A stretch of 64,000 bases of DNA from Chitinophagales bacterium (GTDB lineage: Bacteria; Bacteroidota; Bacteroidia; Chitinophagales; UBA10324). The position numbers and the translations under genes were made by a program. Under the pieces are notes generated by a model that saw only the letters and a program-made list of their open reading frames with translations, had not been told where the DNA came from and ran no database searches. Shown here in pieces: positions 1 to 64,000 of the stretch. How positions within the stretch are numbered: position 1 is the stretch's first letter; the number at the start of each line of letters is the position of its first letter. The stretch is taken from positions 2,009-66,008 of the forward strand of contig JBBQJW010000017.1 in the NCBI GenBank assembly GCA_038326325.1, written 5' to 3'.

Positions 1-264
1 ACCAACAAGTGCAGTAAAAAATCCGTGAACCAAAATTGAAATCAGCATAGCCCACAAAGGCAATATTCCAACCATCACCAAAACATAACTCGCAATAAAA
101 ACGGTGAGAATGAAAACAGTTTTAAAAACCATCGCTGCATTCGCGTGAGTCGAAAGATTGTGTTTGCTGAAATATTCATCCACCCGCTTGCGAAGTGTGG
201 GATAAAATTCGGCAATTTTGTTTTTGTCGAATATTATTTTTTTATTGTCTGCTACTGTACTCAT
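1..264 (-). CDS. membrane fatty-acid desaturase family protein, N-terminal part (ORF runs off the window start)
   Basis: Own translation of the minus strand from the ATG at 262-264 gives MSTVADNKKIIFDKNKIAEFYPTLRKRVDEYFSKHNL..., followed by hydrophobic helices. The frame stays open to position 1. It is absent from the ORF track because it is truncated. Confidence 0.45.
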   Translation of the reverse strand, partial: MSTVADNKKIIFDKNKIAEFYPTLRKRVDEYFSKHNLSTHANAAMVFKTVFILTVFIASYVLVMVGILPLWAMLISILVHGFFTALVG

Positions 265-490
265 TTTTAAAATTGTAAAAAGTTTATTGTCACTGATTTA
301 CTGAAAAACAATCAACTTTTGCGGTGTTGCATTTTTTTGGCTGCGCTAAAGTCGTACAAATTTTTTTTAGTTGCATTATTCGGCAAGTTCCCCTTGAAAA
401 TCAGAATGTACAACAGCTTAGACATTCATTCCGCTTTGCGCTTTGAACCTTGCCCTCCGATAACGACTTTTGCCCCTCAATTTTAAAAAG

Positions 491-2224
491 ATGTATCGGA
501 CACATACTTGTGGTGAATTACGAAAAGAACATGCGGGGCAAGCTGTTACACTCGCCGGTTGGGTGCAGCGCGTGCGCGATTTAGGAAATCTGATTTTTAT
601 TGACCTGCGCGACCGGTACGGAATCACGCAATTATTTTTCGATACAAATTCTCCATTGGCTGACCAGGCGAAACAACTCGGTCGCGAATATGTGTTACAG
701 GTTAAAGGTTTAGTGCGCGAGCGAAGCAGCAAGAATGCGCAAATGGAAACCGGTGATATAGAATTAAAAGTGGAAGCGCTTAACATTCTCAATGAATCGA
801 AAACTCCTCCATTTACTATTGAAGAAGAAACCGATGGCGGCGATGATTTGCGTATGAAGTATCGCTATCTTGATTTGCGTCGCCCCGTTGTAAATAAAAA
901 TCTGTTACACCGTCATCGAGTGGCGCAGGCTGTTCGCGAGTATATGGATGGACAAGGATTCGCTGATGTTGAAACTCCCTTCTTAATTAAATCAACACCC
1001 GAAGGCGCTCGTGATTTTGTGGTGCCTTCGCGCTTACATCAGGGAAATTTTTATGCCTTGCCGCAATCACCACAAACTTTCAAACAACTTTTAATGGTGG
1101 CGGGATTTGACCGCTACTATCAGATTGTAAGATGTTTTCGCGATGAAGATTTGCGCGCCGACCGTCAGCCTGAGTTCACACAGATAGATTGCGAGATGGC
1201 TTTTGTTGACCAGGAAGATGTGTTACAGATGTTCGAAGGAATGGTAAAATCTGTTTTCAAAAAAGTGCGTGGCATTGAGCTGAATGATTTTCCAAGAATG
1301 AGTTACGCTGATTGCTTGAAATATTATGGCAACGACAAACCGGACCTTCGTTTTGAAATGAAATTGATTGAAGTGAATGATTTGGTAAAAGGAAAATCAT
1401 TTAAAGTTTTTGATGACGCTGAAGCGGTGATTGCAATTGTCGCTGCAGGTTGTAGTGAATACACGCGCAAGCAAACTGATGAATTAACTGATTGGGTGAA
1501 GCGTCCGCAAATTGGCGCTGGCGGTTTGGTTTTTATCAAGTGTAACAGTGATGGCTCGTTTAAATCTTCGGTTGACAAATTTTATACTGAAGATGATTTG
1601 AAAAAAATTGCTATGCACTGTAATGCTAAAGCCGGTGATTTAATTTTAATTCTCTCCGGCGCTCTTTCAAAAACAAGAAAGGCGATGAGTGAGTTGCGAT
1701 TGGAAATGGGGAATCGTTTGGGCTTGCGCAAAGGGGAAGATTACAAGCCGTTATGGGTTTTGGATTTTCCATTGCTTGAGTGGGACGAAGAAGATAAAAG
1801 GTGGAATGCGATGCATCATCCATTCACCTCATGGAAAAAAGAAGACAATGATTTAATCAATACAAACCCGGGAGCTGTTCGCGCAAATGCTTATGATGTG
1901 GTGATTAATGGCGTTGAACTTTCGAGTGGAAGTATTCGAATTCATAACCGAGCGCAACAGGAAAAAATGTTTTCACTGTTAGGATTAACCACTGAAGAAG
2001 CGAATTATAAATTCGGATTTATTCTTAATGCATTTGAATACGGCGCGCCTCCGCATGGTGGAATTGCATTCGGCTTCGACCGTTTTTGTTCCATCGTCAT
2101 TTCTAATCTCGATTACATCCGCGACTTCATTGCCTTCCCGAAAAACAATTCAGGAAGAGACATGATGCTTGATGCTCCCGCTGATATTGATTCGCGATTG
2201 AAAAAAGATTTGGGCTTGAGCTGA
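491..2224 (+). CDS. aspS: aspartate--tRNA ligase
   Basis: The 584-aa ORF has typical bacterial AspRS motifs ([56 protein letters not shown]). The start was moved to the MYRTH ATG at 491. Confidence 0.95.
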
Positions 2225-2287
2225 TCTTTGAACAACATTCTTTTGTTTGGATTAATACTTTTATCTCATTGAATTTTTAAAAACCCG

Positions 2288-5200
2288 ATGAAAAAAATTT
2301 TATTTCTACTCCTCTCACTTTTCACTTTTCACCTTTTATCATTTACCTCCTTCGCACAGCAAACTTTTCCAGTAAACGGAACACACGATTTGCGTGAAGG
2401 AAATTTCGCGTTCACTCATGCGACTATCGCCGTTGATTACAAAACAATGTTGAGTGATGCTACTCTTTTAATTCGCGATGGAAAAATTGAAGCCGTTGGA
2501 AATAATGTTTCCATTCCAACAGGTGTAACAGCGATTGATTGCAAGGGGAAATTCATTTACCCTTCGTTCATAGATTTGTACAGCAACTACGGAGTTTCTT
2601 CAATAGAAAATAAAAGTGATGGCAACAGACGCGGTCCGCAATTTCTTTCAAATAAATCAGGGGCATACAACTGGAATCAGGCGGTGATGCCAGAAGTAAA
2701 TGCTGCGGATAATTTTTCGGTCGATGAAAAACAATCTGAAAGTTATCGCTCGCTTGGTTTCGGCGCGATGCTCGTTCAGCGTTTCGATGGAATCATGCGC
2801 GGCACTGGTGCAGTAGTGCTTGCAGGAAATGAAAGTGATAACGAAATGTTGCTGAACGAGAAAGCCGCCTCATGTTATTCATTTAGCAAGGGAACGAGTA
2901 CGCAGGATTATCCTTCGTCGCTCATGGGTTCCATCGCGTTACTGCGACAAACTTTTTACGATTCGCAGTGGTACAAAGCGGGTGGTGATAAGGAAGAAAA
3001 AAATATTTCGCTCGATGCATTGAACAATCAGTTATCTCTTCCACAAATTTTTCAGGTGGATAACGACCTCAGCATTTTGCGTGCAGATAAAATCGGTGAT
3101 GAGTTCGGAATAAAATTTATAGTCAAAGGTGCGGGCGATGAATACCAACGGCTGGATGAAATAAAATCTACGGGCGACGCACTCATTGTTCCAATCAATT
3201 TTCCGAAACCATATAATGTTACAGACCCTGATGATGCGGAAATAATTCCGCTATCAGCGCTCATGAATTGGGAACAGGCACCTGCTAATCTTTCACGAAT
3301 TGATAAAGCAGGAATCACTTTCTCAATTACAAAACAAGGATGCGGCGATGATGACTTCTGGAAAAATCTTCGCAAGGCCATTGAATACGGATTGAATAAA
3401 TCCGACGCGCTCAAGGCGCTCACTTACACTCCCGCTCAACTTTCAAATGAATGGAACGAATTGGGTTCGTTAGAAAAAGGAAAACTCGCCAACTTCATCA
3501 TTTGTTCAGATTCTATTTTCAATGAAGAAAATATTATTTATCAGAATTGGGTGAAAGGAAAAGCATACCAGGTGAATGACGAAAAAATTTCTTCCCTCAA
3601 GGGAGAATATTCTTTCACACTGAACAGAATGAGTGATGTAAAGCTCACGATTGAAAATCCTTCTTCGAATAACGGAGTGTTACAGTTTCATGATTCAACA
3701 AAATCAGATGTGAAGTTTTCGTTGAACGACAATTTGATTTCTCTTAACTTCTCCATGCCGAATGATTCCACCAAACAATTGTATCGGGTGAATGGATTTG
3801 TTGAAGGGGGAAATTTTTCAGGAAAAGGTTTAGACCCGAACGGAAAAGAAGTGGTTTGGACGGCAACCAGAAGCGGCGATGTCCAAGCGAAAAAAGATTC
3901 CTCAAAAAATAAAAATGAAAAACCAGTTTTCGGAAAAGTAGTTTATCCGTTTGATGGTTATGGTTGCGATACATTACCAAAACAGGAAACTGTTCTGTTC
4001 AAAAACGCGACGGTGTGGACGAATGAAACTGACAGCATCCTCCTCAACACTGATGTACTAATCTCCAATGGAAAAATTCAACAGATAGGCAAAAACATTT
4101 CCGCTCCCGCAGGTGCGCGCATCATTGACGCGACAAATAAATTTCTTACAAGCGGAATCATTGACGAGCATTCGCACATCGCGATTTCGCAGGGAGTGAA
4201 TGAAGGAACACAATCCGTTACAGCTGAAGTTCGCATCGGCGATGTGGTGAATTCTGAAGACATTGATATTTACCGCAACCTCGCGGGCGGAGTCGTTTGC
4301 TCGCATCTGTTACACGGCTCAGCGAATAATATCGGCGGACAAACGCAACTCATAAAACTTCGCTGGGGTTACGCTCCCGAGCAAATGAAATTCGCGGGAT
4401 GGACGGGCTTCATCAAGTTCGCGTTGGGAGAAAATGTGAAGCAAAGCAACTGGGGCGACTATAACACTTCGCGCTTTCCACAAACAAGAATGGGTGTCGA
4501 GCAGAATTTATTCGACGCGTTTATCCGCGCGAAGGATTATGAATTGAAATGGAATACTTATAACAATGCAAGTCATTCTTCAACGAAAAATAAAACTGTT
4601 ACAGCCGAAATCCTCCGCAGAGATTTGGAATTGGACGCGCTCGTTGAAATTCTGAATGGAAAAAGATTCATCACTTGTCATTCTTATGTCCAGAGCGAAA
4701 TCAATATGCTCATGCATGTGGCGGACAGCATGCATTTTCAGATGAACACCTTCACGCACATACTCGAAGGATATAAAGTCGCCGATAAAATGAAGGCGCA
4801 TGGAGTATACGCCTCTACTTTTTCCGACTGGTGGGCTTATAAGTATGAAGTGTATGACGCGATTCCTTACAACTCCGCCATACTCACGAAGGTAGGGGTG
4901 GTGACCGCTGTGAATTCTGACGACGCTGAAATGGCGCGCCGATTAAATCAGGAAGCTGCGAAGAGCATCAAGTACGGAGGACTAACAGAAATGCAGGCGT
5001 GGAAACTCTGCACTCTCAATCCGGCCAAGATGTTACATGTGGATGATAAAATAGGAAGTATAAAAGTTGGAAAAGACGCCGATGTTGTTTTGTGGAATGC
5101 GAACCCGCTGAGTGTTTACGCGAAACCCGAGTACACTTTTGTTGATGGCGTTTGTTTTTTTAGTCTGCAATCTGATTTACAAAAACGCGATTTCATTCGC

Positions 5201-5338
5201 ACTGAGCGATTGCGCATCATCAACGAAATGATTCAGGCGGTAAAAAACGGAGCGCAGACTCAGGAGTTGCGACTCAACTTCAATACACTTTATGGCTGCG
5301 ATACTTTGTGCGATGGTTCTCAAATTTCCAGACAGTAA
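2288..5338 (+). CDS. large secreted amidohydrolase family protein
   Basis: Has an N-terminal signal peptide. Metal-dependent amidohydrolase motifs include IIDEHSHIA, HG.ANNIGG and a C-terminal GSIKVGKDADVVLW. Confidence 0.8.
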   Translation: MKKILFLLLSLFTFHLLSFTSFAQQTFPVNGTHDLREGNFAFTHATIAVDYKTMLSDATLLIRDGKIEAVGNNVSIPTGVTAIDCKGKFIYPSFIDLYSNYGVSSIENKSDGNRRGPQFLSNKSGAYNWNQAVMPEVNAADNFSVDEKQSESYRSLGFGAMLVQRFDGIMRGTGAVVLAGNESDNEMLLNEKAASCYSFSKGTSTQDYPSSLMGSIALLRQTFYDSQWYKAGGDKEEKNISLDALNNQLSLPQIFQVDNDLSILRADKIGDEFGIKFIVKGAGDEYQRLDEIKSTGDALIVPINFPKPYNVTDPDDAEIIPLSALMNWEQAPANLSRIDKAGITFSITKQGCGDDDFWKNLRKAIEYGLNKSDALKALTYTPAQLSNEWNELGSLEKGKLANFIICSDSIFNEENIIYQNWVKGKAYQVNDEKISSLKGEYSFTLNRMSDVKLTIENPSSNNGVLQFHDSTKSDVKFSLNDNLISLNFSMPNDSTKQLYRVNGFVEGGNFSGKGLDPNGKEVVWTATRSGDVQAKKDSSKNKNEKPVFGKVVYPFDGYGCDTLPKQETVLFKNATVWTNETDSILLNTDVLISNGKIQQIGKNISAPAGARIIDATNKFLTSGIIDEHSHIAISQGVNEGTQSVTAEVRIGDVVNSEDIDIYRNLAGGVVCSHLLHGSANNIGGQTQLIKLRWGYAPEQMKFAGWTGFIKFALGENVKQSNWGDYNTSRFPQTRMGVEQNLFDAFIRAKDYELKWNTYNNASHSSTKNKTVTAEILRRDLELDALVEILNGKRFITCHSYVQSEINMLMHVADSMHFQMNTFTHILEGYKVADKMKAHGVYASTFSDWWAYKYEVYDAIPYNSAILTKVGVVTAVNSDDAEMARRLNQEAAKSIKYGGLTEMQAWKLCTLNPAKMLHVDDKIGSIKVGKDADVVLWNANPLSVYAKPEYTFVDGVCFFSLQSDLQKRDFIRTERLRIINEMIQAVKNGAQTQELRLNFNTLYGCDTLCDGSQISRQ

Positions 5339-5351
5339 AAAATATAACGAC

Positions 5352-6647
5352 ATGAAAAAAATATTCTCATTACTTCTCTCTCTTTTCGTTTTCAGTGTTA
5401 CATACGCGCAAACAATTCCTGTTGCACCGCCGCAGGATTCAATCATCATTCTGATGAATGGCATTGCCCATTTAGGAAATGGTGAAGTGATTGAAAATTC
5501 CATTATCGAAATTGTGAAAGGAAAAATTGCAATGATTGGTGATGCGCGAACAATCCGATTAGAAAAATCAAATGCAAAAATCATAAACATCTATGGCAAG
5601 CATGTGTATCCCGGATTGATTGCGTGTAACAGTAATTTAGGACTGAATGAAATTGAAGCGGCTCGCGCCACACGCGATGCGAACGAGGTTGGTGATTTCA
5701 ATCCGAACATCAGAAGCATCATCGCATACAACACAGATTCAAAAGTGATCGCGACTGTTCGCTCCAATGGAATTTTGTTGGCGCAGGTTGTTCCGCAGGG
5801 CGGAATTATTTCAGGTTCATCTTCTGTTATGCAACTCGACGCGTGGAATTGGGAGGACGCTGCTTACAAAACCGACGAAGGAATTCATCTCAACTGGCCC
5901 TCGTACTTCACCGCGCATTTTGACAATCCCGATGGCGGAACAGTTGGCTTGAATGAAAAATACGTGGAGCAGGTTCAGAACATTCGAAATTTTTTCGATG
6001 AAGCGAAAGCGTATTCACAAACTGTTACACACGAAAACACGAACCTGAAGTTCGAAGCGATGCGCGAATTGTTTTCCGGGAAGAAAATTTTTTTCATTCA
6101 CGCGGATGGCGTGAAAGAAATTACCGGGGCGGTGCTTTTCGCAAAATCTTATAACATGCGATGCGTGATAGTTGGTGGTAGCGACGCATGGAAATGCACT
6201 GATATTTTAGTCGCTAATCATGTGTCGGTGATACTCGGTAGAATTCAATCGCTGCCAGGTTCAACGGATGATGATTATGATTTGCCCTACAAAACTCCGG
6301 CGCTCTTGAAAAAAGCGGGAGTAGATTTTTGTTTGAGCATGGATGGTTTCTGGCAGCAGCGCAATCTTTCTTTTCTTGGCGGAGAAGCGATTGCTTACGG
6401 AGAAATAAGTAAGGAAGAAGCGCTGCGATACATCACTTCAAATGCTGCGCGCATTCTTGGAATTGATAGTGTAACAGGAACTCTAGAATCAGGGAAGGAC
6501 GCGAACATTATAGTGAGCGATGGAGATATTCTCGACATGAAAACCAACAATATCATTTACGCTTTCATACAAGGTCGGGAAATAAATCTCGACGACAAAC
6601 AAAAAGACTTGTATGAAGTTTATAAAGCGAAGTATGGAATAAAATAA
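5352..6647 (+). CDS. secreted amidohydrolase family protein
   Basis: Signal peptide MKKIFSLLLSLFVFSVTYAQ and a C-terminal GTLESGKDANIIV motif. The start is set at the ATG at 5352, because the track start at 5292 overlaps the upstream gene. Confidence 0.75.
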   Translation: MKKIFSLLLSLFVFSVTYAQTIPVAPPQDSIIILMNGIAHLGNGEVIENSIIEIVKGKIAMIGDARTIRLEKSNAKIINIYGKHVYPGLIACNSNLGLNEIEAARATRDANEVGDFNPNIRSIIAYNTDSKVIATVRSNGILLAQVVPQGGIISGSSSVMQLDAWNWEDAAYKTDEGIHLNWPSYFTAHFDNPDGGTVGLNEKYVEQVQNIRNFFDEAKAYSQTVTHENTNLKFEAMRELFSGKKIFFIHADGVKEITGAVLFAKSYNMRCVIVGGSDAWKCTDILVANHVSVILGRIQSLPGSTDDDYDLPYKTPALLKKAGVDFCLSMDGFWQQRNLSFLGGEAIAYGEISKEEALRYITSNAARILGIDSVTGTLESGKDANIIVSDGDILDMKTNNIIYAFIQGREINLDDKQKDLYEVYKAKYGIK

Positions 6648-6650
6648 TTT

Positions 6651-6956
6651 CTAATTCTCAAATTCGATTGTATAAAGCGTGCGGCTTGCGCTTTCGCAAA
6701 GAGGAGCAACCTCTTTGTATAAAGCAACTGCTTTTTCGTTGGTCATCCATTGGTAATTTTTAAATCCAATGTCCTGAAAACTTCTCAAACTCATTTCCAA
6801 AACCATAGTGTATGCAGGACCAGTGAGGTCGGTAAGTATGCGGACTTTCGGCTTGTCTTTAGCGTCTTTAAATTGTTCGAAAATTTCTTTCCAAAGCGCA
6901 AGCGCCTCCTTCATTTTTCCAAACTTGATTTTAAATTCTGTGCGTTCGATAATCAT
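6651..6956 (-). CDS. small hypothetical protein (possible dimeric alpha/beta-barrel fold)
   Basis: ORF on the minus strand. The internal start MIIERTEFKIKFGK is favoured over the 7028 start. No recognisable catalytic motif. Confidence 0.45.
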   Translation of the reverse strand: MIIERTEFKIKFGKMKEALALWKEIFEQFKDAKDKPKVRILTDLTGPAYTMVLEMSLRSFQDIGFKNYQWMTNEKAVALYKEVAPLCESASRTLYTIEFEN

Positions 6957-7101
6957 AATATTTGCTTTTGTTGCAGCGAATCTAATACAAGTGAACACGG
7001 ATTGAAACAGATTGAAAAGATTTTTCACGGATTAAAATCCGTCGTTATCAGTAGCATCCGTATGAATCAGTGTCCTATGAATTTTTATTTTCGCCCCCAC
7101 A

Positions 7102-7743
7102 ATGGGAAAAAACAAATTGAAGCATTTCGCCGAGATGGAAACATTCACCAATGTTTTTCAGAAGGCGACGGCGATGAAAGGAAAATGGAATGAAGTTTTT
7201 TTTCAAAATGGAAATTCTGTTACACTTGAACTGGGCTGCGGCAAAGGGGAATATTCAGTAGCGCTCGCTAAAAATTATCCTGAAAGAAATTTTATCGGTA
7301 TTGACATCAAAGGAGCAAGAATCTGGCGCGGAGCGAAAACCGCGCTCGAAGAACAAATAAAAAATGTTTGCTTTCTGCGTGCGCAGGTTGATCATCTTCC
7401 TGAATATTTTGAAAAGAATTCTATTGATGAAATCTGGCTCACATTTTCCGACCCGCACTTACCGAAGAGCGAAGCAAGACGAAGACTGACTTCTCCAAAA
7501 TTTATTTCCATCTATCGCGAAGTATTAAAGCCCGCCGGAATCATTCACCTGAAAACAGATTCTTCCGTGCTTTATGATTTTACCCTTGAAGTAATTGCGG
7601 AACTGAAACTGAAAATGCTCTGGCACTCAAATGATATTTATGCCGCCGAGCTTCCTGATAAAATTCTCGAAGTAAAAACTTACTACGAGGAAATGAATCT
7701 GAAAAAAGGAAAGACGATTAAGTATGTGCGATTTGGTTTATGA
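7102..7743 (+). CDS. trmB: tRNA (guanine-N7)-methyltransferase
   Basis: Shows LELGCGKGEY (SAM motif), IGIDIKG and WLTFSDPH.K, which are typical of TrmB. Confidence 0.9.
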   Translation: MGKNKLKHFAEMETFTNVFQKATAMKGKWNEVFFQNGNSVTLELGCGKGEYSVALAKNYPERNFIGIDIKGARIWRGAKTALEEQIKNVCFLRAQVDHLPEYFEKNSIDEIWLTFSDPHLPKSEARRRLTSPKFISIYREVLKPAGIIHLKTDSSVLYDFTLEVIAELKLKMLWHSNDIYAAELPDKILEVKTYYEEMNLKKGKTIKYVRFGL

Positions 7744-7826
7744 GATAGGGCTTCACGCAAAGGCGCAGGGGCGCAAAGTTTTTCTTCGATGTATTTCTTT
7801 GCTCCTTAGCGAGCTTTGCGTGAAAA

Positions 7827-8228
7827 TTATTTTATTTCCTGACACAATTCAATCAATACTCCGTTGGTGCTTTTCGGATGAAGGAAGATGACCAATTTAT
7901 TATCTGCTCCTTTGAAAGGTTCTTCTCTGGTGAAAACAAATCCCGCCTCTTTCAACCTTTTAATTTCTGAATTGATGTCGGCGACTTCATAAGCAATGTG
8001 ATGCATTCCTTCGCCGCGTGCGGCAATAAATTTTCCGATGGCTCCTTCTGCGTTTGTTGTTTCTACCAATTCAATTTTTGTGTCGCCGGTTTTAAAGAAG
8101 GCGGTCGTCACCATTTCTGATTCTACTTTTTCAATTTTATAACAAGGGGTGTTCAACAGTGCTTCAAATAATTTTTTACTTGCTTCGAGATTCTTTACCG
8201 CAATACCAATGTGTTCAACTTTCAGCAT
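7827..8228 (-). CDS. mce: methylmalonyl-CoA epimerase (VOC/glyoxalase fold)
   Basis: The 133-aa ORF has HIGIAV, ...GEGMHHIAYEV... and VLIEL, the typical MCE pattern. Confidence 0.85.
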   Translation of the reverse strand: MLKVEHIGIAVKNLEASKKLFEALLNTPCYKIEKVESEMVTTAFFKTGDTKIELVETTNAEGAIGKFIAARGEGMHHIAYEVADINSEIKRLKEAGFVFTREEPFKGADNKLVIFLHPKSTNGVLIELCQEIK

Positions 8229-8445
8229 GGAATTCTTTTTTACAAAGATAAATTTTTACCACAGAAAAGTTTTTTTACCACAGAGTCAAAAGAGTATTGC
8301 ACAGAGTAGCACAGAAAGAAAACTAGGTGAAACTCTTGATTTTACTCTGAGAAACTCTGTGGTTTGAAGCAAAAGGAACTCTATGAAAAAACTCTGTGTT
8401 ACTCCGTAGTGAAGACCTAAATTTGCAGAAGTAAATTATAAAACA

Positions 8446-8772
8446 ATGATACAGATTAGTGAACACGCGAAAAGTAAAGTGACTGAAATTCTGAAGACCG
8501 AAGGAAAAGATGATTCGTACTTCGTTCGGGTTTCTGTTGTGGGCGGCGGTTGCAGTGGTTTGAGTTACAAAATGGAATTTGACCACGACCTGAAAAAAGA
8601 AGACCAGGTTTTTGAAGATAAAGGAATGAAACTCGTTACCGACCTCCGCAGTTTTTTATATCTGTGTGGTACCACTCTCGACCATAGCGACGGACTGAAC
8701 GGAAAGGGTTTTCATTTCGTGAACCCGAATGCTACTCGCACCTGCGCTTGCGGGGAGAGTTTTGCGGTTTAA
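8446..8772 (+). CDS. erpA: iron-sulfur cluster insertion protein (HesB/IscA/ErpA family)
   Basis: Has GGGCSGLSY and a C-terminal CACGESF cysteine signature. Confidence 0.9.
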   Translation: MIQISEHAKSKVTEILKTEGKDDSYFVRVSVVGGGCSGLSYKMEFDHDLKKEDQVFEDKGMKLVTDLRSFLYLCGTTLDHSDGLNGKGFHFVNPNATRTCACGESFAV

Positions 8773-8854
8773 TACAAATAAAACTGTAACAGTAGCGCCG
8801 ATTTCAGATTGTCTGAACCGAGATTAAACTGATTAATGGATTTATAGGATTAAG

Positions 8855-8888
8855 CCCTCTCGGAGATTTTTTTTTGAGAGGGTTTTTT
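8855..8888 (+). terminator. rho-independent terminator after erpA
   Basis: Stem CCCTCTC (8855-8861) pairs with GAGAGGG (8876-8882) and is followed by TTTTTT. Confidence 0.6.
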
Positions 8889-8980
8889 GTTTGAAAAAAA
8901 ATTAATTTGGCGGTTGCTAAAAAGCCTACTGTTGAAAACACACAGGCAGGGGCAGAAGGTGTAACACCGACAAACAAAAA

Positions 8981-9027
8981 ATAAAAACCGCAAAGTCCCT
9001 TCGGGAGACTGTGCGGGACAAAAAAAT
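8981..9027 (-). repeat. hairpin repeat copy 1 (terminator-like on the minus strand)
   Basis: AAAACCGCAAAGTCCCTTCGGGAGACTGTGCGGGAC is near-identical to the copy at 9259-9306. On the minus strand the hairpin is followed by a T-run. Confidence 0.6.
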
Positions 9028-9044
9028 AAAAAAATAAAAAAAAA

Positions 9045-9233
9045 ATGATACAATTAGATATACCAGCATCATACTTTTTGGAAGAGTTGCAACGGCAACT
9101 TCTAATATTACCTGAAGATGAAACGGGAATAATTATTACAATAAATGATGAAGAGATTGTTCGGAAAGTTAGGGTCTCTGTTGACTACAGAAATAAAAGG
9201 TGGTGGATTTTGGGAATTGAGCAGATAGGTTAA
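9045..9233 (+). CDS. orphan 62-aa hypothetical ORF between two hairpin repeats
   Basis: The only support is an open frame with an ATG directly after an A-rich tract. No recognisable family. Confidence 0.25.
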   Translation: MIQLDIPASYFLEELQRQLLILPEDETGIIITINDEEIVRKVRVSVDYRNKRWWILGIEQIG

Positions 9234-9258
9234 AATAAAATTTCAAAAATCAAAAAGA

Positions 9259-9306
9259 ATTAAAACCGCACAGTCCCCTGCAGGAGACTGTGCGGGGACG
9301 AAAAAA
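9259..9306 (-). terminator. hairpin repeat copy 2, probable kmo terminator
   Basis: A 10-bp stem CCGCACAGTC / GACTGTGCGG. On the minus strand it is followed by TTTTAATTCTTTTT. Confidence 0.55.
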
Positions 9307-9528
9307 CTGGTTACAGCTTTTTCGCTATGATAGCGCTATAGGATTAGTAATTGTTACGGTGTAACGGAATCACGCTTTCGATATAGTGTTGCCTGCGTGA
9401 GTGATTGTAGTGGAAATCATTTTTTGTGATTACACAAAAAATATTGAAACGAAAAGCACGACAGCATTTTTTTGAATACAAAAAAATGGTGGCACGCCCG
9501 ACACTTCGACAAGCTAAGTGTTACAGTG

Positions 9529-10863
9529 TTACAGGTATTCCTTAATCATATTCTGAATTTCAGCGGAAGAAAATTTCTCTTCGAGATTTTCAATCTGAAA
9601 AAGTTTCTCGAGCAATTCGTCGTGATGCTTTCCGATTCGCATGGCTTCGGAATACGGAATGTGCGTGAACGAAACCATGGAGTAAGCCGGAATAAATTTT
9701 TCGGGAAACGCAACGGCAATCATTTTCTCGATTTGCTTTTTGCGTAGGAATTTTTTGTCGGCGACGAGGTCGCGCATCTCCACAAAATTGTTGAGCGCCA
9801 TATCACAAATGGCGTCGGCGTTTATTTTTCGCGCCTGCTGATAGAGCGGCAGAATGGTGTTCCAGTCGTCGGTGTAACGGTACATGAGTTCGCCGAGTGC
9901 GGTGCAGTCTTCGAAACCGCAATTCATTCCCTGCCCGAAAAACGGAACCACGGCGTGCGCTGCGTCGCCGATGAGCGCCGCTTTGTTTTTGTAAACCCAC
10001 GGATAACATTTCACATACACGAGCGACGAAGTGGGGTTGCTGAAAAAATCTTTTTTGTATGAAGGCATCATCGTCACGGCATCTGGAAAATATTTAGTGA
10101 AAAATTTTTCTGCTTCGTCTTCCGTTTTAATCGTGGCGAAAGATTCTTCTCCTTCGTTGTGAAAAAATAAAGTGCAGGTAAAACTTCCATCCATGTTGGG
10201 CAACGCGATGAGCATGAAATTTTTTCGCGGCCAGATGTGCAGCGCGTTTTTCTCCATCAGGAATTCGCCGTTCTCTCCGGCGGGAATATGCAGTTCTTTA
10301 TAACTGTGTTCGATGTAGGTCTGCGAATAATCGAAGCGATCTGTCTTGAGCATGGAGCTTCGCAACGCGGAGAAAGCGCCGTCGGCTCCGAAAATCAATT
10401 CCGAATTTTTTGTCGTGCGTTGATTGGTGTTGTGGTCTTCGAAAATCATTTCGCCTTTTTCGAGATTCACTTCGTCGCAGCGGTGATTGAAATAAATTTT
10501 TACTCCGGATTGTCTCTCCGCCAAATCCATCATGGCCATGTTGAGTCCACCACGCGACACGGAATAAATCGCCTGTCCTTCTTTTCCATAAGGTTGAAAT
10601 GAAAGTGTGCCGTCGGTGTTGTGCACCATTCTTCCATTCATAGGAATAGCGACTTTGCGAATCTCTTCTTCGAGTCCGGCACCAATCAATCCTTTCCATC
10701 CTCTGTCGCTGAGTGCGAGATTGATGGAACGACCGGCACTGATTTTTTCTGTGCGCATATCGGGGCGACGCTCATAAATGTCAACCTTGTATCCGCGCTT
10801 CGCGAGATAAACCGAGAGCAGCGAACCGACTAACCCCGCTCCGAGAATTGTTGCTTGTTTCAT
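9529..10863 (-). CDS. kmo: kynurenine 3-monooxygenase (FAD-dependent)
   Basis: Has the GAGLVGSLLSVYLAKRGY FAD fold, the DALIGDAAHAVVPFFGQGMN motif, and the right length and context next to kynU. Confidence 0.9.
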   Translation of the reverse strand: MKQATILGAGLVGSLLSVYLAKRGYKVDIYERRPDMRTEKISAGRSINLALSDRGWKGLIGAGLEEEIRKVAIPMNGRMVHNTDGTLSFQPYGKEGQAIYSVSRGGLNMAMMDLAERQSGVKIYFNHRCDEVNLEKGEMIFEDHNTNQRTTKNSELIFGADGAFSALRSSMLKTDRFDYSQTYIEHSYKELHIPAGENGEFLMEKNALHIWPRKNFMLIALPNMDGSFTCTLFFHNEGEESFATIKTEDEAEKFFTKYFPDAVTMMPSYKKDFFSNPTSSLVYVKCYPWVYKNKAALIGDAAHAVVPFFGQGMNCGFEDCTALGELMYRYTDDWNTILPLYQQARKINADAICDMALNNFVEMRDLVADKKFLRKKQIEKMIAVAFPEKFIPAYSMVSFTHIPYSEAMRIGKHHDELLEKLFQIENLEEKFSSAEIQNMIKEYL

Positions 10864-10867
10864 ATAA

Positions 10868-10896
10868 TAGAACGCTGATTTAACTGATAGGTCATG
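10868..10896. repeat. left arm of the 29-bp inverted repeat enclosing the GxxExxY gene
   Basis: TAGAACGCTGATTTAACTGATAGGTCATG matches the reverse complement of 11347-11375 at 28 of 29 positions. Confidence 0.9.
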
Positions 10897-10926
10897 ATTT
10901 AAAATGATTTCTTCTTGAAGAAAATT

Positions 10927-11349
10927 TTATGATGATTCATGATTTTTAAATTCGTTTGAAAAAACTTTTCTTTTGAATTGAGGTGTCTTACCAAAATTCA
11001 AAAGCATTCCCACTTCAGTATTGGTAGCTCTCAAATAATTTAAAAGTTGTGCTTCGTGCTCGTCGATAATTCCTTCCGCGGCTTTTATTTCTATAATGAC
11101 AGAATCATTCACAACAATATCCGCAAAATAATTTCCGACCGATTCTTCATTGTAGAAAACTTCAATGGGTTGTTGTCTTACACAAGTCAATCCTAATTTT
11201 CTCAGTTCAATCAATAAAGCATTTTCATAAACCTTCTCAAGAAATCCATAACCTAATTTATTATAAACATTATAGAATCCTTTAATAATCACTGAAGTTA
11301 TTTCAGAGTGCTTGTATTCATCAAGAATGTATTTATCAGTATTTATCAT
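10927..11349 (-). CDS. GxxExxY protein (PD-(D/E)XK-like family often found in 23S rRNA intervening sequences)
   Basis: Has the GYGFLEKVYENAL (GxxExxY) motif and ADIVVNDSVIIEIKA, in a 140-aa ORF. Confidence 0.85.
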   Translation of the reverse strand: MINTDKYILDEYKHSEITSVIIKGFYNVYNKLGYGFLEKVYENALLIELRKLGLTCVRQQPIEVFYNEESVGNYFADIVVNDSVIIEIKAAEGIIDEHEAQLLNYLRATNTEVGMLLNFGKTPQFKRKVFSNEFKNHESS

Positions 11350-11375
11350 GACCTATCAGCTAAATCAGCGTTCTA
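11347..11375. repeat. right arm of the 29-bp inverted repeat enclosing the GxxExxY gene
   Basis: CATGACCTATCAGCTAAATCAGCGTTCTA. It contains the GxxExxY start codon and the kynU stop codon. Confidence 0.9.
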
Positions 11376-12639
11376 TCTTTTCCAGAACATCTCCCACTCG
11401 ATAAACATCTTCAAACGAATTATACAATGGTATAGGCGACATGCGAATAACATTTGGTTCGCGCCAATCGGCGATTACTCCGTGTGAGGCGAGTTGCTCG
11501 AAAATTTTCTTTCCATCTTTTTTCGCGATGAGCGATAATTGACACCCGCGTTCAGAACTGTTTTTTGGCGTGATGATTTTTAATTCGTGCTCAGGATATT
11601 TCTGATTGAAATGGTTAAGTATAAATTCTAAGTAAGTTGTTAGTTGTTGGCTTTTAGTAATTAGTTTTTGAATCCCCGCTTCCGAAAAAATTTCCAATGA
11701 TGCTCTGTGAATTGCCATTGCGAAAACAGGCGCATTACTCACCTGCCATGCGCCTGCTCCTGCCTGCGGATGAAATCCTTTCTTCATTTGAAACCGAGTG
11801 GTCTCATCATTTCCCCACCAGCCAGCGAAGCGTGGTAAATCATTTTTACCACTGTGTTTTTCGTGAACGAAAATTCCGCCTACTCCTCCGGCGCCACTGT
11901 TCAGATATTTATAAGAACACCAGCAAGCGAAATCAATATTCCAGTCGTGTAGTTTCAAGTCAACATTTCCGGCGGCGTGCGCCAAATCAAAACCGACTGT
12001 TACACCGGTTTCGTGACCGGCTTCGGTAATTTTTTTCAAGTCGAAATATTGTCCGCTGAGGTAATTGACTCCTCCGAATAAAATCAACGCGAGTTCATTT
12101 TTATTTTTTTCTATCTGTTCGAGAATGTCTTCTGTTCGAAGCGTGAATTCATTTTCTCTTGGAGAAATTTCAATGATGTCTATTTCAGGATTTCCGCCAT
12201 GAAATTTCACCTGGGTTTCAATCGCGTATTGATCTGATGGAAAAGCGTTCGCTTCCATCATGATTTTTTTTCTCTTTCCTTCCGGACGAAAAAAAGAAAC
12301 CATGAGCATGTGAAGATTCGCCGTAAGTGAATTCATCGCTACTACTTCTTCTTCCTTCGCCCCCACAATTTCCGCCAATTGTTTTCTTCCGAAATGATGA
12401 TAAGGAAACCACGGATTCTTGGCGTCGAAGTGTCCCTCCACACCGAGTTTTTCCCAATCCAAAAATTCCTGCTCAACAAAACTTCTCGCGCTCTTCGGTA
12501 AAAGCCCGAGTGAATTTCCGCAGAGATAAACTGCATCGTTTCCATTGTGTTTAGGAATGTGAAACCGCTCACGGAATTTTTTCAGCGTGTCGGCTTCATC
12601 CAATTGCCGTGCGAAGGATAAACTGTTTTCGAATTTCAT
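11365..12639 (-). CDS. kynU: kynureninase (PLP-dependent)
   Basis: The 424-aa ORF has CGNSLGL, FDLAHA.GN and WCSYKYLN.G.G motifs. Confidence 0.9.
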   Translation of the reverse strand: MKFENSLSFARQLDEADTLKKFRERFHIPKHNGNDAVYLCGNSLGLLPKSARSFVEQEFLDWEKLGVEGHFDAKNPWFPYHHFGRKQLAEIVGAKEEEVVAMNSLTANLHMLMVSFFRPEGKRKKIMMEANAFPSDQYAIETQVKFHGGNPEIDIIEISPRENEFTLRTEDILEQIEKNKNELALILFGGVNYLSGQYFDLKKITEAGHETGVTVGFDLAHAAGNVDLKLHDWNIDFACWCSYKYLNSGAGGVGGIFVHEKHSGKNDLPRFAGWWGNDETTRFQMKKGFHPQAGAGAWQVSNAPVFAMAIHRASLEIFSEAGIQKLITKSQQLTTYLEFILNHFNQKYPEHELKIITPKNSSERGCQLSLIAKKDGKKIFEQLASHGVIADWREPNVIRMSPIPLYNSFEDVYRVGDVLEKIER

Positions 12640-12751
12640 TTTTAAAAACTAATGGGCGAAAGATAAAAGGAAGAAGTTCGATTGAAAACGAGAAATGTTT
12701 TTCTCGCTGAAACATCGTCCGTTTTTCTCCGTGGCTCGTAATAACGGCGGC

Positions 12752-13774
12752 ATGGCATTACACGGTAAAATAATTTTTCGCGCTGATGGCGGGCCGAACC
12801 TCGGAATGAATCATTTGGTTCGTTGTGCAGCTTTAGCGGAAATGTTGCGCGAGCATTATGAATGCGTGCTGACGATTCGCTCTCCTAATCCGACCGCCTT
12901 GCAAATCATTGAAGGAGTTTTTCATTCCATTATTCCTTTGACCGTTACAGACCATTTTGATGGCGACGAATTGATTCCGCATTTACACGAAGGTGATATA
13001 GTGGTGATGGATGGGTTTCAATTTCACACCGCTTATCAGCAAAAAATTCACGCGAACAATAAACTTATTTGCATCGACGATTTGCACCAACATCATTTTG
13101 TCGCCGATGCCATTATTAATCACGCCGAAGGAATTTTGCCCGCTGATTATTCAACGGAAGAGTACACGCGTTTTTATCTCGGTTCTCGATACGCGATGAT
13201 TCGCGAACCATTTATTAACGCCACTCCGGAAAATCATGATTCGCAAAAATCAAATCGAGCGATGATTTGTATTGGAGGAAATGATATTCATAACACGACA
13301 TTAAAAGTGTTACAGTCATTAATTGACACAAAAACCGTAAATGAAATTGAATTGGTGGTGGGCAAACTAAATCCCAATCTCGATCTGATTAATGAATTTA
13401 TTCATTCGCAAAAGGAAATGAAAATTATGTTGTGTATGAATCTTCCAGTAAGTGAATTGTGCGATCTCATGAAGACTTCGCGGGTAATGATTTGTTCGGC
13501 GAATAATATTCTGCTCGAAGCGTGCGCGGCGGGTATGAAAATTATTTCAGGAATTACGCACGACGCTCAGCAAGGAGTGTTACAGGGGTTGGTCGCGAAA
13601 GGCGCGGTGAATAGTTGCGGAAATTTTTTAACCGCCTCGCCCGAAGAATTAAAATCGCGCTTCGAATTATTTCTGAATAACGATACTCATACTGTTACAC
13701 AACAGACCGCGCAACGCGAATTGATTGACGGGCTTTCGCCTGAAAGGTTGTTCGAGATATTCAGTAAGTTGTAA
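12752..13774 (+). CDS. PseG-like UDP-sugar hydrolase / GT28-type glycosyltransferase family protein
   Basis: The N-terminus IIFRADGGPNLGMNHLVRCAALAEML resembles PseG. The start is moved to the ATG at 12752. Confidence 0.45.
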   Translation: MALHGKIIFRADGGPNLGMNHLVRCAALAEMLREHYECVLTIRSPNPTALQIIEGVFHSIIPLTVTDHFDGDELIPHLHEGDIVVMDGFQFHTAYQQKIHANNKLICIDDLHQHHFVADAIINHAEGILPADYSTEEYTRFYLGSRYAMIREPFINATPENHDSQKSNRAMICIGGNDIHNTTLKVLQSLIDTKTVNEIELVVGKLNPNLDLINEFIHSQKEMKIMLCMNLPVSELCDLMKTSRVMICSANNILLEACAAGMKIISGITHDAQQGVLQGLVAKGAVNSCGNFLTASPEELKSRFELFLNNDTHTVTQQTAQRELIDGLSPERLFEIFSKL

Positions 13775-13823
13775 AACTTATTTCAAGAAAGAATTTATTT
13801 TGTCTTTCTAAAATTTCACACCT

Positions 13824-14594
13824 GTGGGTTTATTTGATTTTCTAAAAAAGAAAGAAGCAAAAGAAGAAAGCTCTATGATGAATGTTTCTTCAAATATTGT
13901 CAAAGAGGAAAAACTTATTTCATCTTTATATACAAGATACAAAGCAGGAGATGTAAACTCTGAGTATATCAATGAATTAATTTTTGAAAATGAGGGAGAA
14001 AAAAATAGTTTGATAAATGAAGTCAGGACACATCTTGAAAAATTAAAACAGGAAGATATTCTTTTCGGTCTCTCAGATATTATTTCGCAGCGCGATGAGT
14101 TTGATTCTTATCATCTCCTAACATGGATTAGATTCAGTGTTTTAGAGACTGATGGAAAAATTTCACTCTCCAATCCTGAGATTCAAAATTTTGGGTTACA
14201 AAACATAAAAAGCTCTTCAGATTTTTTCATTGATAGAATTAATCGAAAAATTGATTTGGGGAGAAGTGATTTTGAAAACGACATTGAAACTACATTAAAG
14301 ATTATTCGTTCTGATATTCACGAAGACCATTCCTATTTAAGGATAAGCGGCTACTTTAATATCGGACAAATTTATTTTAACCTAAAAAACAATAATAAGG
14401 CTGAGGAGTTTTTTAATCTCCTGAAAACAGAAAAATCCTCACTTGCTCCCTCAACTGTCGCTGAGTTTTGTAAAGAAATTGGAATTTTATATCAAACAAT
14501 AAATGATAAATCAAAAGCGCTTGACTGGTTTAATTATGGTTTGACTTTAAATCCAAAATTGTCTGTAAAAAAAATTATTAAATCTTTGGAATAA
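13824..14594 (+). CDS. hypothetical protein with a C-terminal TPR-like repeat
   Basis: GTG-start ORF that is AT-rich. The C-terminus (GQIYFNLKNNNKAEEFF...ALDWFNYGLTLNP) is TPR-like. Confidence 0.5.
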   Translation: MGLFDFLKKKEAKEESSMMNVSSNIVKEEKLISSLYTRYKAGDVNSEYINELIFENEGEKNSLINEVRTHLEKLKQEDILFGLSDIISQRDEFDSYHLLTWIRFSVLETDGKISLSNPEIQNFGLQNIKSSSDFFIDRINRKIDLGRSDFENDIETTLKIIRSDIHEDHSYLRISGYFNIGQIYFNLKNNNKAEEFFNLLKTEKSSLAPSTVAEFCKEIGILYQTINDKSKALDWFNYGLTLNPKLSVKKIIKSLE

Positions 14595-14614
14595 ATTTAT
14601 TGAGTCCCAAATAC

Positions 14615-15613
14615 CTATGAGAAAAATTTTCTTAGTTGGGATTGCTTAATGTCAATTGCATTTTTCGTCATCCTGTAGTAAAGTGAATTTAACGCTATTG
14701 AAATTTTCCTAAAATCGGTTTCATTGTATCTATATCCGACTATAATTGATTCTAAATTTATTTTAGGATATGCGGTAGATTTTATTGTATCTCGAATTTC
14801 CTCATTTATATTTTCGTGAAAACCAAAGTTTAAATAGAGTTTAGTTTTGGGACGAAGTTCATATTCATTAGATAGGGAATAGTTGTTTGAATTATTATAC
14901 TCATCAAAATAAAGCACCCGCACTTCTGACTCTGATTGGTAAATTCCTTTTTTAATAAAAGAGTAAACTCTCATAAGAATTAATTCTTTATTGTTTACTT
15001 GAAAATTATTTTCCTGCTCAAAATTTTTAATTTCAGAGATAAAAGTTTCATATAGAGATTTTATTTGTTTATGTTTTTCCTGCCCCTCATATATAATATT
15101 TGAAAGAAAATAATTGTACCAACTTTCAAAATGTTCTGGTTCAATTTTAAATACCAATCCAACTCCTTTTCCATTCTCCCCATAAAATCTCCAATTATCA
15201 AAGTGCATTTCTTCACTATCAACATACTCACAAAAAGATATTTGAAAAAATTGATGCTTATATCCTTCAATATTTTCCTTTAATATTCCTGCTAAGTCAA
15301 AAGCTCCAGAAGAAAATTCGTTAGGATCATCTAACATTGATAAATTACTTAAATACAGAAAGCCACTATTTAAAATTTCAACTGCGTTTTTTAATGAGGT
15401 AAAATGAATTAATTTGAATTCGCCATCATAATACAACGAAGTATCTTTAAGAATTACCTGGCGAGGATTATTGACTGAAAAATTATTCGGGACATCAGCA
15501 TAACTTGCTGAAGATTGGCTTATCCAAAAGTTGGGCAAGATTTTTCTAATCTTTTCCTCTAATGATTTTTTTGCTTTTTCAATAATTAAATCATCACTTT
15601 CTTCCTTATGCAT
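14615..15613 (-). CDS. DUF2971 family protein
   Basis: LIHFTSLKNAVEILNSGFLYLSNLSMLDDPNEF matches the DUF2971 signature as I remember it. The gene is very AT-rich. Confidence 0.55.
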   Translation of the reverse strand: MHKEESDDLIIEKAKKSLEEKIRKILPNFWISQSSASYADVPNNFSVNNPRQVILKDTSLYYDGEFKLIHFTSLKNAVEILNSGFLYLSNLSMLDDPNEFSSGAFDLAGILKENIEGYKHQFFQISFCEYVDSEEMHFDNWRFYGENGKGVGLVFKIEPEHFESWYNYFLSNIIYEGQEKHKQIKSLYETFISEIKNFEQENNFQVNNKELILMRVYSFIKKGIYQSESEVRVLYFDEYNNSNNYSLSNEYELRPKTKLYLNFGFHENINEEIRDTIKSTAYPKINLESIIVGYRYNETDFRKISIALNSLYYRMTKNAIDIKQSQLRKFFS

Positions 15614-15772
15614 TAATTTTTAATTTCTTCTCAACAAATAAACTAAAAATAATTTTCTCATTAAGTCAAGAAGAAATGTAGAGAATGTTTTTCTTAGAAA
15701 AAAAGAATTTCCTATCCACAATTTGAAATCTGTAATCTATTTCAATCTTTGCGCACGAATTAAAAATCATTC

Positions 15773-16708
15773 ATGTCAGAATCAACACTTACCATAGTCG
15801 GAACCGTAGCGTTCGACGCCATTGAAACTCCTTTTGGAAAAACAGACAAAATCATTGGCGGCGCCGCCACTTATATTTCTCTCGCGGCCTCGTATTTCAA
15901 TACAAAAATTAACATGATTTCTGTTGTCGGCGGCGATTTTCCGAAGCAACAGATTTTCGCGATGAATGAAAAGGGAATCAATACCGATGGATTGCAGATA
16001 AAAGAAAATGAAAAATCTTTTTTCTGGAGCGGCAAGTATCACCTGGACATGAACACGCGCGACACGCTCATTACTGATTTGAATGTACTCGCAAGTTTCG
16101 ACCCGATAGTACCTGATGCTTATCAGAACACTGACTTTCTAATGCTCGGAAATCTTGTTCCCGCCATTCAACGCACAGTGTTACAGCGTTTGAAAAAACG
16201 CCCGCGCTTAGTGGTGATGGATACTATGAATTTCTGGATGGAAACTGCTAAGGCAGATCTTGATGAAATGATTAAGATGGTTGATGTGTTAACCGTCAAT
16301 GATGCGGAAGCGAGAGAATTATCCGGCGAATATTCATTGGTGAAGGCGGCGAAAAAAATCATGGCAATGGGACCGCGTTACCTGATTATAAAAAAGGGAG
16401 AACACGGCGCGTTGCTGTTCCATGAGAACAATGTGTTTTTCGCCCCCGCTCTTCCGCTCGAAGAAGTGTTCGACCCGACCGGAGCTGGTGACGCGTTCGC
16501 AGGAGGATTTATCGGATACCTCGCGCAGAGCAGCGACATATCTTTTGAAAGCATGAAGCGCGCGATTATTTATGGTTCAGCGTTGGCTTCGTTCACGGTG
16601 GAAAAATTCGGTACCGAGCGATTGATGAATCTCGGTCACGACGAAATCGAAAACCGCATTCAGGAGTTTGTTGACCTGGTGCAGTTTGATATTTCATTGG
16701 TGGACTAA
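15773..16708 (+). CDS. PfkB family carbohydrate kinase
   Basis: GGAA.Y, the DPTGAGDAFAGGFIGYL ATP/anion-hole motif, and a 311-aa length. Confidence 0.85.
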   Translation: MSESTLTIVGTVAFDAIETPFGKTDKIIGGAATYISLAASYFNTKINMISVVGGDFPKQQIFAMNEKGINTDGLQIKENEKSFFWSGKYHLDMNTRDTLITDLNVLASFDPIVPDAYQNTDFLMLGNLVPAIQRTVLQRLKKRPRLVVMDTMNFWMETAKADLDEMIKMVDVLTVNDAEARELSGEYSLVKAAKKIMAMGPRYLIIKKGEHGALLFHENNVFFAPALPLEEVFDPTGAGDAFAGGFIGYLAQSSDISFESMKRAIIYGSALASFTVEKFGTERLMNLGHDEIENRIQEFVDLVQFDISLVD

Positions 16709-16799
16709 TCTCTGGTTTCGGGCTATGAGTTTGTTGTTTCAGATTAGAAAAAGTTAGTGTAACAGTATATAAAAATTAATCGGGCAAAAAACAAAACCA

Positions 16800-18308
16800 A
16801 TGCATTTGTTGCCCTCTATAAAAAAGAATTTTTGGGGAAGCAGAATCAGCAGCGCCATCTGTCTGTTACTTTTATTGCTGCTTGTTATTTCTCACCTGCC
16901 TTTTTTATCTGCCGATGCTCAACAGTGTGTTCCGTTCGAGAGTCGCGGTTCGTGGTCTGACGAGGGGATTTATACAATTCAAATCAGAAATTTTATAAAT
17001 CACGGTTCGTTCAGTGCAACTGAAAATGATGCGTTTTTAAAGTCGCCATTGTTGTCTGCTTTTTTAATTGTTCCTTTTTATTTAGCCGGAACAGAAATGG
17101 AAATTGCAAGATTTTCAGTGCTTGCAACTGTTACACTTTCCTTATTATTATTCTTTTTCAATAAATCGTTTCGACTAGTTGGTGCTCTTCTGATACTTAC
17201 AACATTGTTGTCTTTTCCAGTGTATCAGTATTCTCACCTTTCGCTTGCAGAACTGTGTTCGTGTTCTTTGATTTTAATTGCTGCTTTGCTATTCGTCCGA
17301 TTCCTGGAAACAGAAAAATTATTTTTTCTTCGAATGACTGTAATTCTTTTATCGCTTGCGGTTTTGTTCAAGCTGCAATTCCTCTATGTGTTGCTGATTC
17401 CATCGCTTTGCATTTTTGTTCAAAATATTTTAGAAAGAAAAATAATTGTCAGCAAACAGTTTCTGATTTCGGTTGGATATGTGTTTGGAATTCTGATTTT
17501 GTTTTTTGTTGGGTGGTATCTGCCGTTTAAAAATTCACTCGCACAACTTGCCGGAGTTCAATCAGGAAAACTTTCAATCGAAAACATTTCTGTAAATAGT
17601 TTCAAATACAATCTCGAAGCTTATTTTTTCAGCTCGCGAAATATTTTGTTTACTGCATGTTTCCTTCTTTCAGTATTAATTGCTGTAACAGAATTTATTT
17701 CAAAGAAAATTCCACCGCACTTCTCCGCGCTGCTATTGTTTTCTTTTTTCTGGTTTGTGCTGGAGTCCCATAAATTGCCAATGAATTATTTACCAATTCG
17801 CTACCTTATCAGTTTTTATTTTTCAATGGGGGTTTTTACTTCTGTTGTTTTTGCGCACTTGCTTTCTTCAAAACAATTTCTTGTTTTAAAGTTGAGTGTG
17901 ACGCTTATTGTTTTTCTTTTGTTTGGAAATAATTTAATCTGTTACACCCGTGCTTTTCAAAACAGAACTTATACAATTTCAAATCTCAATCGATATTTCG
18001 CTTCTCAAAATTTAGAAAGCAAAGTTGTTATTGGAAACTGGGCTGCCGGGCTTACATGGAAATCTAAGAGTTTATCATATCCTGTAATTAACGGTTTGTT
18101 GGCTGGAGGAAATCCTTTTCAAGAATATAAACCGACAATTGTTGTAAGCGAACCCGATGAAGATGAATCTGGAAAAGCATTCAATGCTGCTGGAATTAAT
18201 CTGAACGAACTTGCTGATTCGGTGAGGCAAACAAAAATCGCTAACTGGAATATTAATATCTACTGGATGAATCAGGAAAAAATGAATGCGGCTTATCCTG
18301 AAAAATAA
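16800..18308 (+). CDS. polytopic membrane protein, GT39/ArnT-like glycosyltransferase fold (tentative)
   Basis: More than 10 predicted hydrophobic helices with a soluble C-terminus. No strong motif. Confidence 0.4.
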   Translation: MHLLPSIKKNFWGSRISSAICLLLLLLLVISHLPFLSADAQQCVPFESRGSWSDEGIYTIQIRNFINHGSFSATENDAFLKSPLLSAFLIVPFYLAGTEMEIARFSVLATVTLSLLLFFFNKSFRLVGALLILTTLLSFPVYQYSHLSLAELCSCSLILIAALLFVRFLETEKLFFLRMTVILLSLAVLFKLQFLYVLLIPSLCIFVQNILERKIIVSKQFLISVGYVFGILILFFVGWYLPFKNSLAQLAGVQSGKLSIENISVNSFKYNLEAYFFSSRNILFTACFLLSVLIAVTEFISKKIPPHFSALLLFSFFWFVLESHKLPMNYLPIRYLISFYFSMGVFTSVVFAHLLSSKQFLVLKLSVTLIVFLLFGNNLICYTRAFQNRTYTISNLNRYFASQNLESKVVIGNWAAGLTWKSKSLSYPVINGLLAGGNPFQEYKPTIVVSEPDEDESGKAFNAAGINLNELADSVRQTKIANWNINIYWMNQEKMNAAYPEK

Positions 18309-18482
18309 TTCTGATAAAAATTTGCAGGTGTAACAGTTTGGGATCTTCGCCTGATTTTTTCAAAACCCATTTTATTCACGATAAAAAATTTCTCTTTCAG
18401 AACCGATATTCTTCAGATTAGAATTTTTCACATACTCGCGGCGATGTATTGTCGTTAATCATTCTGATTAAAAATGTGAGTC

Positions 18483-18707
18483 ATGAAAAAGAAAAATGAA
18501 GAACACAAATGGAGGTCGGAAGTAAAAACCCTGCTCACCTCCCTTGAAGAGGAAATAAACTCCGCGTCAAAAAATTATTCAATCACCGAAATAGAAAATT
18601 TTATAAATAACCGGGAAGAATTTTTTGAGCAGCTAAAAGAAATTGATGCACTGCTCCTATCTTGGCTACGCGATCTTGTATTTTGGGATCGGGTTTATAA
18701 AAATTAG
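18483..18707 (+). CDS. small hypothetical protein
   Basis: A 74-aa ORF with charged helical composition. No family recognised. Confidence 0.3.
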   Translation: MKKKNEEHKWRSEVKTLLTSLEEEINSASKNYSITEIENFINNREEFFEQLKEIDALLLSWLRDLVFWDRVYKN

Positions 18708-18760
18708 CTTGAATCTCAGGGGATAACAGATTTCCCTTTGGTTTTTTATATAGTGAAAAA

Positions 18761-20398
18761 TCATTTCACTATAATATTTTGTGCTTGTATTTCTGTGCCA
18801 TTTATTGAAGGTGTATCAACCAGAAAACTAAGTGATAGTTTGTTTGGGGTCAAGACTGTTATTCTTTCGGTAAGTAAAAGACTCGGATATTTTAATTTTA
18901 TGTCTGATTGATTTAATGAGCCATCTTCATTAAAAGTACTAACAACAATTTTTCCGGTTGATTGGACTCCTGAAAAAGTTTTTAATTCGTCAACTGCGGC
19001 TCCTTCGTTTAACTTGTTATCATTAAACAGTAACACAAGCTTGTTGTCATTAACGAATGCTGCTGCACCAAACAATCCTCTTTCTGGCATAGCGGTCGAT
19101 TGTTTTTTTACAACAACTTTATTCCATTCTGTCTTTAGATTTTTATCTAAAGAAAAGATAATGTTGTCTCGATAGGTAAAAGTGGTGGCGCTTGAAGATG
19201 TTGTATGCATTGTAGATGTTGATGAATTGGGGCCGGCATTAGATCTGGTCCAATAAGTATTTGTGTTGTAAAATTGATTATCGTATTTCATTTCAGCAAC
19301 AAGATAATATTTACCGTCTGTGCGCTGCAATACCTGATTCACTTTATAATTTTTGAAGCCAATCCCTTTTGCCAATTCCTTTTCGGTAAGAATTGTTTTT
19401 TGAAAATCCATATCAAACGAATTATAGATTTCGTTAACAATCTTTTTTGTTCCTGTATTTAATTCATAAACAAAAAGTCCCTTCTGATTCATGTCATTCA
19501 TGTTATTATAAAATCCTGAAAAGAAAATATTTCCGCTTTCAAGAAGCTGTATATGTGTTCCTGATATTAGAATGTTTGACATCGTACACTTAAAATCCCA
19601 ACAAGCAGAATAATTAGAGGGAAATATAATCAGGTGAGGCTCTTCAACATCATATTTCCCGGCATCTCGATTACCGGATACTGTTACATCGCCTGCATCG
19701 TTGATAAACAATTCATCAATCCTGAAATTATCATTCAGATAATTCAATTCCATTTCTGCGTCTCTGGTTTTGTTAAAGTTGTTATCATAAACTGTGATCT
19801 GAAATTTTTGCGCTTCATTCTTTTCATATTTTTTCAAGGTGATAATTGCAAGATGATTTTTGTTTGGTGAAATTGAAACTGAGAAACAAGAAGCATCTAG
19901 ATTTTCAGTTTTATTAATGTCGCCCCATTTTTTTATCTCTCCATCTATCTCTCCTATTTTTATTGGGTCACCTTTATAGTTAAAAGAGTCTCCGTCAATT
20001 TTATACGCAAAAATTTCTATTCGATTGGATCCGTCCTTTTCAGTTGAGCCAAATGAATAAAAGCTACCGCTAAAACTCAAAACATTTCCTACACGGAATT
20101 CAAGTTTTTCAATTTTTGTTTCAAGAATTTTTCCAGACAAATAATTTCCAGCCGTATCCACTTTAATTAATGCATAGTTGTCGTAATACCCATTTACAGC
20201 CACCCCATTTACCGCAACTCTTGTTGGTTTTTTCTGAAGCACTGAGAGAATAAAATTTCCGTCTTTACCAATTAAAACATCTTTGATTTTTCCATTAAAC
20301 TCCTTTGCGCCAATTGTTATGGGATTAAGGTTATTAAATTGAGAATAAGATAAGTGAGATAAACCAATAAGAATGAAAATTAAATATGTTGATTTCAT
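18761..20398 (-). CDS. secreted hypothetical protein (beta-rich)
   Basis: Signal peptide MKSTYLIFILIGLSHLSYSQ. 545 aa and AT-rich, with no recognised domain. Confidence 0.6.
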   Translation of the reverse strand: MKSTYLIFILIGLSHLSYSQFNNLNPITIGAKEFNGKIKDVLIGKDGNFILSVLQKKPTRVAVNGVAVNGYYDNYALIKVDTAGNYLSGKILETKIEKLEFRVGNVLSFSGSFYSFGSTEKDGSNRIEIFAYKIDGDSFNYKGDPIKIGEIDGEIKKWGDINKTENLDASCFSVSISPNKNHLAIITLKKYEKNEAQKFQITVYDNNFNKTRDAEMELNYLNDNFRIDELFINDAGDVTVSGNRDAGKYDVEEPHLIIFPSNYSACWDFKCTMSNILISGTHIQLLESGNIFFSGFYNNMNDMNQKGLFVYELNTGTKKIVNEIYNSFDMDFQKTILTEKELAKGIGFKNYKVNQVLQRTDGKYYLVAEMKYDNQFYNTNTYWTRSNAGPNSSTSTMHTTSSSATTFTYRDNIIFSLDKNLKTEWNKVVVKKQSTAMPERGLFGAAAFVNDNKLVLLFNDNKLNEGAAVDELKTFSGVQSTGKIVVSTFNEDGSLNQSDIKLKYPSLLLTERITVLTPNKLSLSFLVDTPSINGTEIQAQNIIVK

Positions 20399-20477
20399 TT
20401 ATGGACGAGTTTTTAAGTTAGTCAAACTTAAAAAAATAAATTTCTCATAAACAAAATAAAATCAGAAAAGGGAAATT

Positions 20478-20969
20478 TTACACTGGCTTAAACCGCTCAA
20501 AAGCCTGCTTGCAATCATAACAGAAATGAGTGCTGCGGCAAAGCGTGCTTCCAAAAATAGAATTCATAGTTGTGTTCTCACTGTTACAGTGCGGGCACTT
20601 GCTATGGGCGATTTCTTCCATTCCGAATTTTCCTTCGTGTCGCTTCGGAGTTCCGAGTCCGAAATCTTTTAATAATTTATTTCCTTGTTCTGTTATTCTG
20701 TCGCTGTTCCAGATCACGGAATCATCAACAAACACTTCTACATTTTCATAACCAAGCGACTCCACTTTTTTCTGAATCGAATTTTTAATCACATGAATCG
20801 CGGGGCACGCCATAAAGGTCGGAATCATTTTCACGCGAACACCTGTAACAGTTTCTTCGACGCCCGTAATCATTCCCATATTAATAACCGAAAGAGTAGG
20901 AATTTCCGGGTCCATCACTTCTTCAAGTGATTTATAAATTTCTTCTTTATTAAATACCGTCGCTGTCAT
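20478..20969 (-). CDS. paaD: 1,2-phenylacetyl-CoA epoxidase subunit PaaD
   Basis: An MIP18/DUF59-like N-terminus (VMDPEIPTLSVINMGMI) and a C-terminal CPHC...CYDC zinc ribbon, in paaABC context. Confidence 0.85.
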   Translation of the reverse strand: MTATVFNKEEIYKSLEEVMDPEIPTLSVINMGMITGVEETVTGVRVKMIPTFMACPAIHVIKNSIQKKVESLGYENVEVFVDDSVIWNSDRITEQGNKLLKDFGLGTPKRHEGKFGMEEIAHSKCPHCNSENTTMNSIFGSTLCRSTHFCYDCKQAFERFKPV

Positions 20970-21042
20970 TTTGTGAATAGTGAATGGTCAATCGTGAATT
21001 CTGTTACACTTGTATTTCATCTTCAAATTTTCAAATCAGGCA

Positions 21043-21792
21043 TTACCATTCCGTTCCTTCCGCTTCACTGCTTATCACTTCATTCATTTCATTGAGAAGC
21101 GGTTGAAGATGCTCGGTGTGATATCCTTTTCTTCCTCCGTAAACAGGTTGCGAGGTAGTTGGAATTTTTAGATTCGCTTTTTCAATAATCGGAGAAATTT
21201 TTTCCATCCATTTTTGCCGTAACACATTTTCTCCCTCAAACACTTTATCTGAAATCAGTTGCGCATCATAATCTGACGGTTCAAAAATTCCAAGCGCGTA
21301 ATTCCATATTTCGTTTAGTGAACCCTGCATGCGAGCGTGACTTTCATCCGTGGCGTTTCCCAATCGCGTGAGCCATGTATCAGCGTGTAACACATGATAT
21401 TTCAATTCGCCTTTTATCTTTTTAGAAAGTTGCGCGAGCGGAGTGAAGGAAGAATCTGAAAGCATTTCATACCGAATGAAATCAGCGTGGTCGAAAAGAA
21501 AATGACGAACCAAACTGAAATCATATTCACCAATCGGCAATTCAGCTAATTGACAATTCAGCATTTCTTTTTCGCTGCGGAAAAAAGCGAAGCGGTCCGG
21601 CTCGGGCATTTTAAATTCCTTATTCAGAATCGTGTAGTTCGCCAATGCGTGACCGATTTTATCCTGCGCCATTGACGAGAATGCGATGTCTTCTTCGAGT
21701 ATCGGACCAATTCCCGTCCACTCGCTACTGCGATGACCGATAATTAATTCGTCGTCTGCCATTCGCAGAATAAGATTTTTAATGTGTTCCAC
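21043..21792 (-). CDS. paaC: 1,2-phenylacetyl-CoA epoxidase subunit PaaC
   Basis: ADDELIIGHRSSEW, MAQDKIGHA, and position between paaB and paaD. Confidence 0.85.
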   Translation of the reverse strand: MEHIKNLILRMADDELIIGHRSSEWTGIGPILEEDIAFSSMAQDKIGHALANYTILNKEFKMPEPDRFAFFRSEKEMLNCQLAELPIGEYDFSLVRHFLFDHADFIRYEMLSDSSFTPLAQLSKKIKGELKYHVLHADTWLTRLGNATDESHARMQGSLNEIWNYALGIFEPSDYDAQLISDKVFEGENVLRQKWMEKISPIIEKANLKIPTTSQPVYGGRKGYHTEHLQPLLNEMNEVISSEAEGTEW

Positions 21793-22183
21793 TTTTTTCT
21801 TTTTTTAATTTTTTATAGCGATTAATTTTTTCCATCACCTTAAATCCAGACGCGTCACGATATTGTTTTTCAGGTGCTGTCGCATTGTCAAACATGTCCT
21901 GATCATCGTAACTGAAAGTAAAAATGTCTGATGATTTCACCACCCAAATATTCGCGCACAATAATCTGCGGCCATATTGTTCTTTCGCAAACAATAACGC
22001 GAGTTGTTCGTCAGGTGCGTGAACGATGCCAACATGAATGTGCTGGTCGCCGCGCTTTTTCTGATGAAACACTTCCCATGAAAACCAGTTTTCATTTTCG
22101 TTCACAACTGTTTTATTAAAAGTTTGTTCAACATCTACTCGCTTAATGCGAGGGTCAAGGATGGGTGACTTTAATGGTATCAT
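21779..22183 (-). CDS. paaB: 1,2-phenylacetyl-CoA epoxidase subunit PaaB
   Basis: WEVFHQKKRGDQHIHVGIVHAPD...ALLFAKEQYGRR is the typical PaaB pattern. Confidence 0.85.
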   Translation of the reverse strand: MIPLKSPILDPRIKRVDVEQTFNKTVVNENENWFSWEVFHQKKRGDQHIHVGIVHAPDEQLALLFAKEQYGRRLLCANIWVVKSSDIFTFSYDDQDMFDNATAPEKQYRDASGFKVMEKINRYKKLKKEKSGTH

Positions 22184-22190
22184 AATTTTT

Positions 22191-23183
22191 TTATGCGAAT
22201 GGAAGAGTTGCTTTTTCTGTTGGTTTCATTAATGCCTTTCGCACCCATCTTCCGTGCTCTTCAGCATAGTGGCGCACTGCAATTCGTTCCGCATTGCAAG
22301 GCCCATCGCCGTTTATCACGCGCTTGAATTCGCTCCAATCAGGGTCGCTGAATTCCCAGTAACCGGTTTCTAAATTCTTTTTCAGATTCGGGTCGGGAAG
22401 CGTTAAATCCAAATCGTAAATCTTCGGAATGTATTGATCCAAAAACTGATTACGCATGAAATCATTCGTCGCCAGTTTCACTCTCCACTTCATTAATTTT
22501 TGAGAGTGAACGGAATCTTTATCTGAAGGACCGAAGAAGTGTATCAGTGGAATGTACCAGCGATTAAGCGCCTCCTGTACCATGTCGCGTTGCGCTTTTG
22601 TTCCAGTCGCCAGTGTGATGAATGCATCATGACCTTGTTTCAGATGAAAAGATTCTTCGTAACAAATCCGCTCAAGCGCGCGACAGTAAGGACCATAAGA
22701 ACCTTTAGAATTAATTACCTGATTAACGATTGCAGCAGCATCAACTAAAAATCCGATGACTGTTACATCCGCCCATGTTTTCGCCGGATAATTAAAAATA
22801 TTGCTGTACTTCGATTTGCCATTCAGCAAATCATTAATCATCGCCTCGCGCGATTTGTCGAGCGTTTCCGCTGCAGAATAAAGCAGATGTCCGTGACCAA
22901 CTTCGTCCTGCACTTTAGCAATGAGTGCAAGTTTGCGTTTGAATCCGGGTGCGCGGGTAATCCATGTTCCTTCGGGCAGAGCGCCCATAATTTCGCTATG
23001 CGCATGTTGCTCAATCATACGAATGAGTTGCTTGCGATAATCAGCAGGCATCCAATCGTGCGGTTCAATTTTTTCGCCACGGTCAATCCGCGCTTCAAAC
23101 TCCCCGAGCTTAATCGGGTCGTCAGTTGGTGCATTTTTATTTTGAATAAAATCTTCCGGTAGTGGATCAGCGTTTCCGTACAT
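22191..23183 (-). CDS. paaA: 1,2-phenylacetyl-CoA epoxidase catalytic subunit PaaA
   Basis: Diiron motifs EHAHSEI and QDEVGHG, plus EESFH. Confidence 0.9.
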
Positions 23184-23281
23184 GATTAAAAAGTTATTTG
23201 TTTAAAATGTTTCAGGTTTCGAATTAATTAGAATTTATTTTTTGTCTTATATTCAATTAATAATCTGTGAATCTGTGGCAA

Positions 23282-23863
23282 TCATTTTAAAATTCCATTT
23301 AAAAAAACTTCCGTCATCTGCTCGGCGATTTCTTCCGGCTGCATTTTCCCTTTCGGTGTAAACCATTCGTAAATTCCGTTCATCGCCGAGAAGATGACAA
23401 ACAGAGTAAGTTTTTCGTCCTTGATTTGAAAACTTTTTTCTTCAAATCCTCTTTTTAAGATTGATTTATAAAAATTCTCGTAGCGCCTTCGCATCAATTT
23501 GAAATCAGATAAGTAAGGCTCGCTTAAATGTCTCCATTCATGTAAAAACACAACAGAAGCATCCATGTTCGCGGTAATGATCCGGATATGTTCTTCAACA
23601 GCTCGCTTTAATAATTCTTTAGCGGAAAGATTTTCTTTTTGCAATTCATCCGTTACGGCAAAAAACTGTCGCGCCATATCAAAACAAATCTGTTGCAAAA
23701 TTTCTTCCTTTGATTTTATATGGCTGTATAAACTCGCCGCTTCAATTCCAAGTTCAGAAGCAATGTGTCGCATGGAAGTAGCGGCATAACCCCTTTCCCG
23801 AAATAAATTTCGAGCAGTATGGTGAATCTGTTCCTTTCTCTTTTTGATTGTTGCGGTTGACAT
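23282..23863 (-). CDS. TetR/AcrR family transcriptional regulator
   Basis: N-terminal HTH ARNLFRERGYAATSMRHIASELGIEAASLYSHIKSKEEIL. Confidence 0.85.
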   Translation of the reverse strand: MSTATIKKRKEQIHHTARNLFRERGYAATSMRHIASELGIEAASLYSHIKSKEEILQQICFDMARQFFAVTDELQKENLSAKELLKRAVEEHIRIITANMDASVVFLHEWRHLSEPYLSDFKLMRRRYENFYKSILKRGFEEKSFQIKDEKLTLFVIFSAMNGIYEWFTPKGKMQPEEIAEQMTEVFLNGILK

Positions 23864-23868
23864 CCTAA

Positions 23869-23882
23869 CTAACGGTCGTTAG
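23869..23882. promoter_or_regulatory. 14-bp palindrome CTAACGGTCGTTAG, candidate TetR operator
   Basis: Perfect 6-bp arms lie 6 nt upstream of the tetR start codon. Confidence 0.35.
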
Positions 23883-24117
23883 GCAAATATACAACGACAA
23901 TTCGGTATTCCAACAGAATTGATTGTAATTGGAAAATCCGGTGATATTGACCCCCTGAAACCGATTGAAACTGACCACCAAACAGGATCAACCTGACCAC
24001 CTTATTCCGCTCCAAATAAGCCATCTGTTTTATGATGTTCCGTTCTCGGGGTCTTTATGTCAGCGACGAATTCTTGCGCCTCGGGCGGAGAACCTGTCGT
24101 TTTAACCTTCATAACTT

Positions 24118-25938
24118 TCAAAACTTCACCACTTTCTCAACCCTAACACATCCATCATTCATTCTCAACTTCACAAAATAAACTCCGGCAGCAAGTGATT
24201 TAATATTTACTTGTGTTGTTGGTCTTTGAACTTTAAACTTTAAACATTGAACTCCTAAAGCATTTGTGATTTCTATTTCCTTAGGAGCAACTCCATTTAG
24301 CACTTCAATAGTTAATTCATCACTCGCAGGATTGGGGTAAACTTTAATTCCATTCACAATTGACAATTCACCATTCACTCCTGTCACATCCACAAACATG
24401 CAAGCCGATTGTTCATTGCAGCTATAGGCATCTGTTGCAATTATAGAGTAGTTTCCGGTTATTGTTACAATAAAAATTTGATTAGTTGCGCCGCTTATAT
24501 TTAAGCTGCTATCACAATTGAACCATTGATATGTTAAACCAACTCCGCTCACACTTGAAAAGAGTGTATCAGAAGTTGCACTTATTGATACTGTAACAGT
24601 ATCAACCGTAAGCAGCGTTGTAACTATGCTGTCGCACCCCGCATCATTCATTAATGTGTCAATATAAGTTCCACTTGTATAATACACACTGCTACCTATG
24701 TACAAAGTATCTCCTGCACATATTTTTTGTGAAGATGATGAAGTTGTATTTGTACAACTCAAAGTATCGCAAGGGCTTCCTATCAATGGCCCCAAATTGT
24801 AATTAACCATGTTCGGCAACCCATATCTGCATCTCATTCCATTTAAATAAAAATTATATGGTTGAACATTACATTCTATTCCATTACTGTCTGGATTATT
24901 AATTACTGTCAAGTACATGTTACAAGAATCATATGATGCGCAATCTGTAACAATATAAATTTTATTATTTGGCGCAAGTAGATGTTGTCCTATTAAATCA
25001 TCTGGATGATTGTTTGAATAATTATTCCATAATAAAGTTTTAGTCGATTGAATATTTGGAGAGTCGAGATTAAATTGATATAATTTATGTTCAGTTGAAA
25101 AGTAAAATTTTGAACCGTCTGATGAAAAGGAGCATCCATAACAGTTTGGGTCATTAGCCAAAAATATATAATTACTTATATCCCCTGAACATCTATCAAA
25201 ATTAAAAACTCCAACTTTGTGATTTAGATAGTCAACCAATCCTAATCTTTCACCAGATTGTGAAAATTTTAATTGACCTACTTGTATATTACTAAGCACT
25301 GGTCCAATACCTTGTATTACTACATTACTAATACCTGCTGATGTTACACGATATTTGTAAAAATTTTTACTGTCGTTTTTATGAACTACAACCCACCAAT
25401 CTTCCCCATTTCCGTGTTTTACTGCTGTAATTTTTTCAGAAACGATTGTAGAATCAATGAGTATATTTTTAATAACCAAAGCACCAGAATCATTATTCAT
25501 TGTTCTATCTATTATCCCATAATAGAATCCTGAATGTAATAAGTTGTTTTGAATATTGTTTGTGTAGAAGAGATAATACTTATTAGTATCGTTAGGAAAA
25601 GGGATAAATAACAGCCCCTGTGTATTTGATCTATTACTTGCAATACTATCGCCGTCTAATATTATTTTCCCATAAGAATTATAAACGGCAGAAATCTGTG
25701 GTGGATTTCCAAAACTATCTGACCCGCTCACATAAAATAATAAATTACCATTTCTTGTCGAAATTGAAGCATAGTTTTCATTACCATGACGAACTCCTAC
25801 TTGATTTGAAACTTGAGGGTTTCCAATGTTGATGAAATCAATTTTTACACTGTCATCAAAAACCCATACTCTGTCCTCCTTCTGAGCTAGACTCAGAAGA
25901 GGACAAAGTATGAAAAGCAATTTCAAAAAGACTTTCAT
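24118..25938 (-). CDS. secreted protein with a T9SS type A C-terminal sorting domain
   Basis: Has a signal peptide. The C-terminus VYPNPASDELTIEV...AGVYFVKLRMNDG...KVVKF is a T9SS CTD. Confidence 0.8.
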   Translation of the reverse strand: MKVFLKLLFILCPLLSLAQKEDRVWVFDDSVKIDFINIGNPQVSNQVGVRHGNENYASISTRNGNLLFYVSGSDSFGNPPQISAVYNSYGKIILDGDSIASNRSNTQGLLFIPFPNDTNKYYLFYTNNIQNNLLHSGFYYGIIDRTMNNDSGALVIKNILIDSTIVSEKITAVKHGNGEDWWVVVHKNDSKNFYKYRVTSAGISNVVIQGIGPVLSNIQVGQLKFSQSGERLGLVDYLNHKVGVFNFDRCSGDISNYIFLANDPNCYGCSFSSDGSKFYFSTEHKLYQFNLDSPNIQSTKTLLWNNYSNNHPDDLIGQHLLAPNNKIYIVTDCASYDSCNMYLTVINNPDSNGIECNVQPYNFYLNGMRCRYGLPNMVNYNLGPLIGSPCDTLSCTNTTSSSSQKICAGDTLYIGSSVYYTSGTYIDTLMNDAGCDSIVTTLLTVDTVTVSISATSDTLFSSVSGVGLTYQWFNCDSSLNISGATNQIFIVTITGNYSIIATDAYSCNEQSACMFVDVTGVNGELSIVNGIKVYPNPASDELTIEVLNGVAPKEIEITNALGVQCLKFKVQRPTTQVNIKSLAAGVYFVKLRMNDGCVRVEKVVKF

Positions 25939-26180
25939 CTTACAACAACTAATTTCTGATGGTAAACAGTTTTATTATTAAACGAAATTTTCAGTTGATA
26001 AATTCCTGCAACAAAATCAGAAGTAGTTATTCTCACTCTGTTTAAATCAGAGTATAGTAGCTGAGAAAAAACTTCTCTCCTCCCCCGCCGTGTCTCCCCT
26101 GCGATGGAATGAGCGATGCGTGACACGGTGGTTTCAAACGAACTTGCAACCTTTTTTAACCTAATCGAATTTTCCATCAA
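25935..26180 (-). pseudogene. remnant of a T9SS C-terminal sorting domain (orphan gene fragment)
   Basis: The 81-aa ORF ends ...DFVAGIYQLKISFNNKTVYHQKLVVVR, which is CTD-like. There is no signal peptide or mature domain, and the upstream 280 bp has no long ORF. Confidence 0.35.
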
Positions 26181-26484
26181 GTATATCGTAGAAATTTTTC
26201 AGCCAGAAAAAGCTTTTAAATCCTTCTTCATAAAATCCCGCACTTCAATGATTGTAGAGTAGGTAATCACTCACCAGATTCCATTTCTTGCTCACGGGAT
26301 TTTTGTGAATGTAGTTAAGTTTCTGCAACATCATTTCCTTCCGTCCGCGCCGAGTCATTCGCTGTGCCTTGCGCTATGCCTGAGGACTCGGCGTTTATTC
26401 CTTCACCACCTTCCTGACTGTTACACTTAACCCGCCAATATCGCACCTCATTTCTTTCACAACATAAAAGTAATCAATCCTCCA

Positions 26485-26520
26485 AAACAAAAAACCCCGC
26501 AGAAGAAACTTCCCGGGGTC
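26485..26520 (-). terminator. rho-independent terminator after the 26559-27467 gene
   Basis: On the minus strand GACCCCGGGAAGTTTCTTCTGCGGGGT is followed by TTTTTTGTTTT. Confidence 0.6.
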
Positions 26521-26558
26521 TTAACAAAACCTTCTAAACTTTCATAACTTTAAAACTA

Positions 26559-27467
26559 TTAAACCTTCTCCATCACCACGCTAACCTCCACACTGCCGCC
26601 AAGTGGTATTTTTACATTAGGCACTTTAGCGGGTTTAAAATCAGGATGAGTAAATACAAACGAATAAACACCACCCTTAAATTTACTGATTTGATAAACA
26701 CCTGTTACATCTGTCGTGGTCTTCAAATCAGTATTTGTTCCAATCATTTCCACCTGCATTTTAAAGATGCCGTCTCCTGTAACACTATCCGTTGCTTTTC
26801 CTTTTACCGTGGTATGTGTTTGTCCTGAATCTATCACCTCCTTAGCTGCAAAATAAGTATCATAAAAAACAGGTTCACTGCTGAGCAGTGTTTCAATAAT
26901 AGGAGTCATTTCATTTTTTATTAAATCCATTCCTTGTTTATTCAGCACCGGAATAAGATTCGTTTGCGCCATCCGGTCAGCAACCGCCTCCCTCGGTTGA
27001 TCTACCGAACCTTTATAATTAGTTATCGCTGTTTGAAAAGTAGTAAGCACCGGAGCGGTTATTCCATAATCAGCAAGCAAAAGAATCAATCCGTTGGCGC
27101 GGTCGTGCATAAACTGGGCAGTCTGTGGCAGCAAACCATCATCTAATCTTTTCAACTTCGATTTAGCAATACTTACCTCGTCAAAAAGAACAGCATCACC
27201 AATCACATGAGCGTATGCTTTCATGGCCGATGCAACCGAAAAAGTTTGGTTCACCAATCCGTCATGCAATTGTTGTTTGTTAACCGTTACACCCTTTATG
27301 TTTTTTCGCTGCGCAAGGTCTGCACTTTCTATGGCGGCGACCACTGCGAGCAATGCTGTTTGCGCAACTCCGAGTGCAGGTCGCAGAGCTACGACAGCGG
27401 CGTTCGAAGCCAGAACTAAAAGTACTGTTCCGAACATGTTCAACCGGTTTTCAAAATACTGTTTCAT
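26559..27467 (-). CDS. hypothetical protein: helical N-terminal domain + C-terminal CarboxypepD_reg-like beta-sandwich (paralog of 55219-56166)
   Basis: The C-terminus is GKATDSVTGDGIFKMQVEMIG...TTDVTGVYQISKFKGGVYSFVFTHPDFKP. The start is set at MKQYFENR (27467). Confidence 0.6.
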   Translation of the reverse strand: MKQYFENRLNMFGTVLLVLASNAAVVALRPALGVAQTALLAVVAAIESADLAQRKNIKGVTVNKQQLHDGLVNQTFSVASAMKAYAHVIGDAVLFDEVSIAKSKLKRLDDGLLPQTAQFMHDRANGLILLLADYGITAPVLTTFQTAITNYKGSVDQPREAVADRMAQTNLIPVLNKQGMDLIKNEMTPIIETLLSSEPVFYDTYFAAKEVIDSGQTHTTVKGKATDSVTGDGIFKMQVEMIGTNTDLKTTTDVTGVYQISKFKGGVYSFVFTHPDFKPAKVPNVKIPLGGSVEVSVVMEKV

Positions 27468-27598
27468 GATTTTTGGTTTTTGTGATGAATGAGTTTTTAA
27501 TGTCAGACCAAAACTACATTCACCAAAACCCTTTGCTGGCTTCACTCGCACAGAATCGCATTAGATTGAATAGATACTCATTAGGGTGAATGGATTTT

Positions 27599-28081
27599 CT
27601 AATCTTCTTCTTTTTTTTCTGTTGATTTATGATTGTGATAGATGTGTAGATAAACTCTCACCACTTGCTCGTATGTTTCTGAAACAGGTAAATATTTTCT
27701 GTTTTCCAAATGAACTCCATCCGGTTCCATATCATACTGAATCATAAATTCCGGGTTGAACATAAACGAATTATGATTTCGTATTAATCCCATCTGTGTT
27801 AAATCATTTTCAAGTTCACCAATGGTTTCATTGCGGCGATACTTCACATTTTTATGAAGTGTTACAGCATAAATGTTTGTTCCGTGCCCCTCGCTTTCAG
27901 CATAAATAATATCTTTTCCCTTTATAAAAACATAACCGCCGTCCGGGTGAATCACTGAAAATTTTTGAAAGCTGTTCTGGTGAGATTGCTTTTCAAATTG
28001 TTGCCTCAATAAAAGAGTTGCCTTCATAACCGAAGCGCGTTTAATTTGCTTCACTAAAGCAGCCCAGAACGAAAGAGGCAT
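27599..28081 (-). CDS. stand-alone LytTR DNA-binding domain protein (no receiver domain)
   Basis: IIYAESEGHGTNIYAV...ETIGELENDL...LIRNHNSFMFNPEFMIQYD...LENRKYLPVSETY follows the LytTR pattern. An alternative start exists at 28027. Confidence 0.7.
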   Translation of the reverse strand: MPLSFWAALVKQIKRASVMKATLLLRQQFEKQSHQNSFQKFSVIHPDGGYVFIKGKDIIYAESEGHGTNIYAVTLHKNVKYRRNETIGELENDLTQMGLIRNHNSFMFNPEFMIQYDMEPDGVHLENRKYLPVSETYEQVVRVYLHIYHNHKSTEKKEED

Positions 28082-28225
28082 GATGCATCACTTTCCCTTG
28101 TAACGCAATACTGGCGTAGTAAGTATGAAAATCACCGTCATTCTTTTGTCACAAAAAACAAGACAATTTGAATGTATTAAAAAATCAGCTTTAATCTGTC
28201 ACATCAGCGGCATCAGTATTCCGGT

Positions 28226-28560
28226 CAATAGCGACGGAAACCATCGCGAAAGCAAAGTAATCTGCCGAAACAACAAGGTAAGCGAAAACAATAGCTTCGG
28301 AAACAAAAGCAATGCTGTTGTCACTTGAAACAATGACGGGTAAGCGGAAGCAATAGCAGGTTAAACAAAAACAATAGCAAGGTAACTGACTGCAACAACG
28401 AGGTAAACAAAAACAATTGCATCGGAAACCATCTCGAAAGCAAAGTCAATCACAGAAACAGCGAGGTAAATAAAAACAATAGTGTCAGAAACAATCGCGA
28501 AGGCAATGTAAACTGGAGAAATGGAAGAGTAATTGAAATCAACAAAATAGGAATCACAAA
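28226..28560 (-). repeat. array of about 15 degenerate tandem repeats with ~21-bp period
   Basis: CAAT(A/G)GC anchors sit at 28289, 28310, 28331, 28351, 28372, 28393 and 28414. The minus-strand consensus is yTTTTGTTTACCtnGCTATTG. A higher-order duplication links 28235-28305 to 28423-28493. Confidence 0.8.
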
Positions 28561-28651
28561 TTCTATCGTGGTTTCTGCCCTCAAAAAAAATCATGAAACA
28601 ATATTTTCATTATCAATACTCCTTAATTACATTTGCGACGGATTAGTGATG

Positions 28652-28673
28652 AGGGGACAGTGTCCCCTTTTTT
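28652..28673 (+). promoter_or_regulatory. hairpin plus T-tract 4 nt upstream of the rimP start (candidate leader attenuator)
   Basis: AGGGGAC-agt-GTCCCCT followed by TTTTT. No plus-strand gene lies upstream for it to terminate. Confidence 0.35.
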
Positions 28674-28676
28674 ATT

Positions 28677-29141
28677 ATGAATAACTCAGAGGTTCAGAAA
28701 CAGATAAAAACAATACTGGAGCCCGAACTGCAAAAGCAGGATTGGTTTCTGGTAGATTGTGTGGTGAGCAATGGTCGTGTGATTGTAGCGGTGGATACTG
28801 ATACCGGTTTCACCATTGAAAATTGTGTTCGCTTGAGTCGCCTTTTGGAAGCTGAATTGAATAAGTCGTTTCCGTTTTCGGAACATTATTCATTGGAGGT
28901 CGGAAGCCCAGGAATGGGAAATCCGCTGAAAGTTTTCAGACAGTATAAAAAATTCAAGGGGCGCAAAGTCGCAGTTGTTACAGTTGAAGGCGATCGGATG
29001 GAAGGAAGAATGATTGAAGTTAGCGACACCGGAATCGTAATTGAAAAATCGAAAATGGACAAGAAAAAAGAAGTGATAACAGGACAAGTTGAAATACCTT
29101 TTACTCAAATAAAAACAACCACGCTTGTGGTTACATTTTAA
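28677..29141 (+). CDS. rimP: ribosome maturation factor RimP
   Basis: The 154-aa ORF has LEVGSPG and sits upstream of nusA-infB. Confidence 0.9.
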   Translation: MNNSEVQKQIKTILEPELQKQDWFLVDCVVSNGRVIVAVDTDTGFTIENCVRLSRLLEAELNKSFPFSEHYSLEVGSPGMGNPLKVFRQYKKFKGRKVAVVTVEGDRMEGRMIEVSDTGIVIEKSKMDKKKEVITGQVEIPFTQIKTTTLVVTF

Positions 29142-29155
29142 AAACAGTTCGAACC

Positions 29156-30418
29156 ATGAACAACATTGAGCTGATTGAATCATTCTCAGAATTCAAGGAA
29201 CAAAAAAACATCGACCGCCCTACAATGATGAAGGTGCTTGAAGATGTGTTCCGTACAATCATTCGTAAAAAACATTTGACGGATGAAAACTTCGACATCA
29301 TCGTGAACACCGAAAAAGGTGATCTGGAAATCTGGCATCGCCGCGAAATTGTAGCGGATGGCGCAGTTGAAGATCCAGTAAAACAAATCGGACTTTCTGA
29401 AGCGCGATTGATTGAGCCGGACTATGAAGTGGGTGAAGAAGCGATTGAAGAAGTAAAGATGGCGGCATTCGGCCGTCGCGCAATTCTTTCTGCTCGTCAA
29501 ACACTTGCCGGAAGAATTTCTGAATTAGAAAAAGATGAGTTGTTTAAAAAATATACTGATCGTGTTGGTGAAATTATAAGTGGTGAAGTGTATCAGACAT
29601 GGAAGCGTGAAACACTTTTGATTGATGATGACGGAAACGAGCTCATTCTTCCAAAGACCGAACAAATTCCTGCCGACTTTTTTAAGAAGGGAGATAATGT
29701 TCGTGCAGTATTGAAAGCAGTTGAGCTGAAAAACAATGCGCCGACAATAATTCTTTCGCGCACCGATCCCTCGTTCCTCGCAAAATTATTAGAACAAGAG
29801 GTTCCTGAAATTTTTGATGGGTTAATCACCATCAAAAAAATTGTTCGTGAACCCGGTGAAAGAGCAAAAGTGGCTGTTGAATCTTACGACGATCGCATTG
29901 ATCCGGTTGGTGCCTGTGTTGGAATGAAGGGTTCGCGTATTCACGGAATAGTTCGCGAGTTGAAGAATGAAAATATCGACATCATCAATTACACAAACAA
30001 TTTGCAACTGATGATTGCGCGTGCACTTACTCCAGCGAAAATCACATCCATGGAAGTGAATGAGGAGAAAAAAAGTGTAGCGGTTTATCTGAAACCGGAT
30101 CAGGTTTCATTAGCGATTGGTCGTGGAGGAGTAAACATTCGTTTGGCTGGTCGCATTACAGGATTGAGCATTGATGTGTTCCGCGACACAATGGATGAAG
30201 GCGATGATTTCGATATTGACTTGGATGAATTTTCAGATGAAATTGAAAGTTGGATCATTGACGAATTAAAAGCGATTGGTTGCGACACGGCAAGAAGCGT
30301 GTTGGAATTAAATGCCGATGAATTGGTTCGTCGTTCTGATTTGGAAGAAGAGACTGTGAAAGAAGTAATACGAATTTTGAAAACGGAATTTGAAGAAGAG
30401 AAGAAAAAAGAAGAATAA
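29156..30418 (+). CDS. nusA: transcription termination/antitermination factor NusA
   Basis: S1 and KH domains (GACVGMKGSRI, AIGRGGVNIRLA), in operon context. Confidence 0.95.
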   Translation: MNNIELIESFSEFKEQKNIDRPTMMKVLEDVFRTIIRKKHLTDENFDIIVNTEKGDLEIWHRREIVADGAVEDPVKQIGLSEARLIEPDYEVGEEAIEEVKMAAFGRRAILSARQTLAGRISELEKDELFKKYTDRVGEIISGEVYQTWKRETLLIDDDGNELILPKTEQIPADFFKKGDNVRAVLKAVELKNNAPTIILSRTDPSFLAKLLEQEVPEIFDGLITIKKIVREPGERAKVAVESYDDRIDPVGACVGMKGSRIHGIVRELKNENIDIINYTNNLQLMIARALTPAKITSMEVNEEKKSVAVYLKPDQVSLAIGRGGVNIRLAGRITGLSIDVFRDTMDEGDDFDIDLDEFSDEIESWIIDELKAIGCDTARSVLELNADELVRRSDLEEETVKEVIRILKTEFEEEKKKEE

Positions 30419-30427
30419 AATAACTGA

Positions 30428-33400
30428 ATGTCAGAAGTAACAACAGGGGGAAAAAGAATCGCGGCGGTTGCCAAGGAGCTCAATGTGGGTTTGACCCATC
30501 TCATTGAGCATCTTAACAAAAGTGGTTTCAGTGTCGAGAATAAACCGACTACGAAAATCACCGATGCGATGCACGAGGTTTTACTTCGTGAATTTCAAAG
30601 TGATCTTTCAAACAAGCAGAAGGCTGATAAAATCAGCCTGGGAATAAAAGCTGCTGCTCCGGCAAAAGCCGAAGAGAAGGAAGAGCGCGCAACAAAAGTT
30701 TCAAAAGAAAAAGAAGAGCAATCAGAAGAACTGCTGATTAAGAATTCAAAAACAGCAACCAAAAAAGTTGAGGAAAAGAAAGTTGAAGAAACCGTTACAG
30801 CAAAGAAACCCGAAGAAAAACCTGCTGAGAAAGTTGTAGAAAAAGCGACGAAAAAAATTGAAGAGAAGCCGATAGAAAAAATTTCTGGCGAGAAGAAAGA
30901 AGAACAGAAGCCGGAAGAAAAAATAATCAAGCGCGGCAAAGCAGATAAAGTTGAGGGGCCGAAAATTATTGGCAAAATAGAATTGCCGGTTGAACCACCT
31001 GCTGACGAGCGTGGAAAGAAAAAAGCTCCACCAAAAGTTGCAGCAAAAAAAGGAAAGAAAAAAGAAGAGGACACTGTTACACCTGTTGTTGAAGAGGTAA
31101 AACCTATTGAAGTTTCTGTAGCAGAAATCCCAAAGAAGGAACCACCCGCAGAACCAACAGAAACGGAAGCAACGGATACTGTTACACCTGAAGATCCAAA
31201 CGCCCCAACGCGCAAAACACAATTTTCTGTTTTGTCGGGTCCGGTGTTGCTCGGAAAAATTGATTTAGGTTCAGTAAAAGATAAAAAGCCCGACTACTCG
31301 GACATTATTAAGGGCGATAGAGAAAAACGCAAGCGCAAAAGAATTTATAGTTCTGAGCAGGGGCCAATCGGCAAGCAACCTCAGTCATCAGGCGGAGGTG
31401 GTGCAACTGTTACACCTCCAGCAAAGCCAGGTGAAAGAAGACCATCTGGTCCGCCATCACAACAACCTCCTCGTCGAGACAACAGAACCGGCGACAATAA
31501 CAGAGGAAGAAGCGACCGTAACAGAAATACAAAAGTTGACAACACTCCGCAGGAAGTTTCTCAAAAAGAAATTCAGGATAAAATCAAGGCAACACTTTCT
31601 CGCCTTGGACAGCATGGGGTGAAAGGTGGCAAGGGTGCGAAAACAAAATTGCGCAAACTGAAACGCGATGTTGCAGCTGAAGAAATGAATGTAGAAGGCG
31701 GCGCTAAAAAAATTCAACTCACGGAATTTATTTCTGTTTCTGAGTTGGCAAGTTTGCTGAGCGTACCTGTAACAGATGTAATTAAGAATTGCATGAATCT
31801 CGGAATCTTTGTTTCCATCAATCAACGATTGGATGCGGAGATTATAGAATTAGTAACGCATGAATTTGGTTTCGAAGCCGAGTTCATTGGTGTTGAAGCG
31901 CAGGAAGAACAGGAGGAATTTGTTGATGAGCCGGAAGATTTAAAATCGCGCCCTCCAATCGTTACTATCATGGGACATGTGGATCATGGTAAAACATCGT
32001 TGCTTGATTATATCAGAAGCGCGAATGTGGTGGCTGGTGAAAAAGGGGGAATCACTCAGCACATTGGTGCTTATGAAGTGGAACTTCCGAACAAAAGAAA
32101 AATTACTTTTCTTGATACACCGGGTCACGAAGCATTTACCGCGATGCGCGCCCGTGGAGCAAAAATTACAGACATTGTTGTGATTGTTATTGCTGCCGAT
32201 GATAATGTGATGCCTCAAACAAAAGAAGCCATTAGTCACGCACAGGCAGCGGGTGTTCCTATGATTTTTGCATTTAATAAAATGGATAAACCAGGAGCTG
32301 ATGCTGAAAAAGTGCGAAGCGTATTAGCAAACATGAATATTCTTGTTGAGGATTGGGGAGGAAAATTTCAGTCGCAGGAAATTTCAGCAAAGGCAGGAAC
32401 AAATGTTGATTTGTTATTAGAAAAAATATTAGTTGAAGCTGATGTGTTGGAGTTAACAGCGAATCCCGATAAACCCGCAATCGGTTCTGTGATTGAAGCA
32501 TCGCTTGATAAAGGAAAAGGATATGTGTCAACTGTGTTGGTTCAGGAAGGAACTTTGAATCACGGTGATATAATTGTTGCTGGCGCAAACATGGGCAGAG
32601 TTAAAGCCATGTACGACGAGCGCGGAAATAAAATTAAATCTGCACCTCCGGCTACACCTGTGTTGGTGTTAGGATTAGATGGTGCACCGCAGGCAGGAGA
32701 AAAAGTTCGTGCGTTTGAAGATGAGCAGGAAGCAAAAGCGGTAGCAACAAAACGCTCGCAAATTTTACGCGAGCAGGGAATTCGTACCAAGAAACATATT
32801 ACGCTCGATGAAATCGGTCGTCGTTTGGCGCTGGGTAATTTCAAAGAACTGAATGTGATTATCAAAGCCGACTTTGATGGTTCAGTTGAAGCGCTTTCTG
32901 ATTCGTTGCAAAAACTTTCAGTGGCCGAGGTGCATGTGAATGTTGTTTACAAAGCTGTCGGACAAATTACAGAATCAGATGTATTGCTCGCTTCCGCATC
33001 CGATGCAATCATTGTCGGTTTCCAGGTGCGACCATCATTGCAGGCGCGCAAACTCGCTGAGAAAGAAAATATTGAAATTAGATTATACTCTATCATCTAC
33101 GATGCGATTGAAGAAATCAAGGGTGCAATGGAAGGAATGTTGGAACCAAAACTCGAAGAGCGCGCAGTGTGTAACATTGAAGTTCGCGATGTATTCAAGA
33201 TTCCAAAAATTGGCTCTGTTGCAGGTTGCTATGTAACCGATGGAAAAATTACCCGTCACACAAAAATTCATATTGTGCGCGATGGTATTGTGATTTATAC
33301 AGGAGAATTAGCTTCATTGAAACGATTCAAAGATGATGTGAAAGATGTAGCAACCGGATTCGAGTGCGGTATCTCAATCAAAAACTACAACGATATTAAA

Positions 33401-33454
33401 GTCGGTGATGTGATTGAAGGATATGAAGAAGTGGAAGTGAAGCGAACACTGTAA
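30428..33454 (+). CDS. infB: translation initiation factor IF-2
   Basis: GTPase motifs [17 protein letters not shown] and NKMD, with a K/E/P-rich N-terminal region. Confidence 0.95.
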
Positions 33455-33815
33455 CAGATTTTTTTTTGAAAATATTTGAAAGCATTCATCATAAGTGGGT
33501 GCTTTTTTATTTCGTGCTAATCACAACAATCTTTCTTAAAGAAGTTGTAACAGTATTTCAGAAATTTTTTCAGAAGATTTTTTATTCCTTTTGGGTTTTT
33601 AATATCAGATGAAAGTGTTTTCAATTTTGCGATTGATTATCTCTGATTGTTCTAATCTACAATTTCAAAACGGCAAATGGTTTTATTAAACAACAGGTTC
33701 CCCTTTGGGAGAACCTGTTGCAGACGGAAGAAATAATTATGGTTTCTTCCTAAATTTTATTTCACAAAAATATTTTTTGGTCGGTTTTAATAAGTTGCTA
33801 ATTAAAATAATTGAA

Positions 33816-33823
33816 TATATTTG
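33816..33823 (+). promoter_or_regulatory. candidate Bacteroidota -7 element TATATTTG for the RRM gene
   Basis: Matches TAnnTTTG, with a TTG 18 nt upstream (33795-33797). It would give a 5' UTR of about 120 nt. Confidence 0.3.
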
Positions 33824-33948
33824 ACACGAACCCTTAAACAAACTAATGAAATTTATTAGCCGCTTTACTTTAAGTTAAGTATCAAACACGGTTTCTGTTT
33901 TCAATCAACTCAACAATCAATACTTTTTTAACCCACACTTTTAAGACC

Positions 33949-34212
33949 ATGAACATTTATGTACGAAACCTTAATTACAATCTTCAGGAAGATGAATTAA
34001 AGGAGGTATTTTCTCAACACGGAGAAGTATCATCAGTAAAAATTATTAAGGACCGCGTTACCGGCAGAGCCAAAGGTTTCGGCTTTGTTGAAATGACGAA
34101 TGATGACGAGGCAAAAGCCGCCATCGAAAAAATCAATGGTAGCGATGTAAAAGGTCGCAACATTGAGGTGAGCGAAGCGCGTCCGCCACAAGAGAGAGAA
34201 AAAAAGTGGTGA
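33949..34212 (+). CDS. RNA-binding protein (RRM domain)
   Basis: RNP2 IYVRNL and RNP1 KGFGFVEM. Confidence 0.9.
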   Translation: MNIYVRNLNYNLQEDELKEVFSQHGEVSSVKIIKDRVTGRAKGFGFVEMTNDDEAKAAIEKINGSDVKGRNIEVSEARPPQEREKKW

Positions 34213-34235
34213 TACCTTTACTATAAATTTAAAAG

Positions 34236-34267
34236 AGCCGTCACGAAAATTCGTTGCGGCTTTTTTA
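34236..34267. terminator. hairpin between convergent RRM and GT2 genes
   Basis: AGCCGTCACG-aaaat-TCGTTGCGGCT followed by TTTTTT and preceded by AAAA. Confidence 0.5.
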
Positions 34268-35005
34268 TTTCTGTAACAGTTTCAGATATTTCATTCGCGT
34301 GTATCGCGAATATCCTATGGCGATTTCATATCCTGCTTTTCTGTCTAAAAATCCAGCTCGTAAAATATAAGAGCGAACAAATGCAAATGACCCGGAGAAA
34401 TATGCTTTTAATAAATTGCTTTTCATTCCTTCTTCTATCATTGATTGAGCGGCGATGGTGCTGAATTTTTCCATCTGCATTATATATAGTTCAGGTGTTC
34501 GTGCTGTATAATGAAGAATATTTCCATTCAGGAATTCAATTTTTGAATTTGCATTCATCACCACTTTATCGTGCGGATTTTTTCCACCCCACTTTCCTTT
34601 TTGCATATTCCACAATCTGATTTTTTTATCGGGATACCATACACCGTGCTTTATCCATTGACCGCAATAATTATTTAGTCGGTTCATGGAATAAGCGTCG
34701 GCAGAAAAGTTTTTTTTGATTTCGAGAATTGAAATTTTCAGTTCATCAGAAATTCGTTCGTCAGCATCAAGAGATAATATCCAATCGTTTGTTGCCTGTA
34801 ACAGTGCGAAGTTTTTTTGTTGAATATGTCCTTCGAATTTGTTCTGAATGAGTTTTACATTTTTTTCGCGACAGATTTTTTCTGTTGCATCGGATGAATA
34901 AGAATCAACAACAATTATTTCGTCAACAATTTCTTTCAATGAATCAATGCAGTCGCCGATATTTTCTTCTTCGTTATAAGTGATAATGACTCCCGAAATT
35001 TTCAT
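34265..35005 (-). CDS. glycosyltransferase family 2
   Basis: ISGVIITYNEE...VVDSYSSD...LSLDADE follows the GT2 DxD pattern. Confidence 0.85.
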   Translation of the reverse strand: MKISGVIITYNEEENIGDCIDSLKEIVDEIIVVDSYSSDATEKICREKNVKLIQNKFEGHIQQKNFALLQATNDWILSLDADERISDELKISILEIKKNFSADAYSMNRLNNYCGQWIKHGVWYPDKKIRLWNMQKGKWGGKNPHDKVVMNANSKIEFLNGNILHYTARTPELYIMQMEKFSTIAAQSMIEEGMKSNLLKAYFSGSFAFVRSYILRAGFLDRKAGYEIAIGYSRYTRMKYLKLLQK

Positions 35006-36249
35006 CTTCTCTTTTTTCGAAGTTGAAAATAAATGAGAATTAAAAAGATAAGATACAATCCGATTCCGTTACTGTCATCTGCGGTTGCTTCGGTGAGATA
35101 GGAAGAGAAAACAATAATGTGCAGACAAACAAAAAGCGGATCTGTATAATTTCGGTTATAGAAAAAAGGGAAGAGAGAGGCAAACCAAAAAATCGCAAAT
35201 CCAATAAATCCAACAGAAGCTAGCTCCCATACAATCTGGTTGTGCGGAAGTTTGTTGGGGGTTTTTATTTCGGGATAGCCGACATATTTTTTTATCGCTT
35301 CATTTTTTACATCACCTGCCCCTACTCCAATCCATATATTTTCTTTCCAGATTTCAATCCCGTTTTTCATAGAAAGCAGTCGTGTTGCATCACTTAATCC
35401 GGCAACATTATTATAATCAAAATACTGACCGAGGTCGTACTTCATATACGATAGTTTTGTTTTCACAGAGGGAATAAAATTGTACGCGATAACAGGAAGA
35501 AGAATTAATGCAATTAATGCAGCAAAACCCTGTTTCCATTTTCTGAAAAGAAAAACATATCGCACCAACAGAAAAACAGAACAAAGATAAAAAGCAAGCA
35601 GTCCGCTTCGCACTGCCATCACATGCAAAAACACAATCAGAAAAACTGTTACAGCAAGCGTTAAATATTTTTCGCCGCGGAAGAGTGGTTGAAAATCTCC
35701 GCGGAATAAATACCATCCGATAAAAACACAAAAGCAAACCAAGAGACTGAATCGAACATGGCTATACGGTGTTTCCATTGTTTGCCCCGCAGAATACATT
35801 CCGTTTACTGCGTCAAAGTTGTTTACATACTTCGCCAGCACAATAAAACTCGACACAGCAATCATCCATAAAAAAACATACAGTATCCATTGGAAAGTTT
35901 TATGTGTCATGTTTCGGAGTGAAATCATTCCGAAGGGAATTACAACAAATGCGAGTCGCACATTTATTCGCTCAAGCCAATATTGTTCGTCGTCAGAATA
36001 AATTCCACTAAATAAATAAGTGAGCAGAAAAAGTGAAAGAACGATTAAAACCGGGTCGTGTAAATATTCGTTAATGTTATACCTCACCTCTGTGTTGAAT
36101 AAAGTATTAGCAACTAATAGTCCCATGCTTATACTTTGCAGCGCGTGAGAAAAAATCAATCCTGCAAATAATGTCAGGAGAAAAAGCAAACTCAACTTAT
36201 AGTGGTCGGGCTTGTTGTTGATGGTGAAGTAGGAGAAAATGATTTTCAT
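35002..36249 (-). CDS. O-antigen ligase / Wzy-like polymerase family membrane protein
   Basis: A polytopic protein with an ...PHNQ..E..SVG.IG loop typical of the family. It overlaps the GT2 start. Confidence 0.6.
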   Translation of the reverse strand: MKIIFSYFTINNKPDHYKLSLLFLLTLFAGLIFSHALQSISMGLLVANTLFNTEVRYNINEYLHDPVLIVLSLFLLTYLFSGIYSDDEQYWLERINVRLAFVVIPFGMISLRNMTHKTFQWILYVFLWMIAVSSFIVLAKYVNNFDAVNGMYSAGQTMETPYSHVRFSLLVCFCVFIGWYLFRGDFQPLFRGEKYLTLAVTVFLIVFLHVMAVRSGLLAFYLCSVFLLVRYVFLFRKWKQGFAALIALILLPVIAYNFIPSVKTKLSYMKYDLGQYFDYNNVAGLSDATRLLSMKNGIEIWKENIWIGVGAGDVKNEAIKKYVGYPEIKTPNKLPHNQIVWELASVGFIGFAIFWFASLFPFFYNRNYTDPLFVCLHIIVFSSYLTEATADDSNGIGLYLIFLILIYFQLRKKRR

Positions 36250-36292
36250 TAAGGGGTGGTAAAATAAACCCGAATTAAACTATTTTTAAATC

Positions 36293-36871
36293 GTGACTAC
36301 TGAAGAAATTATAAAAAAAGAAAACGAAACAGTATTTGAGCAGGAGTTTTTTCCGACTGCGGATGCCCTTTACAATTTCGCCTTCCATCTTACCTACAAC
36401 GAAGATGATGCGCATGATCTTGTGCAGGATACTTTTTTAAAATCATATCGCTTCATAAATTCTTATGAAAGGGGAACCAACGCGAAGGCATGGCTGTTCA
36501 AAATTCTCAAGAACAGTTTCATTAATGAGTATCGAAAAAAATCGCGTACTCCGAATGAAGTTGATTACGAAGATTACATTGCTTATCAGGATAGTGACGA
36601 GGCAACAGGAATAGGAAGTTTGGATATGCGCTCCAATGTTTTTCAAAACATGATGGGCGATGAAATAACTACCGCAATAAATTCTTTGCCTGCCGATTTC
36701 AGAACCGTGATTCTGTTGTGTGATGTGGAAGATTTCAGTTATGAGGAGATTGCAAAAATTGTTGACATCCCGATTGGTACTGTTCGTTCGCGCCTGCATA
36801 GAGCACGCAACATGCTGAAAGACCAATTGCGCGATTACGCAAAGACAAAAGGAATAAAAGAAATAAGATAA
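36293..36871 (+). CDS. ECF-type RNA polymerase sigma-70 factor
   Basis: Region 2 DAHDLVQDTFLK...WLFKILKNSFINEYRK and region 4 EEIAKIVDIPIGTVRSRLHRAR. Confidence 0.9.
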   Translation: MTTEEIIKKENETVFEQEFFPTADALYNFAFHLTYNEDDAHDLVQDTFLKSYRFINSYERGTNAKAWLFKILKNSFINEYRKKSRTPNEVDYEDYIAYQDSDEATGIGSLDMRSNVFQNMMGDEITTAINSLPADFRTVILLCDVEDFSYEEIAKIVDIPIGTVRSRLHRARNMLKDQLRDYAKTKGIKEIR

Positions 36872-36874
36872 TAA

Positions 36875-37138
36875 ATGGACGACAAACAGCGACTACTCGA
36901 CAGACACAACTGCGAACAACTCATGCGCAAAGTAGTGCTCATGCTTGATGGGGAAATGAGTGAAGTTGAGGAAAAAGATTTTCTGGCTAATGTGTCTATA
37001 TGTAATCACTGTCTTGAATCATACAATATAGAAAAGGCATTTAAAGAAAGTATCTGTAACGGTATTGAGCGGAAATCTATTTCGCCTGATGTACTTAATT
37101 CTATTCGCGAAAAAATTAAAAGTCAACTGGGCGACTGA
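36875..37138 (+). CDS. anti-sigma factor (zf-HC2-like)
   Basis: An 87-aa ORF immediately downstream of the ECF sigma, with a C...H...C..C pattern (CNHCLESY). Confidence 0.6.
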   Translation: MDDKQRLLDRHNCEQLMRKVVLMLDGEMSEVEEKDFLANVSICNHCLESYNIEKAFKESICNGIERKSISPDVLNSIREKIKSQLGD

Positions 37139-37153
37139 TTATCTTTACCGTTG

Positions 37154-38068
37154 ATGAATCAGGCAGACGGATTATTAACTCAAATACAAAACGGAAATTA
37201 TAAAGCGCTTGCCCGCGTCATTAGTTTAGTTGAAAACGATTTAGAAGTTGGTCGCGAACTGTTACACCAGTTAAATATTAATCATCACATTCCTGTTATT
37301 GGTTTTACGGGTCCGCCTGGTGCCGGTAAAAGTTCATTGGTAAATTCTTTATTGAAAAAGCTTTCTAGCAGCGGAAAAAAAATTGCTGTGGTTGCAATTG
37401 ACCCAACATCTCCTTTTAATTTCGGTTCGCTGCTTGGCGATAGAATAAGATTAAGTGAACATTTTAACGATGAAAATATTTTCATCAGAAGTTTAGCAAC
37501 CCGTGGTGCTCTTGGTGGTTTGACTGATAAAATTATTGAGGTGATTGATGTGTTGCGCGCTTCTGTTTTTGATTACATTATTATTGAAACAGTTGGCGTG
37601 GGGCAAAGTGAAGTTGAAATTGCAGGACTTGCCGATACAACTATTGTAGTTCTTGTGCCTGAATCAGGTGATGAAGTTCAAACAATGAAAGCTGGCTTAA
37701 TGGAAATCGCCGACATATTCATAGTAAACAAAGCTGACCGAGAAAATGCCGACCGATTTGCAAAAAACATTTCTCTTCTTGTTCATGAAAAAGAAAAAAG
37801 CGATTGGACTATTCCTGTTATAAAAACAATTGCCTTAAAAAATGAAGGTGTAGATGAGTTGATTAAGGAAATTGAAAATCATCTTTCATCTCCTCACCAG
37901 AATGAAAGAAAAATCTTATTAATGGCTGATAAAGCGCTTCAATTAATTATAAAAGAAAAAACTAAACATATTAATCGAGTTGAATTACTGAATGAATTGA
38001 AAAATAAAATGGAAGATAAAAAATTTAATCTGTATAAATTCGTTCAAAATCGATTAATGGGTTTGTGA
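37154..38068 (+). CDS. meaB: methylmalonyl-CoA mutase-associated GTPase MeaB/ArgK
   Basis: GFTGPPGAGKSS, IIETVGVGQSE and VNKADR. Confidence 0.9.
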   Translation: MNQADGLLTQIQNGNYKALARVISLVENDLEVGRELLHQLNINHHIPVIGFTGPPGAGKSSLVNSLLKKLSSSGKKIAVVAIDPTSPFNFGSLLGDRIRLSEHFNDENIFIRSLATRGALGGLTDKIIEVIDVLRASVFDYIIIETVGVGQSEVEIAGLADTTIVVLVPESGDEVQTMKAGLMEIADIFIVNKADRENADRFAKNISLLVHEKEKSDWTIPVIKTIALKNEGVDELIKEIENHLSSPHQNERKILLMADKALQLIIKEKTKHINRVELLNELKNKMEDKKFNLYKFVQNRLMGL

Positions 38069-38642
38069 GAATTCATTTTTATCATTCAGTGGTCTTTAAC
38101 TCATTGTCGTTACCAACAAAACCCTAAAAAATTGTTAGTTCATGTTTGTAAACGATACAAGATTTACTCAACCGGACTTAGTTGTTACATCTTGATTTTA
38201 GTAATGTTTTTAAGGTAAAAAAATTCATACTACACCAACATAACTTCAATGAGTGTGTTCTAAATTATTTATCAAGATAAAGCGAGAAGAGTTTTTTTTT
38301 GGTATGTTCACAACAACGCTAAATGATTGATTAGTTGGTAACTTGATTGTTGGTGTAAATGTTAATTGTGTGATTGGAATATTGAAAACTGAGATTGAGC
38401 TGATATAAAAAAATACTTGTACACGAATTCACACCGCTAATAATTTGTAATAATAATTTTATAAAAAATTTAATTAAAAATACTGTTGGTAAGAGTGAAA
38501 AACTTCCTTTATAAAAATTTTTATTAAACCTCTTACATGAATCAAAAAAAATAATGGAACGCAGATCATTATGATTTTTATGATAAGCGCAGATAAAAAA
38601 TCTGTTTTATGTTTTATTTATAAAATAGGTCTATTAAAAAAA

Positions 38643-40037
38643 TTAATTCAGGGCAGGTTGTGAAACTTCAACAGGTATTCCCTGTTTTGTAATTTCAACA
38701 TAACCGCCTTTAATATTTTTTATCAAGTCAAAACCTTTTCGTTTTAAAATTGAAGCAGCTATCATACTTCTATAACCTGCCTGGCAGTGAACATATAGTC
38801 GATCTGTAGGTTTTAATTCATTCAATGAATCATCGAAATTTTGCAACACACAATTCTCTGCGTTTTCAATATGACCAGCATCGAATTCATTTTCTTTTCG
38901 CACATCAACTACCATTATATCTTTTTCATGTTTTAAATCTAATTGAAATTCTTCTGCATCAATTGTAATTATCAGGTCAGTGGGTTTACCTGAGGTTTGC
39001 CATTCAGAAAAACCACCATTTAAATATCCAATAACATTTTCGTAACCCACACGAGCCAGGCGAAGAATACTTTCTGTTTCTTTTCCTGTTTCAGTTACAA
39101 GAATTAAAGGTTGATTAATATTAATTAAAGTTCCAACCCATTCAGCAAAGCGACCATTCAATCCAATATTAATTGCGCTTTTAATAAATCCATTTTCAAA
39201 ATCATCAGCATTTCTTGTGTCGAGAACTAATGCACCCTTATTAATTTCATTTTCAAATTCTGTTACACCTAATGCTTTTGTATTTCTACTCATAATATCA
39301 TCCAGAAAAGAATAACCTTTTTTATTTATCTGGGCATTCAATGGAAAATAAGCAGGTGGTGCAGCTAATCCAGTGGTAATATTTTTTATAAACTCATTGC
39401 GAGTCATATCCTTTAAAGCATAGTTCAGCTTTTTCTGTTCTCCTATTGTGCTGAAAGTTTCTTTTCCAATATTTTTTCCGCACGAAGAACCAGGTCCATG
39501 GGCAGGATAAACAATCACATTATCATCTAATTTTTTCAATGTATTATTTAATGAGTCATACATCATTCCAGCTAACTCTTCTTTTGAAATATTTGCACCA
39601 AATAAGTCAGGGCGACCTACATCACCAACAAATAAAGTATCGCCGGTAAATACACAATAAGGTTTTCCTTCTCGATTTCTTAAAAGATAGCAACTTGACT
39701 CAGGTGTGTGTCCAGGTGTGTGTAACACTTCTATTTCACTGTTGCCAATTTTAAAAAGCTCACCATCTTTTGCCACATAAATTTTATAATCAGTTTTCGC
39801 ATTTGGACCGTAAATAATTTTTGCGCCCGTTTTTTTAGCGAGGTCAATATGACCACTTACAAAGTCAGCATGAAAGTGTGTTTCAAAAACATACTTGATT
39901 TTAACACCCGCTTTTTCAGCTTTATCAATATAAGTCTGGTAATCACGAAGAGGATCAATCACAGCAGCTTCTCCATTACTTGAAATAAAATAGGCAGCTT
40001 CTGAAAGACAATTAGTATAAAGTTGTTCAACAGTCAT
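38643..40037 (-). CDS. MBL-fold hydrolase fused to two rhodanese domains (persulfide dioxygenase-like)
   Basis: ETHFHADF, HTPGHTPES and a C-terminal CQAGYRS rhodanese active-site loop. Confidence 0.85.
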   Translation of the reverse strand: MTVEQLYTNCLSEAAYFISSNGEAAVIDPLRDYQTYIDKAEKAGVKIKYVFETHFHADFVSGHIDLAKKTGAKIIYGPNAKTDYKIYVAKDGELFKIGNSEIEVLHTPGHTPESSCYLLRNREGKPYCVFTGDTLFVGDVGRPDLFGANISKEELAGMMYDSLNNTLKKLDDNVIVYPAHGPGSSCGKNIGKETFSTIGEQKKLNYALKDMTRNEFIKNITTGLAAPPAYFPLNAQINKKGYSFLDDIMSRNTKALGVTEFENEINKGALVLDTRNADDFENGFIKSAINIGLNGRFAEWVGTLININQPLILVTETGKETESILRLARVGYENVIGYLNGGFSEWQTSGKPTDLIITIDAEEFQLDLKHEKDIMVVDVRKENEFDAGHIENAENCVLQNFDDSLNELKPTDRLYVHCQAGYRSMIAASILKRKGFDLIKNIKGGYVEITKQGIPVEVSQPALN

Positions 40038-40198
40038 TGTATGAGTTTGTTGTTTAAGAGACGCAAAAGTAAAACATGAAATGAACTGAAAAATTCAATT
40101 TATGACCTTTTATTAAATGTGTTTTAAGGAAACTATTTAAGAATGGTAGCGAATAAGACCCTTGAAATACCTTAAAAAGCACACTAATAATATTTAAA

Positions 40199-43192
40199 AT
40201 GCCTGAGTTAGTAGCGCATAAATCATCCGATTTTCGTCCACGGGAAGCAGAAAACAAACAGTTAATCAATCTGTATAGGTTGTTTAGCATAACAGGCGCA
40301 ATCGTTTACCCAACATTTTATTTCATATTCAAATATGCATTTCCTGAGAATCATGATTCATTTTTACTGCGTGTGATAATGTCGGCTTTATGTCTTGGAA
40401 TATTTTTTACGACTTATACCGAAAAAGTATTTATAGAGAATTTGAATAGCATTCTTTTTCTCATTTCTTTTTGCGGAGTAGCACACTTTACTTACCTGTT
40501 ATGGGTAAATGATTTCCATGTTTTTTATTACATTGGATTTCTATTAACAGTATTTGCATTCAGTTTCACTTTAAAGCGATTAATAAATCTTTGGTTGTTT
40601 CTTATTTTTTCATTAGTGGCTGTAACAGTTTCAGCATTTAATATTTTAGATGCTCGTGATGCCTCATTCTATATTTTCTCATCAGGACTTATGTTCTCTG
40701 TTATTTCAATTCTGTTATCACACAAACTTCAGACAGAGGAAGAATCAAACTTAGGAACATACTTACTTGAATCACTTTATCAGGAATCGCCTGATGCAAT
40801 CATTATTGTTGAGAAAAAAGAAGACCGCATTCTTCGTATTAATAAAAAAGCACTTTCACTTTTTAATATTGATGATGAAGAAAAATTCGGATACCTGCCA
40901 CTTCATGAATTAGTAGGAAGAAACCTGAATGAATCAAAAACAATTTTATCACTCGACATTAATAACAGTGATAAAATTTGGGTGAATGTGGCTCGAGAAG
41001 ATTTTTCTATTCAAGGAACCGATTATGGAATTATTCGCCTGCTTGATATTTCTGCCGATAAAAAATTATCGGATGAATTAAGAATGAAGGACGCACTGTT
41101 AAGTGGTGTAACAGAAGCAAGCACAAGTCTTTTGCAGAAAAAAGATTTTCAATCTGCCATCAAAGAGGCGATTAAGTTGCTTGGTAAAGCAACTCATGTT
41201 GATAGAGTTTATGTTTATGAAAATAATATTGATGATGCTACAGGAAAAACGATTTTCAGTCATCGTTATGAATGGATAAAAGAAACAGACTCATTCAGAA
41301 TTAATCGTCAGCAATTACAAAATATTTTTTACGATGATTTTTTTCCGCGCTGGGAAAAAGAAATGAGTATAGGAAAGACAATTAAGGGAAATGTTGAAGA
41401 TTTTCCAATAACAGAAAAAGTGATTTTAGGAAATAGAAAAACTCAATCACTGATTGTTGTACCTATTTCTATTGACGATAGATTCAGTGGATTTATTGGT
41501 TTTGATAACTGCCATAGCAAACAAGAATGGAGTTACATTGAAGAAAGTATTTTGCGTTCAGCAGCAGCAGCAATTTCCGGAGCAATAAGCAAGCAAACAA
41601 AAGAGCGCGAAATTGTTTTAGCAATGGAAGCAACTGAATCTGCATCAAAGGCTAAAGAAAGTTTCCTCGCCAATGTGAGCCATGAAATTCGCACCCCGAT
41701 GAATGGAATAATTGGCCTTACTCAACTGTTACAAAAGTCGAAACTTGATGATAAGCAAACACAATATATTACTGCAATAAAACAATCGTCGGAGCACTTG
41801 CTTGTTATCATCAATGACTTGCTTGACTTTTCAAAAATTGTAGCGGGGCAAATGGAATTCGAAAATATTGAGTTCGATTTAACATCACTGCTTTATAACA
41901 TCAATCAGACTTACGGTAATCGTGCGCTTGATAAAGGAATTTATTTACATGCTGATATTTCGGATGATGTTCCTAAAAAAATCATGGGCGACCCCGTTCG
42001 ATTAAATCAGGTGTTGGTCAATCTCGTTGGAAACTCAATCAAGTTTACTGAGCAGGGAGGTGTAACAATTCGAATCAGAAGTTTAGAAAATGAAAATAAT
42101 ATTCAACGACTTCGGTTCAGTATTGATGATACCGGAATTGGAATTCCAGTGGATAAATTAGATTCAATTTTCGAAAGCTTTAAACAGGCAAGTAAAGAGA
42201 CCGCCCGCAAATACGGAGGAACAGGATTAGGATTAAGCATCGTAAAAAAATTAATTGATGCGCAAAATGGAAAAGTATGGGTAGAGAGCAATCTCGGACA
42301 TGGTTCAAGTTTTATTTTTGAATTGAACTTTGAATTGCCTTCGGAGAAAAAAATAAGTGTAACAGTTTCAACTAACTATCACCAACTTACGGGAGTAAAT
42401 ATTCTTTTAGCTGAAGACAACATGGTGAATCAATTGCTCGCTAATGATTTGATTTCGGAATGGGGAGCACAAATTGATATTGCCGACAATGGAGAAATTG
42501 CAATCAATAAACTTCGTCAGAAAAAATATGATTTGATCTTAATGGATGTGCAGATGCCGATTGTGAACGGACTGGAAGCAACCGAAATCATTCGAAACTA
42601 CTCTGATGTAGCACTCCAGTCAATTCCGATAATTGCAATGACTGCAAATGCAATTAAAGGCGACAACGAAAAATGTATATCTGCCGGAATGAATGACTAC
42701 ATCACAAAGCCCTTTAAACCCCTTGATTTGAATAATAAAATTTGGCAGTACCTTTCGAAAGAAAAACAAAGTGTTGCCGAAGGAATAACCGTACAAACAA
42801 AAAATTCTTCAGCTGTGGAACAGGAATTTACATCAACCATCATCAACCTCATGAACCTTAAAGAATTTTCGAGAGGTAAAAATGATTTCTTAGTAAAGAT
42901 GCTTGGGTTACTACTCGAGCAAACTCCGCCTGCTGTTCAGCAAATAGGTGATGCAATACCAAATTGTGATTGGGATACTGTTCGCAGCCTTGCGCACAAG
43001 ATGAAACCAAATATTGGCTTGCTTGGAAATCCTGATTTAGATGTATTGATTTTAAAATTAGAAAAAAATTCTGATGCAAAAACTGAATTAGAAACTCTTC
43101 CTGAAGTTTATAATAGTTTCAATCAGTTATTAATTCCTGCATTGGATGAAGCCCGAAAAGCCCATGCCTTCTATGGTTCAGCCAAATCGTAA
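40199..43192 (+). CDS. hybrid sensor histidine kinase (membrane, PAS/GAF, HisKA, HATPase, REC, HPt)
   Basis: H-box FLANVSHEIRTPMNG, GTGLGLSIV, receiver DLILMDVQMP and a C-terminal HPt HKMKPN. Confidence 0.9.
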   Translation: MPELVAHKSSDFRPREAENKQLINLYRLFSITGAIVYPTFYFIFKYAFPENHDSFLLRVIMSALCLGIFFTTYTEKVFIENLNSILFLISFCGVAHFTYLLWVNDFHVFYYIGFLLTVFAFSFTLKRLINLWLFLIFSLVAVTVSAFNILDARDASFYIFSSGLMFSVISILLSHKLQTEEESNLGTYLLESLYQESPDAIIIVEKKEDRILRINKKALSLFNIDDEEKFGYLPLHELVGRNLNESKTILSLDINNSDKIWVNVAREDFSIQGTDYGIIRLLDISADKKLSDELRMKDALLSGVTEASTSLLQKKDFQSAIKEAIKLLGKATHVDRVYVYENNIDDATGKTIFSHRYEWIKETDSFRINRQQLQNIFYDDFFPRWEKEMSIGKTIKGNVEDFPITEKVILGNRKTQSLIVVPISIDDRFSGFIGFDNCHSKQEWSYIEESILRSAAAAISGAISKQTKEREIVLAMEATESASKAKESFLANVSHEIRTPMNGIIGLTQLLQKSKLDDKQTQYITAIKQSSEHLLVIINDLLDFSKIVAGQMEFENIEFDLTSLLYNINQTYGNRALDKGIYLHADISDDVPKKIMGDPVRLNQVLVNLVGNSIKFTEQGGVTIRIRSLENENNIQRLRFSIDDTGIGIPVDKLDSIFESFKQASKETARKYGGTGLGLSIVKKLIDAQNGKVWVESNLGHGSSFIFELNFELPSEKKISVTVSTNYHQLTGVNILLAEDNMVNQLLANDLISEWGAQIDIADNGEIAINKLRQKKYDLILMDVQMPIVNGLEATEIIRNYSDVALQSIPIIAMTANAIKGDNEKCISAGMNDYITKPFKPLDLNNKIWQYLSKEKQSVAEGITVQTKNSSAVEQEFTSTIINLMNLKEFSRGKNDFLVKMLGLLLEQTPPAVQQIGDAIPNCDWDTVRSLAHKMKPNIGLLGNPDLDVLILKLEKNSDAKTELETLPEVYNSFNQLLIPALDEARKAHAFYGSAKS

Positions 43193-43382
43193 AATTATTT
43201 TATTCTTAACGGTAACTTAACATTAGCATTCGTAAAACCGACTGCCCATTACTATCTACAAATTAACCTTTAAATAATTCTGTCTGGCGGTTATTGTTGG
43301 TGCTTTATCGAAACGGATTATGTTCCTGTTTCTTGTATGATACTTTTGGACAACAGAGAAAAAGAATTCTCTAATCTACTTA

Positions 43383-43754
43383 ATGAAAAAAACACTACTT
43401 GTTGTTGATGACGAATTAAGCATTCGTTTACTTCTCGAACATTTTCTCGGGGAAGAATACAATGTAGTTACAAAGGAAGATGGAAAAACTGCTTTTGATT
43501 GGTTAGAAAAAGGAAATCACACAGATTTAATTTTAGCTGACCTTGAAATGCCGAAAGTTGATGGATTTGAATTGTTAGTAAAACTTCGCGACAATAAACA
43601 AACACAATCTATTCCCTGTATGGTTGTTACTGGAAAAGCAAAAACTGATAACTACATGAAATCATTTCGACTGGGAGCAATGGATTTTTTACAGAAGCCG
43701 TTCACACCCGAAGAAATAAAAAACAGGGTTGAGATTATTTTGAGAGAGAAATAG
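43383..43754 (+). CDS. single-domain response regulator (REC)
   Basis: LLVVDDE, DLILADLEMPKVDG and KP. Confidence 0.9.
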   Translation: MKKTLLVVDDELSIRLLLEHFLGEEYNVVTKEDGKTAFDWLEKGNHTDLILADLEMPKVDGFELLVKLRDNKQTQSIPCMVVTGKAKTDNYMKSFRLGAMDFLQKPFTPEEIKNRVEIILREK

Positions 43755-43779
43755 ATTTAAAAACACAACTGAAACTAAA

Positions 43780-44193
43780 ATGATGATTGTATTTGTTAAC
43801 CACGATAAAGGACTACGAGAGACATTCATGAATACTTTTCATCAGACAAGTAAAGTGTTTTGTTTTGGCGATATGTTTGAAGCATATAAATGGATCAGAA
43901 AGCATGATAAATCTCCGGATGTAATTATTACCGAAGTTGATTTACAAGATCCATCAGGATTACAAACACTCAAATTTTTAGAAACGAAAAGCAAGCTAAA
44001 AGAAACAAAGTTGATTGCATTTACACCCGAACCTGCTGCCAAGGAAGAAATATCTTTAGTCGTTTCAGAAGGAGCCGATGCAGTTTTCACAACAGCAACA
44101 TTATTAAGTGATGTGAGTTCTTACTTAAAATATCTTGAATCAACAAGCACATCAACAAAAAGCGGAAACCCAAAATCGACCGATAAAAAATAA
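43780..44193 (+). CDS. atypical receiver-like protein (acidic pocket and phospho-acceptor replaced)
   Basis: Has REC-like spacing, but shows VNHD in place of DD and PDVIITEVDL (Glu at the acceptor position). Confidence 0.6.
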   Translation: MMIVFVNHDKGLRETFMNTFHQTSKVFCFGDMFEAYKWIRKHDKSPDVIITEVDLQDPSGLQTLKFLETKSKLKETKLIAFTPEPAAKEEISLVVSEGADAVFTTATLLSDVSSYLKYLESTSTSTKSGNPKSTDKK

Positions 44194-44290
44194 TTTATAA
44201 GCGAATTTCAGTCGGTTAATATTTCTGTAACGCCGATTAAACGCAATATTTAGAAGTTAATATTATTTTTGACCAACTCCAATTTTTATC

Positions 44291-44977
44291 ATGAAGTGCT
44301 TAGTTGTTGATGACGATAAAATTTCTCGCGAATTAGTTTGCGAATGCATTAAAGAAACCGAATGGTTAATTCTCTCCAGTGTTTGCAAAAGCGCAATTGA
44401 AGCTTCAAATTACTTGAGTAATAATGAAGTTGATTTGATTTTTCTTGATGTAGAAATGCCGAAGATGAGCGGACTTGAATTATTAAAAAGTCTAAATCAC
44501 AAACCACAAGTAATTTTAATTACAGCGAAAGAAAAATATGCTGTTGAAGCTTTTGAATATGAGGTGACTGATTTTTTAGTTAAGCCGGTTAATCATACTC
44601 GTTTTTTAAAAGCAGTTCAAAAAGTAAAAACAAAGAATAAACCCTCATCCATTGAATCGGTTAACGGAGGAAATATTTTTATTAAAGTTGATTCTGAATT
44701 AATCAATTTGAGTACGAGCGAAATTTTGTGGATTGAAGCATTGGGAGATTATGTGAATTTCATAACCCCTACAAAAAAATATGTGGTGCTCAGCACCATG
44801 AAAAATATTGAAACAAAATTGCCGCCATCAGAATTTGCGCGTGTGCATCGCTCTTATCTTGTTCGTATTGATAAAATAAAAAAGATTTCAGAAGATATTA
44901 TTCTGGTAGAGAATAAATTGATTCCAGTGAGTAAGTCATACAAAAAAGATTTACTTGAGCGTTTAACTACTCTGTGA
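44291..44977 (+). CDS. LytR/AlgR family response regulator (REC + LytTR)
   Basis: DLIFLDVEMPKMSG and the LytTR segment ILWIEALGDYVNF...FARVHRSYLVRIDKI. Confidence 0.9.
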   Translation: MKCLVVDDDKISRELVCECIKETEWLILSSVCKSAIEASNYLSNNEVDLIFLDVEMPKMSGLELLKSLNHKPQVILITAKEKYAVEAFEYEVTDFLVKPVNHTRFLKAVQKVKTKNKPSSIESVNGGNIFIKVDSELINLSTSEILWIEALGDYVNFITPTKKYVVLSTMKNIETKLPPSEFARVHRSYLVRIDKIKKISEDIILVENKLIPVSKSYKKDLLERLTTL

Positions 44978-46656
44978 AAAATTTAGTAGCCGCGAATTAT
45001 TTTTTACTTAATTTTTTTTTAGTAATTATTTTTTGCATCGGGTTTTCTGGTTGTGCGAATGTTGTTGCTCCAACGGGTGGAACAAAAGATATTCTTCCAC
45101 CGAAAATAATTTCATCAACACCAAAAAATTTAACAACTAATTTTAAGAGCAAGGAAATTAAAATCTCTTTCGACGAATATTTTTCGTTGAATAACCCTGC
45201 GACTGAAATTTATTTATCGCCGATTGCAAATGGTAAATTGAAATGGAGAACAAGGAAGAAAAATCTATTTATCACACTTCCTGATTCAATGAAAGAAAAC
45301 ACCACCTACACTATTCATTTCGGAAATTCAATTCAGGATATTACTGAACAGAATAAATTGGAAGGACTGAATTATGTGTTCTCTACAGGGCCGGTGATTG
45401 ATTCATTTCGAATTCAGGGAATAGTGATGGATGCAAAAACTCAAAAACAACAGAAGGGATTTTTAGTGATGCTGTATTCTTCATCCGATGATTCGGTTGT
45501 TGCGAAAAATAAACCGGATTATTTCGCACGAACAAATGAAAGCGGAGAATTTGTTTTGGATTATTTGCACGAGGGAAAGTATCACCTGTTTTGTTTGAGC
45601 GACCAGAACGGAAATTATTTGTACGACCAACCGAATGAAGAAATTGCTTTTGTTGACACAATGATTTCGGTTCACGATACAACTGCATTTTATTCTCTCC
45701 ATTCATTTCTTCCAACCCAACTGAAGACAGTTTTGCTGTCTTCATCATCGGCAGATAACAAGAAAATTTCTTTTGCTTTCAACCATGAGGTGAAAGATTT
45801 TTCTCTTCAATTAATTTCAGATTCAACTAAAATTCTGTTTCAATCAAAAAATAAAACGGGCGATACACTTTATGCCTGGATAGAAACAAAACAAATTGAT
45901 AGTATTTTTTTTCAGTTGAATTTGAATAGTGAAACTGATACAGTTGCTGTTCGATTAAAATCTTCATCAACTCCGACGAAGGGATTGAATAATAAATTTT
46001 CTATCCGGACAAATCTTGTGGGGTCAAAAAATAATTATGGATTGTTGCCTGATAACCGATTTGAATTGTATTTCTCTTACCCACTGAAAAGTATTGCAAA
46101 AGACATTCTTGCTTCTTTCATTATTGATTCAACAAAGGAGACAAAACGAACATTGTTCTTAAAGAAAACGGATTCACTTACGCAACTTCCATATTCGGTT
46201 TGTAATAATGAATTTCAATCGCAACAGAAATATAAGGTGATAATTCCCGCAGGATTGTTTGAAGATGTTTATGGAAATAAAAGCGACAGTGCGGTTTTTG
46301 AATTCAAACAATTGTCAGAGGAACAAACCGGAAATCTGAAGCTAACTGTTACACTTAAAGACAGCACGAAACATTATTACTCAGAACTGATGCAGGGAAA
46401 TTCAATAGTAAAAGAATGGGCTCTCGAAAACGGAAAAAACTTTTTTTTATTGAAATCATTAACTCCAGGCGCATATAGACTGCAATTCGTTTGCGATGAA
46501 AACGGAAACGGAAAATGGGATTCAGGAGATTACTGGAAGAAGAAACAACCCGAAAAAATTATTCTTTACACTAAAGAAATGACTGTACGACCCAACTGGG
46601 ATTTAGAAATTGAAACAGAGGTTGGTGCAACTTCATTTGGAAAACGGAAGAAATAA
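44974..46656 (+). CDS. Ig-like (SbsA_Ig-type) domain lipoprotein/secreted protein
   Basis: N-terminal hydrophobic segment with GFSGC, a DILPPKI motif and a GTG start overlapping the upstream stop. Confidence 0.6.
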   Translation: MKNLVAANYFLLNFFLVIIFCIGFSGCANVVAPTGGTKDILPPKIISSTPKNLTTNFKSKEIKISFDEYFSLNNPATEIYLSPIANGKLKWRTRKKNLFITLPDSMKENTTYTIHFGNSIQDITEQNKLEGLNYVFSTGPVIDSFRIQGIVMDAKTQKQQKGFLVMLYSSSDDSVVAKNKPDYFARTNESGEFVLDYLHEGKYHLFCLSDQNGNYLYDQPNEEIAFVDTMISVHDTTAFYSLHSFLPTQLKTVLLSSSSADNKKISFAFNHEVKDFSLQLISDSTKILFQSKNKTGDTLYAWIETKQIDSIFFQLNLNSETDTVAVRLKSSSTPTKGLNNKFSIRTNLVGSKNNYGLLPDNRFELYFSYPLKSIAKDILASFIIDSTKETKRTLFLKKTDSLTQLPYSVCNNEFQSQQKYKVIIPAGLFEDVYGNKSDSAVFEFKQLSEEQTGNLKLTVTLKDSTKHYYSELMQGNSIVKEWALENGKNFFLLKSLTPGAYRLQFVCDENGNGKWDSGDYWKKKQPEKIILYTKEMTVRPNWDLEIETEVGATSFGKRKK

Positions 46657-46663
46657 AACTTTT

Positions 46664-47188
46664 CTACTTTACTTCTTCTTTAAACCACTGAGAATACATC
46701 ACATAATTATTTGCAATTCGCATATTTATTTGTTCGAAATGTTCGGGGCTGATTTCCTTCACCTTTTTTGCCGGAACTCCCGCGTAAATAGAACCTGATT
46801 CAACACGAGTATTTTCAAGCACAACCGAACCGGCGGCTATCAGCGAATTTTTTTCTATCACACAATGGTCCATCACTATCGCACTCATTCCCACCAACAC
46901 ATTGTCTTCAAGTGTGCAGCCGTGCACAATTGCATTGTGACCGATTGATACATTGTTGCCAATTGTGGTTGCCGCCTTTTGATAGGTGCAATGAATTATT
47001 GCGCCATCCTGAATATTCACCCTGTTGCCCATCCGAATTGAATTCACATCACCGCGCACAACAGCATTAAACCAAATAGAACAATCATCACCTGTAACCA
47101 CATCTCCAATAACAATTGCTGTTTCCGCGATATAAATATTTTTTCCAAATACCGGAGTGAAACTGCGAACAGTCTTTATTAAAGCCAT
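46664..47188 (-). CDS. gamma-class carbonic anhydrase / hexapeptide-repeat protein
   Basis: Left-handed beta-helix repeats with the VVRGDVN.I.MG..VNIQDG.IIH pattern. Confidence 0.85.
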   Translation of the reverse strand: MALIKTVRSFTPVFGKNIYIAETAIVIGDVVTGDDCSIWFNAVVRGDVNSIRMGNRVNIQDGAIIHCTYQKAATTIGNNVSIGHNAIVHGCTLEDNVLVGMSAIVMDHCVIEKNSLIAAGSVVLENTRVESGSIYAGVPAKKVKEISPEHFEQINMRIANNYVMYSQWFKEEVK

Positions 47189-47197
47189 TTCGGAAAA

Positions 47198-49825
47198 TTA
47201 TTTTTCAGAATTAATTTGAATATTGTTCGACTGCTTTTCATTTATTTCATCTAACTTTTTCTGGATGTATTGAATGTCCGAATCAAGAGATGAATTATCT
47301 GATTTTTTATTTTCCAATTCATTTTTCACTTGCGATAAAACCCCGGAGGCAGATAGCCGAACCCACAAAGTTTTTGAATCGTTCAGCGCAATTGAGGTAA
47401 GCAAGTCAACTCCCTTCAATCGTGTTGAAGAATGAGTATTCACTAAATAAGTTTTCATAGAAGTCAGCACAGAGAAGATTTCATAACCACTTGCTGTGTT
47501 CATTTTATTTTCAAACCAATCATAATCATCAGCATTTCCTTTCTCAGCTAAAATTGTTGCAAGCGAATAGATCAGGTCATTTGTTTTTTCATTTTTCAAC
47601 GATGAAGCAAGCGTGTATGCCTTTGTTGGATTGTGTGACTGTAACACGGTGAGTGTGGAACCTAACACGCTGTAAGAGCTGTCCTTCATTGTTATATCTG
47701 TAACAGTGTTAATCATATCTTCATCGGTAAGCGAGCTTAATTTATTTAGTGCTTCAGTACGAACATGTGGATTTGGATCAGTCTTTACCAATGAAAATAA
47801 AATTGGTTTTACCTGCATAATTGTTTTTTCATCATCGAGCGCAATCATTTCAACCGCGCTTTTTCTGATGAACCAGAATTTATCATTCAATGCGCTCACT
47901 AAAGTTTGCCGCGATGCTTCATCTAAATCCTGTTCATTTTGAAAATGCTCTACGGCCTCATACCGGTCTAAGAACAGAGCAGCATGATTGAATTGAAACA
48001 CAAAAGCCGAATCATCTTTCATGTCATTCTTCTCCCACAAAATACTTTTCGTTGCATCCACATTTACCAATGAAGGTTTTGTATAAGCAGGAAACGAAAA
48101 AGTTTGTTTCGCCTTTGTCATCATCACTCGATAGCGTTTTACATCAGCGCCTGAATAAACATCAACATCAATCGGAAGTTGAAACACAGGGATTCCTGTT
48201 GTTGTATCCTGTGTTTGCTCAATGGTTACGAACTCAGCATTTGATTCATCGCTGTAAGTGTAATTGACCGTTACACTCGGGTGGCCTTTCGATAAATAAT
48301 ATTCGTTGAAGAACCAATTCAAATCTTCGCCAGTTACTTTTTCAAAAGCCATTCTGAGCGAATGCACTTCACCTGTTCCGAATTTATTTTCGGTGAGATA
48401 AACATTGAGCGATTTAAAAAACGCTTCGTCACCAACATAATTTCGCAACATGTACAACGCGCAACCTCCGCGCTGGTAACTATTCGCATCGAATAAATCT
48501 TCCTGACTTTCATAATGATAACGAATGAGCGGAACAGGATTAGATGCCGCAGCAAGCAGGTATGTATTCTTATCATTAAAAACCTGAAGATCTCCGGCAT
48601 CTTTTCCAAGTTTGTGTTCAAACCAGAGCGATTCGCTGTAATCGGCAAATGATTCGTTGAGCGAAATGTTCGACCATGATTCACATGTAACCAAATCGCC
48701 GAACCAGTGATGAAATAATTCGTGACAAATAATATCATCATGATTACCGTCAATCATTTCGCGATGCGTTTGATTCAGCGCATCGTAATGAACAACGGCT
48801 GTTGTGTTTTCCATTGCACCCGAAACAAAATCGCGAACTACAATCTGCGAATACTTTGGCCACACATAATCAATGCCAAGCAATTTACTGTAACACTCAA
48901 TCATCTCCGGAGTGTTTCCGAAAATTTCTTTTGCATACGGAGCATAGTCTGGCTCTACAAAATAATCTACCGGCATGTTGTGCCACTTGTCGTGTGTGAT
49001 TTTAAAATCGCCAACAGCCATCATAACTAAGTAAGGCGCGATTGGCAAATCCATTTTCCAATGGTCGGTGCGTGTTCCGTTCTTATTATTTTTTGAATCA
49101 ATCATCAGACCATTCGAAAGTGTTACATACGGCGTGTCGACTGTCATATAAATTTCAATCAGTGTTTTCATGTTCGGCTTATCAATGGTTGGATACCATG
49201 CTGAATTCGATTCTGTTTCTCCCTGTGTCCAGATTTGTTTTGGTTTATTCGGCTCTTCTCCTTTCGGATTAATAAAGTACAAACCTTTTGAATCGGTTAT
49301 CGCTGCGCTTCCCTCAGTTTTGCGTTCGTTTGGTTTCGCGGTGTAGTCAATGAAAATTGTATAAGAATCATTTCGTGTATAAACTTTGTTTAAGAAAATA
49401 TGAAGTTGCAATGAATCATAAACATACTGTAACAGTTTATTTCCTGTTGCGGATACCAATTCTACTTTATGAATATCAAAACCTTTCGCATCGAGTGTTA
49501 GTGTGTCAGTTGGATAAAAATGTGGTTTGAAGGTGATGGTCGCTTTTCCCACCATGTGTTGATGTTCCCAGTCAAAATTGACTTCAAGTTTCGTACTGAT
49601 GATGTCGTTGGTGATGGTGTGTGATGGATGATAATCTCCAATCGGCGTTTCATCTTTTGTTGATTCATTCTCACTTGAATAAGATGAATCATAACCGTTT
49701 TCATTATTGTAATTGTATTCATCCTTTTCTCCCTTGTGAAAAATTCCGCAGCCGGAATTAATTGACAGAGTGAAAAAGGAAATTAAAAGGAGGGAGAGAA
49801 AATTTTTTTGTGAATTCAAATTCAT
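47198..49825 (-). CDS. M1 family aminopeptidase with C-terminal HEAT-like repeats
   Basis: GAMEN and HELFHHWFGDLVT...E. The start is set at MNLNSQKNF (49825) with a signal peptide, because the longer track start overlaps the divergent gene. Confidence 0.85.
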   Translation of the reverse strand: MNLNSQKNFLSLLLISFFTLSINSGCGIFHKGEKDEYNYNNENGYDSSYSSENESTKDETPIGDYHPSHTITNDIISTKLEVNFDWEHQHMVGKATITFKPHFYPTDTLTLDAKGFDIHKVELVSATGNKLLQYVYDSLQLHIFLNKVYTRNDSYTIFIDYTAKPNERKTEGSAAITDSKGLYFINPKGEEPNKPKQIWTQGETESNSAWYPTIDKPNMKTLIEIYMTVDTPYVTLSNGLMIDSKNNKNGTRTDHWKMDLPIAPYLVMMAVGDFKITHDKWHNMPVDYFVEPDYAPYAKEIFGNTPEMIECYSKLLGIDYVWPKYSQIVVRDFVSGAMENTTAVVHYDALNQTHREMIDGNHDDIICHELFHHWFGDLVTCESWSNISLNESFADYSESLWFEHKLGKDAGDLQVFNDKNTYLLAAASNPVPLIRYHYESQEDLFDANSYQRGGCALYMLRNYVGDEAFFKSLNVYLTENKFGTGEVHSLRMAFEKVTGEDLNWFFNEYYLSKGHPSVTVNYTYSDESNAEFVTIEQTQDTTTGIPVFQLPIDVDVYSGADVKRYRVMMTKAKQTFSFPAYTKPSLVNVDATKSILWEKNDMKDDSAFVFQFNHAALFLDRYEAVEHFQNEQDLDEASRQTLVSALNDKFWFIRKSAVEMIALDDEKTIMQVKPILFSLVKTDPNPHVRTEALNKLSSLTDEDMINTVTDITMKDSSYSVLGSTLTVLQSHNPTKAYTLASSLKNEKTNDLIYSLATILAEKGNADDYDWFENKMNTASGYEIFSVLTSMKTYLVNTHSSTRLKGVDLLTSIALNDSKTLWVRLSASGVLSQVKNELENKKSDNSSLDSDIQYIQKKLDEINEKQSNNIQINSEK

Positions 49826-49886
49826 GTTTTTGTAAATGTTCGGAAACAAACCTAATGGAATTATCTTTATCGCACACAATTGCACC

Positions 49887-50387
49887 ATGTATAAAGTCAC
49901 GACTAAGAAAGGAGAAGAGTTTGATATAAAATTTGAGAAGGATGGATTTTCAGTAAATGGAAAGCCAGGTGAATGGGACATTCAAAAAATTCATGATAAT
50001 CTGTTTCATATTTTGTTTGAAGGAAAAAGTTTTGAAGCCGAATTATTGAAAGCCGATGAAGAGACAAAGACTTTTTTCCTGAAAATAAATAACAAACCCA
50101 TTGAGTTAAAAGTAGAAGATGAATATGACCGATTACTGAAAAAGCTAGGAATGGATAAAGTGCTTTCGAAAAAAGTAAATGAACTGAAAGCGCCAATGCC
50201 GGGGTTGGTGTTAAGAATTTTAGTGGAAGAAGGACAAGCGATAAAACAAGGCGACTCACTGCTCGTACTCGAAGCTATGAAGATGGAAAATGTATTAAAG
50301 AGTGGCGGCGATGCAACAATAAAAAATCTGAAAGTAAAAGCCGGAGATAAGGTAGAGAAAAATCAGTTACTTGTTGTGATGGAATAA
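49887..50387 (+). CDS. biotin/lipoyl attachment domain protein (biotin carboxyl carrier-like)
   Basis: Has the C-terminal LEAMKMENVL biotinylation motif. The start is moved to the ATG at 49887. Confidence 0.8.
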   Translation: MYKVTTKKGEEFDIKFEKDGFSVNGKPGEWDIQKIHDNLFHILFEGKSFEAELLKADEETKTFFLKINNKPIELKVEDEYDRLLKKLGMDKVLSKKVNELKAPMPGLVLRILVEEGQAIKQGDSLLVLEAMKMENVLKSGGDATIKNLKVKAGDKVEKNQLLVVME

Positions 50388-51692
50388 TTATTCTCCACCA
50401 TCATCCAAGCTAATATCTGCTGTTCCATCATGTAATATCTGCATCACTTCTTTTAGCATGTATGGTGAATGATTGAATTTATTTCCGAGTACGATAATTA
50501 CATATTGCTCCTGCGGATTGGTGTAGAACACCGTGTTGTAACCCTTCCACCAGCCATTGTGATAAATACATTTTTTGCCGGGTTCATATTCTATCATGCG
50601 AAAGCCGAGACCATAATTTTTCTTTCCGGCATGCTCAAAACTTTGAGGTGTGAAAGCCATATCAATTGTTTCCTTTTTCAGAAAACAATTTGAAGTCAAC
50701 ATCTTATACCACTGTAACAGATCGTGCGTGGTGCTGTAAACTCCCTTGTCCCCGAGTATTCCATCGAATGCATCAACGGGTTCAGCGCACCAATTGTAAT
50801 TGTATCCACAGGTTTTATTGTCGCATAGTTTTTTATCGTCGGATGTAATGAAGTAAGTGTTGTTCATTCCAATCGGAGTCAAAATAAATTGCTCCATGTA
50901 ATCATCGAATTTCATCCCGGTTGTTTTTTCTACTATGGCGGCGAGCACGGCGAAGTTAGTGTTACAGTAAGTGAATTTCCGCCCGGGCTTGAACTGTAAC
51001 GGTGGCGGTTGGTTTTCCATCCATCGCATTAAATCCTGATTGTTTACTTTTTTAAATCCGAGCGACGCGCTGTCTTCATAAGCGAAACGATAATCTGGCA
51101 ATCCACTCCGATGACTCAACAACATTTTCAATGTGATGTTGTGAATCGGAAACTTCGGATAATATTCCTGAATGGAATCTTCGAGCGAAAGTTTTCCGAT
51201 CTCGATCAGGTGTAACACTGCGACGGCGGTAAATGTTTTTGAAATTGAAGCCAGTTGAAATTTAGAATTGTCGGTGAGTTTTATTTTCTTTCCATAATTC
51301 TCAAAACCAAAATTGTTATCGTACAACACCACTCCTTTTTGCGCAATCAAAACATTACCGTTAAATCCTAAACGCTTTGCCCGGTAATTAAAAAGCGAGT
51401 CGAGCAGGTAATGTTTTCTATTGGCGTGAATTTGTTTGCCGATGTTTTTTTCATCAAGTTTCGACATTTGATATTTCTGAATACACTCGATGCATAAATT
51501 ATTAGGGCTTTCATCTTTCGAAAAAAGATTCTTACAGGAATTACTTCCCAGCAACATCATCATCAAAAGAAGAAAGAGTGATTTGGAGATTTGAATATTT
51601 GGAGATTTGAAAATGGAAATACAGACCCCAGTCAAAAATGTAATTAATTTTTGCAGAATCATCTTCAAATTTTCAAATCCACGAATTTTCAA
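50388..51692 (-). CDS. serine hydrolase (beta-lactamase / PBP4* family)
   Basis: SISKTFTA (SxxK) and YCNTNF. The true start is probably downstream of 51692 (lipoprotein-like LLGSNSC near 51563), and the 5' 130 nt contain short tandem DNA repeats. Confidence 0.75.
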   Translation of the reverse strand: MKIRGFENLKMILQKLITFLTGVCISIFKSPNIQISKSLFLLLMMMLLGSNSCKNLFSKDESPNNLCIECIQKYQMSKLDEKNIGKQIHANRKHYLLDSLFNYRAKRLGFNGNVLIAQKGVVLYDNNFGFENYGKKIKLTDNSKFQLASISKTFTAVAVLHLIEIGKLSLEDSIQEYYPKFPIHNITLKMLLSHRSGLPDYRFAYEDSASLGFKKVNNQDLMRWMENQPPPLQFKPGRKFTYCNTNFAVLAAIVEKTTGMKFDDYMEQFILTPIGMNNTYFITSDDKKLCDNKTCGYNYNWCAEPVDAFDGILGDKGVYSTTHDLLQWYKMLTSNCFLKKETIDMAFTPQSFEHAGKKNYGLGFRMIEYEPGKKCIYHNGWWKGYNTVFYTNPQEQYVIIVLGNKFNHSPYMLKEVMQILHDGTADISLDDGGE

Positions 51693-51693
51693 A

Positions 51694-52371
51694 TTACTTT
51701 TTTATTTTCTTTGGTTTAAAATCTTTTCCCTGCTTCATGCTGATAATTCGAACATCTGTTACAGGTCGGTCGCTTTTATCACATTTAACAGCAGCTATAG
51801 AATCGAGCACATTCATTCCTTCAATCACTTCGCCATACACAGTGTAATTCATATCAAGATGCGGAGTGCCACCAATGGTTTTATAAATTTCTCTTTGCTC
51901 AGCAGTTAATTTTCTTCCGGTTTGTTTTTCCAAATTATCTAAATCAGCATCGCTAAAAGTTTTTCCCTGCACAATATAAAACTGACAACCACTCGACGCT
52001 TTCGCTGGATTCTCATCTCGTGCCGCAGCAAGCACTCCTTTTTTATGAAAAAGAGAAGTATTAAATTCAGCAGGCACTGTGTAACCAACATCTCCGTTGC
52101 CAAGCATTTCTCCCGGCTTTGCATGTTTCGAATTAGGGTCGCCGCCTTGAATCATAAAATTTTTTATTATACGATGAAATAAAAGCGAGTCGTAAAAATG
52201 CTCATTGGTCAGTTTCAGAAAATTGTCGCGATGCTTTGGTGTTTCATTGTAAAGCAAAATGCGCATGGTTCCGAATTTAGTATTGAGTGTTACAGTATGA
52301 ATTTTTTCTTTTGGCTTGAATGAAACGAAAAAGAAAAACGGAATTAACAGTAAAAGAATTTTTTTGGCCAT
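51694..52371 (-). CDS. peptidylprolyl isomerase (cyclophilin type), secreted
   Basis: FHRIIKNFMIQGGDP and SSGCQFYIV. The start is set at MAKKILLL. Confidence 0.9.
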   Translation of the reverse strand: MAKKILLLLIPFFFFVSFKPKEKIHTVTLNTKFGTMRILLYNETPKHRDNFLKLTNEHFYDSLLFHRIIKNFMIQGGDPNSKHAKPGEMLGNGDVGYTVPAEFNTSLFHKKGVLAAARDENPAKASSGCQFYIVQGKTFSDADLDNLEKQTGRKLTAEQREIYKTIGGTPHLDMNYTVYGEVIEGMNVLDSIAAVKCDKSDRPVTDVRIISMKQGKDFKPKKIKK

Positions 52372-52457
52372 TGTGTTTTTTTGTAATGCGCCCAAAAATA
52401 ATTTCTCAAAGCTGTAATCAAGATATAGAGTTCACAACTGCCAACATGAATTGTGTA

Positions 52458-52811
52458 CTAATCCAAACGGTCGAAGTATTCGACAATACATTCCTTCAAT
52501 AAATCTTCCTGCTCTTCAATGGTCATTACAGGAATTTTTTTTGTTTGAACCCAGTGCGGCCATCCATCATCATCCAAGCCCTCCAATGAAAAATATCCTT
52601 TGTCGCTGAGCAAACGACAAGTTGCGATATGCATCAGGTCTTGTTTTTCTTCCTTGGTAAATGAATCCTGAATTTTTCCCAGCTCCCGAACACCAATCAA
52701 AAACAACATCGCATTCATATCAGGTGCTTTGCCGAATTTTTCCTGCAAGTTTTTTCGGAGGGCGAGAAATTTTTTTTCTCTTTCAAGTAGATGTTCGTGG
52801 GCGGTACTCAT
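52458..52811 (-). CDS. conserved hypothetical protein
   Basis: A 117-aa ORF translationally coupled (overlapping) to the upstream C-N hydrolase. No motif recognised. Confidence 0.5.
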   Translation of the reverse strand: MSTAHEHLLEREKKFLALRKNLQEKFGKAPDMNAMLFLIGVRELGKIQDSFTKEEKQDLMHIATCRLLSDKGYFSLEGLDDDGWPHWVQTKKIPVMTIEEQEDLLKECIVEYFDRLD

Positions 52812-53593
52812 TTTTTAATTTTCAATTCAAATTCATCCTTATCAAGCAACACTGGAAACTCTTTTCTATATGAATCAAGATTCGATTTTGAAAGCTCAAT
52901 AGTATGAATGATTTCGTTGTTGGTTTTTTGAAAAAGAATTTCGCCCTTCATGTCAATCACCGAACTGTCGCCGCTATGGAAGATTTTATTTCCATCCCCG
53001 CCCACTCTGTTTAATCCAATGGTGTAACACTGATTTTCTATTGCGCGCGCAATGAGCAAAGATTTCCACGCCTGAATTCTTCGCTCCGGCCAATTGGCGA
53101 CATACAAGAGCAAATCATAATTCTCTGCGTTGCGACTCCAGACGGGAAAGCGCAAATCGTAACATACGAGTGGACAAATTTTCCATCCCTTCCATTCCAC
53201 GATTAATTTTTTATCGCCCCGGCTGTAGTGATTATTCTCTTCACCCATTCTGAACAAATGGCGCTTGTCGTAAGTGAAAAAATTTCCATCGGGCTGCATC
53301 CATATCAGGCGGTTAAAATATTTTCCTGAATCTTTAATCATCACACTTCCACACAACACGACATTTTTTTTCGAGGAAATATTTTTCATCCATTCAATAG
53401 TTCGGCCACCCATTTCTTCAGCGAATAATTCAGGTTTCATGCTGAATCCGGTTGAGAACATTTCAGGAAGTAGAATCAGGTCGGTGTTTTCAACCGAAGA
53501 AATTTTTTCATCGAACATCGAAAGATTGGCGTCAATGTTTTCCCAATGAAGATTGGATTGAATAAGAGTTACGCGAAGATTGTTATCAGCCAT
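52808..53593 (-). CDS. carbon-nitrogen hydrolase family amidohydrolase (omega-amidase/YafV-like)
   Basis: E-K-C triad context: LLPEMF, YDKRHLF and CPLVCYDLRFP. Confidence 0.85.
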   Translation of the reverse strand: MADNNLRVTLIQSNLHWENIDANLSMFDEKISSVENTDLILLPEMFSTGFSMKPELFAEEMGGRTIEWMKNISSKKNVVLCGSVMIKDSGKYFNRLIWMQPDGNFFTYDKRHLFRMGEENNHYSRGDKKLIVEWKGWKICPLVCYDLRFPVWSRNAENYDLLLYVANWPERRIQAWKSLLIARAIENQCYTIGLNRVGGDGNKIFHSGDSSVIDMKGEILFQKTNNEIIHTIELSKSNLDSYRKEFPVLLDKDEFELKIKK

Positions 53594-53651
53594 TTATAAA
53601 AATGAATTCGCCAAAAGTAATGTTAGTGGCGCATCACTTTACATTTGCTCC

Positions 53652-54368
53652 ATGCAGGCGAAAACCGAAGGCATAGTTTTTCGAACAACTAAATATTCCG
53701 AGACGAGCGTGATCGCTTCGGTTTATACTGAACAATTCGGATTGCAGAGTTATATCATTAACGGAGTAAGGGGAAAAGCGAAATCGAATTCAAAATCTTC
53801 GTCGCTGCAATTGCTTTCCATTTTGAATATGGAGGTTTATAAAAAGGAAAATAAAAACCTGAACCGGATAAAAAGTTTTGAATCGGCGGTCGTGTTTAAG
53901 GAGATTCCGTTTGATGTGGTGAAAAGTTCACTCACTTTATTTATCGCGGAAGTTTTGAACCGAACCGTGGTGGAGGAAGAGTGTAACAGTCCGCTTTATC
54001 ATTTCGTGCGCAACTCGGTACTGGAATTGGACGGCGCGAAAAACGCTTCTGATTTTCATTTGCATTTTCTCGCCGCGTTAACTCAGCATCTTGGATTTTC
54101 TCCTCACGGAAAATATGCCGATGAAACGCCTGAGTTTAATTTGATGGATGGAAGTTTCGTGAATAATTCTTCCGTCTTTAATCCGCATTATTTATCAGGA
54201 GAAAACGCCCAACGATTTTCTGAATTATTTTTTAATCCCACTTCATTAAACCTGAATAAAAAAAACAGAAAAGAATTACTGCTGTCGTTGCTTGAATATT
54301 ACCGGCTGCATGTTTCCAATTTCAATATCATGAAATCACTTGAGGTGATTGAACAGGTGTTTGCGTGA
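53652..54368 (+). CDS. recO: DNA repair protein RecO
   Basis: Typical RecO N-terminal OB region, GIVFRTTKYSETSVIASVYTEQFGLQSY. The start is moved to 53652. Confidence 0.8.
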   Translation: MQAKTEGIVFRTTKYSETSVIASVYTEQFGLQSYIINGVRGKAKSNSKSSSLQLLSILNMEVYKKENKNLNRIKSFESAVVFKEIPFDVVKSSLTLFIAEVLNRTVVEEECNSPLYHFVRNSVLELDGAKNASDFHLHFLAALTQHLGFSPHGKYADETPEFNLMDGSFVNNSSVFNPHYLSGENAQRFSELFFNPTSLNLNKKNRKELLLSLLEYYRLHVSNFNIMKSLEVIEQVFA

Positions 54369-54380
54369 GCGGATGCTTGT

Positions 54381-54752
54381 GCGCATGGTTTTGAGGGGGA
54401 CTGCGTATATCAATTTACTACACTGCGTATGTGAATTTACTGCGTTGCGTATTTTGATTTACGGCACTGCGTATTTGTATTTACTTCGGTGTGTATGCTC
54501 ATTAACCCCATTGCGTATATCTATTAACGCTATTGTGTAAAGCTCTTACTGTAACAGCGTATTATCATTTACTGCATGGCGTATTGTCGTTAATTGCATG
54601 GCGTATTGTTATTTACTATTGTGCGTATGATTCTTGACCGTATTGCGCATGTGATTGAGTGATTGTTTCTATTCAAATTAGTGCATAAGGTGTATACTAA
54701 TGTTTTCAGGGGCATATTTTCCTGACTGAATGTGTATTGTACGAATTCGTAC
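54381..54752 (+). repeat. array of about 16 degenerate tandem repeats with a strict 22-bp period
   Basis: G(C/T)G(T/C)AT anchors fall every 22 bp from 54381 to 54645 (54381, 54403, 54425, and so on). They continue roughly in phase at 54690, 54712 and 54732. The consensus is GCGTATnnnnATTTACTnnnnT. Confidence 0.85.
54739..54752. promoter_or_regulatory. perfect 14-bp palindrome GTACGAATTCGTAC, candidate operator
   Basis: It lies between the end of the repeat array and the start of the HTH gene. Confidence 0.35.
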
Positions 54753-54798
54753 AAACTGCATTTTTTATCCCGACATTTTTGTTTTTCGAAATTCAGAA

Positions 54799-55080
54799 AT
54801 GAGCGCTGACCACAACTTCTTAGTATCAATGCAAAAGCGGCTGATTTTCCTTCGTGAAAAAAAATTTATAACCCCAAGTGAATTTGGAAATGTGGCGAAT
54901 GTGAATGAGAGAAGAAATGAAATATATGCGCAAGACCTTAGGGCAACTTCTATCGGAAGAATTGTGATCTCACTTCAAATTGATTTTAATGTTAGTGAAT
55001 TAATAACTAAGGAAATGCTGATGAAATATGCCGATGAACTTGATAAGGAAGAACACGAAAGAGAGAGTAGAGGGGAATAA
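54799..55080 (+). CDS. small XRE-like helix-turn-helix protein
   Basis: KRLIFLREKKFITPSEFGNVANVNERRNEIYAQDLRATSIGRIVISLQIDFNVSELI follows XRE HTH spacing. The start is set at 54799 because the 54730 ATG lies inside the repeat array. Confidence 0.5.
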   Translation: MSADHNFLVSMQKRLIFLREKKFITPSEFGNVANVNERRNEIYAQDLRATSIGRIVISLQIDFNVSELITKEMLMKYADELDKEEHERESRGE

Positions 55081-55218
55081 GGTTCGCCCGGAGTTTTACA
55101 AGCATGATAAATGACGGAGAGAAAGACTAACAAAGTAAAAACGGAGGGTTTCGGTTGTGTAACCCCAAAAGGACAAACGGATTAATTTTTTTTTCATAAA
55201 CCATAAAACAAAAACAAC

Positions 55219-56166
55219 ATGGCACTTTTAATCAGACCTGTTTACCGATGCACTCAACTTGAGCTGTATTCGACATTGAAAACCATTTGGGACAATTATG
55301 ATGACCATCAGGCGCAACTTGTTACTTACAAGAGTAAGTATGATGCTCCGCTGAGTGTTACACACAAGGGTGAAATTGCCGCTGCGAAAGCTTTGCCTGA
55401 CGAAGAAGCGCGAAATGCTGAATCGCAGAATCTTCGGATTGATGTAACAGCGCTTGGTCAAAAATGCACCCGCAACTGGCAACTATTGAAGGGATATATT
55501 GTGGAAGCTTATCCAGGGGCTAATCAGAAAGTACAGTTGGATGCAGCGGGGGCGGTTTACTATGTACCGGCATCGCACAGCAACTGGGAGTTTGTGGCGG
55601 GCATGAATTCTTCTGCAAACAATTTTATCGTTGCAAACGGTGCAGCATTATTAGCGGATGGTTTTATGCCCGCAGGATTTAAACTTCAATACAAAACTGA
55701 CAGCGATGCTTTTGATGTTAAGTATGATGAGTTTAAACATGCGCAACAATCGAGTGAGGGAACTGACGAGAAAATAAAAGCGAACAATAAAATTTATGAG
55801 GACAGCATGAAGATGTGCGCTGATGCAACAATGTTTTTTGTAACGGATGATTCGATAGTGAAGAAGTTTACTTTCACTACAGTGTTACAGATTGTTAGCC
55901 CGCCGGGGAGTGCAAGTTTGAAAATACAAGCCATTAACTTAGGCACTAATGAAATTATTGTTGGAGCGAAGGTGGTGATTCAGAAGGAAGGCAATGCTGC
56001 ATTGAACGGAATTACTGATGACAGTGGTGAAGTTGTTTTTCCGGGGATTGACCCGGGTGCTTATGATGTGACTATTGCCGCCGTTGGATATACTGCGATG
56101 AATTTCAGTAAGGATGTGAATACAGGTGTGAGTGCGCGAAAGGATGTGTTTATGACGGCGGTTTAG
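55219..56166 (+). CDS. hypothetical protein: helical N-terminal domain + C-terminal CarboxypepD_reg-like beta-sandwich (paralog of 26559-27467)
   Basis: The C-terminus is GAKVVIQKEGNAALNGITDDSGEVVFPGIDPGAYDVTIAAVGYTAMNF. It shares an LLAD.G...A....F.T segment with the other copy. Confidence 0.6.
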   Translation: MALLIRPVYRCTQLELYSTLKTIWDNYDDHQAQLVTYKSKYDAPLSVTHKGEIAAAKALPDEEARNAESQNLRIDVTALGQKCTRNWQLLKGYIVEAYPGANQKVQLDAAGAVYYVPASHSNWEFVAGMNSSANNFIVANGAALLADGFMPAGFKLQYKTDSDAFDVKYDEFKHAQQSSEGTDEKIKANNKIYEDSMKMCADATMFFVTDDSIVKKFTFTTVLQIVSPPGSASLKIQAINLGTNEIIVGAKVVIQKEGNAALNGITDDSGEVVFPGIDPGAYDVTIAAVGYTAMNFSKDVNTGVSARKDVFMTAV

Positions 56167-56204
56167 AAGAGTATCAAGTAGCAAGACGCAAGTATCAAGA
56201 TTTT

Positions 56205-56238
56205 AAAACCCCGAAGATTTTTTCTTCGGGGTTTTTTG
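56205..56238 (+). terminator. rho-independent terminator
   Basis: AAAACCCCGAAG-attttttt-CTTCGGGGTTTT followed by TTG. Confidence 0.8.
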
Positions 56239-56314
56239 TTTTATTAACTGTTACAGTTCGGTTTTAAACCAGAATTTTTAATTGCACTCGAGGCGACAGG
56301 CCGGACAGAGCTGA

Positions 56315-56401
56315 TTTTTAAAACCTTCGTTTATCCAACTGCCTTATGTTGGATAAACGAAATGATTTTTAGTTTTACTTCGTTTAATAACATGTTAGCT
56401 G
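56315..56401 (+). repeat. right-arm-only copy (two tandem degenerate right arms) of the hairpin site
   Basis: TTTTTAAAACCTTCGTTTATCC..CTTATG and TTTTTAGTTTTACTTCGTTTAATAACATGTTAGCTG both align to the right arm at 57077-57115. The copy includes a perfect 12-bp hairpin (56328-56359). Confidence 0.65.
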
Positions 56402-56483
56402 CAATGGTAACGCTCCGATTGAACGGCACTGCTACTTGAAACTGATTGCAAGAAATTAACTTTGACAAAACAACTTTGAAGAC

Positions 56484-56882
56484 ATGACAAATACGATAAC
56501 AAGACCAGCAGACAAACAAATCTTTGAAGGGATAATTGCTGACTATTATTTAGATGATGGTATTTTAGTTTCACTTTCAAAAAATCCCAAACGGACAGTT
56601 GAAAATATTACAAGCAATGTTGCTTTAGTAAAAAGTATTACCGACAACAAACCTGTTCCGCTTTTGATTTATCTTTCTGACTCTCCTATTCCAGACAAAG
56701 TGACACGAAAATTTGCGACTGAACAGTTACCAATAATTTATTCTGCAATGGCAATGGTTTCCAAACCTGGACTTTCAAAATTCATTATGAATATTTTGTT
56801 CAGTTTAAAGACACCACCGATACCAATGAAAAGTTTTACTGACGATAAAGCTGCAAAAGAATGGTTAGGACAATATTTATAA
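56484..56882 (+). CDS. SpoIIAA-like / STAS-domain-like hypothetical protein (cargo 1)
   Basis: 132 aa, ending ...MKSFTDDKAAKEWLGQYL, which is typical of STAS-like DUFs. Tentative. Confidence 0.45.
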   Translation: MTNTITRPADKQIFEGIIADYYLDDGILVSLSKNPKRTVENITSNVALVKSITDNKPVPLLIYLSDSPIPDKVTRKFATEQLPIIYSAMAMVSKPGLSKFIMNILFSLKTPPIPMKSFTDDKAAKEWLGQYL

Positions 56883-56963
56883 AAAGAATTAAGACAACAC
56901 AACTTCTAACAAACATTCGTGCTGACATCGGAGGACACATCTTCGGACGAACAGCACCACATG

Positions 56964-57115
56964 CAGCTAACATGAAGATAAATGCAAATTTTTAAAAGAA
57001 GGGCTTTGTACGGTAATCAAACAGTTGTGCATCTAACAAACATTGTAGGTTATCGAACAGTTGTGCTTCTAAACCCTTCTTTTAAAAACTTCATTTATCC
57101 CTTATGCGTTAGCTG
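56964..57115 (+). repeat. complete 152-bp imperfect palindrome with attC-like box layout
   Basis: The paired elements are CAGCTAAC / GTTAGCTG (8 bp), ATAAATG / CATTTAT (7 bp) and TTTTTAAAAGAAGGG / CCCTTCTTTTAAAAA (15 bp). The 70-nt centre carries the 17-nt direct repeat AACAGTTGTGCWTCTAA twice. Confidence 0.8.
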
Positions 57116-57187
57116 TAATGCTATGGCGACAGTGCTAACTTGAAACTTTCTGCAAGAAACGAACAGACAAAACCTTTAAACAGAACA

Positions 57188-57625
57188 ATGTTTGACGAAC
57201 TAAACAAATACGAACAACACGACCATTTCTTTTTAAAACCGCAAGACAGTTTGAGAGAAGTTTGTAACGCACCGACAAATAAAAGTGGTGTTTACATAGT
57301 TTACGCTTTGAAGAACGGAAAGGTAGAACTCATTTATATCGGCTGTTCAGGAAAAATACAAGCAGACGGTTCTATGTTCGTCAGAAAAGCGGGACTTGGC
57401 GGTATTAAAGACAGAATTGTAAACGGACACCAATTTGGAAAAATACCGAGACGAAAATCTTGGATAGCACAAATTGAAAAAGAAAATATTGAGGCGTTAG
57501 ACATTTATTGGTATTCAACACACAATCAAAAATATTCCGACTGTCCACGAATTTTGGAAAACAAATTATTACAGAAACATTTAGACATTTACGGACGACT
57601 ACCAAAGTGGAACAAGGAGTTATAA
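57188..57625 (+). CDS. GIY-YIG nuclease domain protein (cargo 2a)
   Basis: GVYIVYALKNGKVELIYIGCSG (GIY-N10-YIG), with a downstream Arg (IKDRIVNGH), Glu (RILENKL) and WN. The start is set at the ATG at 57188, because the track TTG start lies in the conserved leader. Confidence 0.65.
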   Translation: MFDELNKYEQHDHFFLKPQDSLREVCNAPTNKSGVYIVYALKNGKVELIYIGCSGKIQADGSMFVRKAGLGGIKDRIVNGHQFGKIPRRKSWIAQIEKENIEALDIYWYSTHNQKYSDCPRILENKLLQKHLDIYGRLPKWNKEL

Positions 57626-57630
57626 GAAAT

Positions 57631-58767
57631 ATGAAAGCAGCTTTTCACTACGCAGTTAAAGTAAAACTCATTCGCTACGAAACGAAAGAGGATATTAATT
57701 TCATTGACTTCAATAAAGTTTTTGAAAATGAAAATCCCATACTTGCAAGACAAGAGGCGTTCAAGGAATATGAGGAGTGGATAAAAGATTTATATACAGG
57801 AATTGGAACGACAGCAAAATATTCGACAGACAAGCAAGCAAGAATTGATTTACAAAAATTTACAACTCCATCTGGTAAACACAATGTTCAGATAGATGAA
57901 AATGAAATTGATTTTGGCAACTCTTTTGGTTACGGTATCGGAGTTTGTTTCATTATTGACAAGCCTTTTCATCAAAGTGGGGTAAGTGAAGACAGGTATG
58001 ATAAAGCAGGTGATGAACATTTAATTCACGGTATCGGGACAACAGAAAATTACAATAACCCTTTAGAAATAAGTGATGCACTCCTTAGCGAAATTCTTTA
58101 CTACGAACATTTCAAATACGATACTGGAAATTTTGAAAGACGAACCAACTTTTACGATTGGGACATTGACGATGTAGGAGAAATACATTTTTTAGAAACG
58201 CCTTTTGATTGGACAGGTTTAGATGTTAAACCAGAGAGCGAAACAAAAGAAGTAGTAGAACAAAATCCAAGACAACGCATTGAAGAAATGATTGCAAACG
58301 GAGAAGGCAATCAAGTTGAATTTAAACCAGCACTTCTTTACAACTTCAAAACTGACAAAGCAGGAATAAGTATAAAAGCAAAAATTGCAACAGCAATTTG
58401 TGCTTTTCTAAATGCTAACGGTGGGTTTTTATTTATCGGGTTAGACGATGACGGAAGACCACAAGGTTTAGAGAGGGATTTTAGTTTAGCAAACGATAAA
58501 AAGCCAAGAGATTATTTTCACGGAGAGTTTGACCAAATGATTGAGCATTTTCTTTCATTCGCAATTAAAGCAAATGTTATTGGAGAGTTTTACCGATTAG
58601 AAGGGAAAGATATTTTTATTGTTGCAGTTGAGCCAAGTAAAAACAGAGCAATATTTCTCAAAGGACAAAACGGAAAAGAATTTTGGGTTCGTGGCAACCA
58701 CGGCAACAGACAACTTACAGACATGGAAGAATTAGCGAACTATTGCATTGACAGATGGGGAAACTAA
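57631..58767 (+). CDS. protein with unknown N-terminal domain and C-terminal AlbA_2 (Schlafen-like) domain (cargo 2b)
   Basis: EGNQVEFKPALL...IATAICAFLNANGGFLFIGLDDDGRPQGL matches the AlbA_2 signature. The ATG lies 5 nt after the GIY-YIG stop. Confidence 0.65.
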   Translation: MKAAFHYAVKVKLIRYETKEDINFIDFNKVFENENPILARQEAFKEYEEWIKDLYTGIGTTAKYSTDKQARIDLQKFTTPSGKHNVQIDENEIDFGNSFGYGIGVCFIIDKPFHQSGVSEDRYDKAGDEHLIHGIGTTENYNNPLEISDALLSEILYYEHFKYDTGNFERRTNFYDWDIDDVGEIHFLETPFDWTGLDVKPESETKEVVEQNPRQRIEEMIANGEGNQVEFKPALLYNFKTDKAGISIKAKIATAICAFLNANGGFLFIGLDDDGRPQGLERDFSLANDKKPRDYFHGEFDQMIEHFLSFAIKANVIGEFYRLEGKDIFIVAVEPSKNRAIFLKGQNGKEFWVRGNHGNRQLTDMEELANYCIDRWGN

Positions 58768-58811
58768 CACGACACGAAATTGCAATGAATGTAAATCGCT
58801 TCGTGGACAGA

Positions 58812-58858
58812 ACAGCACTATAGCTAAGATGCAGATAAATGCAAATTTTAAAATGAAG
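58812..58858 (+). repeat. left-arm-only copy of the hairpin site
   Basis: ACAGCACTATAGCTAAGATGCAGATAAATGCAAATTTTAAAATGAAG aligns to 56951-57000. No right arm follows. Confidence 0.7.
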
Positions 58859-58865
58859 TTTGTGT

Positions 58866-58892
58866 GATGCCCCCGGCATCAAGATTTTTTTT
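58866..58892 (+). terminator. rho-independent terminator
   Basis: GATGCC-ccc-GGCATC followed 4 nt later by TTTTTTTT. Confidence 0.55.
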
Positions 58893-59144
58893 GGTTTTGT
58901 TTTTCTATAAACCTTTCATCCCTCGAGGATGATTTTTTATTTGGTATTTTTTTCTACCAATATTTTGTTCCGATGGAACAGGTGTAACAGATTTATTTTA
59001 AAGGACAGAAAGGACATGAAGGGCATGAAGGACGGGTGGGCAAGTGAGACTGTTATAGATTGCTTCAAAAATTGATTAAAATTTTTTCGCAATGACACCG
59101 TGAAAAAAAGATGAACAGCTGTAAGATGCTTAGAAGCCGGGTAG

Positions 59145-59204
59145 CTTATCTCCCCAAATAAACCATCAAAACAGAAACATCACTTGGGTTTACTCCGTTG
59201 ATGT
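59145..59204 (-). pseudogene. detached copy of the last 18 codons of mnmG
   Basis: The minus-strand translation INGVNPSDVSVLMVYLGR* compares with the genuine end ISGVNPSDVSVLMVYLGR* (60016-60072). I count about 8 nucleotide differences, all but one synonymous. Confidence 0.75.
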
Positions 59205-60015
59205 ATTTAACTTTTCCAAAGTTCCAAACTTTGGAAAATTTTTTTGTCGCAACAGGAAAAGTTTTCGTTCAAAAAAGTTCAAATAGTTTTATTCTTGATA
59301 GAAATTATTAATAGTGGACTTGCTTTTTCCAAATTCAACTTATCACATTTTTAATCATGCGAATGGAGATGAAAATATTTTCAGGAATGACGAGAACTAT
59401 CGGTTCTTTCTTGAAAAATTCAAATTTCATATTCATCCGGTTGCTTCAGTCATTGCTTATTGTCTTCTGCCAAATCATTTTCACTTCATGGTTAAAATTA
59501 GAACCGAAAATGAATTGTCGGCTACATTTAAAAATTTTCACGAGTTGAAAAGTGACGAAGAGCAATCGAAATTTATTTCAAAACAGTTTTCAAATCTTTT
59601 CAGCTCTTACACGCAATCGTTTAACAAAGTCAATAATCGAAGGGGTTCTTTATTTGTAAAAAATTTTAAGCGGGAGCTGATTCGAACCGATGAGCAGTTT
59701 CAAAATACATTTCTTTACATTCAACTGAATGCTGTGAAGCATGGATTTGTTTTGCATGAGATGGAGTGGAAATGGAGTTCATGGATGGCCTATTATTCTT
59801 TCTCAAAATCTGAAAGTCCTGAATCGGTGGTTACTTCACTTGATATTGAATATGCGATTTCAAAATTTGAAAGCATCTGGAACTTGATGTACTGTCACGA
59901 TTTGCGTCGCGAAAAAATACTTTCGCTGAAGTCGCTTGAGTCGGAATAATTTTTATCGTATAAATTAACTTTTCCAAAGTTTGGAACTTTGGAAAAGTTT
60001 TTTTACGGCGAAAGT
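59205..60015 (+). mobile_element. RAYT / IS200-like Y1 transposase unit flanked by inverted hairpins
   Basis: The hairpins CTTTTCCAAAGTTCCAAACTTTGGAAAA (59211-59238) and CTTTTCCAAAGTTTGGAACTTTGGAAAAG (59969-59997) are reverse complements of each other and bracket the transposase gene. Confidence 0.75.
59314..59949 (+). CDS. REP-associated tyrosine transposase-like protein (Y1 HUH, IS200/IS605 TnpA superfamily)
   Basis: YHIFNHANGDENIFRNDENYRFFL, the HUH motif LLPNHFHFMV and the Tyr motif YIQLNAVKHG. GTG start. Confidence 0.8.
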   Translation: MDLLFPNSTYHIFNHANGDENIFRNDENYRFFLEKFKFHIHPVASVIAYCLLPNHFHFMVKIRTENELSATFKNFHELKSDEEQSKFISKQFSNLFSSYTQSFNKVNNRRGSLFVKNFKRELIRTDEQFQNTFLYIQLNAVKHGFVLHEMEWKWSSWMAYYSFSKSESPESVVTSLDIEYAISKFESIWNLMYCHDLRREKILSLKSLESE

Positions 60016-61953
60016 TTAGCGTCCCAAATAAACCATCAACACCGATACATCACTTGGATTTACACCGCTGATGCGGCTTGCCTGCCCCAGTGTGCGGGGT
60101 TTGTGCTTCGTGAGTTTTTCGCGAGCTTCGAGCGAGAGCGAATTTATTTTCGCATATTCAAAATTTTCGGGCACCGGAACATATTCGAGGCGGTTCATCT
60201 TCTCCACTATTTCTTTTTCCTTCTCAATATAACCTTCGTACTTCATAAGTATTTCCGCCTGCTCAATGCTGTCTTCCATTTTGCCGGAAAGCAATTCTTT
60301 CACGGAAGCGATTTTTTCTCTGATATCGTTCATTTCAATTTGCGGGCGAGAGAGCAACTGAAGCAATTTTGTTTTTTGTTTTATCTCGCTTGAATCCTGT
60401 TCGGTGAGAATGGCATTTACATCATCAGGTGTTACACTTTCCTTTTTGAAGAAATCCATAATCACTTTCGTTTCTTCTATTTTTTTATTTACGAGATCCA
60501 ATCTTTCATCACTCGCCAGTCCAAGTTTGTGAGCGAGCAGGGTCAGGCGGATATCAGCGTTATCCTGTCGCAATAAAATACGGAACTCGGCGCGGCTGGT
60601 GAACATTCGATACGGTTCGTTGGTGCCCTTGGTAATTAAATCGTCAATCAACACGCCGATGTATGCCTCGTCGCGAGAGAGAATAAATTCCGGGTTGTCA
60701 TTTATTTTCTGGTGAGCATTGATGCCCGCCATTATTCCCTGACACGCGGCTTCTTCGTAACCCGTAGTGCCGTTGATTTGCCCCGCATGAAATAAATTTT
60801 CTACCACCCGCGTTTCCAGATTTGTTTTCAGTTGGTGCGGCGGAAAGAAATCGTATTCAATCGCGTAACCCGGACGAAACATGCGCACATTTTCGAAACC
60901 GGGAATCAGTTGCATCGCCTTGTACTGAACTTCTTCGGGCAACGAGGTGCTGAACCCATTGACATAAATTTCTATGGTGTCCCAACCTTCGGGTTCAACA
61001 AATAACTGGTGTCGCGTTTTATCGGCGAAGCGATTTATTTTATCTTCAATACTCGGACAGTAGCGCGGACCTAATCCCTGAATTCTCCCCTGAAACATGG
61101 GGCTTTGTTCGAATCCTGTTTTCAGAATATCATGAACCTCAGGGCTTGTGTAGGTGATGTAACAACTTTTCTGCCGCCTCGAGACCTCACCCCTAACCCC
61201 TCTCTCAAGGAGAGGGGAACTGTTGCTATTAATTTTCTCGTCTGTATTTTCGAATGCGGATGTTCCGGGTTTGTATGAAAATTTTCCCGGCGCCTCATCT
61301 CCTTTCTGTTCTTCCATCAAAGAATAATTCAAGCTTCTTCCATCAACGCGCGGAGGAGTTCCTGTTTTCATCCTTCCTGATTCCAGCCCGAGTGAAAGCA
61401 ATTGTTCGGTAATTCCGCTCGACGCTTTCTCCGCCATGCGACCACCGCCAAATTGTTTTTCGCCAATGTGAATGATGCCGTTGAGAAATGTTCCGTTCGT
61501 GAGTACAACGGCTTTCGATTTTATTTCCATTCCCATTCCGGTGCGCACTCCACAAACTCTTCCGTCTTTAATTAATAAGCCGCTCACCATGTCCTGCCAG
61601 AAATCCACATTGGGAGTTTGCTCGAGCATTTCTCTCCACTCCTTCGCGAATAATAATCTGTCGCTTTGCGCGCGCGGGCTCCACATCGCTGGACCCTTCG
61701 AACGATTCAGCATTCTGAATTGAATCATGGTGCGGTCGGTTACAATTCCTGAGTAACCACCGAGCGCATCTATCTCTCGAACGATTTGTCCCTTCGCTAC
61801 GCCACCCATTGCGGGATTGCAACTCATTTGCGCAATCGTTTGCATGTTCATGGTTACGAGCATGACTTTGCTGCCGAGGTTAGCTGCTGCTGCTGCTGCC
61901 TCGCAACCGGCATGACCGGCGCCTACTACTATTATGTCGTATTCAGGAAACAC
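60016..61953 (-). CDS. mnmG: tRNA uridine 5-carboxymethylaminomethyl modification enzyme MnmG (GidA)
   Basis: VVGAGHAGCEAA, MSCNPA.GG, GPRYCPSIEDK and GQINGTTGYEEAA. It contains an extra segment of about 24 aa (see findings). Confidence 0.95.
   Translation of the reverse strand: MFPEYDIIVVGAGHAGCEAAAAAANLGSKVMLVTMNMQTIAQMSCNPAMGGVAKGQIVREIDALGGYSGIVTDRTMIQFRMLNRSKGPAMWSPRAQSDRLLFAKEWREMLEQTPNVDFWQDMVSGLLIKDGRVCGVRTGMGMEIKSKAVVLTNGTFLNGIIHIGEKQFGGGRMAEKASSGITEQLLSLGLESGRMKTGTPPRVDGRSLNYSLMEEQKGDEAPGKFSYKPGTSAFENTDEKINSNSSPLLERGVRGEVSRRQKSCYITYTSPEVHDILKTGFEQSPMFQGRIQGLGPRYCPSIEDKINRFADKTRHQLFVEPEGWDTIEIYVNGFSTSLPEEVQYKAMQLIPGFENVRMFRPGYAIEYDFFPPHQLKTNLETRVVENLFHAGQINGTTGYEEAACQGIMAGINAHQKINDNPEFILSRDEAYIGVLIDDLITKGTNEPYRMFTSRAEFRILLRQDNADIRLTLLAHKLGLASDERLDLVNKKIEETKVIMDFFKKESVTPDDVNAILTEQDSSEIKQKTKLLQLLSRPQIEMNDIREKIASVKELLSGKMEDSIEQAEILMKYEGYIEKEKEIVEKMNRLEYVPVPENFEYAKINSLSLEAREKLTKHKPRTLGQASRISGVNPSDVSVLMVYLGR
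61197..61217. repeat. perfect 8-bp-stem hairpin CCCCTCTC-tcaag-GAGAGGGG inside the mnmG coding sequence
   Basis: Seen directly in the sequence. It encodes ...SPLLERGVRGEV... within the extra segment. Confidence 0.8.
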
Positions 61954-62080
61954 TTTTCGGTTTCGGGTTTCTTGTTATTTAGTTTCTGGTTGAAGGAGCG
62001 CAAAAATATTCTTATGCGAGCGCTTAAGGAAATGTTGTTTGGAATCATACTTTTTTAATTTTCCGCCCGAAATTTTTTGA

Positions 62081-62557
62081 ATGAACAAGGGGCTTTACAG
62101 TTTACCGAATAATGGATTTTATAAAATGCTTTTGAAAATGAGCATCAGTTCTACTTTATATCTGATGCTTGAGGGGTCAACTGAATTCAGTAGAATGGTG
62201 GGTGAATCCGGCTTGATTGATTACGAGCAACTGAAAGATTTTTACGAAGAAATAAAAGATAAAGAGGGCGAAGAGTTCGAAGTGGATGAAGATGAATTGC
62301 TGATGATTTACACCTGTCACTACATCGCTAATTGTTTCGCGCAAGAGAAAGAAGCATTTTTCAAATGGTTTATGCAGCACGATAACGGGCAAATAAATAA
62401 TTCTGAAAAACTTCGGCTCATCACCATGAATGGACATAAGGGAGCCGTGCGTGTTTTTGAAGAGCGCGATTTCTGGAACGAAAAAATGGAACAGCGAAAA
62501 ACTTTTTTGGAGAATTTATTCGGTGAATTGGAAGAGGGAGACGAGTTCGCTGTGTAG
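62081..62557 (+). CDS. hypothetical acidic protein
   Basis: A 158-aa ORF with no recognised motif. Confidence 0.45.
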   Translation: MNKGLYSLPNNGFYKMLLKMSISSTLYLMLEGSTEFSRMVGESGLIDYEQLKDFYEEIKDKEGEEFEVDEDELLMIYTCHYIANCFAQEKEAFFKWFMQHDNGQINNSEKLRLITMNGHKGAVRVFEERDFWNEKMEQRKTFLENLFGELEEGDEFAV

Positions 62558-62575
62558 TGTGTAACGGTTTGGATA

Positions 62576-63046
62576 TTATTTCTTTCCTTCCGGTTTGGGC
62601 GATAATATTTTCATTTGTTCCGAAATATTTTCTTCATCGAGTTCGGTTGTGCCTCGGTGACAAGTGATACATCTTACAGAATGAATAGTATCGGGCTGAG
62701 TTGATTTCATCCAGTTGAAATAGTTGGCGTTGATCTCGCTTGTCATTTTCATCATGTAACGGGCGATGTCTTTATGTTCGTTTGCATCACTTGCAAAGTC
62801 TAATTTGTGAATAGTGGTGTCTGCATTTCGAGCGTGACAGAATCCGCATTTTACTCCGAGCGCGGTTTTAAACTCATCCATTACCTGATGAAGTTTTTCC
62901 TCGCTAATATCTTTTGGCAGAACCTTCAAATTTTTAAATTCATCACCGGGTTTCTGATTAGTTTTTATCGAGGCGCTGATTGAAATGAAGGCCGCCAGAA
63001 GCAGAACAACGCCAATTGATTTTTTAAATGTAACAGTCATGACCAA
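62576..63046 (-). CDS. c-type cytochrome (two CxxCH haem sites), secreted
   Basis: Has a signal anchor, plus CGFCH and CITCH. Confidence 0.75.
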   Translation of the reverse strand: MVMTVTFKKSIGVVLLLAAFISISASIKTNQKPGDEFKNLKVLPKDISEEKLHQVMDEFKTALGVKCGFCHARNADTTIHKLDFASDANEHKDIARYMMKMTSEINANYFNWMKSTQPDTIHSVRCITCHRGTTELDEENISEQMKILSPKPEGKK

Positions 63047-63247
63047 TTAATTTATTTCAACAAAATAATGAAATAAATTCAAAAGTCATTGACGATAATT
63101 TCTCAGGATTTAAAAAGCAGTTGATATGCTTTGTATTCCGGATAATTCCATTCCAGCCAATTGCTGTTTTCCCATCGCCGTTTAAAATTCTCTTTTCGCT
63201 TTTTAATCACATCGGCGAAATTGATGTAACAGAAATTATAAAAAATA

Positions 63248-63886
63248 TTAATTCACAACCCAAAGCAACACTGGCTTATCGGAAGACTTCAACAATTTAT
63301 CTAACTCCTCCATAAAATTATTTGAAACAGCGGGGCATCCCCAACTCTCTGCTGACCCCGAAGGAAATATTTCTTCATCTGAAACGGCCTCCCAGGAGTG
63401 TAACACTATCGTCCGTTTCAATGCGTTTGAGTTTGTTGAATCCAGGCCATACAAAAGATATTTAACATTCATTCCCCACTGACTATATCCACGGTCGGAG
63501 ACTTTATATTTTCCGAGCGATGAACAATGACTGTCACACACATTGCTGAATTGCGGAGTGGTTTTGGTTCCGTCGTTACTCCATCCTTCGCTACCACAGC
63601 CGTGTGTTACCAATCCACGGGCTGTTACACTTTGTTCATTGAGATTCCAAACGAAGAACCGGTTCTTACCCGAGTGAATGCTCATGTCAATGAAAAAACA
63701 GAACTCAGTATTGAAATTATTTTCTTTACAAAACGAAAGCGCTTCGGCACTCAGCTTTTTTATTTTCAATGAATCAGTAGGAGACGAAATTGAATTTTCA
63801 ACTGTTCCGCTACACGAATTCAAAAAGAATAATTGAAGTGCAAACAGGTAAACCCATGATTTGTTGAGGATGGAATTTAAGTTCAT
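63248..63886 (-). CDS. L,D-transpeptidase catalytic domain-like (YkuD_2-type) lipoprotein
   Basis: Lipobox LNSC, HGCGS, and IVLHSWEAVSDEE...ESWGCPAVS. Confidence 0.65.
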   Translation of the reverse strand: MNLNSILNKSWVYLFALQLFFLNSCSGTVENSISSPTDSLKIKKLSAEALSFCKENNFNTEFCFFIDMSIHSGKNRFFVWNLNEQSVTARGLVTHGCGSEGWSNDGTKTTPQFSNVCDSHCSSLGKYKVSDRGYSQWGMNVKYLLYGLDSTNSNALKRTIVLHSWEAVSDEEIFPSGSAESWGCPAVSNNFMEELDKLLKSSDKPVLLWVVN

Positions 63887-64000
63887 GTTAATTGGAAAAA
63901 TTACGATTATAACGAAGCAAATGAATTGATATTATTTAATAAAAACTCAATGAAGGATTTGGGCGCTCGCTTTTTATTCATTGAAAGAATTAAGCTATGT

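Follow-up and report, generated by a model that had tools for sequence, protein, structure and literature searches.

Why does one short palindrome, TGTWACA, recur throughout the window (the whole 64-kb stretch of DNA analysed) of an uncultured bacterium represented by a metagenome-assembled genome (MAG)? The source lineage is freshwater Chitinophagales. An earlier note on this DNA had put the number at 85-90 copies by hand and taken them for a DNA-level signal which overrides codon context and was not known from Bacteroidota.

Abundance and Unit of the Word

The exact count over the whole window is 90 TGTWACA sites (1.41/kb; Table 1), while 100 dinucleotide shuffles of the window gave a chance expectation of 8.4 (sd 3.0, maximum 17), and Markov models of order 2 and order 3 predict 10.6 and 14.5, respectively. 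Within ORFs, 75 sites were seen against 13.1 expected (sd 3.3, maximum 22) by synonymous-codon shuffling, in which all proteins and the codon usage of each gene are preserved. The over-representation of TGTWACA is thus confirmed as real under dinucleotide, Markov, and synonymous-codon controls, and it does not fade once codon usage and higher-order composition are modelled. Nor is a comparable density found in ~1.2 Mb of loci from other Bacteroidota, where TGTWACA occurs at 0.12-0.13/kb.

Position -1 of TGTWACA is C or G in 78/90 sites and position +1 in 76/90, while position -2 is A in 47/90 and position +2 is T in 42/90. W-TGTWACA-W is close to background (5 seen, 2.5 expected), and one-mismatch forms of S-TGTWACA-S are enriched only 1.3x overall. 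The centre base is split ~50:50 between A and T, even though GTT codons outnumber GTA codons two to one, which speaks for a signal at the DNA and not the codon level. What is enriched is a 9-mer, S-TGTWACA-S, found 69 times against 1.6 expected when scaled from related Bacteroidota loci totalling 1.2 Mb (~43x) and 1.43 expected by the order-2 Markov model. The constrained S flanks proposed previously hold, but the strict 11-bp palindrome proposed with them is a poorer description than the 9-mer; the two 11-mer examples given for it, AGTGTTACAGT at 3676-3686 and ACTGTAACAGT at 8783-8793, are both correct.

Table 1. TGTWACA sites in the window. Coordinates are those of the 7-bp core; strand is "." for every row; 9-mer, both S flanks present.
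Core	Sequence	Form	Location	Peptide or codons	Relatives
544..550	GCTGTTACACT	9-mer	aspS ORF 470-2224(+)	xxT-GTT-ACA (V-T)	L167 1 mismatch off
693..699	TGTGTTACAGG	9-mer	aspS	xTG-TTA-CAG (V-L-Q)	TTG
903..909	TCTGTTACACC	9-mer	aspS	CTG-TTA-CAC (L-L-H)	L167 TTA-TTG-CAT
1221..1227	TGTGTTACAGA	9-mer	aspS	V-L-Q	common to L167/L169/L175
1541..1547	AGTGTAACAGT	9-mer	aspS	TGT-AAC-AGT (C-N-S)	common to L167/L169
2524..2530	GGTGTAACAGC	9-mer	amidohydrolase ORF 2288-5338(+)	V-T	
3217..3223	AATGTTACAGA	core + one S flank	ORF 2288-5338	V-T	
3678..3684	AGTGTTACAGT	9-mer/11-mer	ORF 2288-5338	V-L-Q	
4308..4314	TCTGTTACACG	9-mer	ORF 2288-5338	L-L-H	
4597..4603	ACTGTTACAGC	9-mer	ORF 2288-5338	V-T	
5031..5037	GATGTTACATG	core only	ORF 2288-5338	M-L-H	
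5396..5402	AGTGTTACATA	core + one S flank	ORF 5292-6647(+)	V-T	
5625..5631	CGTGTAACAGT	9-mer	ORF 5292-6647	C-N-S	
6023..6029	ACTGTTACACA	9-mer	ORF 5292-6647	V-T	
6470..6476	AGTGTAACAGG	9-mer	ORF 5292-6647	V-T	
7218..7224	TCTGTTACACT	9-mer	trmB-like ORF 7102-7743(+)	V-T	
8785..8791	ACTGTAACAGT	9-mer/11-mer	intergenic, 16 nt past ORF 8446-8772		
8960..8966	GGTGTAACACC	9-mer	intergenic (convergent spacer)		
9519..9525	AGTGTTACAGT	9-mer	pair copy 1, just beyond kmo stop		absent from kmo relatives L164/L165
9527..9533	AGTGTTACAGG	9-mer	pair copy 2, kmo (- strand)	provides TAA stop	
11998..12004	ACTGTTACACC	9-mer	kynureninase ORF 11365-12639(-)	V-T	common to L162/L163
13308..13314	AGTGTTACAGT	9-mer	ORF 12695-13774(+)	V-L-Q	
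13578..13584	AGTGTTACAGG	9-mer	ORF 12695-13774	V-L-Q	
13693..13699	ACTGTTACACA	9-mer	ORF 12695-13774	V-T	
16179..16185	AGTGTTACAGC	9-mer	pfkB ORF 15773-16708(+)	V-L-Q	
16758..16764	AGTGTAACAGT	9-mer	intergenic		
17129..17135	ACTGTTACACT	9-mer	ORF 16800-18308(+)	V-T	
17684..17690	GCTGTAACAGA	9-mer	ORF 16800-18308	V-T	
17940..17946	TCTGTTACACC	9-mer	ORF 16800-18308	C-Y-T	
18329..18335	GGTGTAACAGT	9-mer	intergenic		
19682..19688	ACTGTTACATC	core + one S flank	ORF 18761-20398(-)	V-T	
20582..20588	ACTGTTACAGT	9-mer/11-mer	paaD-like ORF 20478-20969(-)	C-N-S	L082 CGG codons there
20844..20850	CCTGTAACAGT	9-mer	ORF 20478-20969	V-T	common to L082
21002..21008	TCTGTTACACT	9-mer	intergenic		
21386..21392	CGTGTAACACA	9-mer	paaC ORF 21043-21792(-)	V-L-H	L082 same peptide without motif
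22761..22767	ACTGTTACATC	core + one S flank	paaA ORF 22191-23183(-)	V-T	common to L082
24463..24469	ATTGTTACAAT	core only	T9SS-tail ORF 24118-25938(-)	V-T	
24592..24598	ACTGTAACAGT	9-mer/11-mer	ORF 24118-25938	V-T	
24918..24924	CATGTTACAAG	core only	ORF 24118-25938	C-N-M	
24946..24952	TCTGTAACAAT	core + one S flank	ORF 24118-25938	V-T	
25342..25348	GATGTTACACG	core + one S flank	ORF 24118-25938	V-T	
26419..26425	ACTGTTACACT	9-mer	intergenic		
26703..26709	CCTGTTACATC	core + one S flank	ORF 26559-27551(-)	V-T	
26778..26784	CCTGTAACACT	9-mer	ORF 26559-27551	V-T	
27860..27866	AGTGTTACAGC	9-mer	LytTR ORF 27599-28081(-)	V-T	
28976..28982	GTTGTTACAGT	core + one S flank	rimP ORF 28677-29141(+)	V-V-T	I-I-T / V-I-T
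31075..31081	ACTGTTACACC	9-mer	infB N-terminal region	T-V-T	absent in L002/L003/L082
31180..31186	ACTGTTACACC	9-mer	infB	T-V-T	S-T-T / A-A-T
31408..31414	ACTGTTACACC	9-mer	infB	T-V-T	T-A-P / T-A-I
31768..31774	CCTGTAACAGA	9-mer	infB	P-V-T	L082 TCTGTTACAGA at that place
33170..33176	TGTGTAACATT	core + one S flank	infB C-terminal part	C-N-I	C-N-V
33450..33456	ACTGTAACAGA	9-mer	infB	provides TAA stop	L002 has GCTGTGATAAA
33546..33552	GTTGTAACAGT	core + one S flank	intergenic after infB		
34272..34278	TCTGTAACAGT	9-mer	glycosyltransferase ORF 34265-35005(-)	L-L-Q	M-L-K
34797..34803	CCTGTAACAGT	9-mer	ORF 34265-35005	L-L-Q	I-Q-H / L-N-L
35647..35653	ACTGTTACAGC	9-mer	Wzy_C ORF 35002-36249(-)	A-V-T	I-A-A / L-A-T
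37260..37266	ACTGTTACACC	9-mer	MeaB-like ORF 37151-38068(+)	L-L-H	L-L-N
38183..38189	GTTGTTACATC	core only	intergenic		
39261..39267	TCTGTTACACC	9-mer	ORF 38643-40037(-)	G-V-T	E-V-V / S-V-A
39721..39727	TGTGTAACACT	9-mer	ORF 38643-40037	V-L-H	
40621..40627	GCTGTAACAGT	9-mer	hybrid histidine kinase ORF 40199-43192(+)	A-V-T	S-I-T / I-I-S
41107..41113	GGTGTAACAGA	9-mer	ORF 40199-43192	G-V-T	L002 GGTGTTACAGA at that place
41727..41733	ACTGTTACAAA	core + one S flank	ORF 40199-43192	L-L-Q	L-I-Q
42061..42067	GGTGTAACAAT	core + one S flank	ORF 40199-43192	G-V-T	L082 GGTGTTACAAT at that place
42358..42364	AGTGTAACAGT	9-mer/11-mer	ORF 40199-43192	S-V-T	I-A-T / E-K-A
46347..46353	ACTGTTACACT	9-mer	Big_5 ORF 44974-46656(+)	V-T	
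47640..47646	ACTGTAACACG	9-mer	M1 peptidase ORF 47198-49981(-)	V-L-Q	
47699..47705	TCTGTAACAGT	9-mer	ORF 47198-49981	V-T	
48889..48895	ACTGTAACACT	9-mer	ORF 47198-49981	C-Y-S	
49121..49127	AGTGTTACATA	core + one S flank	ORF 47198-49981	V-T	
49428..49434	ACTGTAACAGT	9-mer/11-mer	ORF 47198-49981	L-L-Q	
50713..50719	ACTGTAACAGA	9-mer	beta-lactamase-fold ORF 50388-51692(-)	L-L-Q	
50960..50966	AGTGTTACAGT	9-mer/11-mer	ORF 50388-51692	C-N-T	
51211..51217	GGTGTAACACT	9-mer	ORF 50388-51692	V-L-H	
51757..51763	TCTGTTACAGG	9-mer	cyclophilin ORF 51694-52395(-)	V-T	
52288..52294	AGTGTTACAGT	9-mer/11-mer	ORF 51694-52395	V-T	
53023..53029	GGTGTAACACT	9-mer	CN-hydrolase ORF 52808-53593(-)	C-Y-T	
53982..53988	AGTGTAACAGT	9-mer/11-mer	recO ORF 53580-54368(+)	C-N-S	
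54550..54556	ACTGTAACAGC	9-mer	intergenic		
55356..55362	AGTGTTACACA	9-mer	ORF 55219-56166(+)	V-T	
55443..55449	GATGTAACAGC	core + one S flank	ORF 55219-56166	V-T	
55883..55889	AGTGTTACAGA	9-mer	ORF 55219-56166	V-L-Q	
56249..56255	ACTGTTACAGT	9-mer/11-mer	intergenic		
58983..58989	GGTGTAACAGA	9-mer	intergenic		
60430..60436	GGTGTTACACT	9-mer	mnmG ORF 60016-61953(-)	V-T	
61158..61164	GATGTAACAAC	core only	mnmG	C-Y-I	
63029..63035	AATGTAACAGT	core + one S flank	ORF 62576-63046(-)	V-T	
63225..63231	GATGTAACAGA	core + one S flank	intergenic		
63399..63405	AGTGTAACACT	9-mer	YkuD_2 ORF 63248-63886(-)	V-L-H	
63623..63629	GCTGTTACACT	9-mer	ORF 63248-63886	V-T	

Placement and Spacing

Coding and non-coding DNA carry the word alike: 15/90 TGTWACA sites are not wholly within an ORF (13.4 expected), and all three reading frames are occupied, with the same S flanks throughout (77-93% across frames 0, 1, and 2, and 87% at intergenic sites). 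Individual placements reported earlier are correct, namely GTG TTA CAG at 692-700 and 1220-1228 in aspS, the infB stop in CTG TAA CAG at 33449-33457, and the kmo pair at 9519-9533, with one G between its two copies. Together with its persistence under codon-aware shuffles and the altered amino acids described below, this placement bears out the view of a DNA-level signal. Spacing is random and Poisson-like (coefficient of variation 0.96). The four gaps listed in the earlier note exist, but its proposal that they may mark foreign DNA lacks statistical support: their lengths fit random spacing, with four gaps of at least 2.4 kb where 2.9 would be expected (P=0.31) and a largest gap of 3989 bp (P=0.25 versus 90 random points). 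Moreover, at least part of the gap at 42.4-46.3 kb is native, being collinear with relatives L002 and L082 to about 43.6-43.9 kb.

Distribution and Origin of the Copies

The density of S-TGTWACA-S drops stepwise with growing phylogenetic distance, from 1.08/kb here to 0.18/kb in congeners, whose AspS is 87-93% identical; the next relatives have 0.07/kb, and other Bacteroidota 0.024/kb, roughly 45 times less than here. The word is not restricted to the present genome: congeners carry it at ~7x background. The nearest relative has two of the window's five aspS sites in common; L167 shares 2/5, and L173 and L176 share 0/5.

Comparison with orthologues shows that the copies were gained by point substitutions, not insertions. 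An insertion origin was rejected, with 0 indels at the aligned aspS sites. The aspS copy at 693..699 was made by a synonymous G>A, because relatives have TTG, and that at 903..909 by three synonymous changes, because L167 has TTA-TTG-CAT in place of CTG-TTA-CAC. The 35 polarised changes, at 19 sites and covering all folded positions, comprise 20 transitions and 15 transversions of nine types; the word was written in as ordinary point substitutions of many kinds were fixed in one direction, the motif-making changes being synonymous where possible and otherwise conservative replacements. Amino acids were thus changed to create some of the copies. Identity to relatives is 49-57% at motif codons versus 82% elsewhere, indicating extra change there, and L002 and L082 are themselves 65% identical at these codons versus 85% elsewhere; the sites lie at poorly conserved residues. 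Motif-capable tripeptides are 1.5-3.1x commoner here than in relatives and encode the motif in 58-79% of cases, compared with 7-18% in relatives.

Possible Function

The W-centred palindrome and its near all-or-none specificity suggest that the word is recognised by a dimeric DNA-binding or DNA-modifying protein of high sequence specificity, perhaps a methyltransferase of a Type-II-like kind, perhaps a factor that receives or processes DNA. The reading that we favour, though with somewhat less than even confidence, is that the word tags self-DNA for uptake or recombination, by analogy with USS/DUS or HIP1. Such a tag would raise the chance of uptake, survival, or recombination of conspecific fragments during natural transformation; alleles with the site would therefore displace alleles without it, and the site would be amplified by whole-motif (molecular) drive, as proposed for USS/DUS. 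The wide spread of the polarised changes, the aspS copy that took three synonymous changes, and the indel-free aspS alignments speak for such drive. Against the tag count the lack of DNA methyltransferase, restriction, and competence genes within the 64-kb window and the spacing of the sites, which shows no sign of greater evenness than random. Selection for some role inside the cell, or biased repair, would leave most of the footprints described above as well.

Comparison with Known Systems

This hyper-abundant word, here in Bacteroidota, resembles cyanobacterial HIP1 and the DNA uptake sequences; the earlier note drew this likeness, and rightly so as regards density, degree of enrichment, and the mark left on the proteome. 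No description of S-TGTWACA-S for Bacteroidota was found in the searchable literature. Unlike classical uptake sequences, which are non-palindromic and enriched in spacers, S-TGTWACA-S is palindromic with no marked spacer enrichment (15/90 versus 13.4). The function of HIP1 is unsettled. Recent work ties HIP1 to methylation-dependent transformation. In the same phylum as our organism, Riemerella columbina is naturally competent and prefers its own DNA, with no defined motif (PMC7965970). Both the Actinobacillus pleuropneumoniae USS and HIP1 show ~10x enrichment of one-mismatch forms (PMC1939737), compared with 1.3x here, which argues against an uptake tag; once scaled to how strongly the perfect word is enriched, the ratio for S-TGTWACA-S is similar to that of HIP1. 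For uptake sequences, motif-capable tripeptides, their usage, and poorly conserved sites serve as reference features (Findlay and Redfield, 2009; PMC2817400), and the window is alike in having such tripeptides in excess, mostly encoding the motif, and its sites at poorly conserved residues. The pattern of S-TGTWACA-S is also graded and nested along the phylogeny, as are the dialects and densities of DUS/USS.

Abundance and form of the enriched unit

Exactly 90 copies of the palindrome TGTWACA are present in the 64-kb window. Markov models of order 1 to order 3 predict 7.9-14.5 copies, and shuffles that keep the dinucleotides yield 8.4 (sd 3.0, maximum 17). The over-abundance claimed from the sequence alone in an earlier note, every coordinate of which checked out right, is thus confirmed, and it also survives codon shuffling: when synonymous codons were permuted within each of the 53 ORFs, with the proteins and the per-gene codon usage preserved, 13.1±3.3 copies (maximum 22) were obtained against 75 observed inside ORFs. 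Five further copies lie in the 3.25 kb past the window end.

The flank bias described in that note holds as well, C or G being found at position -1 in 78 of the 90 sites and at +1 in 76; farther out, -2 is A at 47 sites and +2 is T at 42, and nothing is informative beyond about ±3 nt around the core. Measured against 1.19 Mb of related-Bacteroidota loci of similar G+C, the enriched unit is the 9-mer S-TGTWACA-S (first table), of which an order-2 Markov model predicts 1.43 copies. Its specificity is sharp: one-mismatch forms number 54 against 41.9 expected (1.3-fold overall, versus 43-fold for the perfect 9-mer), and most of these neighbours are depleted apart from A-TGTWACA-S (11 vs 1.8 expected, 6-fold) and S-CGTWACA-S (13 sites vs 1.7 expected, 7.8-fold), in which C replaces the first T (or G the last A). 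At the latter sites, either position 1/7 tolerates Y/R or the copies are decaying or nascent. GTWAC with flanks other than T..A showed no enrichment relative to close relatives, and the TGTSACA count in the window is at background.

Form, reading frame, codon use and density of the word in the window and in related Bacteroidota
Item	Window	Comparison
S-TGTWACA-S	69	1.6 expected, scaled from relatives (43x)
TGTWACA core, S on one side only	16	4.1 expected, scaled from relatives
W-TGTWACA-W	5	2.5 expected, scaled from relatives (background)
A-S-TGTWACA-S-T	19	about 0.05 expected, scaled from relatives
Frame 2, xxT-GTW-ACA (V-T)	43 copies	
Frame 1, xTG-TTA-CAx ([LVM]-L-[QH])	21 copies	
Frame 0, TGT-WAC-Axx (C-[NY]-x)	11 copies	
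X-V-T tripeptides encoded by the word	43/74 (58%)	10% in relatives
[MLV]-L-[HQ] tripeptides encoded by the word	21/28 (75%)	7% in relatives
C-[NY]-x tripeptides encoded by the word	11/14 (79%)	18% in relatives
9-mer density, this window	1.08 per kb (1078 per Mb)	
9-mer density, congeners L167, L173, L176 (AspS 87-93% identical)		0.18 per kb
9-mer density, next relatives L002, L003, L082, L004		0.07 per kb
9-mer density, other Bacteroidota		0.024 per kb

Placement in genes and spacers

The word is a signal at the DNA level, indifferent to coding. All three reading frames are used; 75 of the 90 copies lie inside ORFs and 15 in spacers or at ORF edges, where the non-coding share of the window (14.9%) predicts 13.4. 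The S flanks are equally strong across frames and spacers (77-93%), and the central base is near 50:50 A:T despite GTT being used twice as often as GTA. GTWACA spells 53 of the 80 V-T dipeptides, and the preceding codon ends in T for 43 of these 53.

It may be asked whether the word is a passive outcome of composition, of codon or codon-pair usage or of avoided palindromes, with no motif-specific force. The word composition of the genome is indeed extreme (a single ACGT where 222 are expected, and almost no copies of many 6-mer palindromes), and V-T dipeptides supply about half of the sites; but synonymous-codon shuffles yield 13±3 copies against 75, the flanks are identical in every frame and in spacers, and relatives with the same ACGT loss and CpG-rich bias hold 6-16 times fewer copies. 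A truly codon-driven word, moreover, behaves differently. TCGSCGA, with 18 copies against 2.3 expected, has 14 of its 17 genic copies in the single frame xTC-GSC-GAx (e.g., I-G-D or V-A-D); it therefore reflects a codon or dipeptide effect and was rejected as a second iterated palindrome. We consider the compositional explanation essentially refuted and give it next to no credence.

Several other word biases were seen. ACGT is nearly eliminated from the clade: one site remains in the window against about 222 expected from base composition, none in each of L004, L082, L167-L172, L175, and L176 (about 30-80 expected per locus, the congener loci being 9-23 kb long), and it is nearly eliminated at the relatives L002 and L003 too. 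The congener L173 has 5 against 43 expected, L005, the next relative out, has 31 against 61, and 149 other Bacteroidota loci have a median observed/expected ratio of 0.52, which suggests long-standing ACGT-specific restriction pressure or a mutational sink. Relative to related Bacteroidota, the window is also depleted of AACGTT (0/16), TACGTA (0/7.3), AGGCCT (0/6.6), GGTWACC (0/6.4), AAGSCTT (1/14.5), TGATCA (2/22.5), TAGCTA (1/11.5), CTAG (8/59), and AGSCT (12/100), and a comparison with the four closest infB-locus relatives marks the depletion of AGSCT (12 vs 58), GGCC (30 vs 90), and GATC (53 vs 123) as lineage-specific. The CpG-containing palindromes CGCG, GCGC, GCGCGC, and TCGCGA, together with TGAWTCA, are 2-10 times commoner across the clade than in other Bacteroidota; this excess is a clade-wide compositional trait and not specific to the window.

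Spacing along the window

Copy spacing is locally Poisson-like and indistinguishable from random (coefficient of variation 0.96); gaps of at least 2.4 kb number 4 against 2.9 expected, and only one close direct pair of copies occurs. The earlier note had suggested that the gaps may mark acquired DNA, which the spacing statistics do not bear out (P=0.25 for the largest gap), and one of these gaps is collinear with relatives to at least about 43.6-43.9 kb. Two other gaps match low-GC, accessory-looking blocks that hold neither copies of the word nor compatible tripeptides; these blocks are plausibly recent acquisitions, the gap lengths themselves still being within chance.

Coordinates of features in the window
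Feature	Position	G+C	Remark
Synteny lost directly after aspS	2225-2290		two large amidohydrolase genes follow
TCGSCGA, examples	4236, 9758, 13101, 37707, 61022		
ACGT, sole site	5962		
Flavo-1 RNA motif (Rfam RF01705)	9386-9467 (+)		58.3 bits, above gathering score
Close direct pair of word copies	9519/9527		
kmo and kynureninase genes	9529-12639	0.42-0.47	PDDEXK_3 nuclease-fold gene between them, G+C 0.30
TPR and DUF2971 genes	13824-15613	0.28-0.29	no copies of the word
Degenerate tandem array	28200-28540		roughly 28-nt units (…GGTAAGCGAAAACAATAGC…GAAACAA…)
Gap collinear with relatives in part	42.4-46.3 kb		
DUF7793 and Schlafen/AlbA_2 genes	56484-58767	0.33-0.35	no copies of the word

Other features of the window may be recorded here. 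The Flavo-1 motif lies in a convergent spacer between an Fe-S biogenesis gene and kmo, where four copies of the word are also found; kmo and the kynureninase gene exceed their surroundings in G+C. Short ENA contigs match kmo at 89% nucleotide identity and differ downstream of it; these kmo relatives are without the stop-codon word pair, which says little because kmo itself holds no copies. The tandem array occupies a divergent spacer of about 600 bp upstream of rimP-nusA-infB, contains two 82-nt stretches that are 80% identical, and had no significant Rfam match. Downstream of aspS, most congeners (L167-L175) carry rpsT-dnaJ-grpE and L176 carries a different set.

Origin by substitution and cost to proteins

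The tripeptides that the word can encode are themselves commoner in the window than in relatives (about 750,000 codons): 1.5-fold for X-V-T, 1.8-fold for [MLV]-L-[HQ], and 3.1-fold for C-[NY]-x. In a three-way protein alignment with the relatives L002 and L082, the window matches these two at 49% and 57% of the residues that the word covers, versus 82% elsewhere. L002 and L082 are also less similar to each other at word columns than elsewhere (65% vs 85% identity), so that sites arise preferentially at variable positions, and the window lineage has additionally altered residues to create the word (L-L-N to L-L-H, L-I-Q to L-L-Q, M-L-K to L-L-Q, and C-N-V to C-N-I).

All five aspS sites align to orthologues gap-free, and 19 sites in all align without gaps to at least two relatives, with the reading frames open where checked. 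When the changes at these 19 sites were polarised with at least two relatives, 35 word-creating changes were recovered, distributed over the folded positions as flank 8, T 6, G 6, T 8, and W 7. Nine types of substitution are represented, with 20 of the changes being transitions and 15 transversions. At one aspS site, TTA-TTG-CAT of the nearest relative became CTG-TTA-CAC in the window, both encoding L-L-H, with three synonymous changes in seven bases. The gap-free alignment and the broad substitution spectrum argue against insertion of a mobile unit and against single-mismatch patch repair; the copies arose by substitution.

The same alignments bear on the idea that the copies are footprints or ends of tiny mobile elements, or else a sequencing or assembly artefact. 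Cyanobacteria do have mobile repeats of very small size, as cited in Elhai (2015, PMC4390886), and the window derives from a metagenome-assembled genome; but the sites, where checked, match their orthologues base-for-base, Logan assemblies of run SRR19962011 reproduce the window at 100% identity across 17.5 kb and 5.0 kb, and several sites are common to relatives assembled from other samples. This explanation is essentially refuted as well, and we rate it the least probable of all.

Distribution among relatives

The window comes from the genome of an uncultured Chitinophagales-related Bacteroidota organism, on a 69,217-bp NCBI contig. A comparable density was looked for in other Bacteroidota and is absent there, the 9-mer standing at 0.024 per kb against 1.08. 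Between these extremes the density is graded (first table): the congeners L167, L173, and L176 hold 4, 2, and 4 copies where 0.2-0.4 would be expected at each locus, and in 80 kb pooled from these three and L082, CTGTAACA ranks second among over-represented 8-mers (16 vs 2.3). Sharing of the aspS sites is nested, the 93% relative (L167) having 2 of 5 and the 87-88% relatives 0 of 5; alignable sites in common amount to 4 of 28 with L082 and 1 of 20 with L002, which are small numbers. The graded density and nested sharing imply that the pressure started low in the clade and then rose in the window lineage, or relaxed elsewhere. Other over-represented words in 80 infB loci of relatives (L036 CACGAATG, L018 AGTTAGCA, L045, L064, and L070) turned out to be repeats of local extent, tandem or clustered, and not dispersed. 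A metagenome scan for conspecific contigs returned L082 as the sole near relative, a 90%-identity cluster look-up found no conspecific contig longer than 3.4 kb, and a look-up of the 1016-aa amidohydrolase toward a 5' extension of the window gave no match.

The results show that a strong, motif-wide, and lineage-specific directional force acts on the DNA sequence, indifferent to coding. One candidate is selection for an intracellular site, in which a dimeric nucleoid-associated or chromosome-organising protein would bind the 9-mer and selection would maintain about one copy per kb. We know of no candidate chromosome-organising protein for the 9-mer. A palindromic and sharply defined unit, spread across the window with no gap beyond chance and with some sites kept between sister lineages, is what such binding would give, but close relatives get by with 6-40 times fewer sites, so that an essential structural role would need a very recent origin; per-site selection would also be minute, yet amino acids were altered to create sites. 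A role in chromosome structure has been put forward for HIP1 (Xu et al., 2018); for the present word we find it improbable.

Candidate mechanisms

A second candidate is that the word is a by-product of methylation with biased repair and has no uptake role: a lineage-specific methyltransferase would recognise TGTWACA or the 9-mer, and a linked repair activity would correct near-cognate mismatches toward it, as in very-short-patch repair by Dcm/Vsr on CCWGG in Escherichia coli. Elhai reportedly advanced a methyl-directed repair model for HIP1. W-centred odd palindromes such as this one are typical Type II recognition sites, the sharp specificity (43-fold versus 1.3-fold for one-mismatch forms) is in keeping, and methyltransferases are mobile, consistent with a lineage-specific rise. 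Avoidance of palindromes has, furthermore, left a heavy mark on the genome and implies that restriction-modification systems are many; this unusually heavy word-level pressure makes a methyltransferase-linked reading more plausible, although it does not prove it. On the other hand, the nine substitution types affect every position, flanks and centre included, which patch repair of T:G to C:G cannot produce, the deamination neighbours TGTWATA/TATWACA are only mildly depleted (17 vs about 27), and Vsr has a modest effect on CCWGG in E. coli beside the 43-fold excess here. No methyltransferase gene was seen in the 64 kb searched, nor any DNA methyltransferase in about 67 kb of genome. Alternate HIPs of cyanobacteria co-occur with cognate methyltransferases (Elhai, 2015, PMC4390886). 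On balance we regard repair alone as unlikely, though appreciably less so than a structural binding site.

We tentatively prefer a third explanation, which may be correct: the word would be a self-DNA tag in natural transformation that spreads by molecular drive and possibly works via methylation. This reading follows from the proteome footprints and graded densities, both of which are like those of uptake sequences. Competence with preference for own DNA exists in Bacteroidota (PMC7965970), and HIP1, the closest analogue that is itself a palindrome, has lately been linked to transformation that depends on methylation. It is possible, albeit rather doubtful, that this is the first sequence-specific self-DNA tag in Bacteroidota (enhancing uptake or transformation and perhaps read in methylated form), caught mid-amplification. 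Since sister species stand at 0.2 copies per kb and remoter relatives are at background, the receptor or methyltransferase could be traced by gene presence and absence among congeners.

No restriction or competence gene was found in the 64-kb window, recO being its only recombination or repair gene, and tRNA and Rfam scans of the window returned nothing related to the word. In open PMC and bioRxiv, whose coverage is incomplete, we found neither TGTWACA nor any other iterated palindrome or uptake sequence described for Bacteroidota, and a metaepigenomics paper on lake MAGs reports no GTWAC-type motif. The lone literature match for TGTWACA, a Salmonella OmpR motif, cannot account for one copy per kb, and neither can the Bacteroidota LexA-like box (CTAA-N5-TTAG).

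Hyper-abundant short words, with about 1 copy per kb, are known from few bacterial groups (USS, DUS, and HIP1), and after 30 years there is still debate on what HIP1 does. The present word is a separate and recent case from another phylum, and it shows that substitution builds such words, at visible cost to proteins. The steep density gradient among close relatives amounts to a natural experiment and offers a comparative genomics route to the causal gene. If the word is related to uptake, it would mean sequence-selective natural transformation in abundant freshwater Bacteroidota. It is also a strong lineage marker for binning and could flag recent acquisitions.

Comparison with known systems

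The word resembles HIP1 (GCGATCGC) of cyanobacteria in being a short palindrome repeated about once per kb, in occurring in genes and spacers and in every frame, and in its palindromic flank extensions; lineage-specific exceptions and replacements are likewise seen with HIP1 and the alternate HIPs. HIP1 reaches 300-2700 copies per Mb, its observed/expected ratios being 55-228, while the 9-mer has 1078 per Mb and a ratio of about 43-48; like the HIPs, it exceeds its Markov expectation tens-fold (69 vs 1.43) and lies between genes (15 copies in spacers or at ORF edges) as well as in frames 2, 1, and 0 (43, 21, and 11). It is, however, AT-rich, of odd length, and W-centred, whereas HIP1 has an even length and is rich in GC; the word is restricted to a single shallow clade of Bacteroidota with a steep density gradient, whereas HIP1 is phylum-wide in Cyanobacteria; and the alternate HIPs co-occur with cognate methyltransferases, none having been found for the word in about 67 kb. 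HIP1 proper is excluded, the word differing from it in sequence and the host being a Chitinophagales-related Bacteroidota MAG.

With USS of Pasteurellaceae and DUS of Neisseriaceae, the word shares a density of about 1 copy per kb (1.08 here, about 43-fold), origin by point mutation and not insertion, and variation in density between related lineages. A rough doubling of the encoded tripeptides and location at weakly conserved residues are described features of uptake sequences (PMC2817400), and both are seen here (1.5-, 1.8-, and 3.1-fold; 65% vs 85% identity). USS and DUS are, in contrast, asymmetric 9-12-mers that are enriched in spacers, often as inverted pairs in terminators, whereas the word is a palindrome without spacer enrichment (15 of 90 outside ORFs vs 13.4 expected).

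Two further systems invite comparison. RAATTY of Campylobacter jejuni, with CtsM, serves methylation-dependent self-recognition in transformation, and the word, being likewise short, AT-rich, and palindromic, could by analogy tag self DNA when methylated. RAATTY is common simply from an AT-rich genome, and it is not known to be driven to a 40-fold excess. CCWGG of E. coli (Dcm/Vsr) is likewise a W-centred palindrome raised by a coding-independent process at the DNA level, but its enrichment is modest against 43-fold. Membership in the VSP-repair class of the Dcm/Vsr type is excluded by the nine substitution types and the 15 transversions among 35 changes, which are not T>C or A>G alone. A skewed word of the Chi/KOPS type is excluded because the word is its own reverse complement, with 50 T and 40 A at the centre on the + strand, and a REP/MITE-type repeat by the lack of information past about ±3 nt, the 75 of 90 copies in ORFs, and the indel-free aspS sites.

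The likeness to HIP1 and uptake sequences drawn in the earlier note is therefore upheld in density, fold-excess, and proteome effect; it breaks down for HIP1 in sequence, symmetry, and phylum, and for USS and DUS in palindromy and the lack of spacer enrichment. The word behaves like HIP1 and like USS and DUS, yet belongs to neither.

Follow-up and report, generated by a model that had tools for sequence, protein, structure and literature searches.

A GxxExxY gene bracketed by phased GAT arms in a kynU-kmo operon: a probable selfish mobile element, apparently not described before

In the 64-kb stretch of DNA analysed here (the window), a small gene of the GxxExxY family separates the kynureninase gene kynU from a kmo-type monooxygenase gene on the same strand, and it is enclosed by a long inverted repeat. 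What is such a repeat for? It could close an RNA stem through which an operon transcript is processed, or it could mark the DNA ends of something that has been inserted. The original prediction likened the arrangement to an rRNA intervening sequence, and proposed that the family forms a self-contained mobile or processable module. The locus and its neighbours, read from the sense strand of the operon, are as follows.

9529-10863, minus strand: kmo-type FAD monooxygenase gene, the downstream flank, which adjoins kynU in many relatives
10867-10908, minus strand: 3' arm, reverse-complementary to the 5' arm; its four units start with ATC on the sense strand
10927-11349, minus strand: GxxExxY / PDDEXK_3 gene, 140 aa (PF13366, 139.6 bits; TIGR04256, 133.6 bits)
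11335-11376, minus strand: 5' arm (sense orientation), with four 9-10-nt units ending in GAT: GAACGCTGAT, TTAGCTGAT, AGGTCATGAT and AAATACTGAT
11365-12639, minus strand: kynU (kynureninase), the upstream flank (TIGR01814, 453 bits)

The inverted repeat and the protein that it encloses

A repeat search delimited two arms of 42 nt each (10867-10908 and 11335-11376), which are 88% complementary and have 426 nt between them. Two copies of their 29-nt core are present in the window, one exact and one with 1 mismatch, whereas 0 occurrences are expected from 100 shuffles of the sequence. The single mismatch places a G of the 5' arm opposite a U of the 3' arm in the minus-strand RNA, the sense orientation for all three genes. 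When the 546-nt RNA of 10850-11395 (minus strand) was folded, 33 contiguous terminal pairs closed the structure, with a minimum free energy of -145.8 kcal/mol as compared to -103 kcal/mol for shuffled sequences (z = -8.6). Together, the shuffle count and the fold led us to reject the idea that the repeat arose by chance. Its 5' arm includes the kynU stop codon (11365-11367), the ATG of the enclosed gene (11347-11349) forms the inner end of the core arm, and 4 nt separate the end of the 3' arm from the kmo ATG (10861-10863). Thus, the original prediction had described the 29-nt repeat with its G-U pair, its position and its coverage of the neighbouring start and stop codons correctly, and the stem that it expected from folding does form.

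The arm also supplies the end of the upstream protein. The last two codons and the stop codon of kynU (ER*) come from the arm, whereas KynU ends in ...KKIF* in those relatives whose site is empty, and the first 18 nt of the 5' arm carry stop codons in all three frames (TAG, TGA and TAG at arm positions 3, 11 and 16). The cassette has a GC content of 30% (GC3 24%), as compared to 42% and 47% (GC3 40% and 55%) for the flanking genes. No Rfam family matched the arms, and no rRNA match was found in 6500-13500. Just downstream of kmo, on the opposite strand, there is a match to Flavo-1 RNA (RF01705) at 9386-9467 (plus strand; 58.3 bits, gathering score 42). The stretch was found in one DNA sediment metagenome only and in no RNA run; the contigs of this metagenome contain the occupied form alone, although contigs of this kind cannot show absence.

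The 140-aa protein exceeds the cut-offs of both profiles of its family (22 bits for PF13366 and 35 bits for TIGR04256), and PF13366 is its sole Pfam match. It contains the eponymous motif as G35-x-x-E38-x-x-Y41, and six residues that are invariant across 44 diverse members of the family (E38, D77, E87, K89, Q101 and Y105) are intact. An exact-sequence look-up returned no record of this protein, and a search of the PDB by sequence gave no real match. The AlphaFold2 model (pLDDT 90.9) has its best PDB fold matches in Cas4 SSO0001, LHK-Exo and lambda exonuclease, followed by archaeal Hjc. Judged by its conserved residues and its model, the protein is a predicted minimal RecB/Cas4/lambda-exonuclease-like PD-(D/E)XK domain with its active-site residues intact. 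The N-terminal 12 residues, which are encoded by the arm units, are predicted to be disordered, and in the related locus L002 the equivalent ATG meets a stop codon six codons on, the ORF beginning downstream. The family is huge: at least 8000 homologues of the window protein were found, all significant, and thousands of them are 65-79% identical to it. A census of PD-(D/E)XK proteins in 2012 listed the function of PF13366/TIGR04256 as unknown (PMC3424549), and our search of the literature found no description of the genomic design of this family.

These properties bear on the comparison with rRNA. If the cassette were an RNA-level module like an rRNA intervening sequence, its stem would be an RNase III site from which the cassette RNA is excised, uncoupling kynU from kmo and hiding the start codon of the enclosed gene. 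The uninterrupted 33-bp duplex with one G-U pair is what such a module would have, the RNAs of L002 and of a second related locus, L003, also close a terminal stem, and the intervening sequence of Coxiella has the same anatomy, with about 430 nt and a 28-bp stem that is cut by RNase III (PMC4990558). However, the start codon within the stem is not conserved, as seen in L002, and the family is not one of intervening sequences. The original prediction had regarded GxxExxY proteins mainly as products of the ORF within 23S rRNA intervening sequences, but that ORF encodes S23p, a four-helix-bundle pentamer (PMC4990558), whereas the window protein matches PF13366 alone, and 0 of 40 sampled GxxExxY loci had any Rfam or rRNA match.

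Insertion history of the kynU-kmo junction

A scan with KynU, taking one genome per species, gave 74 loci, seven of which come from close relatives, namely Chitinophagaceae metagenome-assembled genomes with KynU 84-89% identical. In three of them (L005, L006 and L007, kynU 84-87% identical) the junction is empty, and the kynU TAG is followed by 4 nt and the kmo ATG (...AAAATATTTTAG AGAA ATG). Cassette-free versions of the spacer, for which the original prediction had proposed to look, are therefore found among close relatives. The empty junction also has a natural variant in L006 (L006:5260-5285), where an extra A in a poly-A run shifts the kynU frame to give an NILEK* end that overlaps the kmo start. 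L002 carries at this junction a GxxExxY gene 76% identical to that of the window, and L003 one that is only 66% identical. Because the junction is empty in L005-L007, and because about 20 more distant kynU-kmo relatives have short spacers without a GxxExxY gene, the empty state is taken as ancestral. Comparison of these loci thus shows that the cassette was inserted into an ancestrally tight kynU-kmo junction.

The occupants of this junction do not share one history. In a tree of kynU and kmo, the window and L001 are basal, and L002, L003, L005, L006 and L007 form a tight crown group (92% support on protein). Between L002 and L003, the flanking genes have dS of 0.54-0.79 and dN of 0.03, whereas the GxxExxY genes have a saturated pS of 0.76 and dN of 0.29, and the arms have no sequence in common beyond the GAT motif. 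A FastTree phylogeny built from 167 proteins of the family unites the window with L002 and L151 in a clade of three members (support 0.96); L151 is a short contig whose kmo is 91% identical to that of the window. L003 falls elsewhere, and so does the group of L148 and L152, which likewise lies between kynU and kmo. Since these three sets separate in the tree, at least three cassette lineages have entered one junction, and the comparison shows it to have been filled, on this phylogenetic evidence, at least three times by unrelated cassettes of the GxxExxY family. The insertion point comes after one and the same Ile codon of the ancestral ...KKIF* end in L003 and in the window lineage (window, L002 and L151). 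The KynU ends supplied by the arms are IER* in the window lineage, INGTRI* in L003, MER* in L148 and LER* in L152.

Presence or absence at one precise junction between conserved genes, together with the fact that the cassettes of the window, L002 and L151 are mutually closest and occupy the same site, might be expected of a free-standing homing-endonuclease-like gene, which would cut cassette-free junction alleles and be copied in by repair after DNA exchange between relatives. We regard this as very unlikely. When the flanks of L003 and L002 were profiled for identity against the empty L005, no co-transferred tract was found beyond the last 30 kynU codons: there is no drop in identity there, so no long co-transferred flank is seen, and the co-conversion tract of a homing event is missing. 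Furthermore, unrelated cassettes occupy the same site, whereas related cassettes occupy different sites, for example the junction of frr and recJ in L149. Conserved inverted arms do not fit such a gene either, as they are, to our knowledge, not a feature of homing endonuclease genes.

The window junction has no unambiguous target-site duplication. A TA duplication would fit the comparison of the empty site (...AAATA and TTTTAG on the two sides of the insertion point) with the occupied site (...GATA, then the cassette as GAAC...GTTC, then TATT), but it is indistinguishable from the palindromic end of the arm. It should also be considered that not every shared cassette need reflect a separate arrival. 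The cassettes of the window and L002 have a dS of 1.1 and their hosts 1.2-1.3, and because the cassettes are as diverged as the hosts, this lineage may represent long vertical inheritance rather than movement.

Even so, the arms within that lineage have not simply decayed. In the window, L002 and L151, the similarity between the two arms of one cassette far exceeds that between either arm and its orthologues in the other genomes, and the arms of the window are nearly perfect despite a dS of about 1.1 in the gene. Such a pattern requires that the arms evolve in concert, that their pairing is selected for, or that fresh copies repeatedly take the place of old ones. Selection for pairing is what an RNA-level module would predict, and this counts in favour of that explanation. 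A trace of the third process may be present in L151 (L151:100-215), where a relic outer arm unit, ATAGAACGCTGA, gives the KynU end IER* and a second complete 5' arm comes 7 nt later; judging from this layout, an earlier cassette at the site seems to have given way to a later one. In L148 (L148:1-105) and L152 (L152:40-165), the GxxExxY ORF is preceded by a complete ORF-less hairpin of a 5' arm and a 3' arm, and an additional 3' arm lies downstream of it.

Other palindromes also occupy this spacer. Unrelated hairpins of about 60-80 nt are present in L001 (L001:5285-5353, about 70 nt) and L067 (L067:1043-1141). L028 contains an ORF-less palindrome (L028:2850-3051) of phased 9-10-nt units with GTTCAA, the other arm having TTGAAC, which by its sequence would be a second family of phased-unit palindromes at this junction. 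Thus, palindromic elements of various kinds seem to settle at the kynU-kmo junction. About 25 further relatives had no relic GAT arms in the spacer between kynU and kmo. The larger spacers of L014, L023, L038 and L059 were considered as cassettes and rejected, their contents being unrelated genes or a tandem repeat, which in L059 (L059:5263-5658) measures about 350 nt with units of the CCTATTGCCTATTA type. Taken together, the junction is a natural experiment that is found empty, with three unrelated cassette lineages, or with other palindromes, and evidence of this kind is needed before a cassette can be classed as an insertion element and not as a conserved regulator.

Arms, ORF-less arrays and signs of movement across the family

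The design of the window cassette recurs in the family. Among 58 other GxxExxY loci taken from metagenome contigs, with the same spacing elsewhere in the same loci as controls, the best inverted repeat bracketing the ORF scored above the 95th percentile of controls in 51 (median score 34 versus 17). On the sense strand, GAT in the 5' flank and ATC in the 3' flank each reach about twice the background density, and the spacing of GAT peaks at 9-10 nt (113 and 114 instances in the two flanks), a peak that the controls do not have. The outermost unit, ATAGAACRCNGAT, is common across the family, with the consensus (A)T(A/G)GAAC(A/G)CNGAT in unrelated loci, whereas the inner units vary freely between copies. 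The way in which the cassettes fit between their neighbours is also shared. Both neighbours point in the same direction as the cassette in 33 of 39 decidable cases. Measured from the outer end of the 5' arm, the upstream stop codon falls between -22 and +20 nt in 29 of 35 loci, and the next ATG is at most 30 nt from the 3' arm in 18 of 34. As these positions and orientations recur across loci, the flush fit seen in the window is typical of the family, and the survey shows that GxxExxY-family cassettes, at least in the contigs sampled, sit flush between co-directional genes.

The arms themselves provide a test of pairing in RNA. Among arm mismatches in 48 non-redundant loci, transitions that give G-U pairs in the sense RNA (62) are about as frequent as those that give G-U pairs only in the antisense RNA (58; p = 0.78), and transversions predominate (174). 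With no such G-U bias, the arms give no visible sign of selection for pairing in the sense transcript. In many loci, the two arms have only the phased GAT motif in common and would pair poorly. Units of GAT phased at 9-10 nt have instead the look of protein-binding DNA. These results, along with the existence of solo arms and ORF-less arrays described below, make an RNA-level module a decidedly unlikely account of the arms. From the original prediction, the idea of a self-contained insertable unit is supported by the empty sites, the unrelated occupants and the family-wide design, but a stem selected as an RNase III substrate is not supported, given the 62 versus 58 G-U counts, the transversions and the phased arrays.

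Several loci carry related cassettes in different surroundings. L110 and L115, two contigs of one metagenome, have a common 746-nt unit with 94% identity (97.5% over the ORF) between dissimilar flanking proteins, and L113 has this unit at 86-91% in a third context. The protein P0008, 74% identical to that of the window, is encoded between frr and recJ, in a cassette whose arm starts with ATGGAACGCTGATTATTATGAT, as does that of the kynU-kmo cassette of L148. In L110 and L115 (L110:2263-3008 and L115:2263-3008), the 746-nt unit is bounded by an outer inverted repeat, TGTCCTA ... TAGGACA, and flanked by a 6-bp AT palindrome, ATTAAT in L110 and AATATT in L115. From their position, these 6-bp palindromes could be the target-site duplication of a nested element.

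In addition to the kynU-kmo cassette, the window contains GAT arrays without an ORF at three further places, and in total it has five arrays of four or more units, as compared to 0.13 expected. The three further places are as follows.

6994-7074, no strand assigned: intergenic ORF-less palindrome of 4 + 4 GAT units, with outer ends GAACACGGAT ... ATCAGTGTCCTAT
28184-28220, minus strand: intergenic solo four-unit GAT array, which reads as a 3'-type arm on the plus strand
38548-38610, plus strand: solo four-unit 5'-type arm (ATGGAACGCAGAT CATTATGAT TTTTATGAT AAGCGCAGAT) followed by a short hairpin, in a 574-bp ORF-free gap

Beside the second of these, 28230-28540 consists of about 300 nt of non-coding degenerate repeats of the GAAACAAnnGCAAnnGTAA type without an ORF. 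Comparison of loci thus shows a near-identical cassette unit in two unrelated contexts, and the window has arms without an ORF outside the kynU-kmo cassette.

Dispersed arrays of this kind would also be expected if the cassette no longer moved and had been domesticated as a nuclease with its repeats, comparable to Ssn-NTS or REP-RAYT. The nuclease would then act in trans on GAT arrays elsewhere and might, for instance, restrict the recombination of incoming DNA. The strong conservation of the protein and its intact active site agree with such a role, and Ssn genes too are flanked by 20-50-nt inverted repeats, at which their products cut single-stranded DNA (PMC11893778). Nevertheless, the empty sites and unrelated occupants within a tight clade indicate recent gain or turnover, and only the outer arm unit is conserved while the inner ones differ freely. 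Domestication is therefore an unlikely explanation in our judgement, albeit the best placed of the three alternatives to a mobile cassette.

A probable selfish operon-riding cassette and the described systems nearest to it

Considering the junction and the family together, the cassette has the appearance of a selfish mobile element, seemingly not described so far, rather than of an RNA-processing device. We consider it probable that 10867-11376 is an inserted, compositionally foreign, single-gene cassette, mobile or recently mobile, which rides selfishly on its operon and whose arms act as DNA. According to this proposal, the arms would be phased binding sites for the cassette's own nuclease or for a host factor, defining the ends that are cut and moved. 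The nuclease would bind and cut at the arms, with single-stranded or hairpin intermediates. Integration would be left to host functions, because we know of no strand-transfer chemistry for a PD-(D/E)XK domain alone.

The same design may explain how the insertion sits inside the operon without breaking it. The cassette would have no promoter of its own here and would ride on transcription of the operon, and its 5' arm would give a stop codon, in any frame, to the upstream gene that it clips. In the mRNA, the arms would pair, so that the insert is looped out and the end of kynU is brought beside the start of kmo. The cassette AUG, which lies in the stem 15 nt past the kynU UGA, would then be reached mainly when terminating ribosomes open the stem. 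Cleavage of the 33-bp duplex by RNase III is physically plausible, and it would be a side effect of the DNA design rather than the reason for the arms.

More tentatively, and with less confidence than in the case of the single cassette, GxxExxY cassettes could represent an undescribed class of prokaryotic mobile elements, whose sole protein is a minimal RecB/Cas4-like nuclease that recognises helically phased GAT arrays, which land precisely between co-directional genes and which leave ORF-less arrays as non-autonomous derivatives. If so, the intervening sequences with an ORF would represent, in rRNA, the strategy that these cassettes follow in operons. If the nuclease does recognise the GAT arms, the few nuclease-plus-palindrome systems (RAYT and Ssn) would gain a new enzyme class, much of the "hypothetical" intergenic clutter in Bacteroidota operons would be explained, and new sequence-specific nucleases might become available.

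Among known systems, the intervening sequences of 23S rRNA in Coxiella burnetii and Leptospira (PMC4990558) are alike in having about 430-510 nt with one small ORF, terminal inverted repeats and a stem of about 28-33 bp, in their low GC content relative to the host, in their sporadic distribution and in being part of a host transcript. In contrast, the cassette described here lies in the protein-coding operon kynU-kmo instead of 23S rRNA, its ORF encodes a PD-(D/E)XK protein (PF13366) rather than S23p, and its arms are phased GAT arrays. Homing endonuclease genes of phages and bacteria are likewise wedged between conserved genes and polymorphic between close relatives, but differ from the cassette, which has conserved inverted arms, shares its site with unrelated occupants and has no co-conversion tract. 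With regard to insertion sequences and MITEs, the terminal inverted repeats of the cassette are clear and the TA duplication at its junction is ambiguous, as described above, and the cassette has no DDE, serine, tyrosine or HUH transposase, its only ORF being the 140-aa PD-(D/E)XK domain.

By design, the nearest described systems appear to be REP-RAYT units and Ssn-NTS pairs, both with other enzyme folds and single hairpins. REP-RAYT units (REPtrons/TIRtrons; PMC3733652, PMC6006769) combine a single small nuclease-type gene with bracketing inverted repeats, lie between host genes and have gene-less repeat copies, but the cassette enzyme is not a Y1 HUH transposase, and the cassette arms are multi-unit arrays as opposed to a single REP hairpin. 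The window has a RAYT of its own (about 59.1-60.1 kb); a link between it and the cassette was rejected because its REP hairpins are unrelated to the arms. The Ssn GIY-YIG ssDNA nucleases with their NTS/SRM repeats (PMC11893778) are also very small single-domain nucleases, with 20-50-nt inverted repeats flanking most of their genes, a wide distribution and gene-less repeat copies. The cassette differs from them in its PD-(D/E)XK domain and its repeat architecture, and also in that direct comparative evidence of insertion and turnover at a site is available for the cassette.

Follow-up and report, generated by a model that had tools for sequence, protein, structure and literature searches.

A phased 21/22-bp repeat array and a gene for a large helical protein as a recurring unit at two loci of a 64-kb window

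Arrangement of loci A and B

The window, i.e. the whole stretch of 64 kb of DNA analyzed here, contains two loci in which a repeat array, a small gene and a large gene follow each other. At locus A, on the minus strand, the non-coding array A (28226-28537; defined by TRF and unit stacking) is followed by a LytTR gene (27599-28081, ORF of 160 aa), large gene A (26559-27467, ORF of 302 aa) and a terminator-like hairpin with a U-run (26480-26522, identified by fold energy). At locus B, on the plus strand, array B (54382-54667; TRF period 22/44 and unit stacking) is followed by an 18-bp palindrome, a candidate operator read from the sequence (54737-54754), small gene B (54799-55080, ORF of 93 aa, probably of the XRE-type HTH class), large gene B (55219-56166, ORF of 315 aa) and an intrinsic terminator (56205-56235). 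The positions of genes, arrays and terminators given by the initial annotation were confirmed with one qualification: array B had been extended to 54752, whereas its repeats end at 54667 and the remainder is a non-repeat tract holding the palindrome. Arrays A and B are the only two of their kind detected by TRF in the window. The neighbors of the loci are chromosomal genes (recO, rimP-nusA-infB), and the window sequence was present in only one DNA metagenome sample (three runs listed).

Array A comprises approximately 15 degenerate direct repeats with a period of 21 bp, a 63-bp super-unit and one 1-bp phase slip (by TRF: period 63, 4.6 copies, 28226-28515); stacked units read, for example, TTTGTTTACCTCGTTGTTGCA. 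The tetranucleotide TTAC occurs eight times, every copy on the gene-sense strand and spaced by multiples of 21, and some 145 bp separate the end of the array from the LytTR ATG downstream. Array B starts 13 bp past the recO stop codon and comprises approximately 13 direct repeats with a strict 22-bp period, in which the blocks TGCGTAT and ATTTAC are conserved, the spacers are variable and copies of GCGTAT lie at multiples of 22. Conservation is uneven among the unit columns of array B (p 0.009); this was not found for array A (p 0.6-0.9). In both cases the period equals two turns of the DNA helix. CRISPR arrays were rejected for A and B because the units are arranged head-to-tail without spacers between them. 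The array motif had been considered to be kept between the two loci, but nothing beyond the phased TTAC is common to them, which is too short for significance, and a shared motif was thus rejected as evidence. For annotation purposes, ORFs called within such arrays are to be regarded as spurious.

Both loci close with a hairpin followed by a T-run. A strong terminator had been proposed for each of them, which holds for locus B (13-bp stem, -21.6 kcal/mol, z -5.4) but less so for the weaker structure of locus A (-17.5 kcal/mol, z -1.6); the two are 85.7% alike across 42 bp. Between recO and array B a weak terminator-like site is located at 54362-54383 (9 pairs, 4 of them G-C).

The LytTR protein of locus A passed the Pfam threshold, in agreement with its initial assignment (PF04397, residues 50-142, E 7.7e-9, 36.1 bits versus a cut-off of 22.6), and matched phrog_8810 (E 3e-11). 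It is a stand-alone protein without a receiver, all other Pfam matches being sub-threshold (E 0.025 or weaker). For small protein B no Pfam, NCBIfam or PHROG match was obtained at E <= 1, and the earlier proposal of an XRE-like HTH was weakly supported by a profile of three sequences searched against the PDB, which leaned towards XRE-type proteins (HipB, C-proteins, PezA) with matches that were in register and weak (E 0.1-1). On this basis small protein B is probably an XRE-type HTH protein. Upstream of its gene lies the perfect 18-bp palindrome TTGTACGAATTCGTACAA. Homologues with 41% identity occupy the same position at the related loci L005 and L006, and L006 carries the perfect 18-bp palindrome TTATACCGTACGGTATAA in the position equivalent to that of the window; at L001 the sequence AACTACA-N4-TGTAGTT, with 7-bp arms, is found at the equivalent position before the HTH gene. 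The position of a palindrome ahead of the HTH gene is thus conserved across three lineages, and, judged from the sequence, this 18-bp palindrome is a likelier target of the XRE-like protein of locus B than array B.

The large proteins and their families

AlphaFold2 (AF2) models were inspected for both large proteins (mean pLDDT 79 for A and 91 for B). Large protein A combines an all-helical N-domain (residues 1-212) with a CarboxypepD_reg beta-sandwich (220-300), and large protein B an all-helical N-domain (residues 1 to approximately 226) with the conserved linker VSPPGSASLK and again a CarboxypepD_reg beta-sandwich. The architecture foreseen in the initial annotation, i.e. a helical N-terminal region of about 220 aa and a CarboxypepD_reg/transthyretin-like C-terminus, was therefore confirmed for both proteins: PF13620 was matched with 42 bits (A) and 36.2 bits (B) at a gathering cut-off of 32.3, and the top Foldseek matches of the beta-sandwich were transthyretin-like domains of carboxypeptidase D/N and CnaB. 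Neither protein has an obvious signal peptide, as had been noted before; the N-terminus of large protein A is borderline hydrophobic (Kyte-Doolittle 1.84), a feature missing in its more distant relatives.

A profile of the large-A N-domain retrieved 6024 cluster representatives at 50% identity. The family, which comprises no fewer than 6000 clusters, has neither a name nor a Pfam model nor a structural relative, and no Pfam, PDB or phage match was found for it. Large protein B has 66 homologues, in Bacteroidota. The C-terminal transthyretin-like (CarboxypepD_reg) beta-sandwich is present in one copy in about half of the members. Foldseek searches with the N-domains against the PDB and BFVD returned beta-sandwich matches only, and no meaningful match came from PDB profile searches or from PHROGs, NCBIfam and PADLOC. 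With a median pI of 5.1-6.3, the N-domains range from acidic to neutral. Single genomes contain several copies of the family, with orthologues in differing contexts, and cultured carriers include Ginsengibacter hankyongi (protein P0063). A phage origin was rejected since no relatives were found in the viral contigs searched.

One relative of the large-A family was assembled at high contig depth (83-133) from five peat metatranscriptome runs. Its contigs start at the start codon or within approximately 62 nt of it, and none of them reaches an array position; since these are assembled contigs of a relative without a known upstream sequence, the missing coverage is weak evidence. No RNA run was listed for locus L043.

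The two large proteins had been regarded as paralogues with weakly similar N-terminal regions. Comparisons were performed with BLASTP and with hhalign on full-length sequences, N-domains, half-domains, AF2-derived secondary structure and a distant B subgroup. BLASTP of A against B gave no match. Full-length hhalign aligned only A157-302 with B179-316, which is essentially the common beta-sandwich, with a probability of 96-98% over the CarboxypepD_reg domain. For the N-domains alone, with and without secondary structure, the E values of 0.3, 0.055, 0.034 and 0.19 were not significant, and neither the weak similarity nor the paralogy was upheld. The N-domains represent two separate sequence families (E 0.03-0.3), and by sequence comparison the large proteins are remote homologues at best, only their C-terminal domains being demonstrably related. 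Remote kinship is hinted at by the similar order of predicted helices in the two models, for which a shuffle test (11/300) was only suggestive, and by the same genomic companion.

Arrays and small regulators across related loci

With a looser criterion, arrays of period 21/22 were found within 1 kb of 17 out of 19 B-family and 14 out of 27 A-family loci, i.e. 31 arrays near family genes versus one in 139 kb of flanks. With a strict criterion, 23 arrays were located in 64 kb of near zones versus none in the 139 kb of flanks (binomial 2.8e-12). The recurring unit is a 21/22-bp array together with a gene for a large helical protein. The arrays are non-coding and typically consist of about 8-16 direct repeats; the period is 21/22 throughout, or appears as super-units of 42/44/63/66, and the unit sequences differ completely between lineages. 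Likeness of units is confined to close relatives, in which the orientation is then also the same. In 7 out of 11 arrays conservation is uneven between the unit columns, some blocks being fixed and the spacers between them variable. This is a binding-site-like pattern, although uneven columns can also stem from amplification of super-units of 42-66 bp.

The order of array and gene is not fixed. The array had been described as preceding the gene; in one B subclade it is located 85-217 bp downstream of it, a conserved position not expected under a simple upstream-activator model. Moreover, the unit sequence differs among paralogues of a single genome (L013, L016, L021), so that many separate trans factors would be required. 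L020 (98%) and L014 (100%) contain near-identical array copies. Hairpin-bounded cassettes adjoin the module in L008/L009 and the window. Long hairpin elements are missing at 27 of the 30 loci scanned, and an integron-like cassette was rejected as a general explanation because flanking long hairpins were limited to L008/L009 and the window. At L001 a decayed second 3' end was observed.

At most loci a gene for a DNA-binding protein is missing. The HTH gene was confined to the window and the loci most closely related to it (L001/L007, L005, L006) and the LytTR gene to the window and L008, where it adjoins a B-family gene (Pfam E 5e-6). In total, a small regulator adjoins 4 of 18 distinct B-family loci (HTH in L001/L007, L005 and L006, LytTR in L008), and none was present among the 10 array-bearing A-family metagenome loci with ORFs listed. 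The small DNA-binding genes are rare, lineage-specific inserts between array and large gene, LytTR having been inserted twice independently. At the loci compared, arrays adjoin homologues of both large proteins and small regulators are mostly missing, and the three-part cassette proposed by the initial annotation does not hold at most loci. Where present, the LytTR and HTH genes are accessory to the unit and do not form its core.

Interpretation and relation to known systems

Loci A and B represent one recurring kind of unit and, as had been stated before, fit no described system. Our preferred reading, held tentatively and at somewhat less than even confidence for its parts taken jointly, is that both loci belong to a widespread class of gene-plus-array units that has no name, in which the arrays would be DNA-level docking platforms on one helix face that control a highly expressed protein. 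The array would act as DNA and not as RNA, and its many equally phased sites would be occupied by a DNA-binding factor as one monomer per repeat. At locus A this factor could plausibly be the adjacent LytTR protein, because known LytTR operators consist of 9-bp repeats with 12-bp spacers and hence have a 21-bp period; the published LytTR consensus WMMGTTNRK had no match in array A. Transcription of the neighboring gene or genes would be set by the bound lattice, and the large protein may be abundant in the cytoplasm, with a structural or binding function. In LytTR direct repeats the separation is mostly 12 bp, and they lie just upstream of promoters (PMC6193735); AgrA recognizes direct repeats in pairs (PMC4227749). 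Tandem repeats of constant size (20-23 nt) and variable sequence are reported to be enigmatic in many bacteria (PMC8161180).

Other explanations were weighed against this reading. That array, small regulator and effector form a self-contained three-part cassette, with paralogous effectors and a swapped DNA-binding partner, would agree with the repeated gene order in the window, with the helical and beta-sandwich models and their similar helix order, and with the pairing of HTH and large gene in L001, L005 and L006 and of LytTR and large gene in L008; yet it is distinctly improbable in view of the scarcity of regulators at B-family and listed A-family loci, the lack of significant N-domain similarity or any BLASTP match between the large proteins, and the palindrome that the HTH gene has for itself, apart from the array. 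If instead the helical protein read its own array, each paralogue binding the adjacent lattice for self-regulation in cis or for DNA loading, the locus-specific units and the indifference to an upstream or downstream position would be explained. No gene other than the large one is constantly beside the array, paralogues of one genome have different units, and arrays diverge along with the genes in fixed orientation, all of which suits this explanation; the acidic to neutral N-domains and the failure of Pfam, PDB profile searches and Foldseek to reveal any nucleic-acid-binding fold or family leave it unlikely. A little less probable again is a broader version, in which an abundant helical protein, or its complex, assembles on its own 21/22-bp "address" lattice. 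Gene and repeat, coupled in cis, would then form a module of a new class distributed over Bacteroidota, Verrucomicrobiota and other phyla, with LytTR and HTH proteins as optional gatekeepers. If this is true, protein and DNA would make up a self-specifying pair to which the known operator, iteron and centromere systems offer no parallel.

The array could also be transcribed and act as RNA, in the form of a repeat leader, a 3' tail or a sponge for protein or other RNAs. Small-RNA roles for such repeats are raised by Subirana and Messeguer (PMC8161180), related loci keep the array in the same orientation to the gene, and read-through from recO, 13 bp away with only the weak terminator-like site in between, is possible. 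As the contigs of the well-expressed relative begin near the start codon without an array-length leader and a period of two DNA turns has no obvious meaning for RNA, this is very unlikely. Finally, the arrays may lack a regulatory role and be satellite-like, or hitch-hike as by-product or substrate of gene mobility or duplication (cassette recombination, unequal crossing-over). Super-units of 42-66 bp and the near-identical copies in L020 and L014 indicate recent amplification, and the multi-copy family with orthologues in different contexts, the hairpin-bounded cassettes beside the module in L008/L009 and the window, and the decayed 3' end in L001 would fit such an origin. Its probability is low nonetheless: unlike in neutral satellites, the 21/22 period is held across phyla despite complete sequence turnover, fixed blocks are retained in degenerate arrays, and long hairpin elements are absent from nearly all scanned loci.

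The units can be compared with several known systems. The 22-bp iterons of R6K/pPS10 with Rep and the partition systems parC-ParR, sopC-SopB and tubC-TubR consist of two-turn-spaced, element-specific repeats beside a protein gene, and partition systems combine a small DNA binder with a larger partner. Loci A and B share with them the two-turn repeats beside a protein gene and the element-specific sequence, but have neither a Rep_3/winged-helix fold nor an NTPase, and belong to a multi-copy family in chromosomal context without relatives in viral contigs. An iteron-Rep replicon was rejected owing to the lack of a Rep family match, the all-helical N-domain, the chromosomal neighbors and the lack of viral relatives. 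Locus B resembles C proteins and small XRE autoregulators in having a small HTH-like gene just upstream of a possibly gated gene and a perfect palindrome before its own gene, with palindromes in three lineages. It differs in its sub-threshold HTH assignment (E ~0.1), in a controlled gene that is neither restriction enzyme nor toxin, and in the extra phased array upstream.

Locus A resembles LytTR systems (AgrA, ComE, PlnC, BtsR; HdrRM/BrsRM type, PMC6193735) in that a stand-alone LytTR gene is the first of a small operon with upstream direct repeats at a center-to-center spacing of 21 bp, and autoregulation is plausible. In those systems a pair of repeats (11-13 bp separation) carries the consensus WMMGTTNRK and lies about 10 bp before the -35 box, whereas array A has about 15 units, lacks the consensus and has its end some 145 bp from the start codon. 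A co-transcribed DUF3021/DUF2154 transmembrane inhibitor is encoded downstream there and a helical/beta-sandwich protein here, no DUF3021/DUF2154-type Pfam domain having been found in large protein A, and a LytTR gene is missing from the surroundings of most related arrays.

The closest parallel to the arrays themselves is offered by the constant-size repeats of 20-23 nt, which in the reports by Subirana and Messeguer (PMC8161180; PMC6749651) are likewise non-coding, fixed in period and family- or species-specific in sequence, and for which a protein polymerizing on DNA or a small RNA has been proposed (PMC8161180; PMC6749651). Periods of 21/22 with unrelated unit sequences were found at 31 loci here. 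In the parts consulted, these reports draw no link to a particular neighboring protein family (PMC8161180; PMC6749651), whereas the present arrays are tied to one gene class. Unexplained bacterial repeats of this constant size thereby gain a concrete genetic partner, and the pairing of array and gene offers a testable handle through array binding, deletion and phase shift.

Gene content of the two window loci

Locus A on the minus strand comprises array A with degenerate 21-bp repeats (approximately 28226-28537; TRF period 63 over 28226-28515), a LytTR ORF of 160 aa (27599-28081; Pfam LytTR, E 7.7e-9), the 302-aa ORF of large gene A (26559-27467) and, 3′ of it, a hairpin with a U-run (approximately 26480-26522). 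Locus B on the plus strand comprises array B with about 13 repeats in a strict 22-bp period (54382-54667), the perfect 18-bp palindrome TTGTACGAATTCGTACAA (54737-54754), a small HTH-like ORF of 93 aa (54799-55080), the 315-aa ORF of large gene B (55219-56166) and a strong terminator (56205-56235). Both large proteins carry CarboxypepD_reg at the C-terminus above the Pfam gathering cut-off. The initial description of two matching loci was largely right; ORFs, arrays and terminators are present at both, and its LytTR assignment was confirmed. No further arrays of these kinds were found by TRF in the 64-kb window. The window sequence was found in one DNA metagenome sample only (three runs among the matches listed).

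Over 42 bp, the terminators after large genes A and B share 85.7% identity (26484-26524 versus 56203-56242), despite absent DNA similarity between the genes themselves. ORFs of 60-100 codons run across the arrays in the window (28361-28594, minus strand; 54349-54540, plus strand) and at two related loci (L054, 1350-1601; L020, 2931-3250). They are repeat artefacts; the one in L054 had been annotated as a gene.

Association of arrays and small regulators with the family genes

The census covered 19 loci encoding relatives of large protein B (B-family) and 27 encoding relatives of large protein A (A-family), a zone reaching 1 kb upstream and 0.7 kb downstream of each family gene being counted as near. 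By strict period-21/22 self-match, 23 arrays fell within this zone, against zero in the other 139 kb of flanking sequence (probability under uniform placement 2.8e-12). A looser contrast criterion gave 31 arrays near versus 1 far, with arrays at 17/19 B-family and 14/27 A-family loci, six of the array-negative A-family loci having under 350 bp of sequence upstream. The proposed three-part cassette of array, small DNA-binding protein and large protein was upheld for the array and its gene only, the small regulator being mostly absent; the conserved unit is array plus helical-protein gene, and regulators are optional.

The array period was always 21 or 22, and super-units of 42, 44, 63 or 66 bp were common. 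Unit sequences differed completely between lineages, and paralogues within one genome carried different units; recognisable likeness was confined to close relatives, in which the orientation to the gene was identical. Fixed blocks with variable spacers were observed in the unit of 7 of 11 arrays, a pattern that super-unit amplification could mimic. In one B subclade (L008, L009, L011, L012 and L014) the array is located 3′ of the gene, 85-217 bp past the stop codon.

Within this subclade, L008 encodes a complete LytTR domain, absent from the near-identical L009, directly upstream of the B-family gene. Starting 11 bp ahead of the ATG, and across both the gene and the array that follows it, the two loci share 94% identity; their upstream flanks are unrelated. 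As LytTR is present in locus A and in L008 and absent from L009, it has joined array-gene units at least twice. It was missing from the remaining loci, and a small regulator was seen at none of the 10 A-family metagenome loci that bear an array and had their ORFs listed. Directly 3′ of the gene-plus-array module, a 165-bp long-hairpin element (approximately -42 kcal/mol) is present in two copies, about 970 bp apart in L008 (3777-3941 and 4745-4908) and also in L009 (5423-5585 and 6133-6297), and the pair encloses a small ORF. A long hairpin with 30-bp arms, 90% complementary, was located downstream of locus B (56977-57099), and a scan of the 27 other loci gave no such elements. They look like hairpin-bounded gene cassettes.

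For the 93-aa protein, described initially as XRE-like HTH, family searches gave no match; its profile, built with two positional equivalents, matched almost exclusively XRE-type PDB entries (HipB, C-proteins, PezA) but at E values of about 0.1, so that the XRE resemblance is weakly supported and the HTH label no more than plausible. Among B-family loci, a gene of this kind between array and large gene was restricted to locus B and its closest relatives, L005/L006 (78% identity) and L001 (54%). Perfect or near-perfect palindromes precede it in three lineages, namely TTGTACGAATTCGTACAA in the window, TTATACCGTACGGTATAA in L006 (approximately 766-783) and AACTACA-N4-TGTAGTT in L001 (approximately 3641-3658), differing in sequence and constant in position between array and small gene. 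The small protein probably uses them as operators. Since a dimeric HTH would be expected to have a palindromic operator, this protein is probably not the reader of the direct-repeat array. Another small regulator in a different arrangement was found at L054, where a clear HTH_3/HTH_19 gene (746-976, minus strand; 76 aa) lies divergently about 370 bp upstream of the GC-rich 21-bp array beside an A-family gene.

Relation of the two protein families

The large proteins had been called paralogous, a claim for which the common domain was the sole link by any test run. BLASTP gave no match between them. Profile-profile comparison gave 96-98% probability limited to A157-302 and B179-316, essentially the beta-sandwich, which is a very common domain. 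The helical domains without it gave E values of 0.3, 0.055, 0.034 and 0.19; these comparisons differed in the alignments used, in the addition of secondary structure from AF2 and in the use of the most distant B subgroup. The best local alignments were inconsistent, some pairing the second half of A with the first half of B and one pairing the N-termini. In AF2 models (pLDDT 91 for B, 79 for A) about ten helices in similar order are followed by the sandwich; a helix-order shuffle test gave 11/300, which is only suggestive of kinship. Remote homology is judged about evenly balanced, chiefly because the same unusual genomic companion is kept in both families. Loci A and B represent two branches that are distinct in sequence.

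The B-family comprised 66 relatives, all from Bacteroidota-type sources and annotated as hypothetical or "carboxypeptidase regulatory-like domain" proteins, with two or three copies in several genomes. At L001, the final 56 bp of the large gene recur about 770 bp 3′ of the intact gene (5655-5710); this extra copy, 80% identical to the 3′ end in the window, resembles what a tandem paralogue would leave behind on decaying. Close relatives of full large protein A were few, and its helical-domain profile matched 6024 cluster representatives at E <= 1e-3, of which 4168 also passed E <= 1e-10. Among the best 150 matches, 61 had 201-260 aa (helical domain only), 76 had 261-340 aa (plus one sandwich) and 11 were longer; named members were hypothetical proteins of Verrucomicrobiota metagenome-assembled genomes. 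A hydrophobic stretch at residues 9-35 of large protein A (window 27439-27361; KD 1.84-2.17 including its two closest relatives), absent from more distant relatives, could be a subclade-specific membrane anchor or simply buried helices. For the helical domain, no Pfam model, no PDB sequence relative, no Foldseek match in PDB or BFVD, no meaningful match in a defence-system search and no relatives in viral contigs were found. Median pI values of 5.1-6.3 place the helical domains in the acidic to neutral range.

Transcripts and possible role of the arrays

In five peat metatranscriptomes, a contig of a 92-94% identical relative of the A-family genes of L049 (813-1508) and L050 (1313-2011) was detected at depths of 83-133. 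In three of the four runs with data for both, this exceeds the summed depth (40.8-59.2) of the ribosomal protein L5-like gene next to it. The contigs are good evidence that the A-family is well expressed in nature. Contigs X7 and X8 begin directly at the adapter sequence, 14 nt into the annotated ORF and just ahead of a second Met that is conserved; X10 and X11 stop at much the same position with no adapter there, and X9, the longest, reaches only 62 nt further. The transcripts start close to the gene, and the second Met is suggested as the true start codon. No contig extends upstream to the distance at which arrays lie, which is modest evidence that arrays lie outside the abundant mRNA, as contigs show presence rather than absence, and the sequence upstream of the gene in that relative is not represented.

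Known LytTR operators consist of 9-bp repeats with 12-bp spacers (PMC6193735; PMC4227749). Several points speak against a simple account of the arrays as LytTR sites: the LytTR consensus has zero matches in array A, the LytTR gene is missing at most loci, arrays occur downstream of the gene, and units differ between same-genome paralogues. The last two observations would suit a family protein that reads its own array, an explanation which is kept alive although these proteins have no recognisable DNA-binding fold.

Taken together, the two-turn period, the lineage-specific units with conserved blocks, the kept orientation and the occasional recruitment of LytTR point to the array as a docking lattice, in which repeats two helical turns apart would offer docking sites on one face of the DNA helix. 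No paper was found that ties constant-size 20-23 nt repeats to this helical-protein family; such repeats of variable sequence are called enigmatic in published work (PMC8161180).

Follow-up and report, generated by a model that had tools for sequence, protein, structure and literature searches.

The repeat array at positions 28226–28560 of the DNA analysed here—a stretch of 64,000 nucleotides, hereafter the window, from an uncultured member of the Chitinophagales—belongs to a class of phased arrays that recurs in company with a rare gene family and is apparently undescribed. The recurrent element comprises from 8 to about 30 sites placed 21 bp apart, often organized into super-units of 42, 63, or 84 bp, and is typically situated 50–500 bp upstream of the family genes, in variable genomic islands; in the searchable literature we found nothing describing 21-bp arrays tied to a gene family of the helical/CarboxypepD_reg type. 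The reading that we prefer, and to which we assign a probability of roughly 0.4, is that the array constitutes a helically phased series of putative binding sites which would act at the level of the DNA to control the downstream module.

Structure of the array

The array in question, termed array 1 in what follows, consists of 16 units in tandem that measure 21 bp, except for a single unit of 20 bp, with a super-period of 63 bp that arises because three unit types alternate. Tandem Repeats Finder called the region 28226–28515 with a period of 63, 4.6 copies, and 64% matches, and over the whole of 28226–28560 the self-identity reached 0.49 at lag 21 (z 7.6 vs. shuffles) and 0.54 at lag 63 (z 8.6 vs. 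shuffles), with the values at lags 20 and 22 lying at the background level. The phased repeat is thus real by the program call, by the z of about 8 at both lags, and by the 16-unit layout. The units are contiguous, and CRISPR-type spacers are absent from array 1. The consensus unit reads AAtAGCaanGTAAaCnAaAgC on the plus strand and GcTtTnGtTTACnttGCTaTT on the minus strand, the latter being that of the genes to be considered below; among the unit columns, A2 and A13 never vary and G10 occurs in 14 of the 16 units, and the plus strand as a whole is rich in A (156 A vs. 49 T).

The original prediction had set anchors of the form CAAT(A/G)GC at seven positions with a period of 20–21 bp, which description stands in part: the anchor is exact at 28289, 28351, and 28372, and also at 28226, and at the rest of the positions listed the sequence is degenerate (CAATGCT at 28310, CAATGAC at 28331, CAACAAC at 28393, and CAATTGC at 28414). 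The higher-order repeat that had been proposed, of 28235–28305 at 28423–28493, was borne out with 79% identity. In addition, a Logan contig from the independent run X1 reproduced the region 24238–30000 with zero differences.

A coding heptad repeat, 21 nt being equivalent to seven codons, was rejected upon finding stops in all six frames of array 1 as well as in all the frames of the related arrays at loci L081, L084, L096, and L100 (see below), none of which was consistently open. The helical phasing of array 1 is upheld, with chance and coding sequence both dismissed. A structured RNA was rejected likewise, the folding z-scores for the two strands of array 1 being +0.55 and −1.35; and in Rfam 15 no match to array 1 attained the gathering score, the best (E 0.87) lying outside the array. 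The matches to the unit profile of array 1 formed no other cluster in the window in either orientation, and repeats of the transposon-end type were discarded upon the finding of no inverted unit cluster at the left end of the island described in the next section or elsewhere in the window.

Location in a strain-specific island

Array 1 lies, as had been stated beforehand, between a minus-strand ORF with a LytTR domain (Pfam LytTR, E 7.7e-9) and the plus-strand rimP, and both the array and that ORF are contained in a segment of 4.7 kb (23892–28580) between tetR and rimP that we delimited by blastn against loci L001–L007 and by alignments. In the closest relatives tetR (window 23282–23863) adjoins rimP, with a small GNAT gene between the two in L001, L003, and L007 and nothing between them in L002; and the contigs from runs X2–X5 are 96–100% identical to the window from 28581 rightward, presenting leftward of that point the end of the GNAT gene. 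From this layout in the relatives and in the X2–X5 contigs it follows that 23892–28580 is a strain-specific island, together with which array 1 was acquired. Neither an array nor a LytTR gene was present upstream of rimP in any of 80 relatives (NusA 69–95% identical).

Besides array 1, the LytTR ORF, and the family gene, the island carries the gene of a T9SS-secreted cargo protein of 606 aa (24118–25938, minus strand; Pfam Por_Secre_tail, E 4.5e-12) and a small ORF that encodes a T9SS tail; no Rep, Par, integrase, or transposase gene was found in it by either gene calls or Pfam. Array 1 constitutes the outer edge of the island, the right junction being 20 bp away and the −33 region of rimP about 45 bp away. 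The sole perfect Bacteroidota −7 box in the LytTR–rimP spacer, TACATTTG at 28628–28635, is that of rimP and is followed on its 3′ side by a leader hairpin with a T-run at 28651–28675. Since both this −7 box and the hairpin are conserved among the relatives and located downstream of array 1, the array lies outside the rimP–nusA–infB leader. The earlier assignment of array 1 to the minus-strand genes rather than to rimP is supported. The location of the −7 box and hairpin, along with the absence of the array in the 80 relatives, led us to discard the idea, suggested by a CAAUAG motif, that the array might be a rimP–nusA leader or a NusA-binding RNA. A chromosomal origin was also discarded, the change in the sign of the GC skew at 28 kb simply tracking the gene strand.

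The genes downstream of the array

Array 1 is followed first by the stand-alone LytTR ORF (27599–28081, minus strand), with 160 aa, or 142 aa in the public call, which starts at 28027. The LytTR domain occupies residues 50–142 of the 160, and the protein contains no further domain and no receiver domain. This protein is an orphan, having only a self-match among 5.8 billion clusters and, among 1.84 billion representatives, a best non-self match with E 1.2e-8 and 26% identity, which status rules out its homologues as a comparative handle.

Because its gene sits directly downstream, the LytTR protein may be considered a candidate binder of array 1 in the window, a candidacy that we regard as tentative. 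The binding consensus of the LytTR family, reportedly formulated by Nikolskaya and Galperin in 2002, is [TA][AC][CA]GTTN[AG][TG] (WMMGTTNRK). In this form it had 0 matches in 28226–28560 on both strands and 71 in the whole window, which latter number corresponds to the level of chance; the repeats of LytTR operons may, for their part, diverge from the family consensus (PMC6193735). No promoter of the LytTR gene could be placed, there being just −7 boxes with one mismatch, inside array 1. At all the other array-bearing loci described below, the LytTR gene was absent from both the gene tables and the upstream spacers, so that LytTR cannot be the general reader of these arrays. The association of the array with LytTR that the original prediction had drawn from the period and the neighboring gene is therefore not a general one. 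To take the 21-bp spacing to mean LytTR is too narrow a reading, which constitutes a caution for the interpretation of raw sequences, where such spacing alone does not mean LytTR.

The family gene (26559–27467, minus strand) encodes a protein of 302 aa, which we characterized by Pfam, homologue searches, and an AlphaFold2 model. Its N-terminal domain, which is helical, measures about 215 aa, and its C-terminal domain is a CarboxypepD_reg beta-sandwich; the model, with a pLDDT of 93, depicts a helical bundle plus a beta-sandwich. The protein of the window is modelled as soluble, and the N-terminus of the family consensus is amphipathic rather than hydrophobic. In fold searches with this protein the match was confined to the transthyretin-like C-terminal domain and no DNA-binding fold was recovered; the N-terminal domain had no match in the PDB (best E 0.39) and no PHROG, PADLOC, NCBIfam, or Pfam family. 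The family protein is acidic, with a median pI of 5.35 for the N-domain and of about 4.1 for the C-domain, and the family had no matches in the viral, phage, and plasmid collections searched (PLSDB, INPHARED, and IMG/VR).

From array 1 to the family gene there are 758 bp on the same strand, with the LytTR ORF in between. The only −7 box found there, after the LytTR ORF and before the family gene, was TAGTTTTG (27509–27516, minus strand), a match to the Bacteroidota-type consensus only, which is located 49 nt upstream of the ATG of the family gene and downstream of the LytTR stop codon; because this box precedes the ATG, the family gene appears to own a promoter.

Recurrence of phased arrays upstream of the family genes

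The profile search for the family rendered 45 protein clusters, all of them unnamed. To the 26 loci that we obtained from a metagenome scan with the family alignment we added 7 more contexts, and we applied the same array detector (z ≥ 7 in 168-nt windows) to all the loci. By this procedure, 17 of the 33 metagenomic family loci presented an array with a period of 21, 42, 63, or 84 bp at no more than 1 kb upstream of the family gene, and two further loci passed at a lower detector threshold. The homologue at locus L081, for example, is 33% identical and has an array of its own about 400 bp upstream—11 units of CAnnATATCAAnnCGnnAGnT, with a z of 8.6 at lag 21—and no LytTR gene. Many of the array-negative loci either extended for under 300 bp upstream or encoded the most distant homologues; and the closest homologues, P0060 and P0061, are in contigs of about 1.1–1.3 kb that leave under 170 bp upstream, which is not enough for a judgement. 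In the control loci, totalling 648 kb, the same detector reported 2 period-21 regions; and within the non-coding DNA of this control, which consists of related loci, a single long phased array was present, in L044. Unrelated genes in L044 and L114 were likewise preceded by similar arrays, which makes the tie of the array to the family gene a strong though not an exclusive one.

The array-bearing loci represent about 13 lineages whose units are unrelated, such as AAAGcnCATTTTCgngTCTGC in L089, TcagntnGTGGAAAGgnngcT in L101, aTCCGCGCgGGTGACAnAttc in L112, TCAAACTGCGTCTGCACCTCA in L085, and nnTTGCAnnnnnTGAAGnnnn in L113. No motif common to the lineages was found, the similarity in the same and in the opposite orientation being equal (p 0.72). 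Within individual arrays, for their part, the mismatches in L101, L112, L113, and L114 were concentrated in a few columns with the cores invariant (p ≤ 0.001); and in L112, L115, and L116, whose proteins are 69–77% identical, the core GCGnGGGTG was kept and the spacers differed. In the pair L084 and L085, with proteins 97% identical, the number of units differed.

These observations bear on whether the arrays might be neutral minisatellites that were generated by slippage, are carried along by the islands, and decay without any function, which explanation we consider unlikely. Array 1 itself could be so described, being strain-specific and degenerate (the 64% matches noted above), having no relative of its own, and exhibiting a column heterogeneity that is marginal (p 0.066); and the variation in unit number between L084 and L085, despite their nearly identical proteins, has the same tenor. 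With respect to the class, however, slippage would have had to produce unrelated units upstream of one and the same family in about 13 lineages, with a period that is nearly always a multiple of 21, whereas such arrays are rare in the control sequence; and the other arrays have invariant cores that persist over 25–30% of protein divergence. Since the marginal heterogeneity leaves selection undemonstrated for the copy in array 1, the functional claim rests on the class and not on that copy.

The neighbors of the family genes are often defence genes or T9SS cargo, the former including a restriction-modification pair in L113, a D12 methylase in L101, Mrr in L083, a methylase plus HATPase_c_3 in L112, and DUF87, an SMC-like ATPase, HNH, and a nuclease in L111. 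In L113 the array stands before an operon of three genes, of which the last is the family gene and the two interposed are those of restriction-modification; the product of the first gene after the array joins a DNA-binding domain of the arm type to a methylase, and no MvaI or BcnI restriction sites were found in the L113 array. A regulator encoded between the array and the family gene is absent in most of the loci, and our inspection of the array-to-gene spacers for hidden small regulator genes yielded none that was convincing.

The second array in the window

A further array, array 2, is located at 54381–54752 (plus strand), starting 13 bp after the recO stop codon, and repeats a 22-bp unit, ATTtACtnCAtTGCGTATnntn, about 12 times. 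Directly after it come a small ORF of 93 aa (54799–55080, plus strand), for which no family was detected, and then the gene of a protein of 315 aa that ends in a CarboxypepD_reg domain (55219–56166, plus strand; Pfam E 7.9e-9); the architecture of this protein and its position relative to array 2 are those of the family gene relative to array 1. The two arrays share one arrangement—an array, a small ORF on the same strand, and next a protein whose length is about 300 aa and whose C-terminal domain is CarboxypepD_reg—in line with the parallel orientation noted at the outset. The alignment of the 315-aa protein with the family profile was limited to the C-terminal domain, and no homology was detectable between the N-terminal domains of the two. 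As a possible member of the module, array 2 is the same in gene order and C-terminal domain and different in its period of 22 bp.

The proposal that both arrays contain a common core motif did not survive an ungapped, cyclic alignment of the unit profiles, in which the similarity did not go beyond chance: the p values, uncorrected, ranged from 0.02 to 0.48 according to the length compared; the alignable part was just a T-rich stretch plus TTTAC; and the spacing of the half-sites is TTTAC-N3-GCTAT in array 1 vs. TTTAC-N6-GCGTAT in array 2. Moreover, no match to the array-1 profile with at least 9 bits was found inside array 2. In the ORF that follows array 2, finally, no DNA-binding domain was detectable.

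The placement of both arrays of the window at an island edge, beside a core gene, would be compatible with iterons or a partition site, that is, with a replication origin or a centromere-like site at the end of an integrated element. Plasmid iterons and ParR centromeres are built of tandem units of 17–22 bp that occupy one helical face upstream of the operon of the binder and are bound cooperatively, in which unit size and phasing the present arrays are similar; A/T-rich stretches, in addition, come after many of the arrays. We nonetheless judge this origin highly improbable: the array here is chromosomal, its conserved neighbor is acidic, the island contains no Rep, Par, integrase, or transposase gene and no inverted copy of the array at its other end, the GC skew follows only the gene strand, and the family is absent from the plasmid, phage, and viral-contig collections.

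Proposed mode of action

Under the reading that we prefer, the array would act on the DNA itself, each unit supplying a short core for a sequence-specific protein. As 21 bp equal two helical turns, all the sites would be on one face of the DNA, where many copies of the protein might bind cooperatively in the form of a filament or a wrap, and such binding would determine how active the neighboring promoter or promoters of the LytTR and family-gene module are; the rimP promoter, at 45 bp beyond array 1, might possibly also be affected. A constant spacing of two helical turns combined with a core that is specific to the lineage is the signature of a sequence-specific protein on one DNA face; and the same 21-bp phasing in about 13 unrelated lineages, with differing units and persistent cores, points to a conserved mechanism that reads the spacing plus a lineage-specific motif. 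Related arrangements are known: the sites of LytTR regulators are direct repeats 12 bp apart of which the spacing and not the sequence is conserved (PMC6193735), and RemA, a LytTR-like protein, forms an oligomer on degenerate repetitive DNA upstream of promoters (PMC8481266). Speaking against the reading are the acidic character of the sole conserved neighbor and its lack of a DNA-binding fold, the absence of an intervening regulator gene in most of the loci, and the similar arrays in front of unrelated genes in L044 and L114.

The same two-turn period could have a simpler consequence, namely, that small bends add up to a curvature that influences the promoter or nucleoid proteins with no specific binder involved. 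By a wedge model, 12 of 17 arrays were predicted to have a raised intrinsic curvature, each exceeding about 80% of the locus around it in compactness, with L089 and L101 extreme and array 1 at the 12th percentile. Five arrays (L081, L092, L096, L100, and L110), however, were not predicted to be curved, for which reason shape alone fails to explain the arrays; and a curvature would not need the invariant sequence cores. We consequently attribute little probability to such a purely structural element.

A different possibility is that the array works at the level of the RNA, where a transcribed leader or a separate transcript would contain 21-nt units that bind or inhibit a protein, in the way that the ToxI repeats upstream of toxN do in the type III toxin–antitoxin (ToxI/ToxN) and abortive-infection systems. 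The resemblance to those systems lies in the tandem array that directly precedes a protein gene of the same strand (although the LytTR ORF intervenes in the window), in the unit length that is kept while the sequence differs between the lineages, and in the defence-island neighborhood, as represented by the genes adjoining the family in L113, L101, L083, L112, and L111. Against this possibility, a hairpin-plus-T-run scan of 19 loci disclosed no consistent intrinsic terminator between the array and the gene, and a separate terminator scan found none on the minus strand at the locus of array 1. In L113 a −7 box separates the array from the gene that follows, in L100 one occupies the 3′ edge of the array, and in the window the only one found comes after the LytTR ORF. 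The lack of a terminator and these box positions favor an upstream DNA element over a transcribed repeat. Furthermore, no RNA structure was predicted on either strand, and the units of 21 nt are shorter than the known antitoxin repeats, which measure 34–45 nt. The family protein is acidic and matches no PADLOC model, and in a search for a toxin of the ToxN/AbiQ/CptN/TenpN type its N-terminal domain had no PADLOC, Pfam, NCBIfam, or fold match. An RNA-level array is, on balance, unlikely.

A wider conception, which we entertain with some doubt, is that the phased array and the helical/CarboxypepD_reg gene together make up a new island-borne module in which the array would be a working part and no ordinary operator. 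Its role might then be that of a sensor or of a nucleoprotein scaffold, or it might act as a repeat RNA; and the genes that separate it from the family gene—in the window the LytTR ORF, in L113 the restriction-modification pair—would be passengers. Such a module, if real, could represent a new defence-island or island-boundary system.

Comparison with known systems

Among the systems described, the element would seem to work most like the upstream repeats of LytTR or RemA or the iteron/ParR arrays, yet it fails the defining features of each one, as it also does those of the type III toxin–antitoxin systems. With the LytTR systems of the HdrRM/BrsRM type (PMC6193735) it has in common a receiver-less LytTR regulator adjoining direct repeats, the 21-bp repeat spacing, and the conservation of that spacing rather than of the sequence. 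The stand-alone LytTR systems, however, have one pair of repeats 12 (11–13) bp apart at about 10 bp upstream of the −35 element, followed by an adjacent downstream gene for a transmembrane inhibitor (PMC6193735), whereas array 1 has 16 units, none of them matching the family consensus, and no mapped promoter; the model of the protein encoded downstream is that of a soluble protein instead of a transmembrane inhibitor; and the equivalent arrays elsewhere occur with no LytTR gene. RemA, for its part, binds as an oligomer to poorly conserved repeats far upstream of the promoters of eps and tapA in Bacillus subtilis, with the DNA probably wrapped (PMC8481266); that protein belongs to a different family, and its sites are not long tandem arrays with an exact period.

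Long, exactly phased arrays that resemble binding sites are rare in bacterial chromosomes. Through those reported here, a protein family whose N-terminal fold is novel can be approached from the side of function, and so can the control of variable islands that adjoin core genes, the concrete question being what binds the arrays and whether array 1 affects the essential rimP–nusA–infB operon.

The nearest unexplained parallel to these arrays is provided by the intergenic TAACTGA heptamers of Beggiatoaceae, Cyanobacteria, and Bacteroidetes, which have a patchy distribution and are located just upstream of genes (PMC4679880). Those repeats are 7 nt long, have one fixed sequence, and lie beside the start codons (PMC4679880), whereas the arrays examined here are made up of lineage-specific units of 21 bp placed 50–500 bp upstream.

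The tetR-rimP spacer and the rimP leader

The spacer between tetR and rimP is a variable spot. When we compared window 23892-28580 with positions 2905-3422 of L001 and 3357-3438 of L002, which are the corresponding loci of two relatives, the content differed: the L002 spacer is empty; the window carries a 4.7-kb island; and a GNAT-acetyltransferase gene occupies the spacer in L001, in two further relatives (L003, L007), and in the sequencing runs X2-X5. Inside the island, an 81-aa ORF (25935-26180, minus strand) overlaps the 5' end of the T9SS cargo gene and gives a weak Por_Secre_tail match (E 0.003), which ORF may be the leftover of another T9SS cargo gene. At the tetR border, immediately upstream of the tetR start codon, the palindrome CCTAAC-N8-GTTAGG (23863-23882) is kept in both L001 and L002, and is probably the TetR operator.

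On the rimP side, the sequence at 28628-28675 comprises the rimP -7 box TACATTTG, a G+C-rich hairpin 3' of that box (28651-28669), and a T-run that continues from the hairpin up to the rimP ATG, with almost no change in the three elements across the relatives' loci L001-L007. The stretch resembles an attenuator in the leader of the rimP-nusA-infB operon, and the activity of such a putative attenuator is possibly NusA-dependent.

Phased arrays and the genes that follow them

In the control locus L044, a Cro/C1-type HTH gene (549-872; Pfam HTH_26, E 3e-6) is directly preceded by a non-coding 21-bp array (257-445) of about nine units of CTTTTAyCTkCACACAAyTTC, which indicates that phased arrays are not limited to the CarboxypepD_reg family. 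The family-gene locus L114 contains two more arrays (3694-3923 and 12677-13052), though its family gene has none: one, with a 21-bp period and the unit gTgGGAGAgacaAtAAGTTGa, precedes a T9SS beta-helix gene, and the AtAAGTTGag stretch of that unit agrees with the LytTR consensus; the other, with a 42-bp period, is flanked by an AraC-type regulator gene and a GH130 gene. Moreover, an array and its family gene can be separated by other genes, since in L113 (array at 1898-2247, gene series extending to 6975) the order on a single strand is array, methylase—which protein carries an arm-type DNA-binding domain—MvaI/BcnI-type endonuclease, and family gene; these interposed genes are comparable to the LytTR ORF of the window, likewise situated between array and family gene.

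The spacers of the family-gene loci L084, L085, L104, L105, L112, and L115, otherwise unrelated, have in common a motif resembling AATGTTAA(G/C)C, located 60-100 bp upstream of the family-gene ATG and often preceded by an A-run, which motif may be either an alternative-sigma-factor promoter or an operator.

The region following array 2

The DNA following array 2 belongs to a second variable region of the window. Short heptamer tandem repeats adjoin CarboxypepD_reg-type genes in the window (AGTAGCA x4.3, 56170-56199) and in the family-gene loci L081 (ACTAGCA x4.4, 5846-5876) and L083 (CTCATAC x7.6, 7084-7136), and are reminiscent of the unexplained TAACTGA heptamer repeats of some Bacteroidetes. 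A strong terminator-like hairpin (56200-56235) lies 3' of the array-2 protein gene, beyond which, at 56484-57625, are a DUF7793/SpoIIAA-like gene and a 161-aa ORF without assignment.

Elsewhere, the sole Rfam match in the window at gathering score was a Flavo-1 RNA (RF01705, 58 bits) at 9386-9467 on the plus strand.
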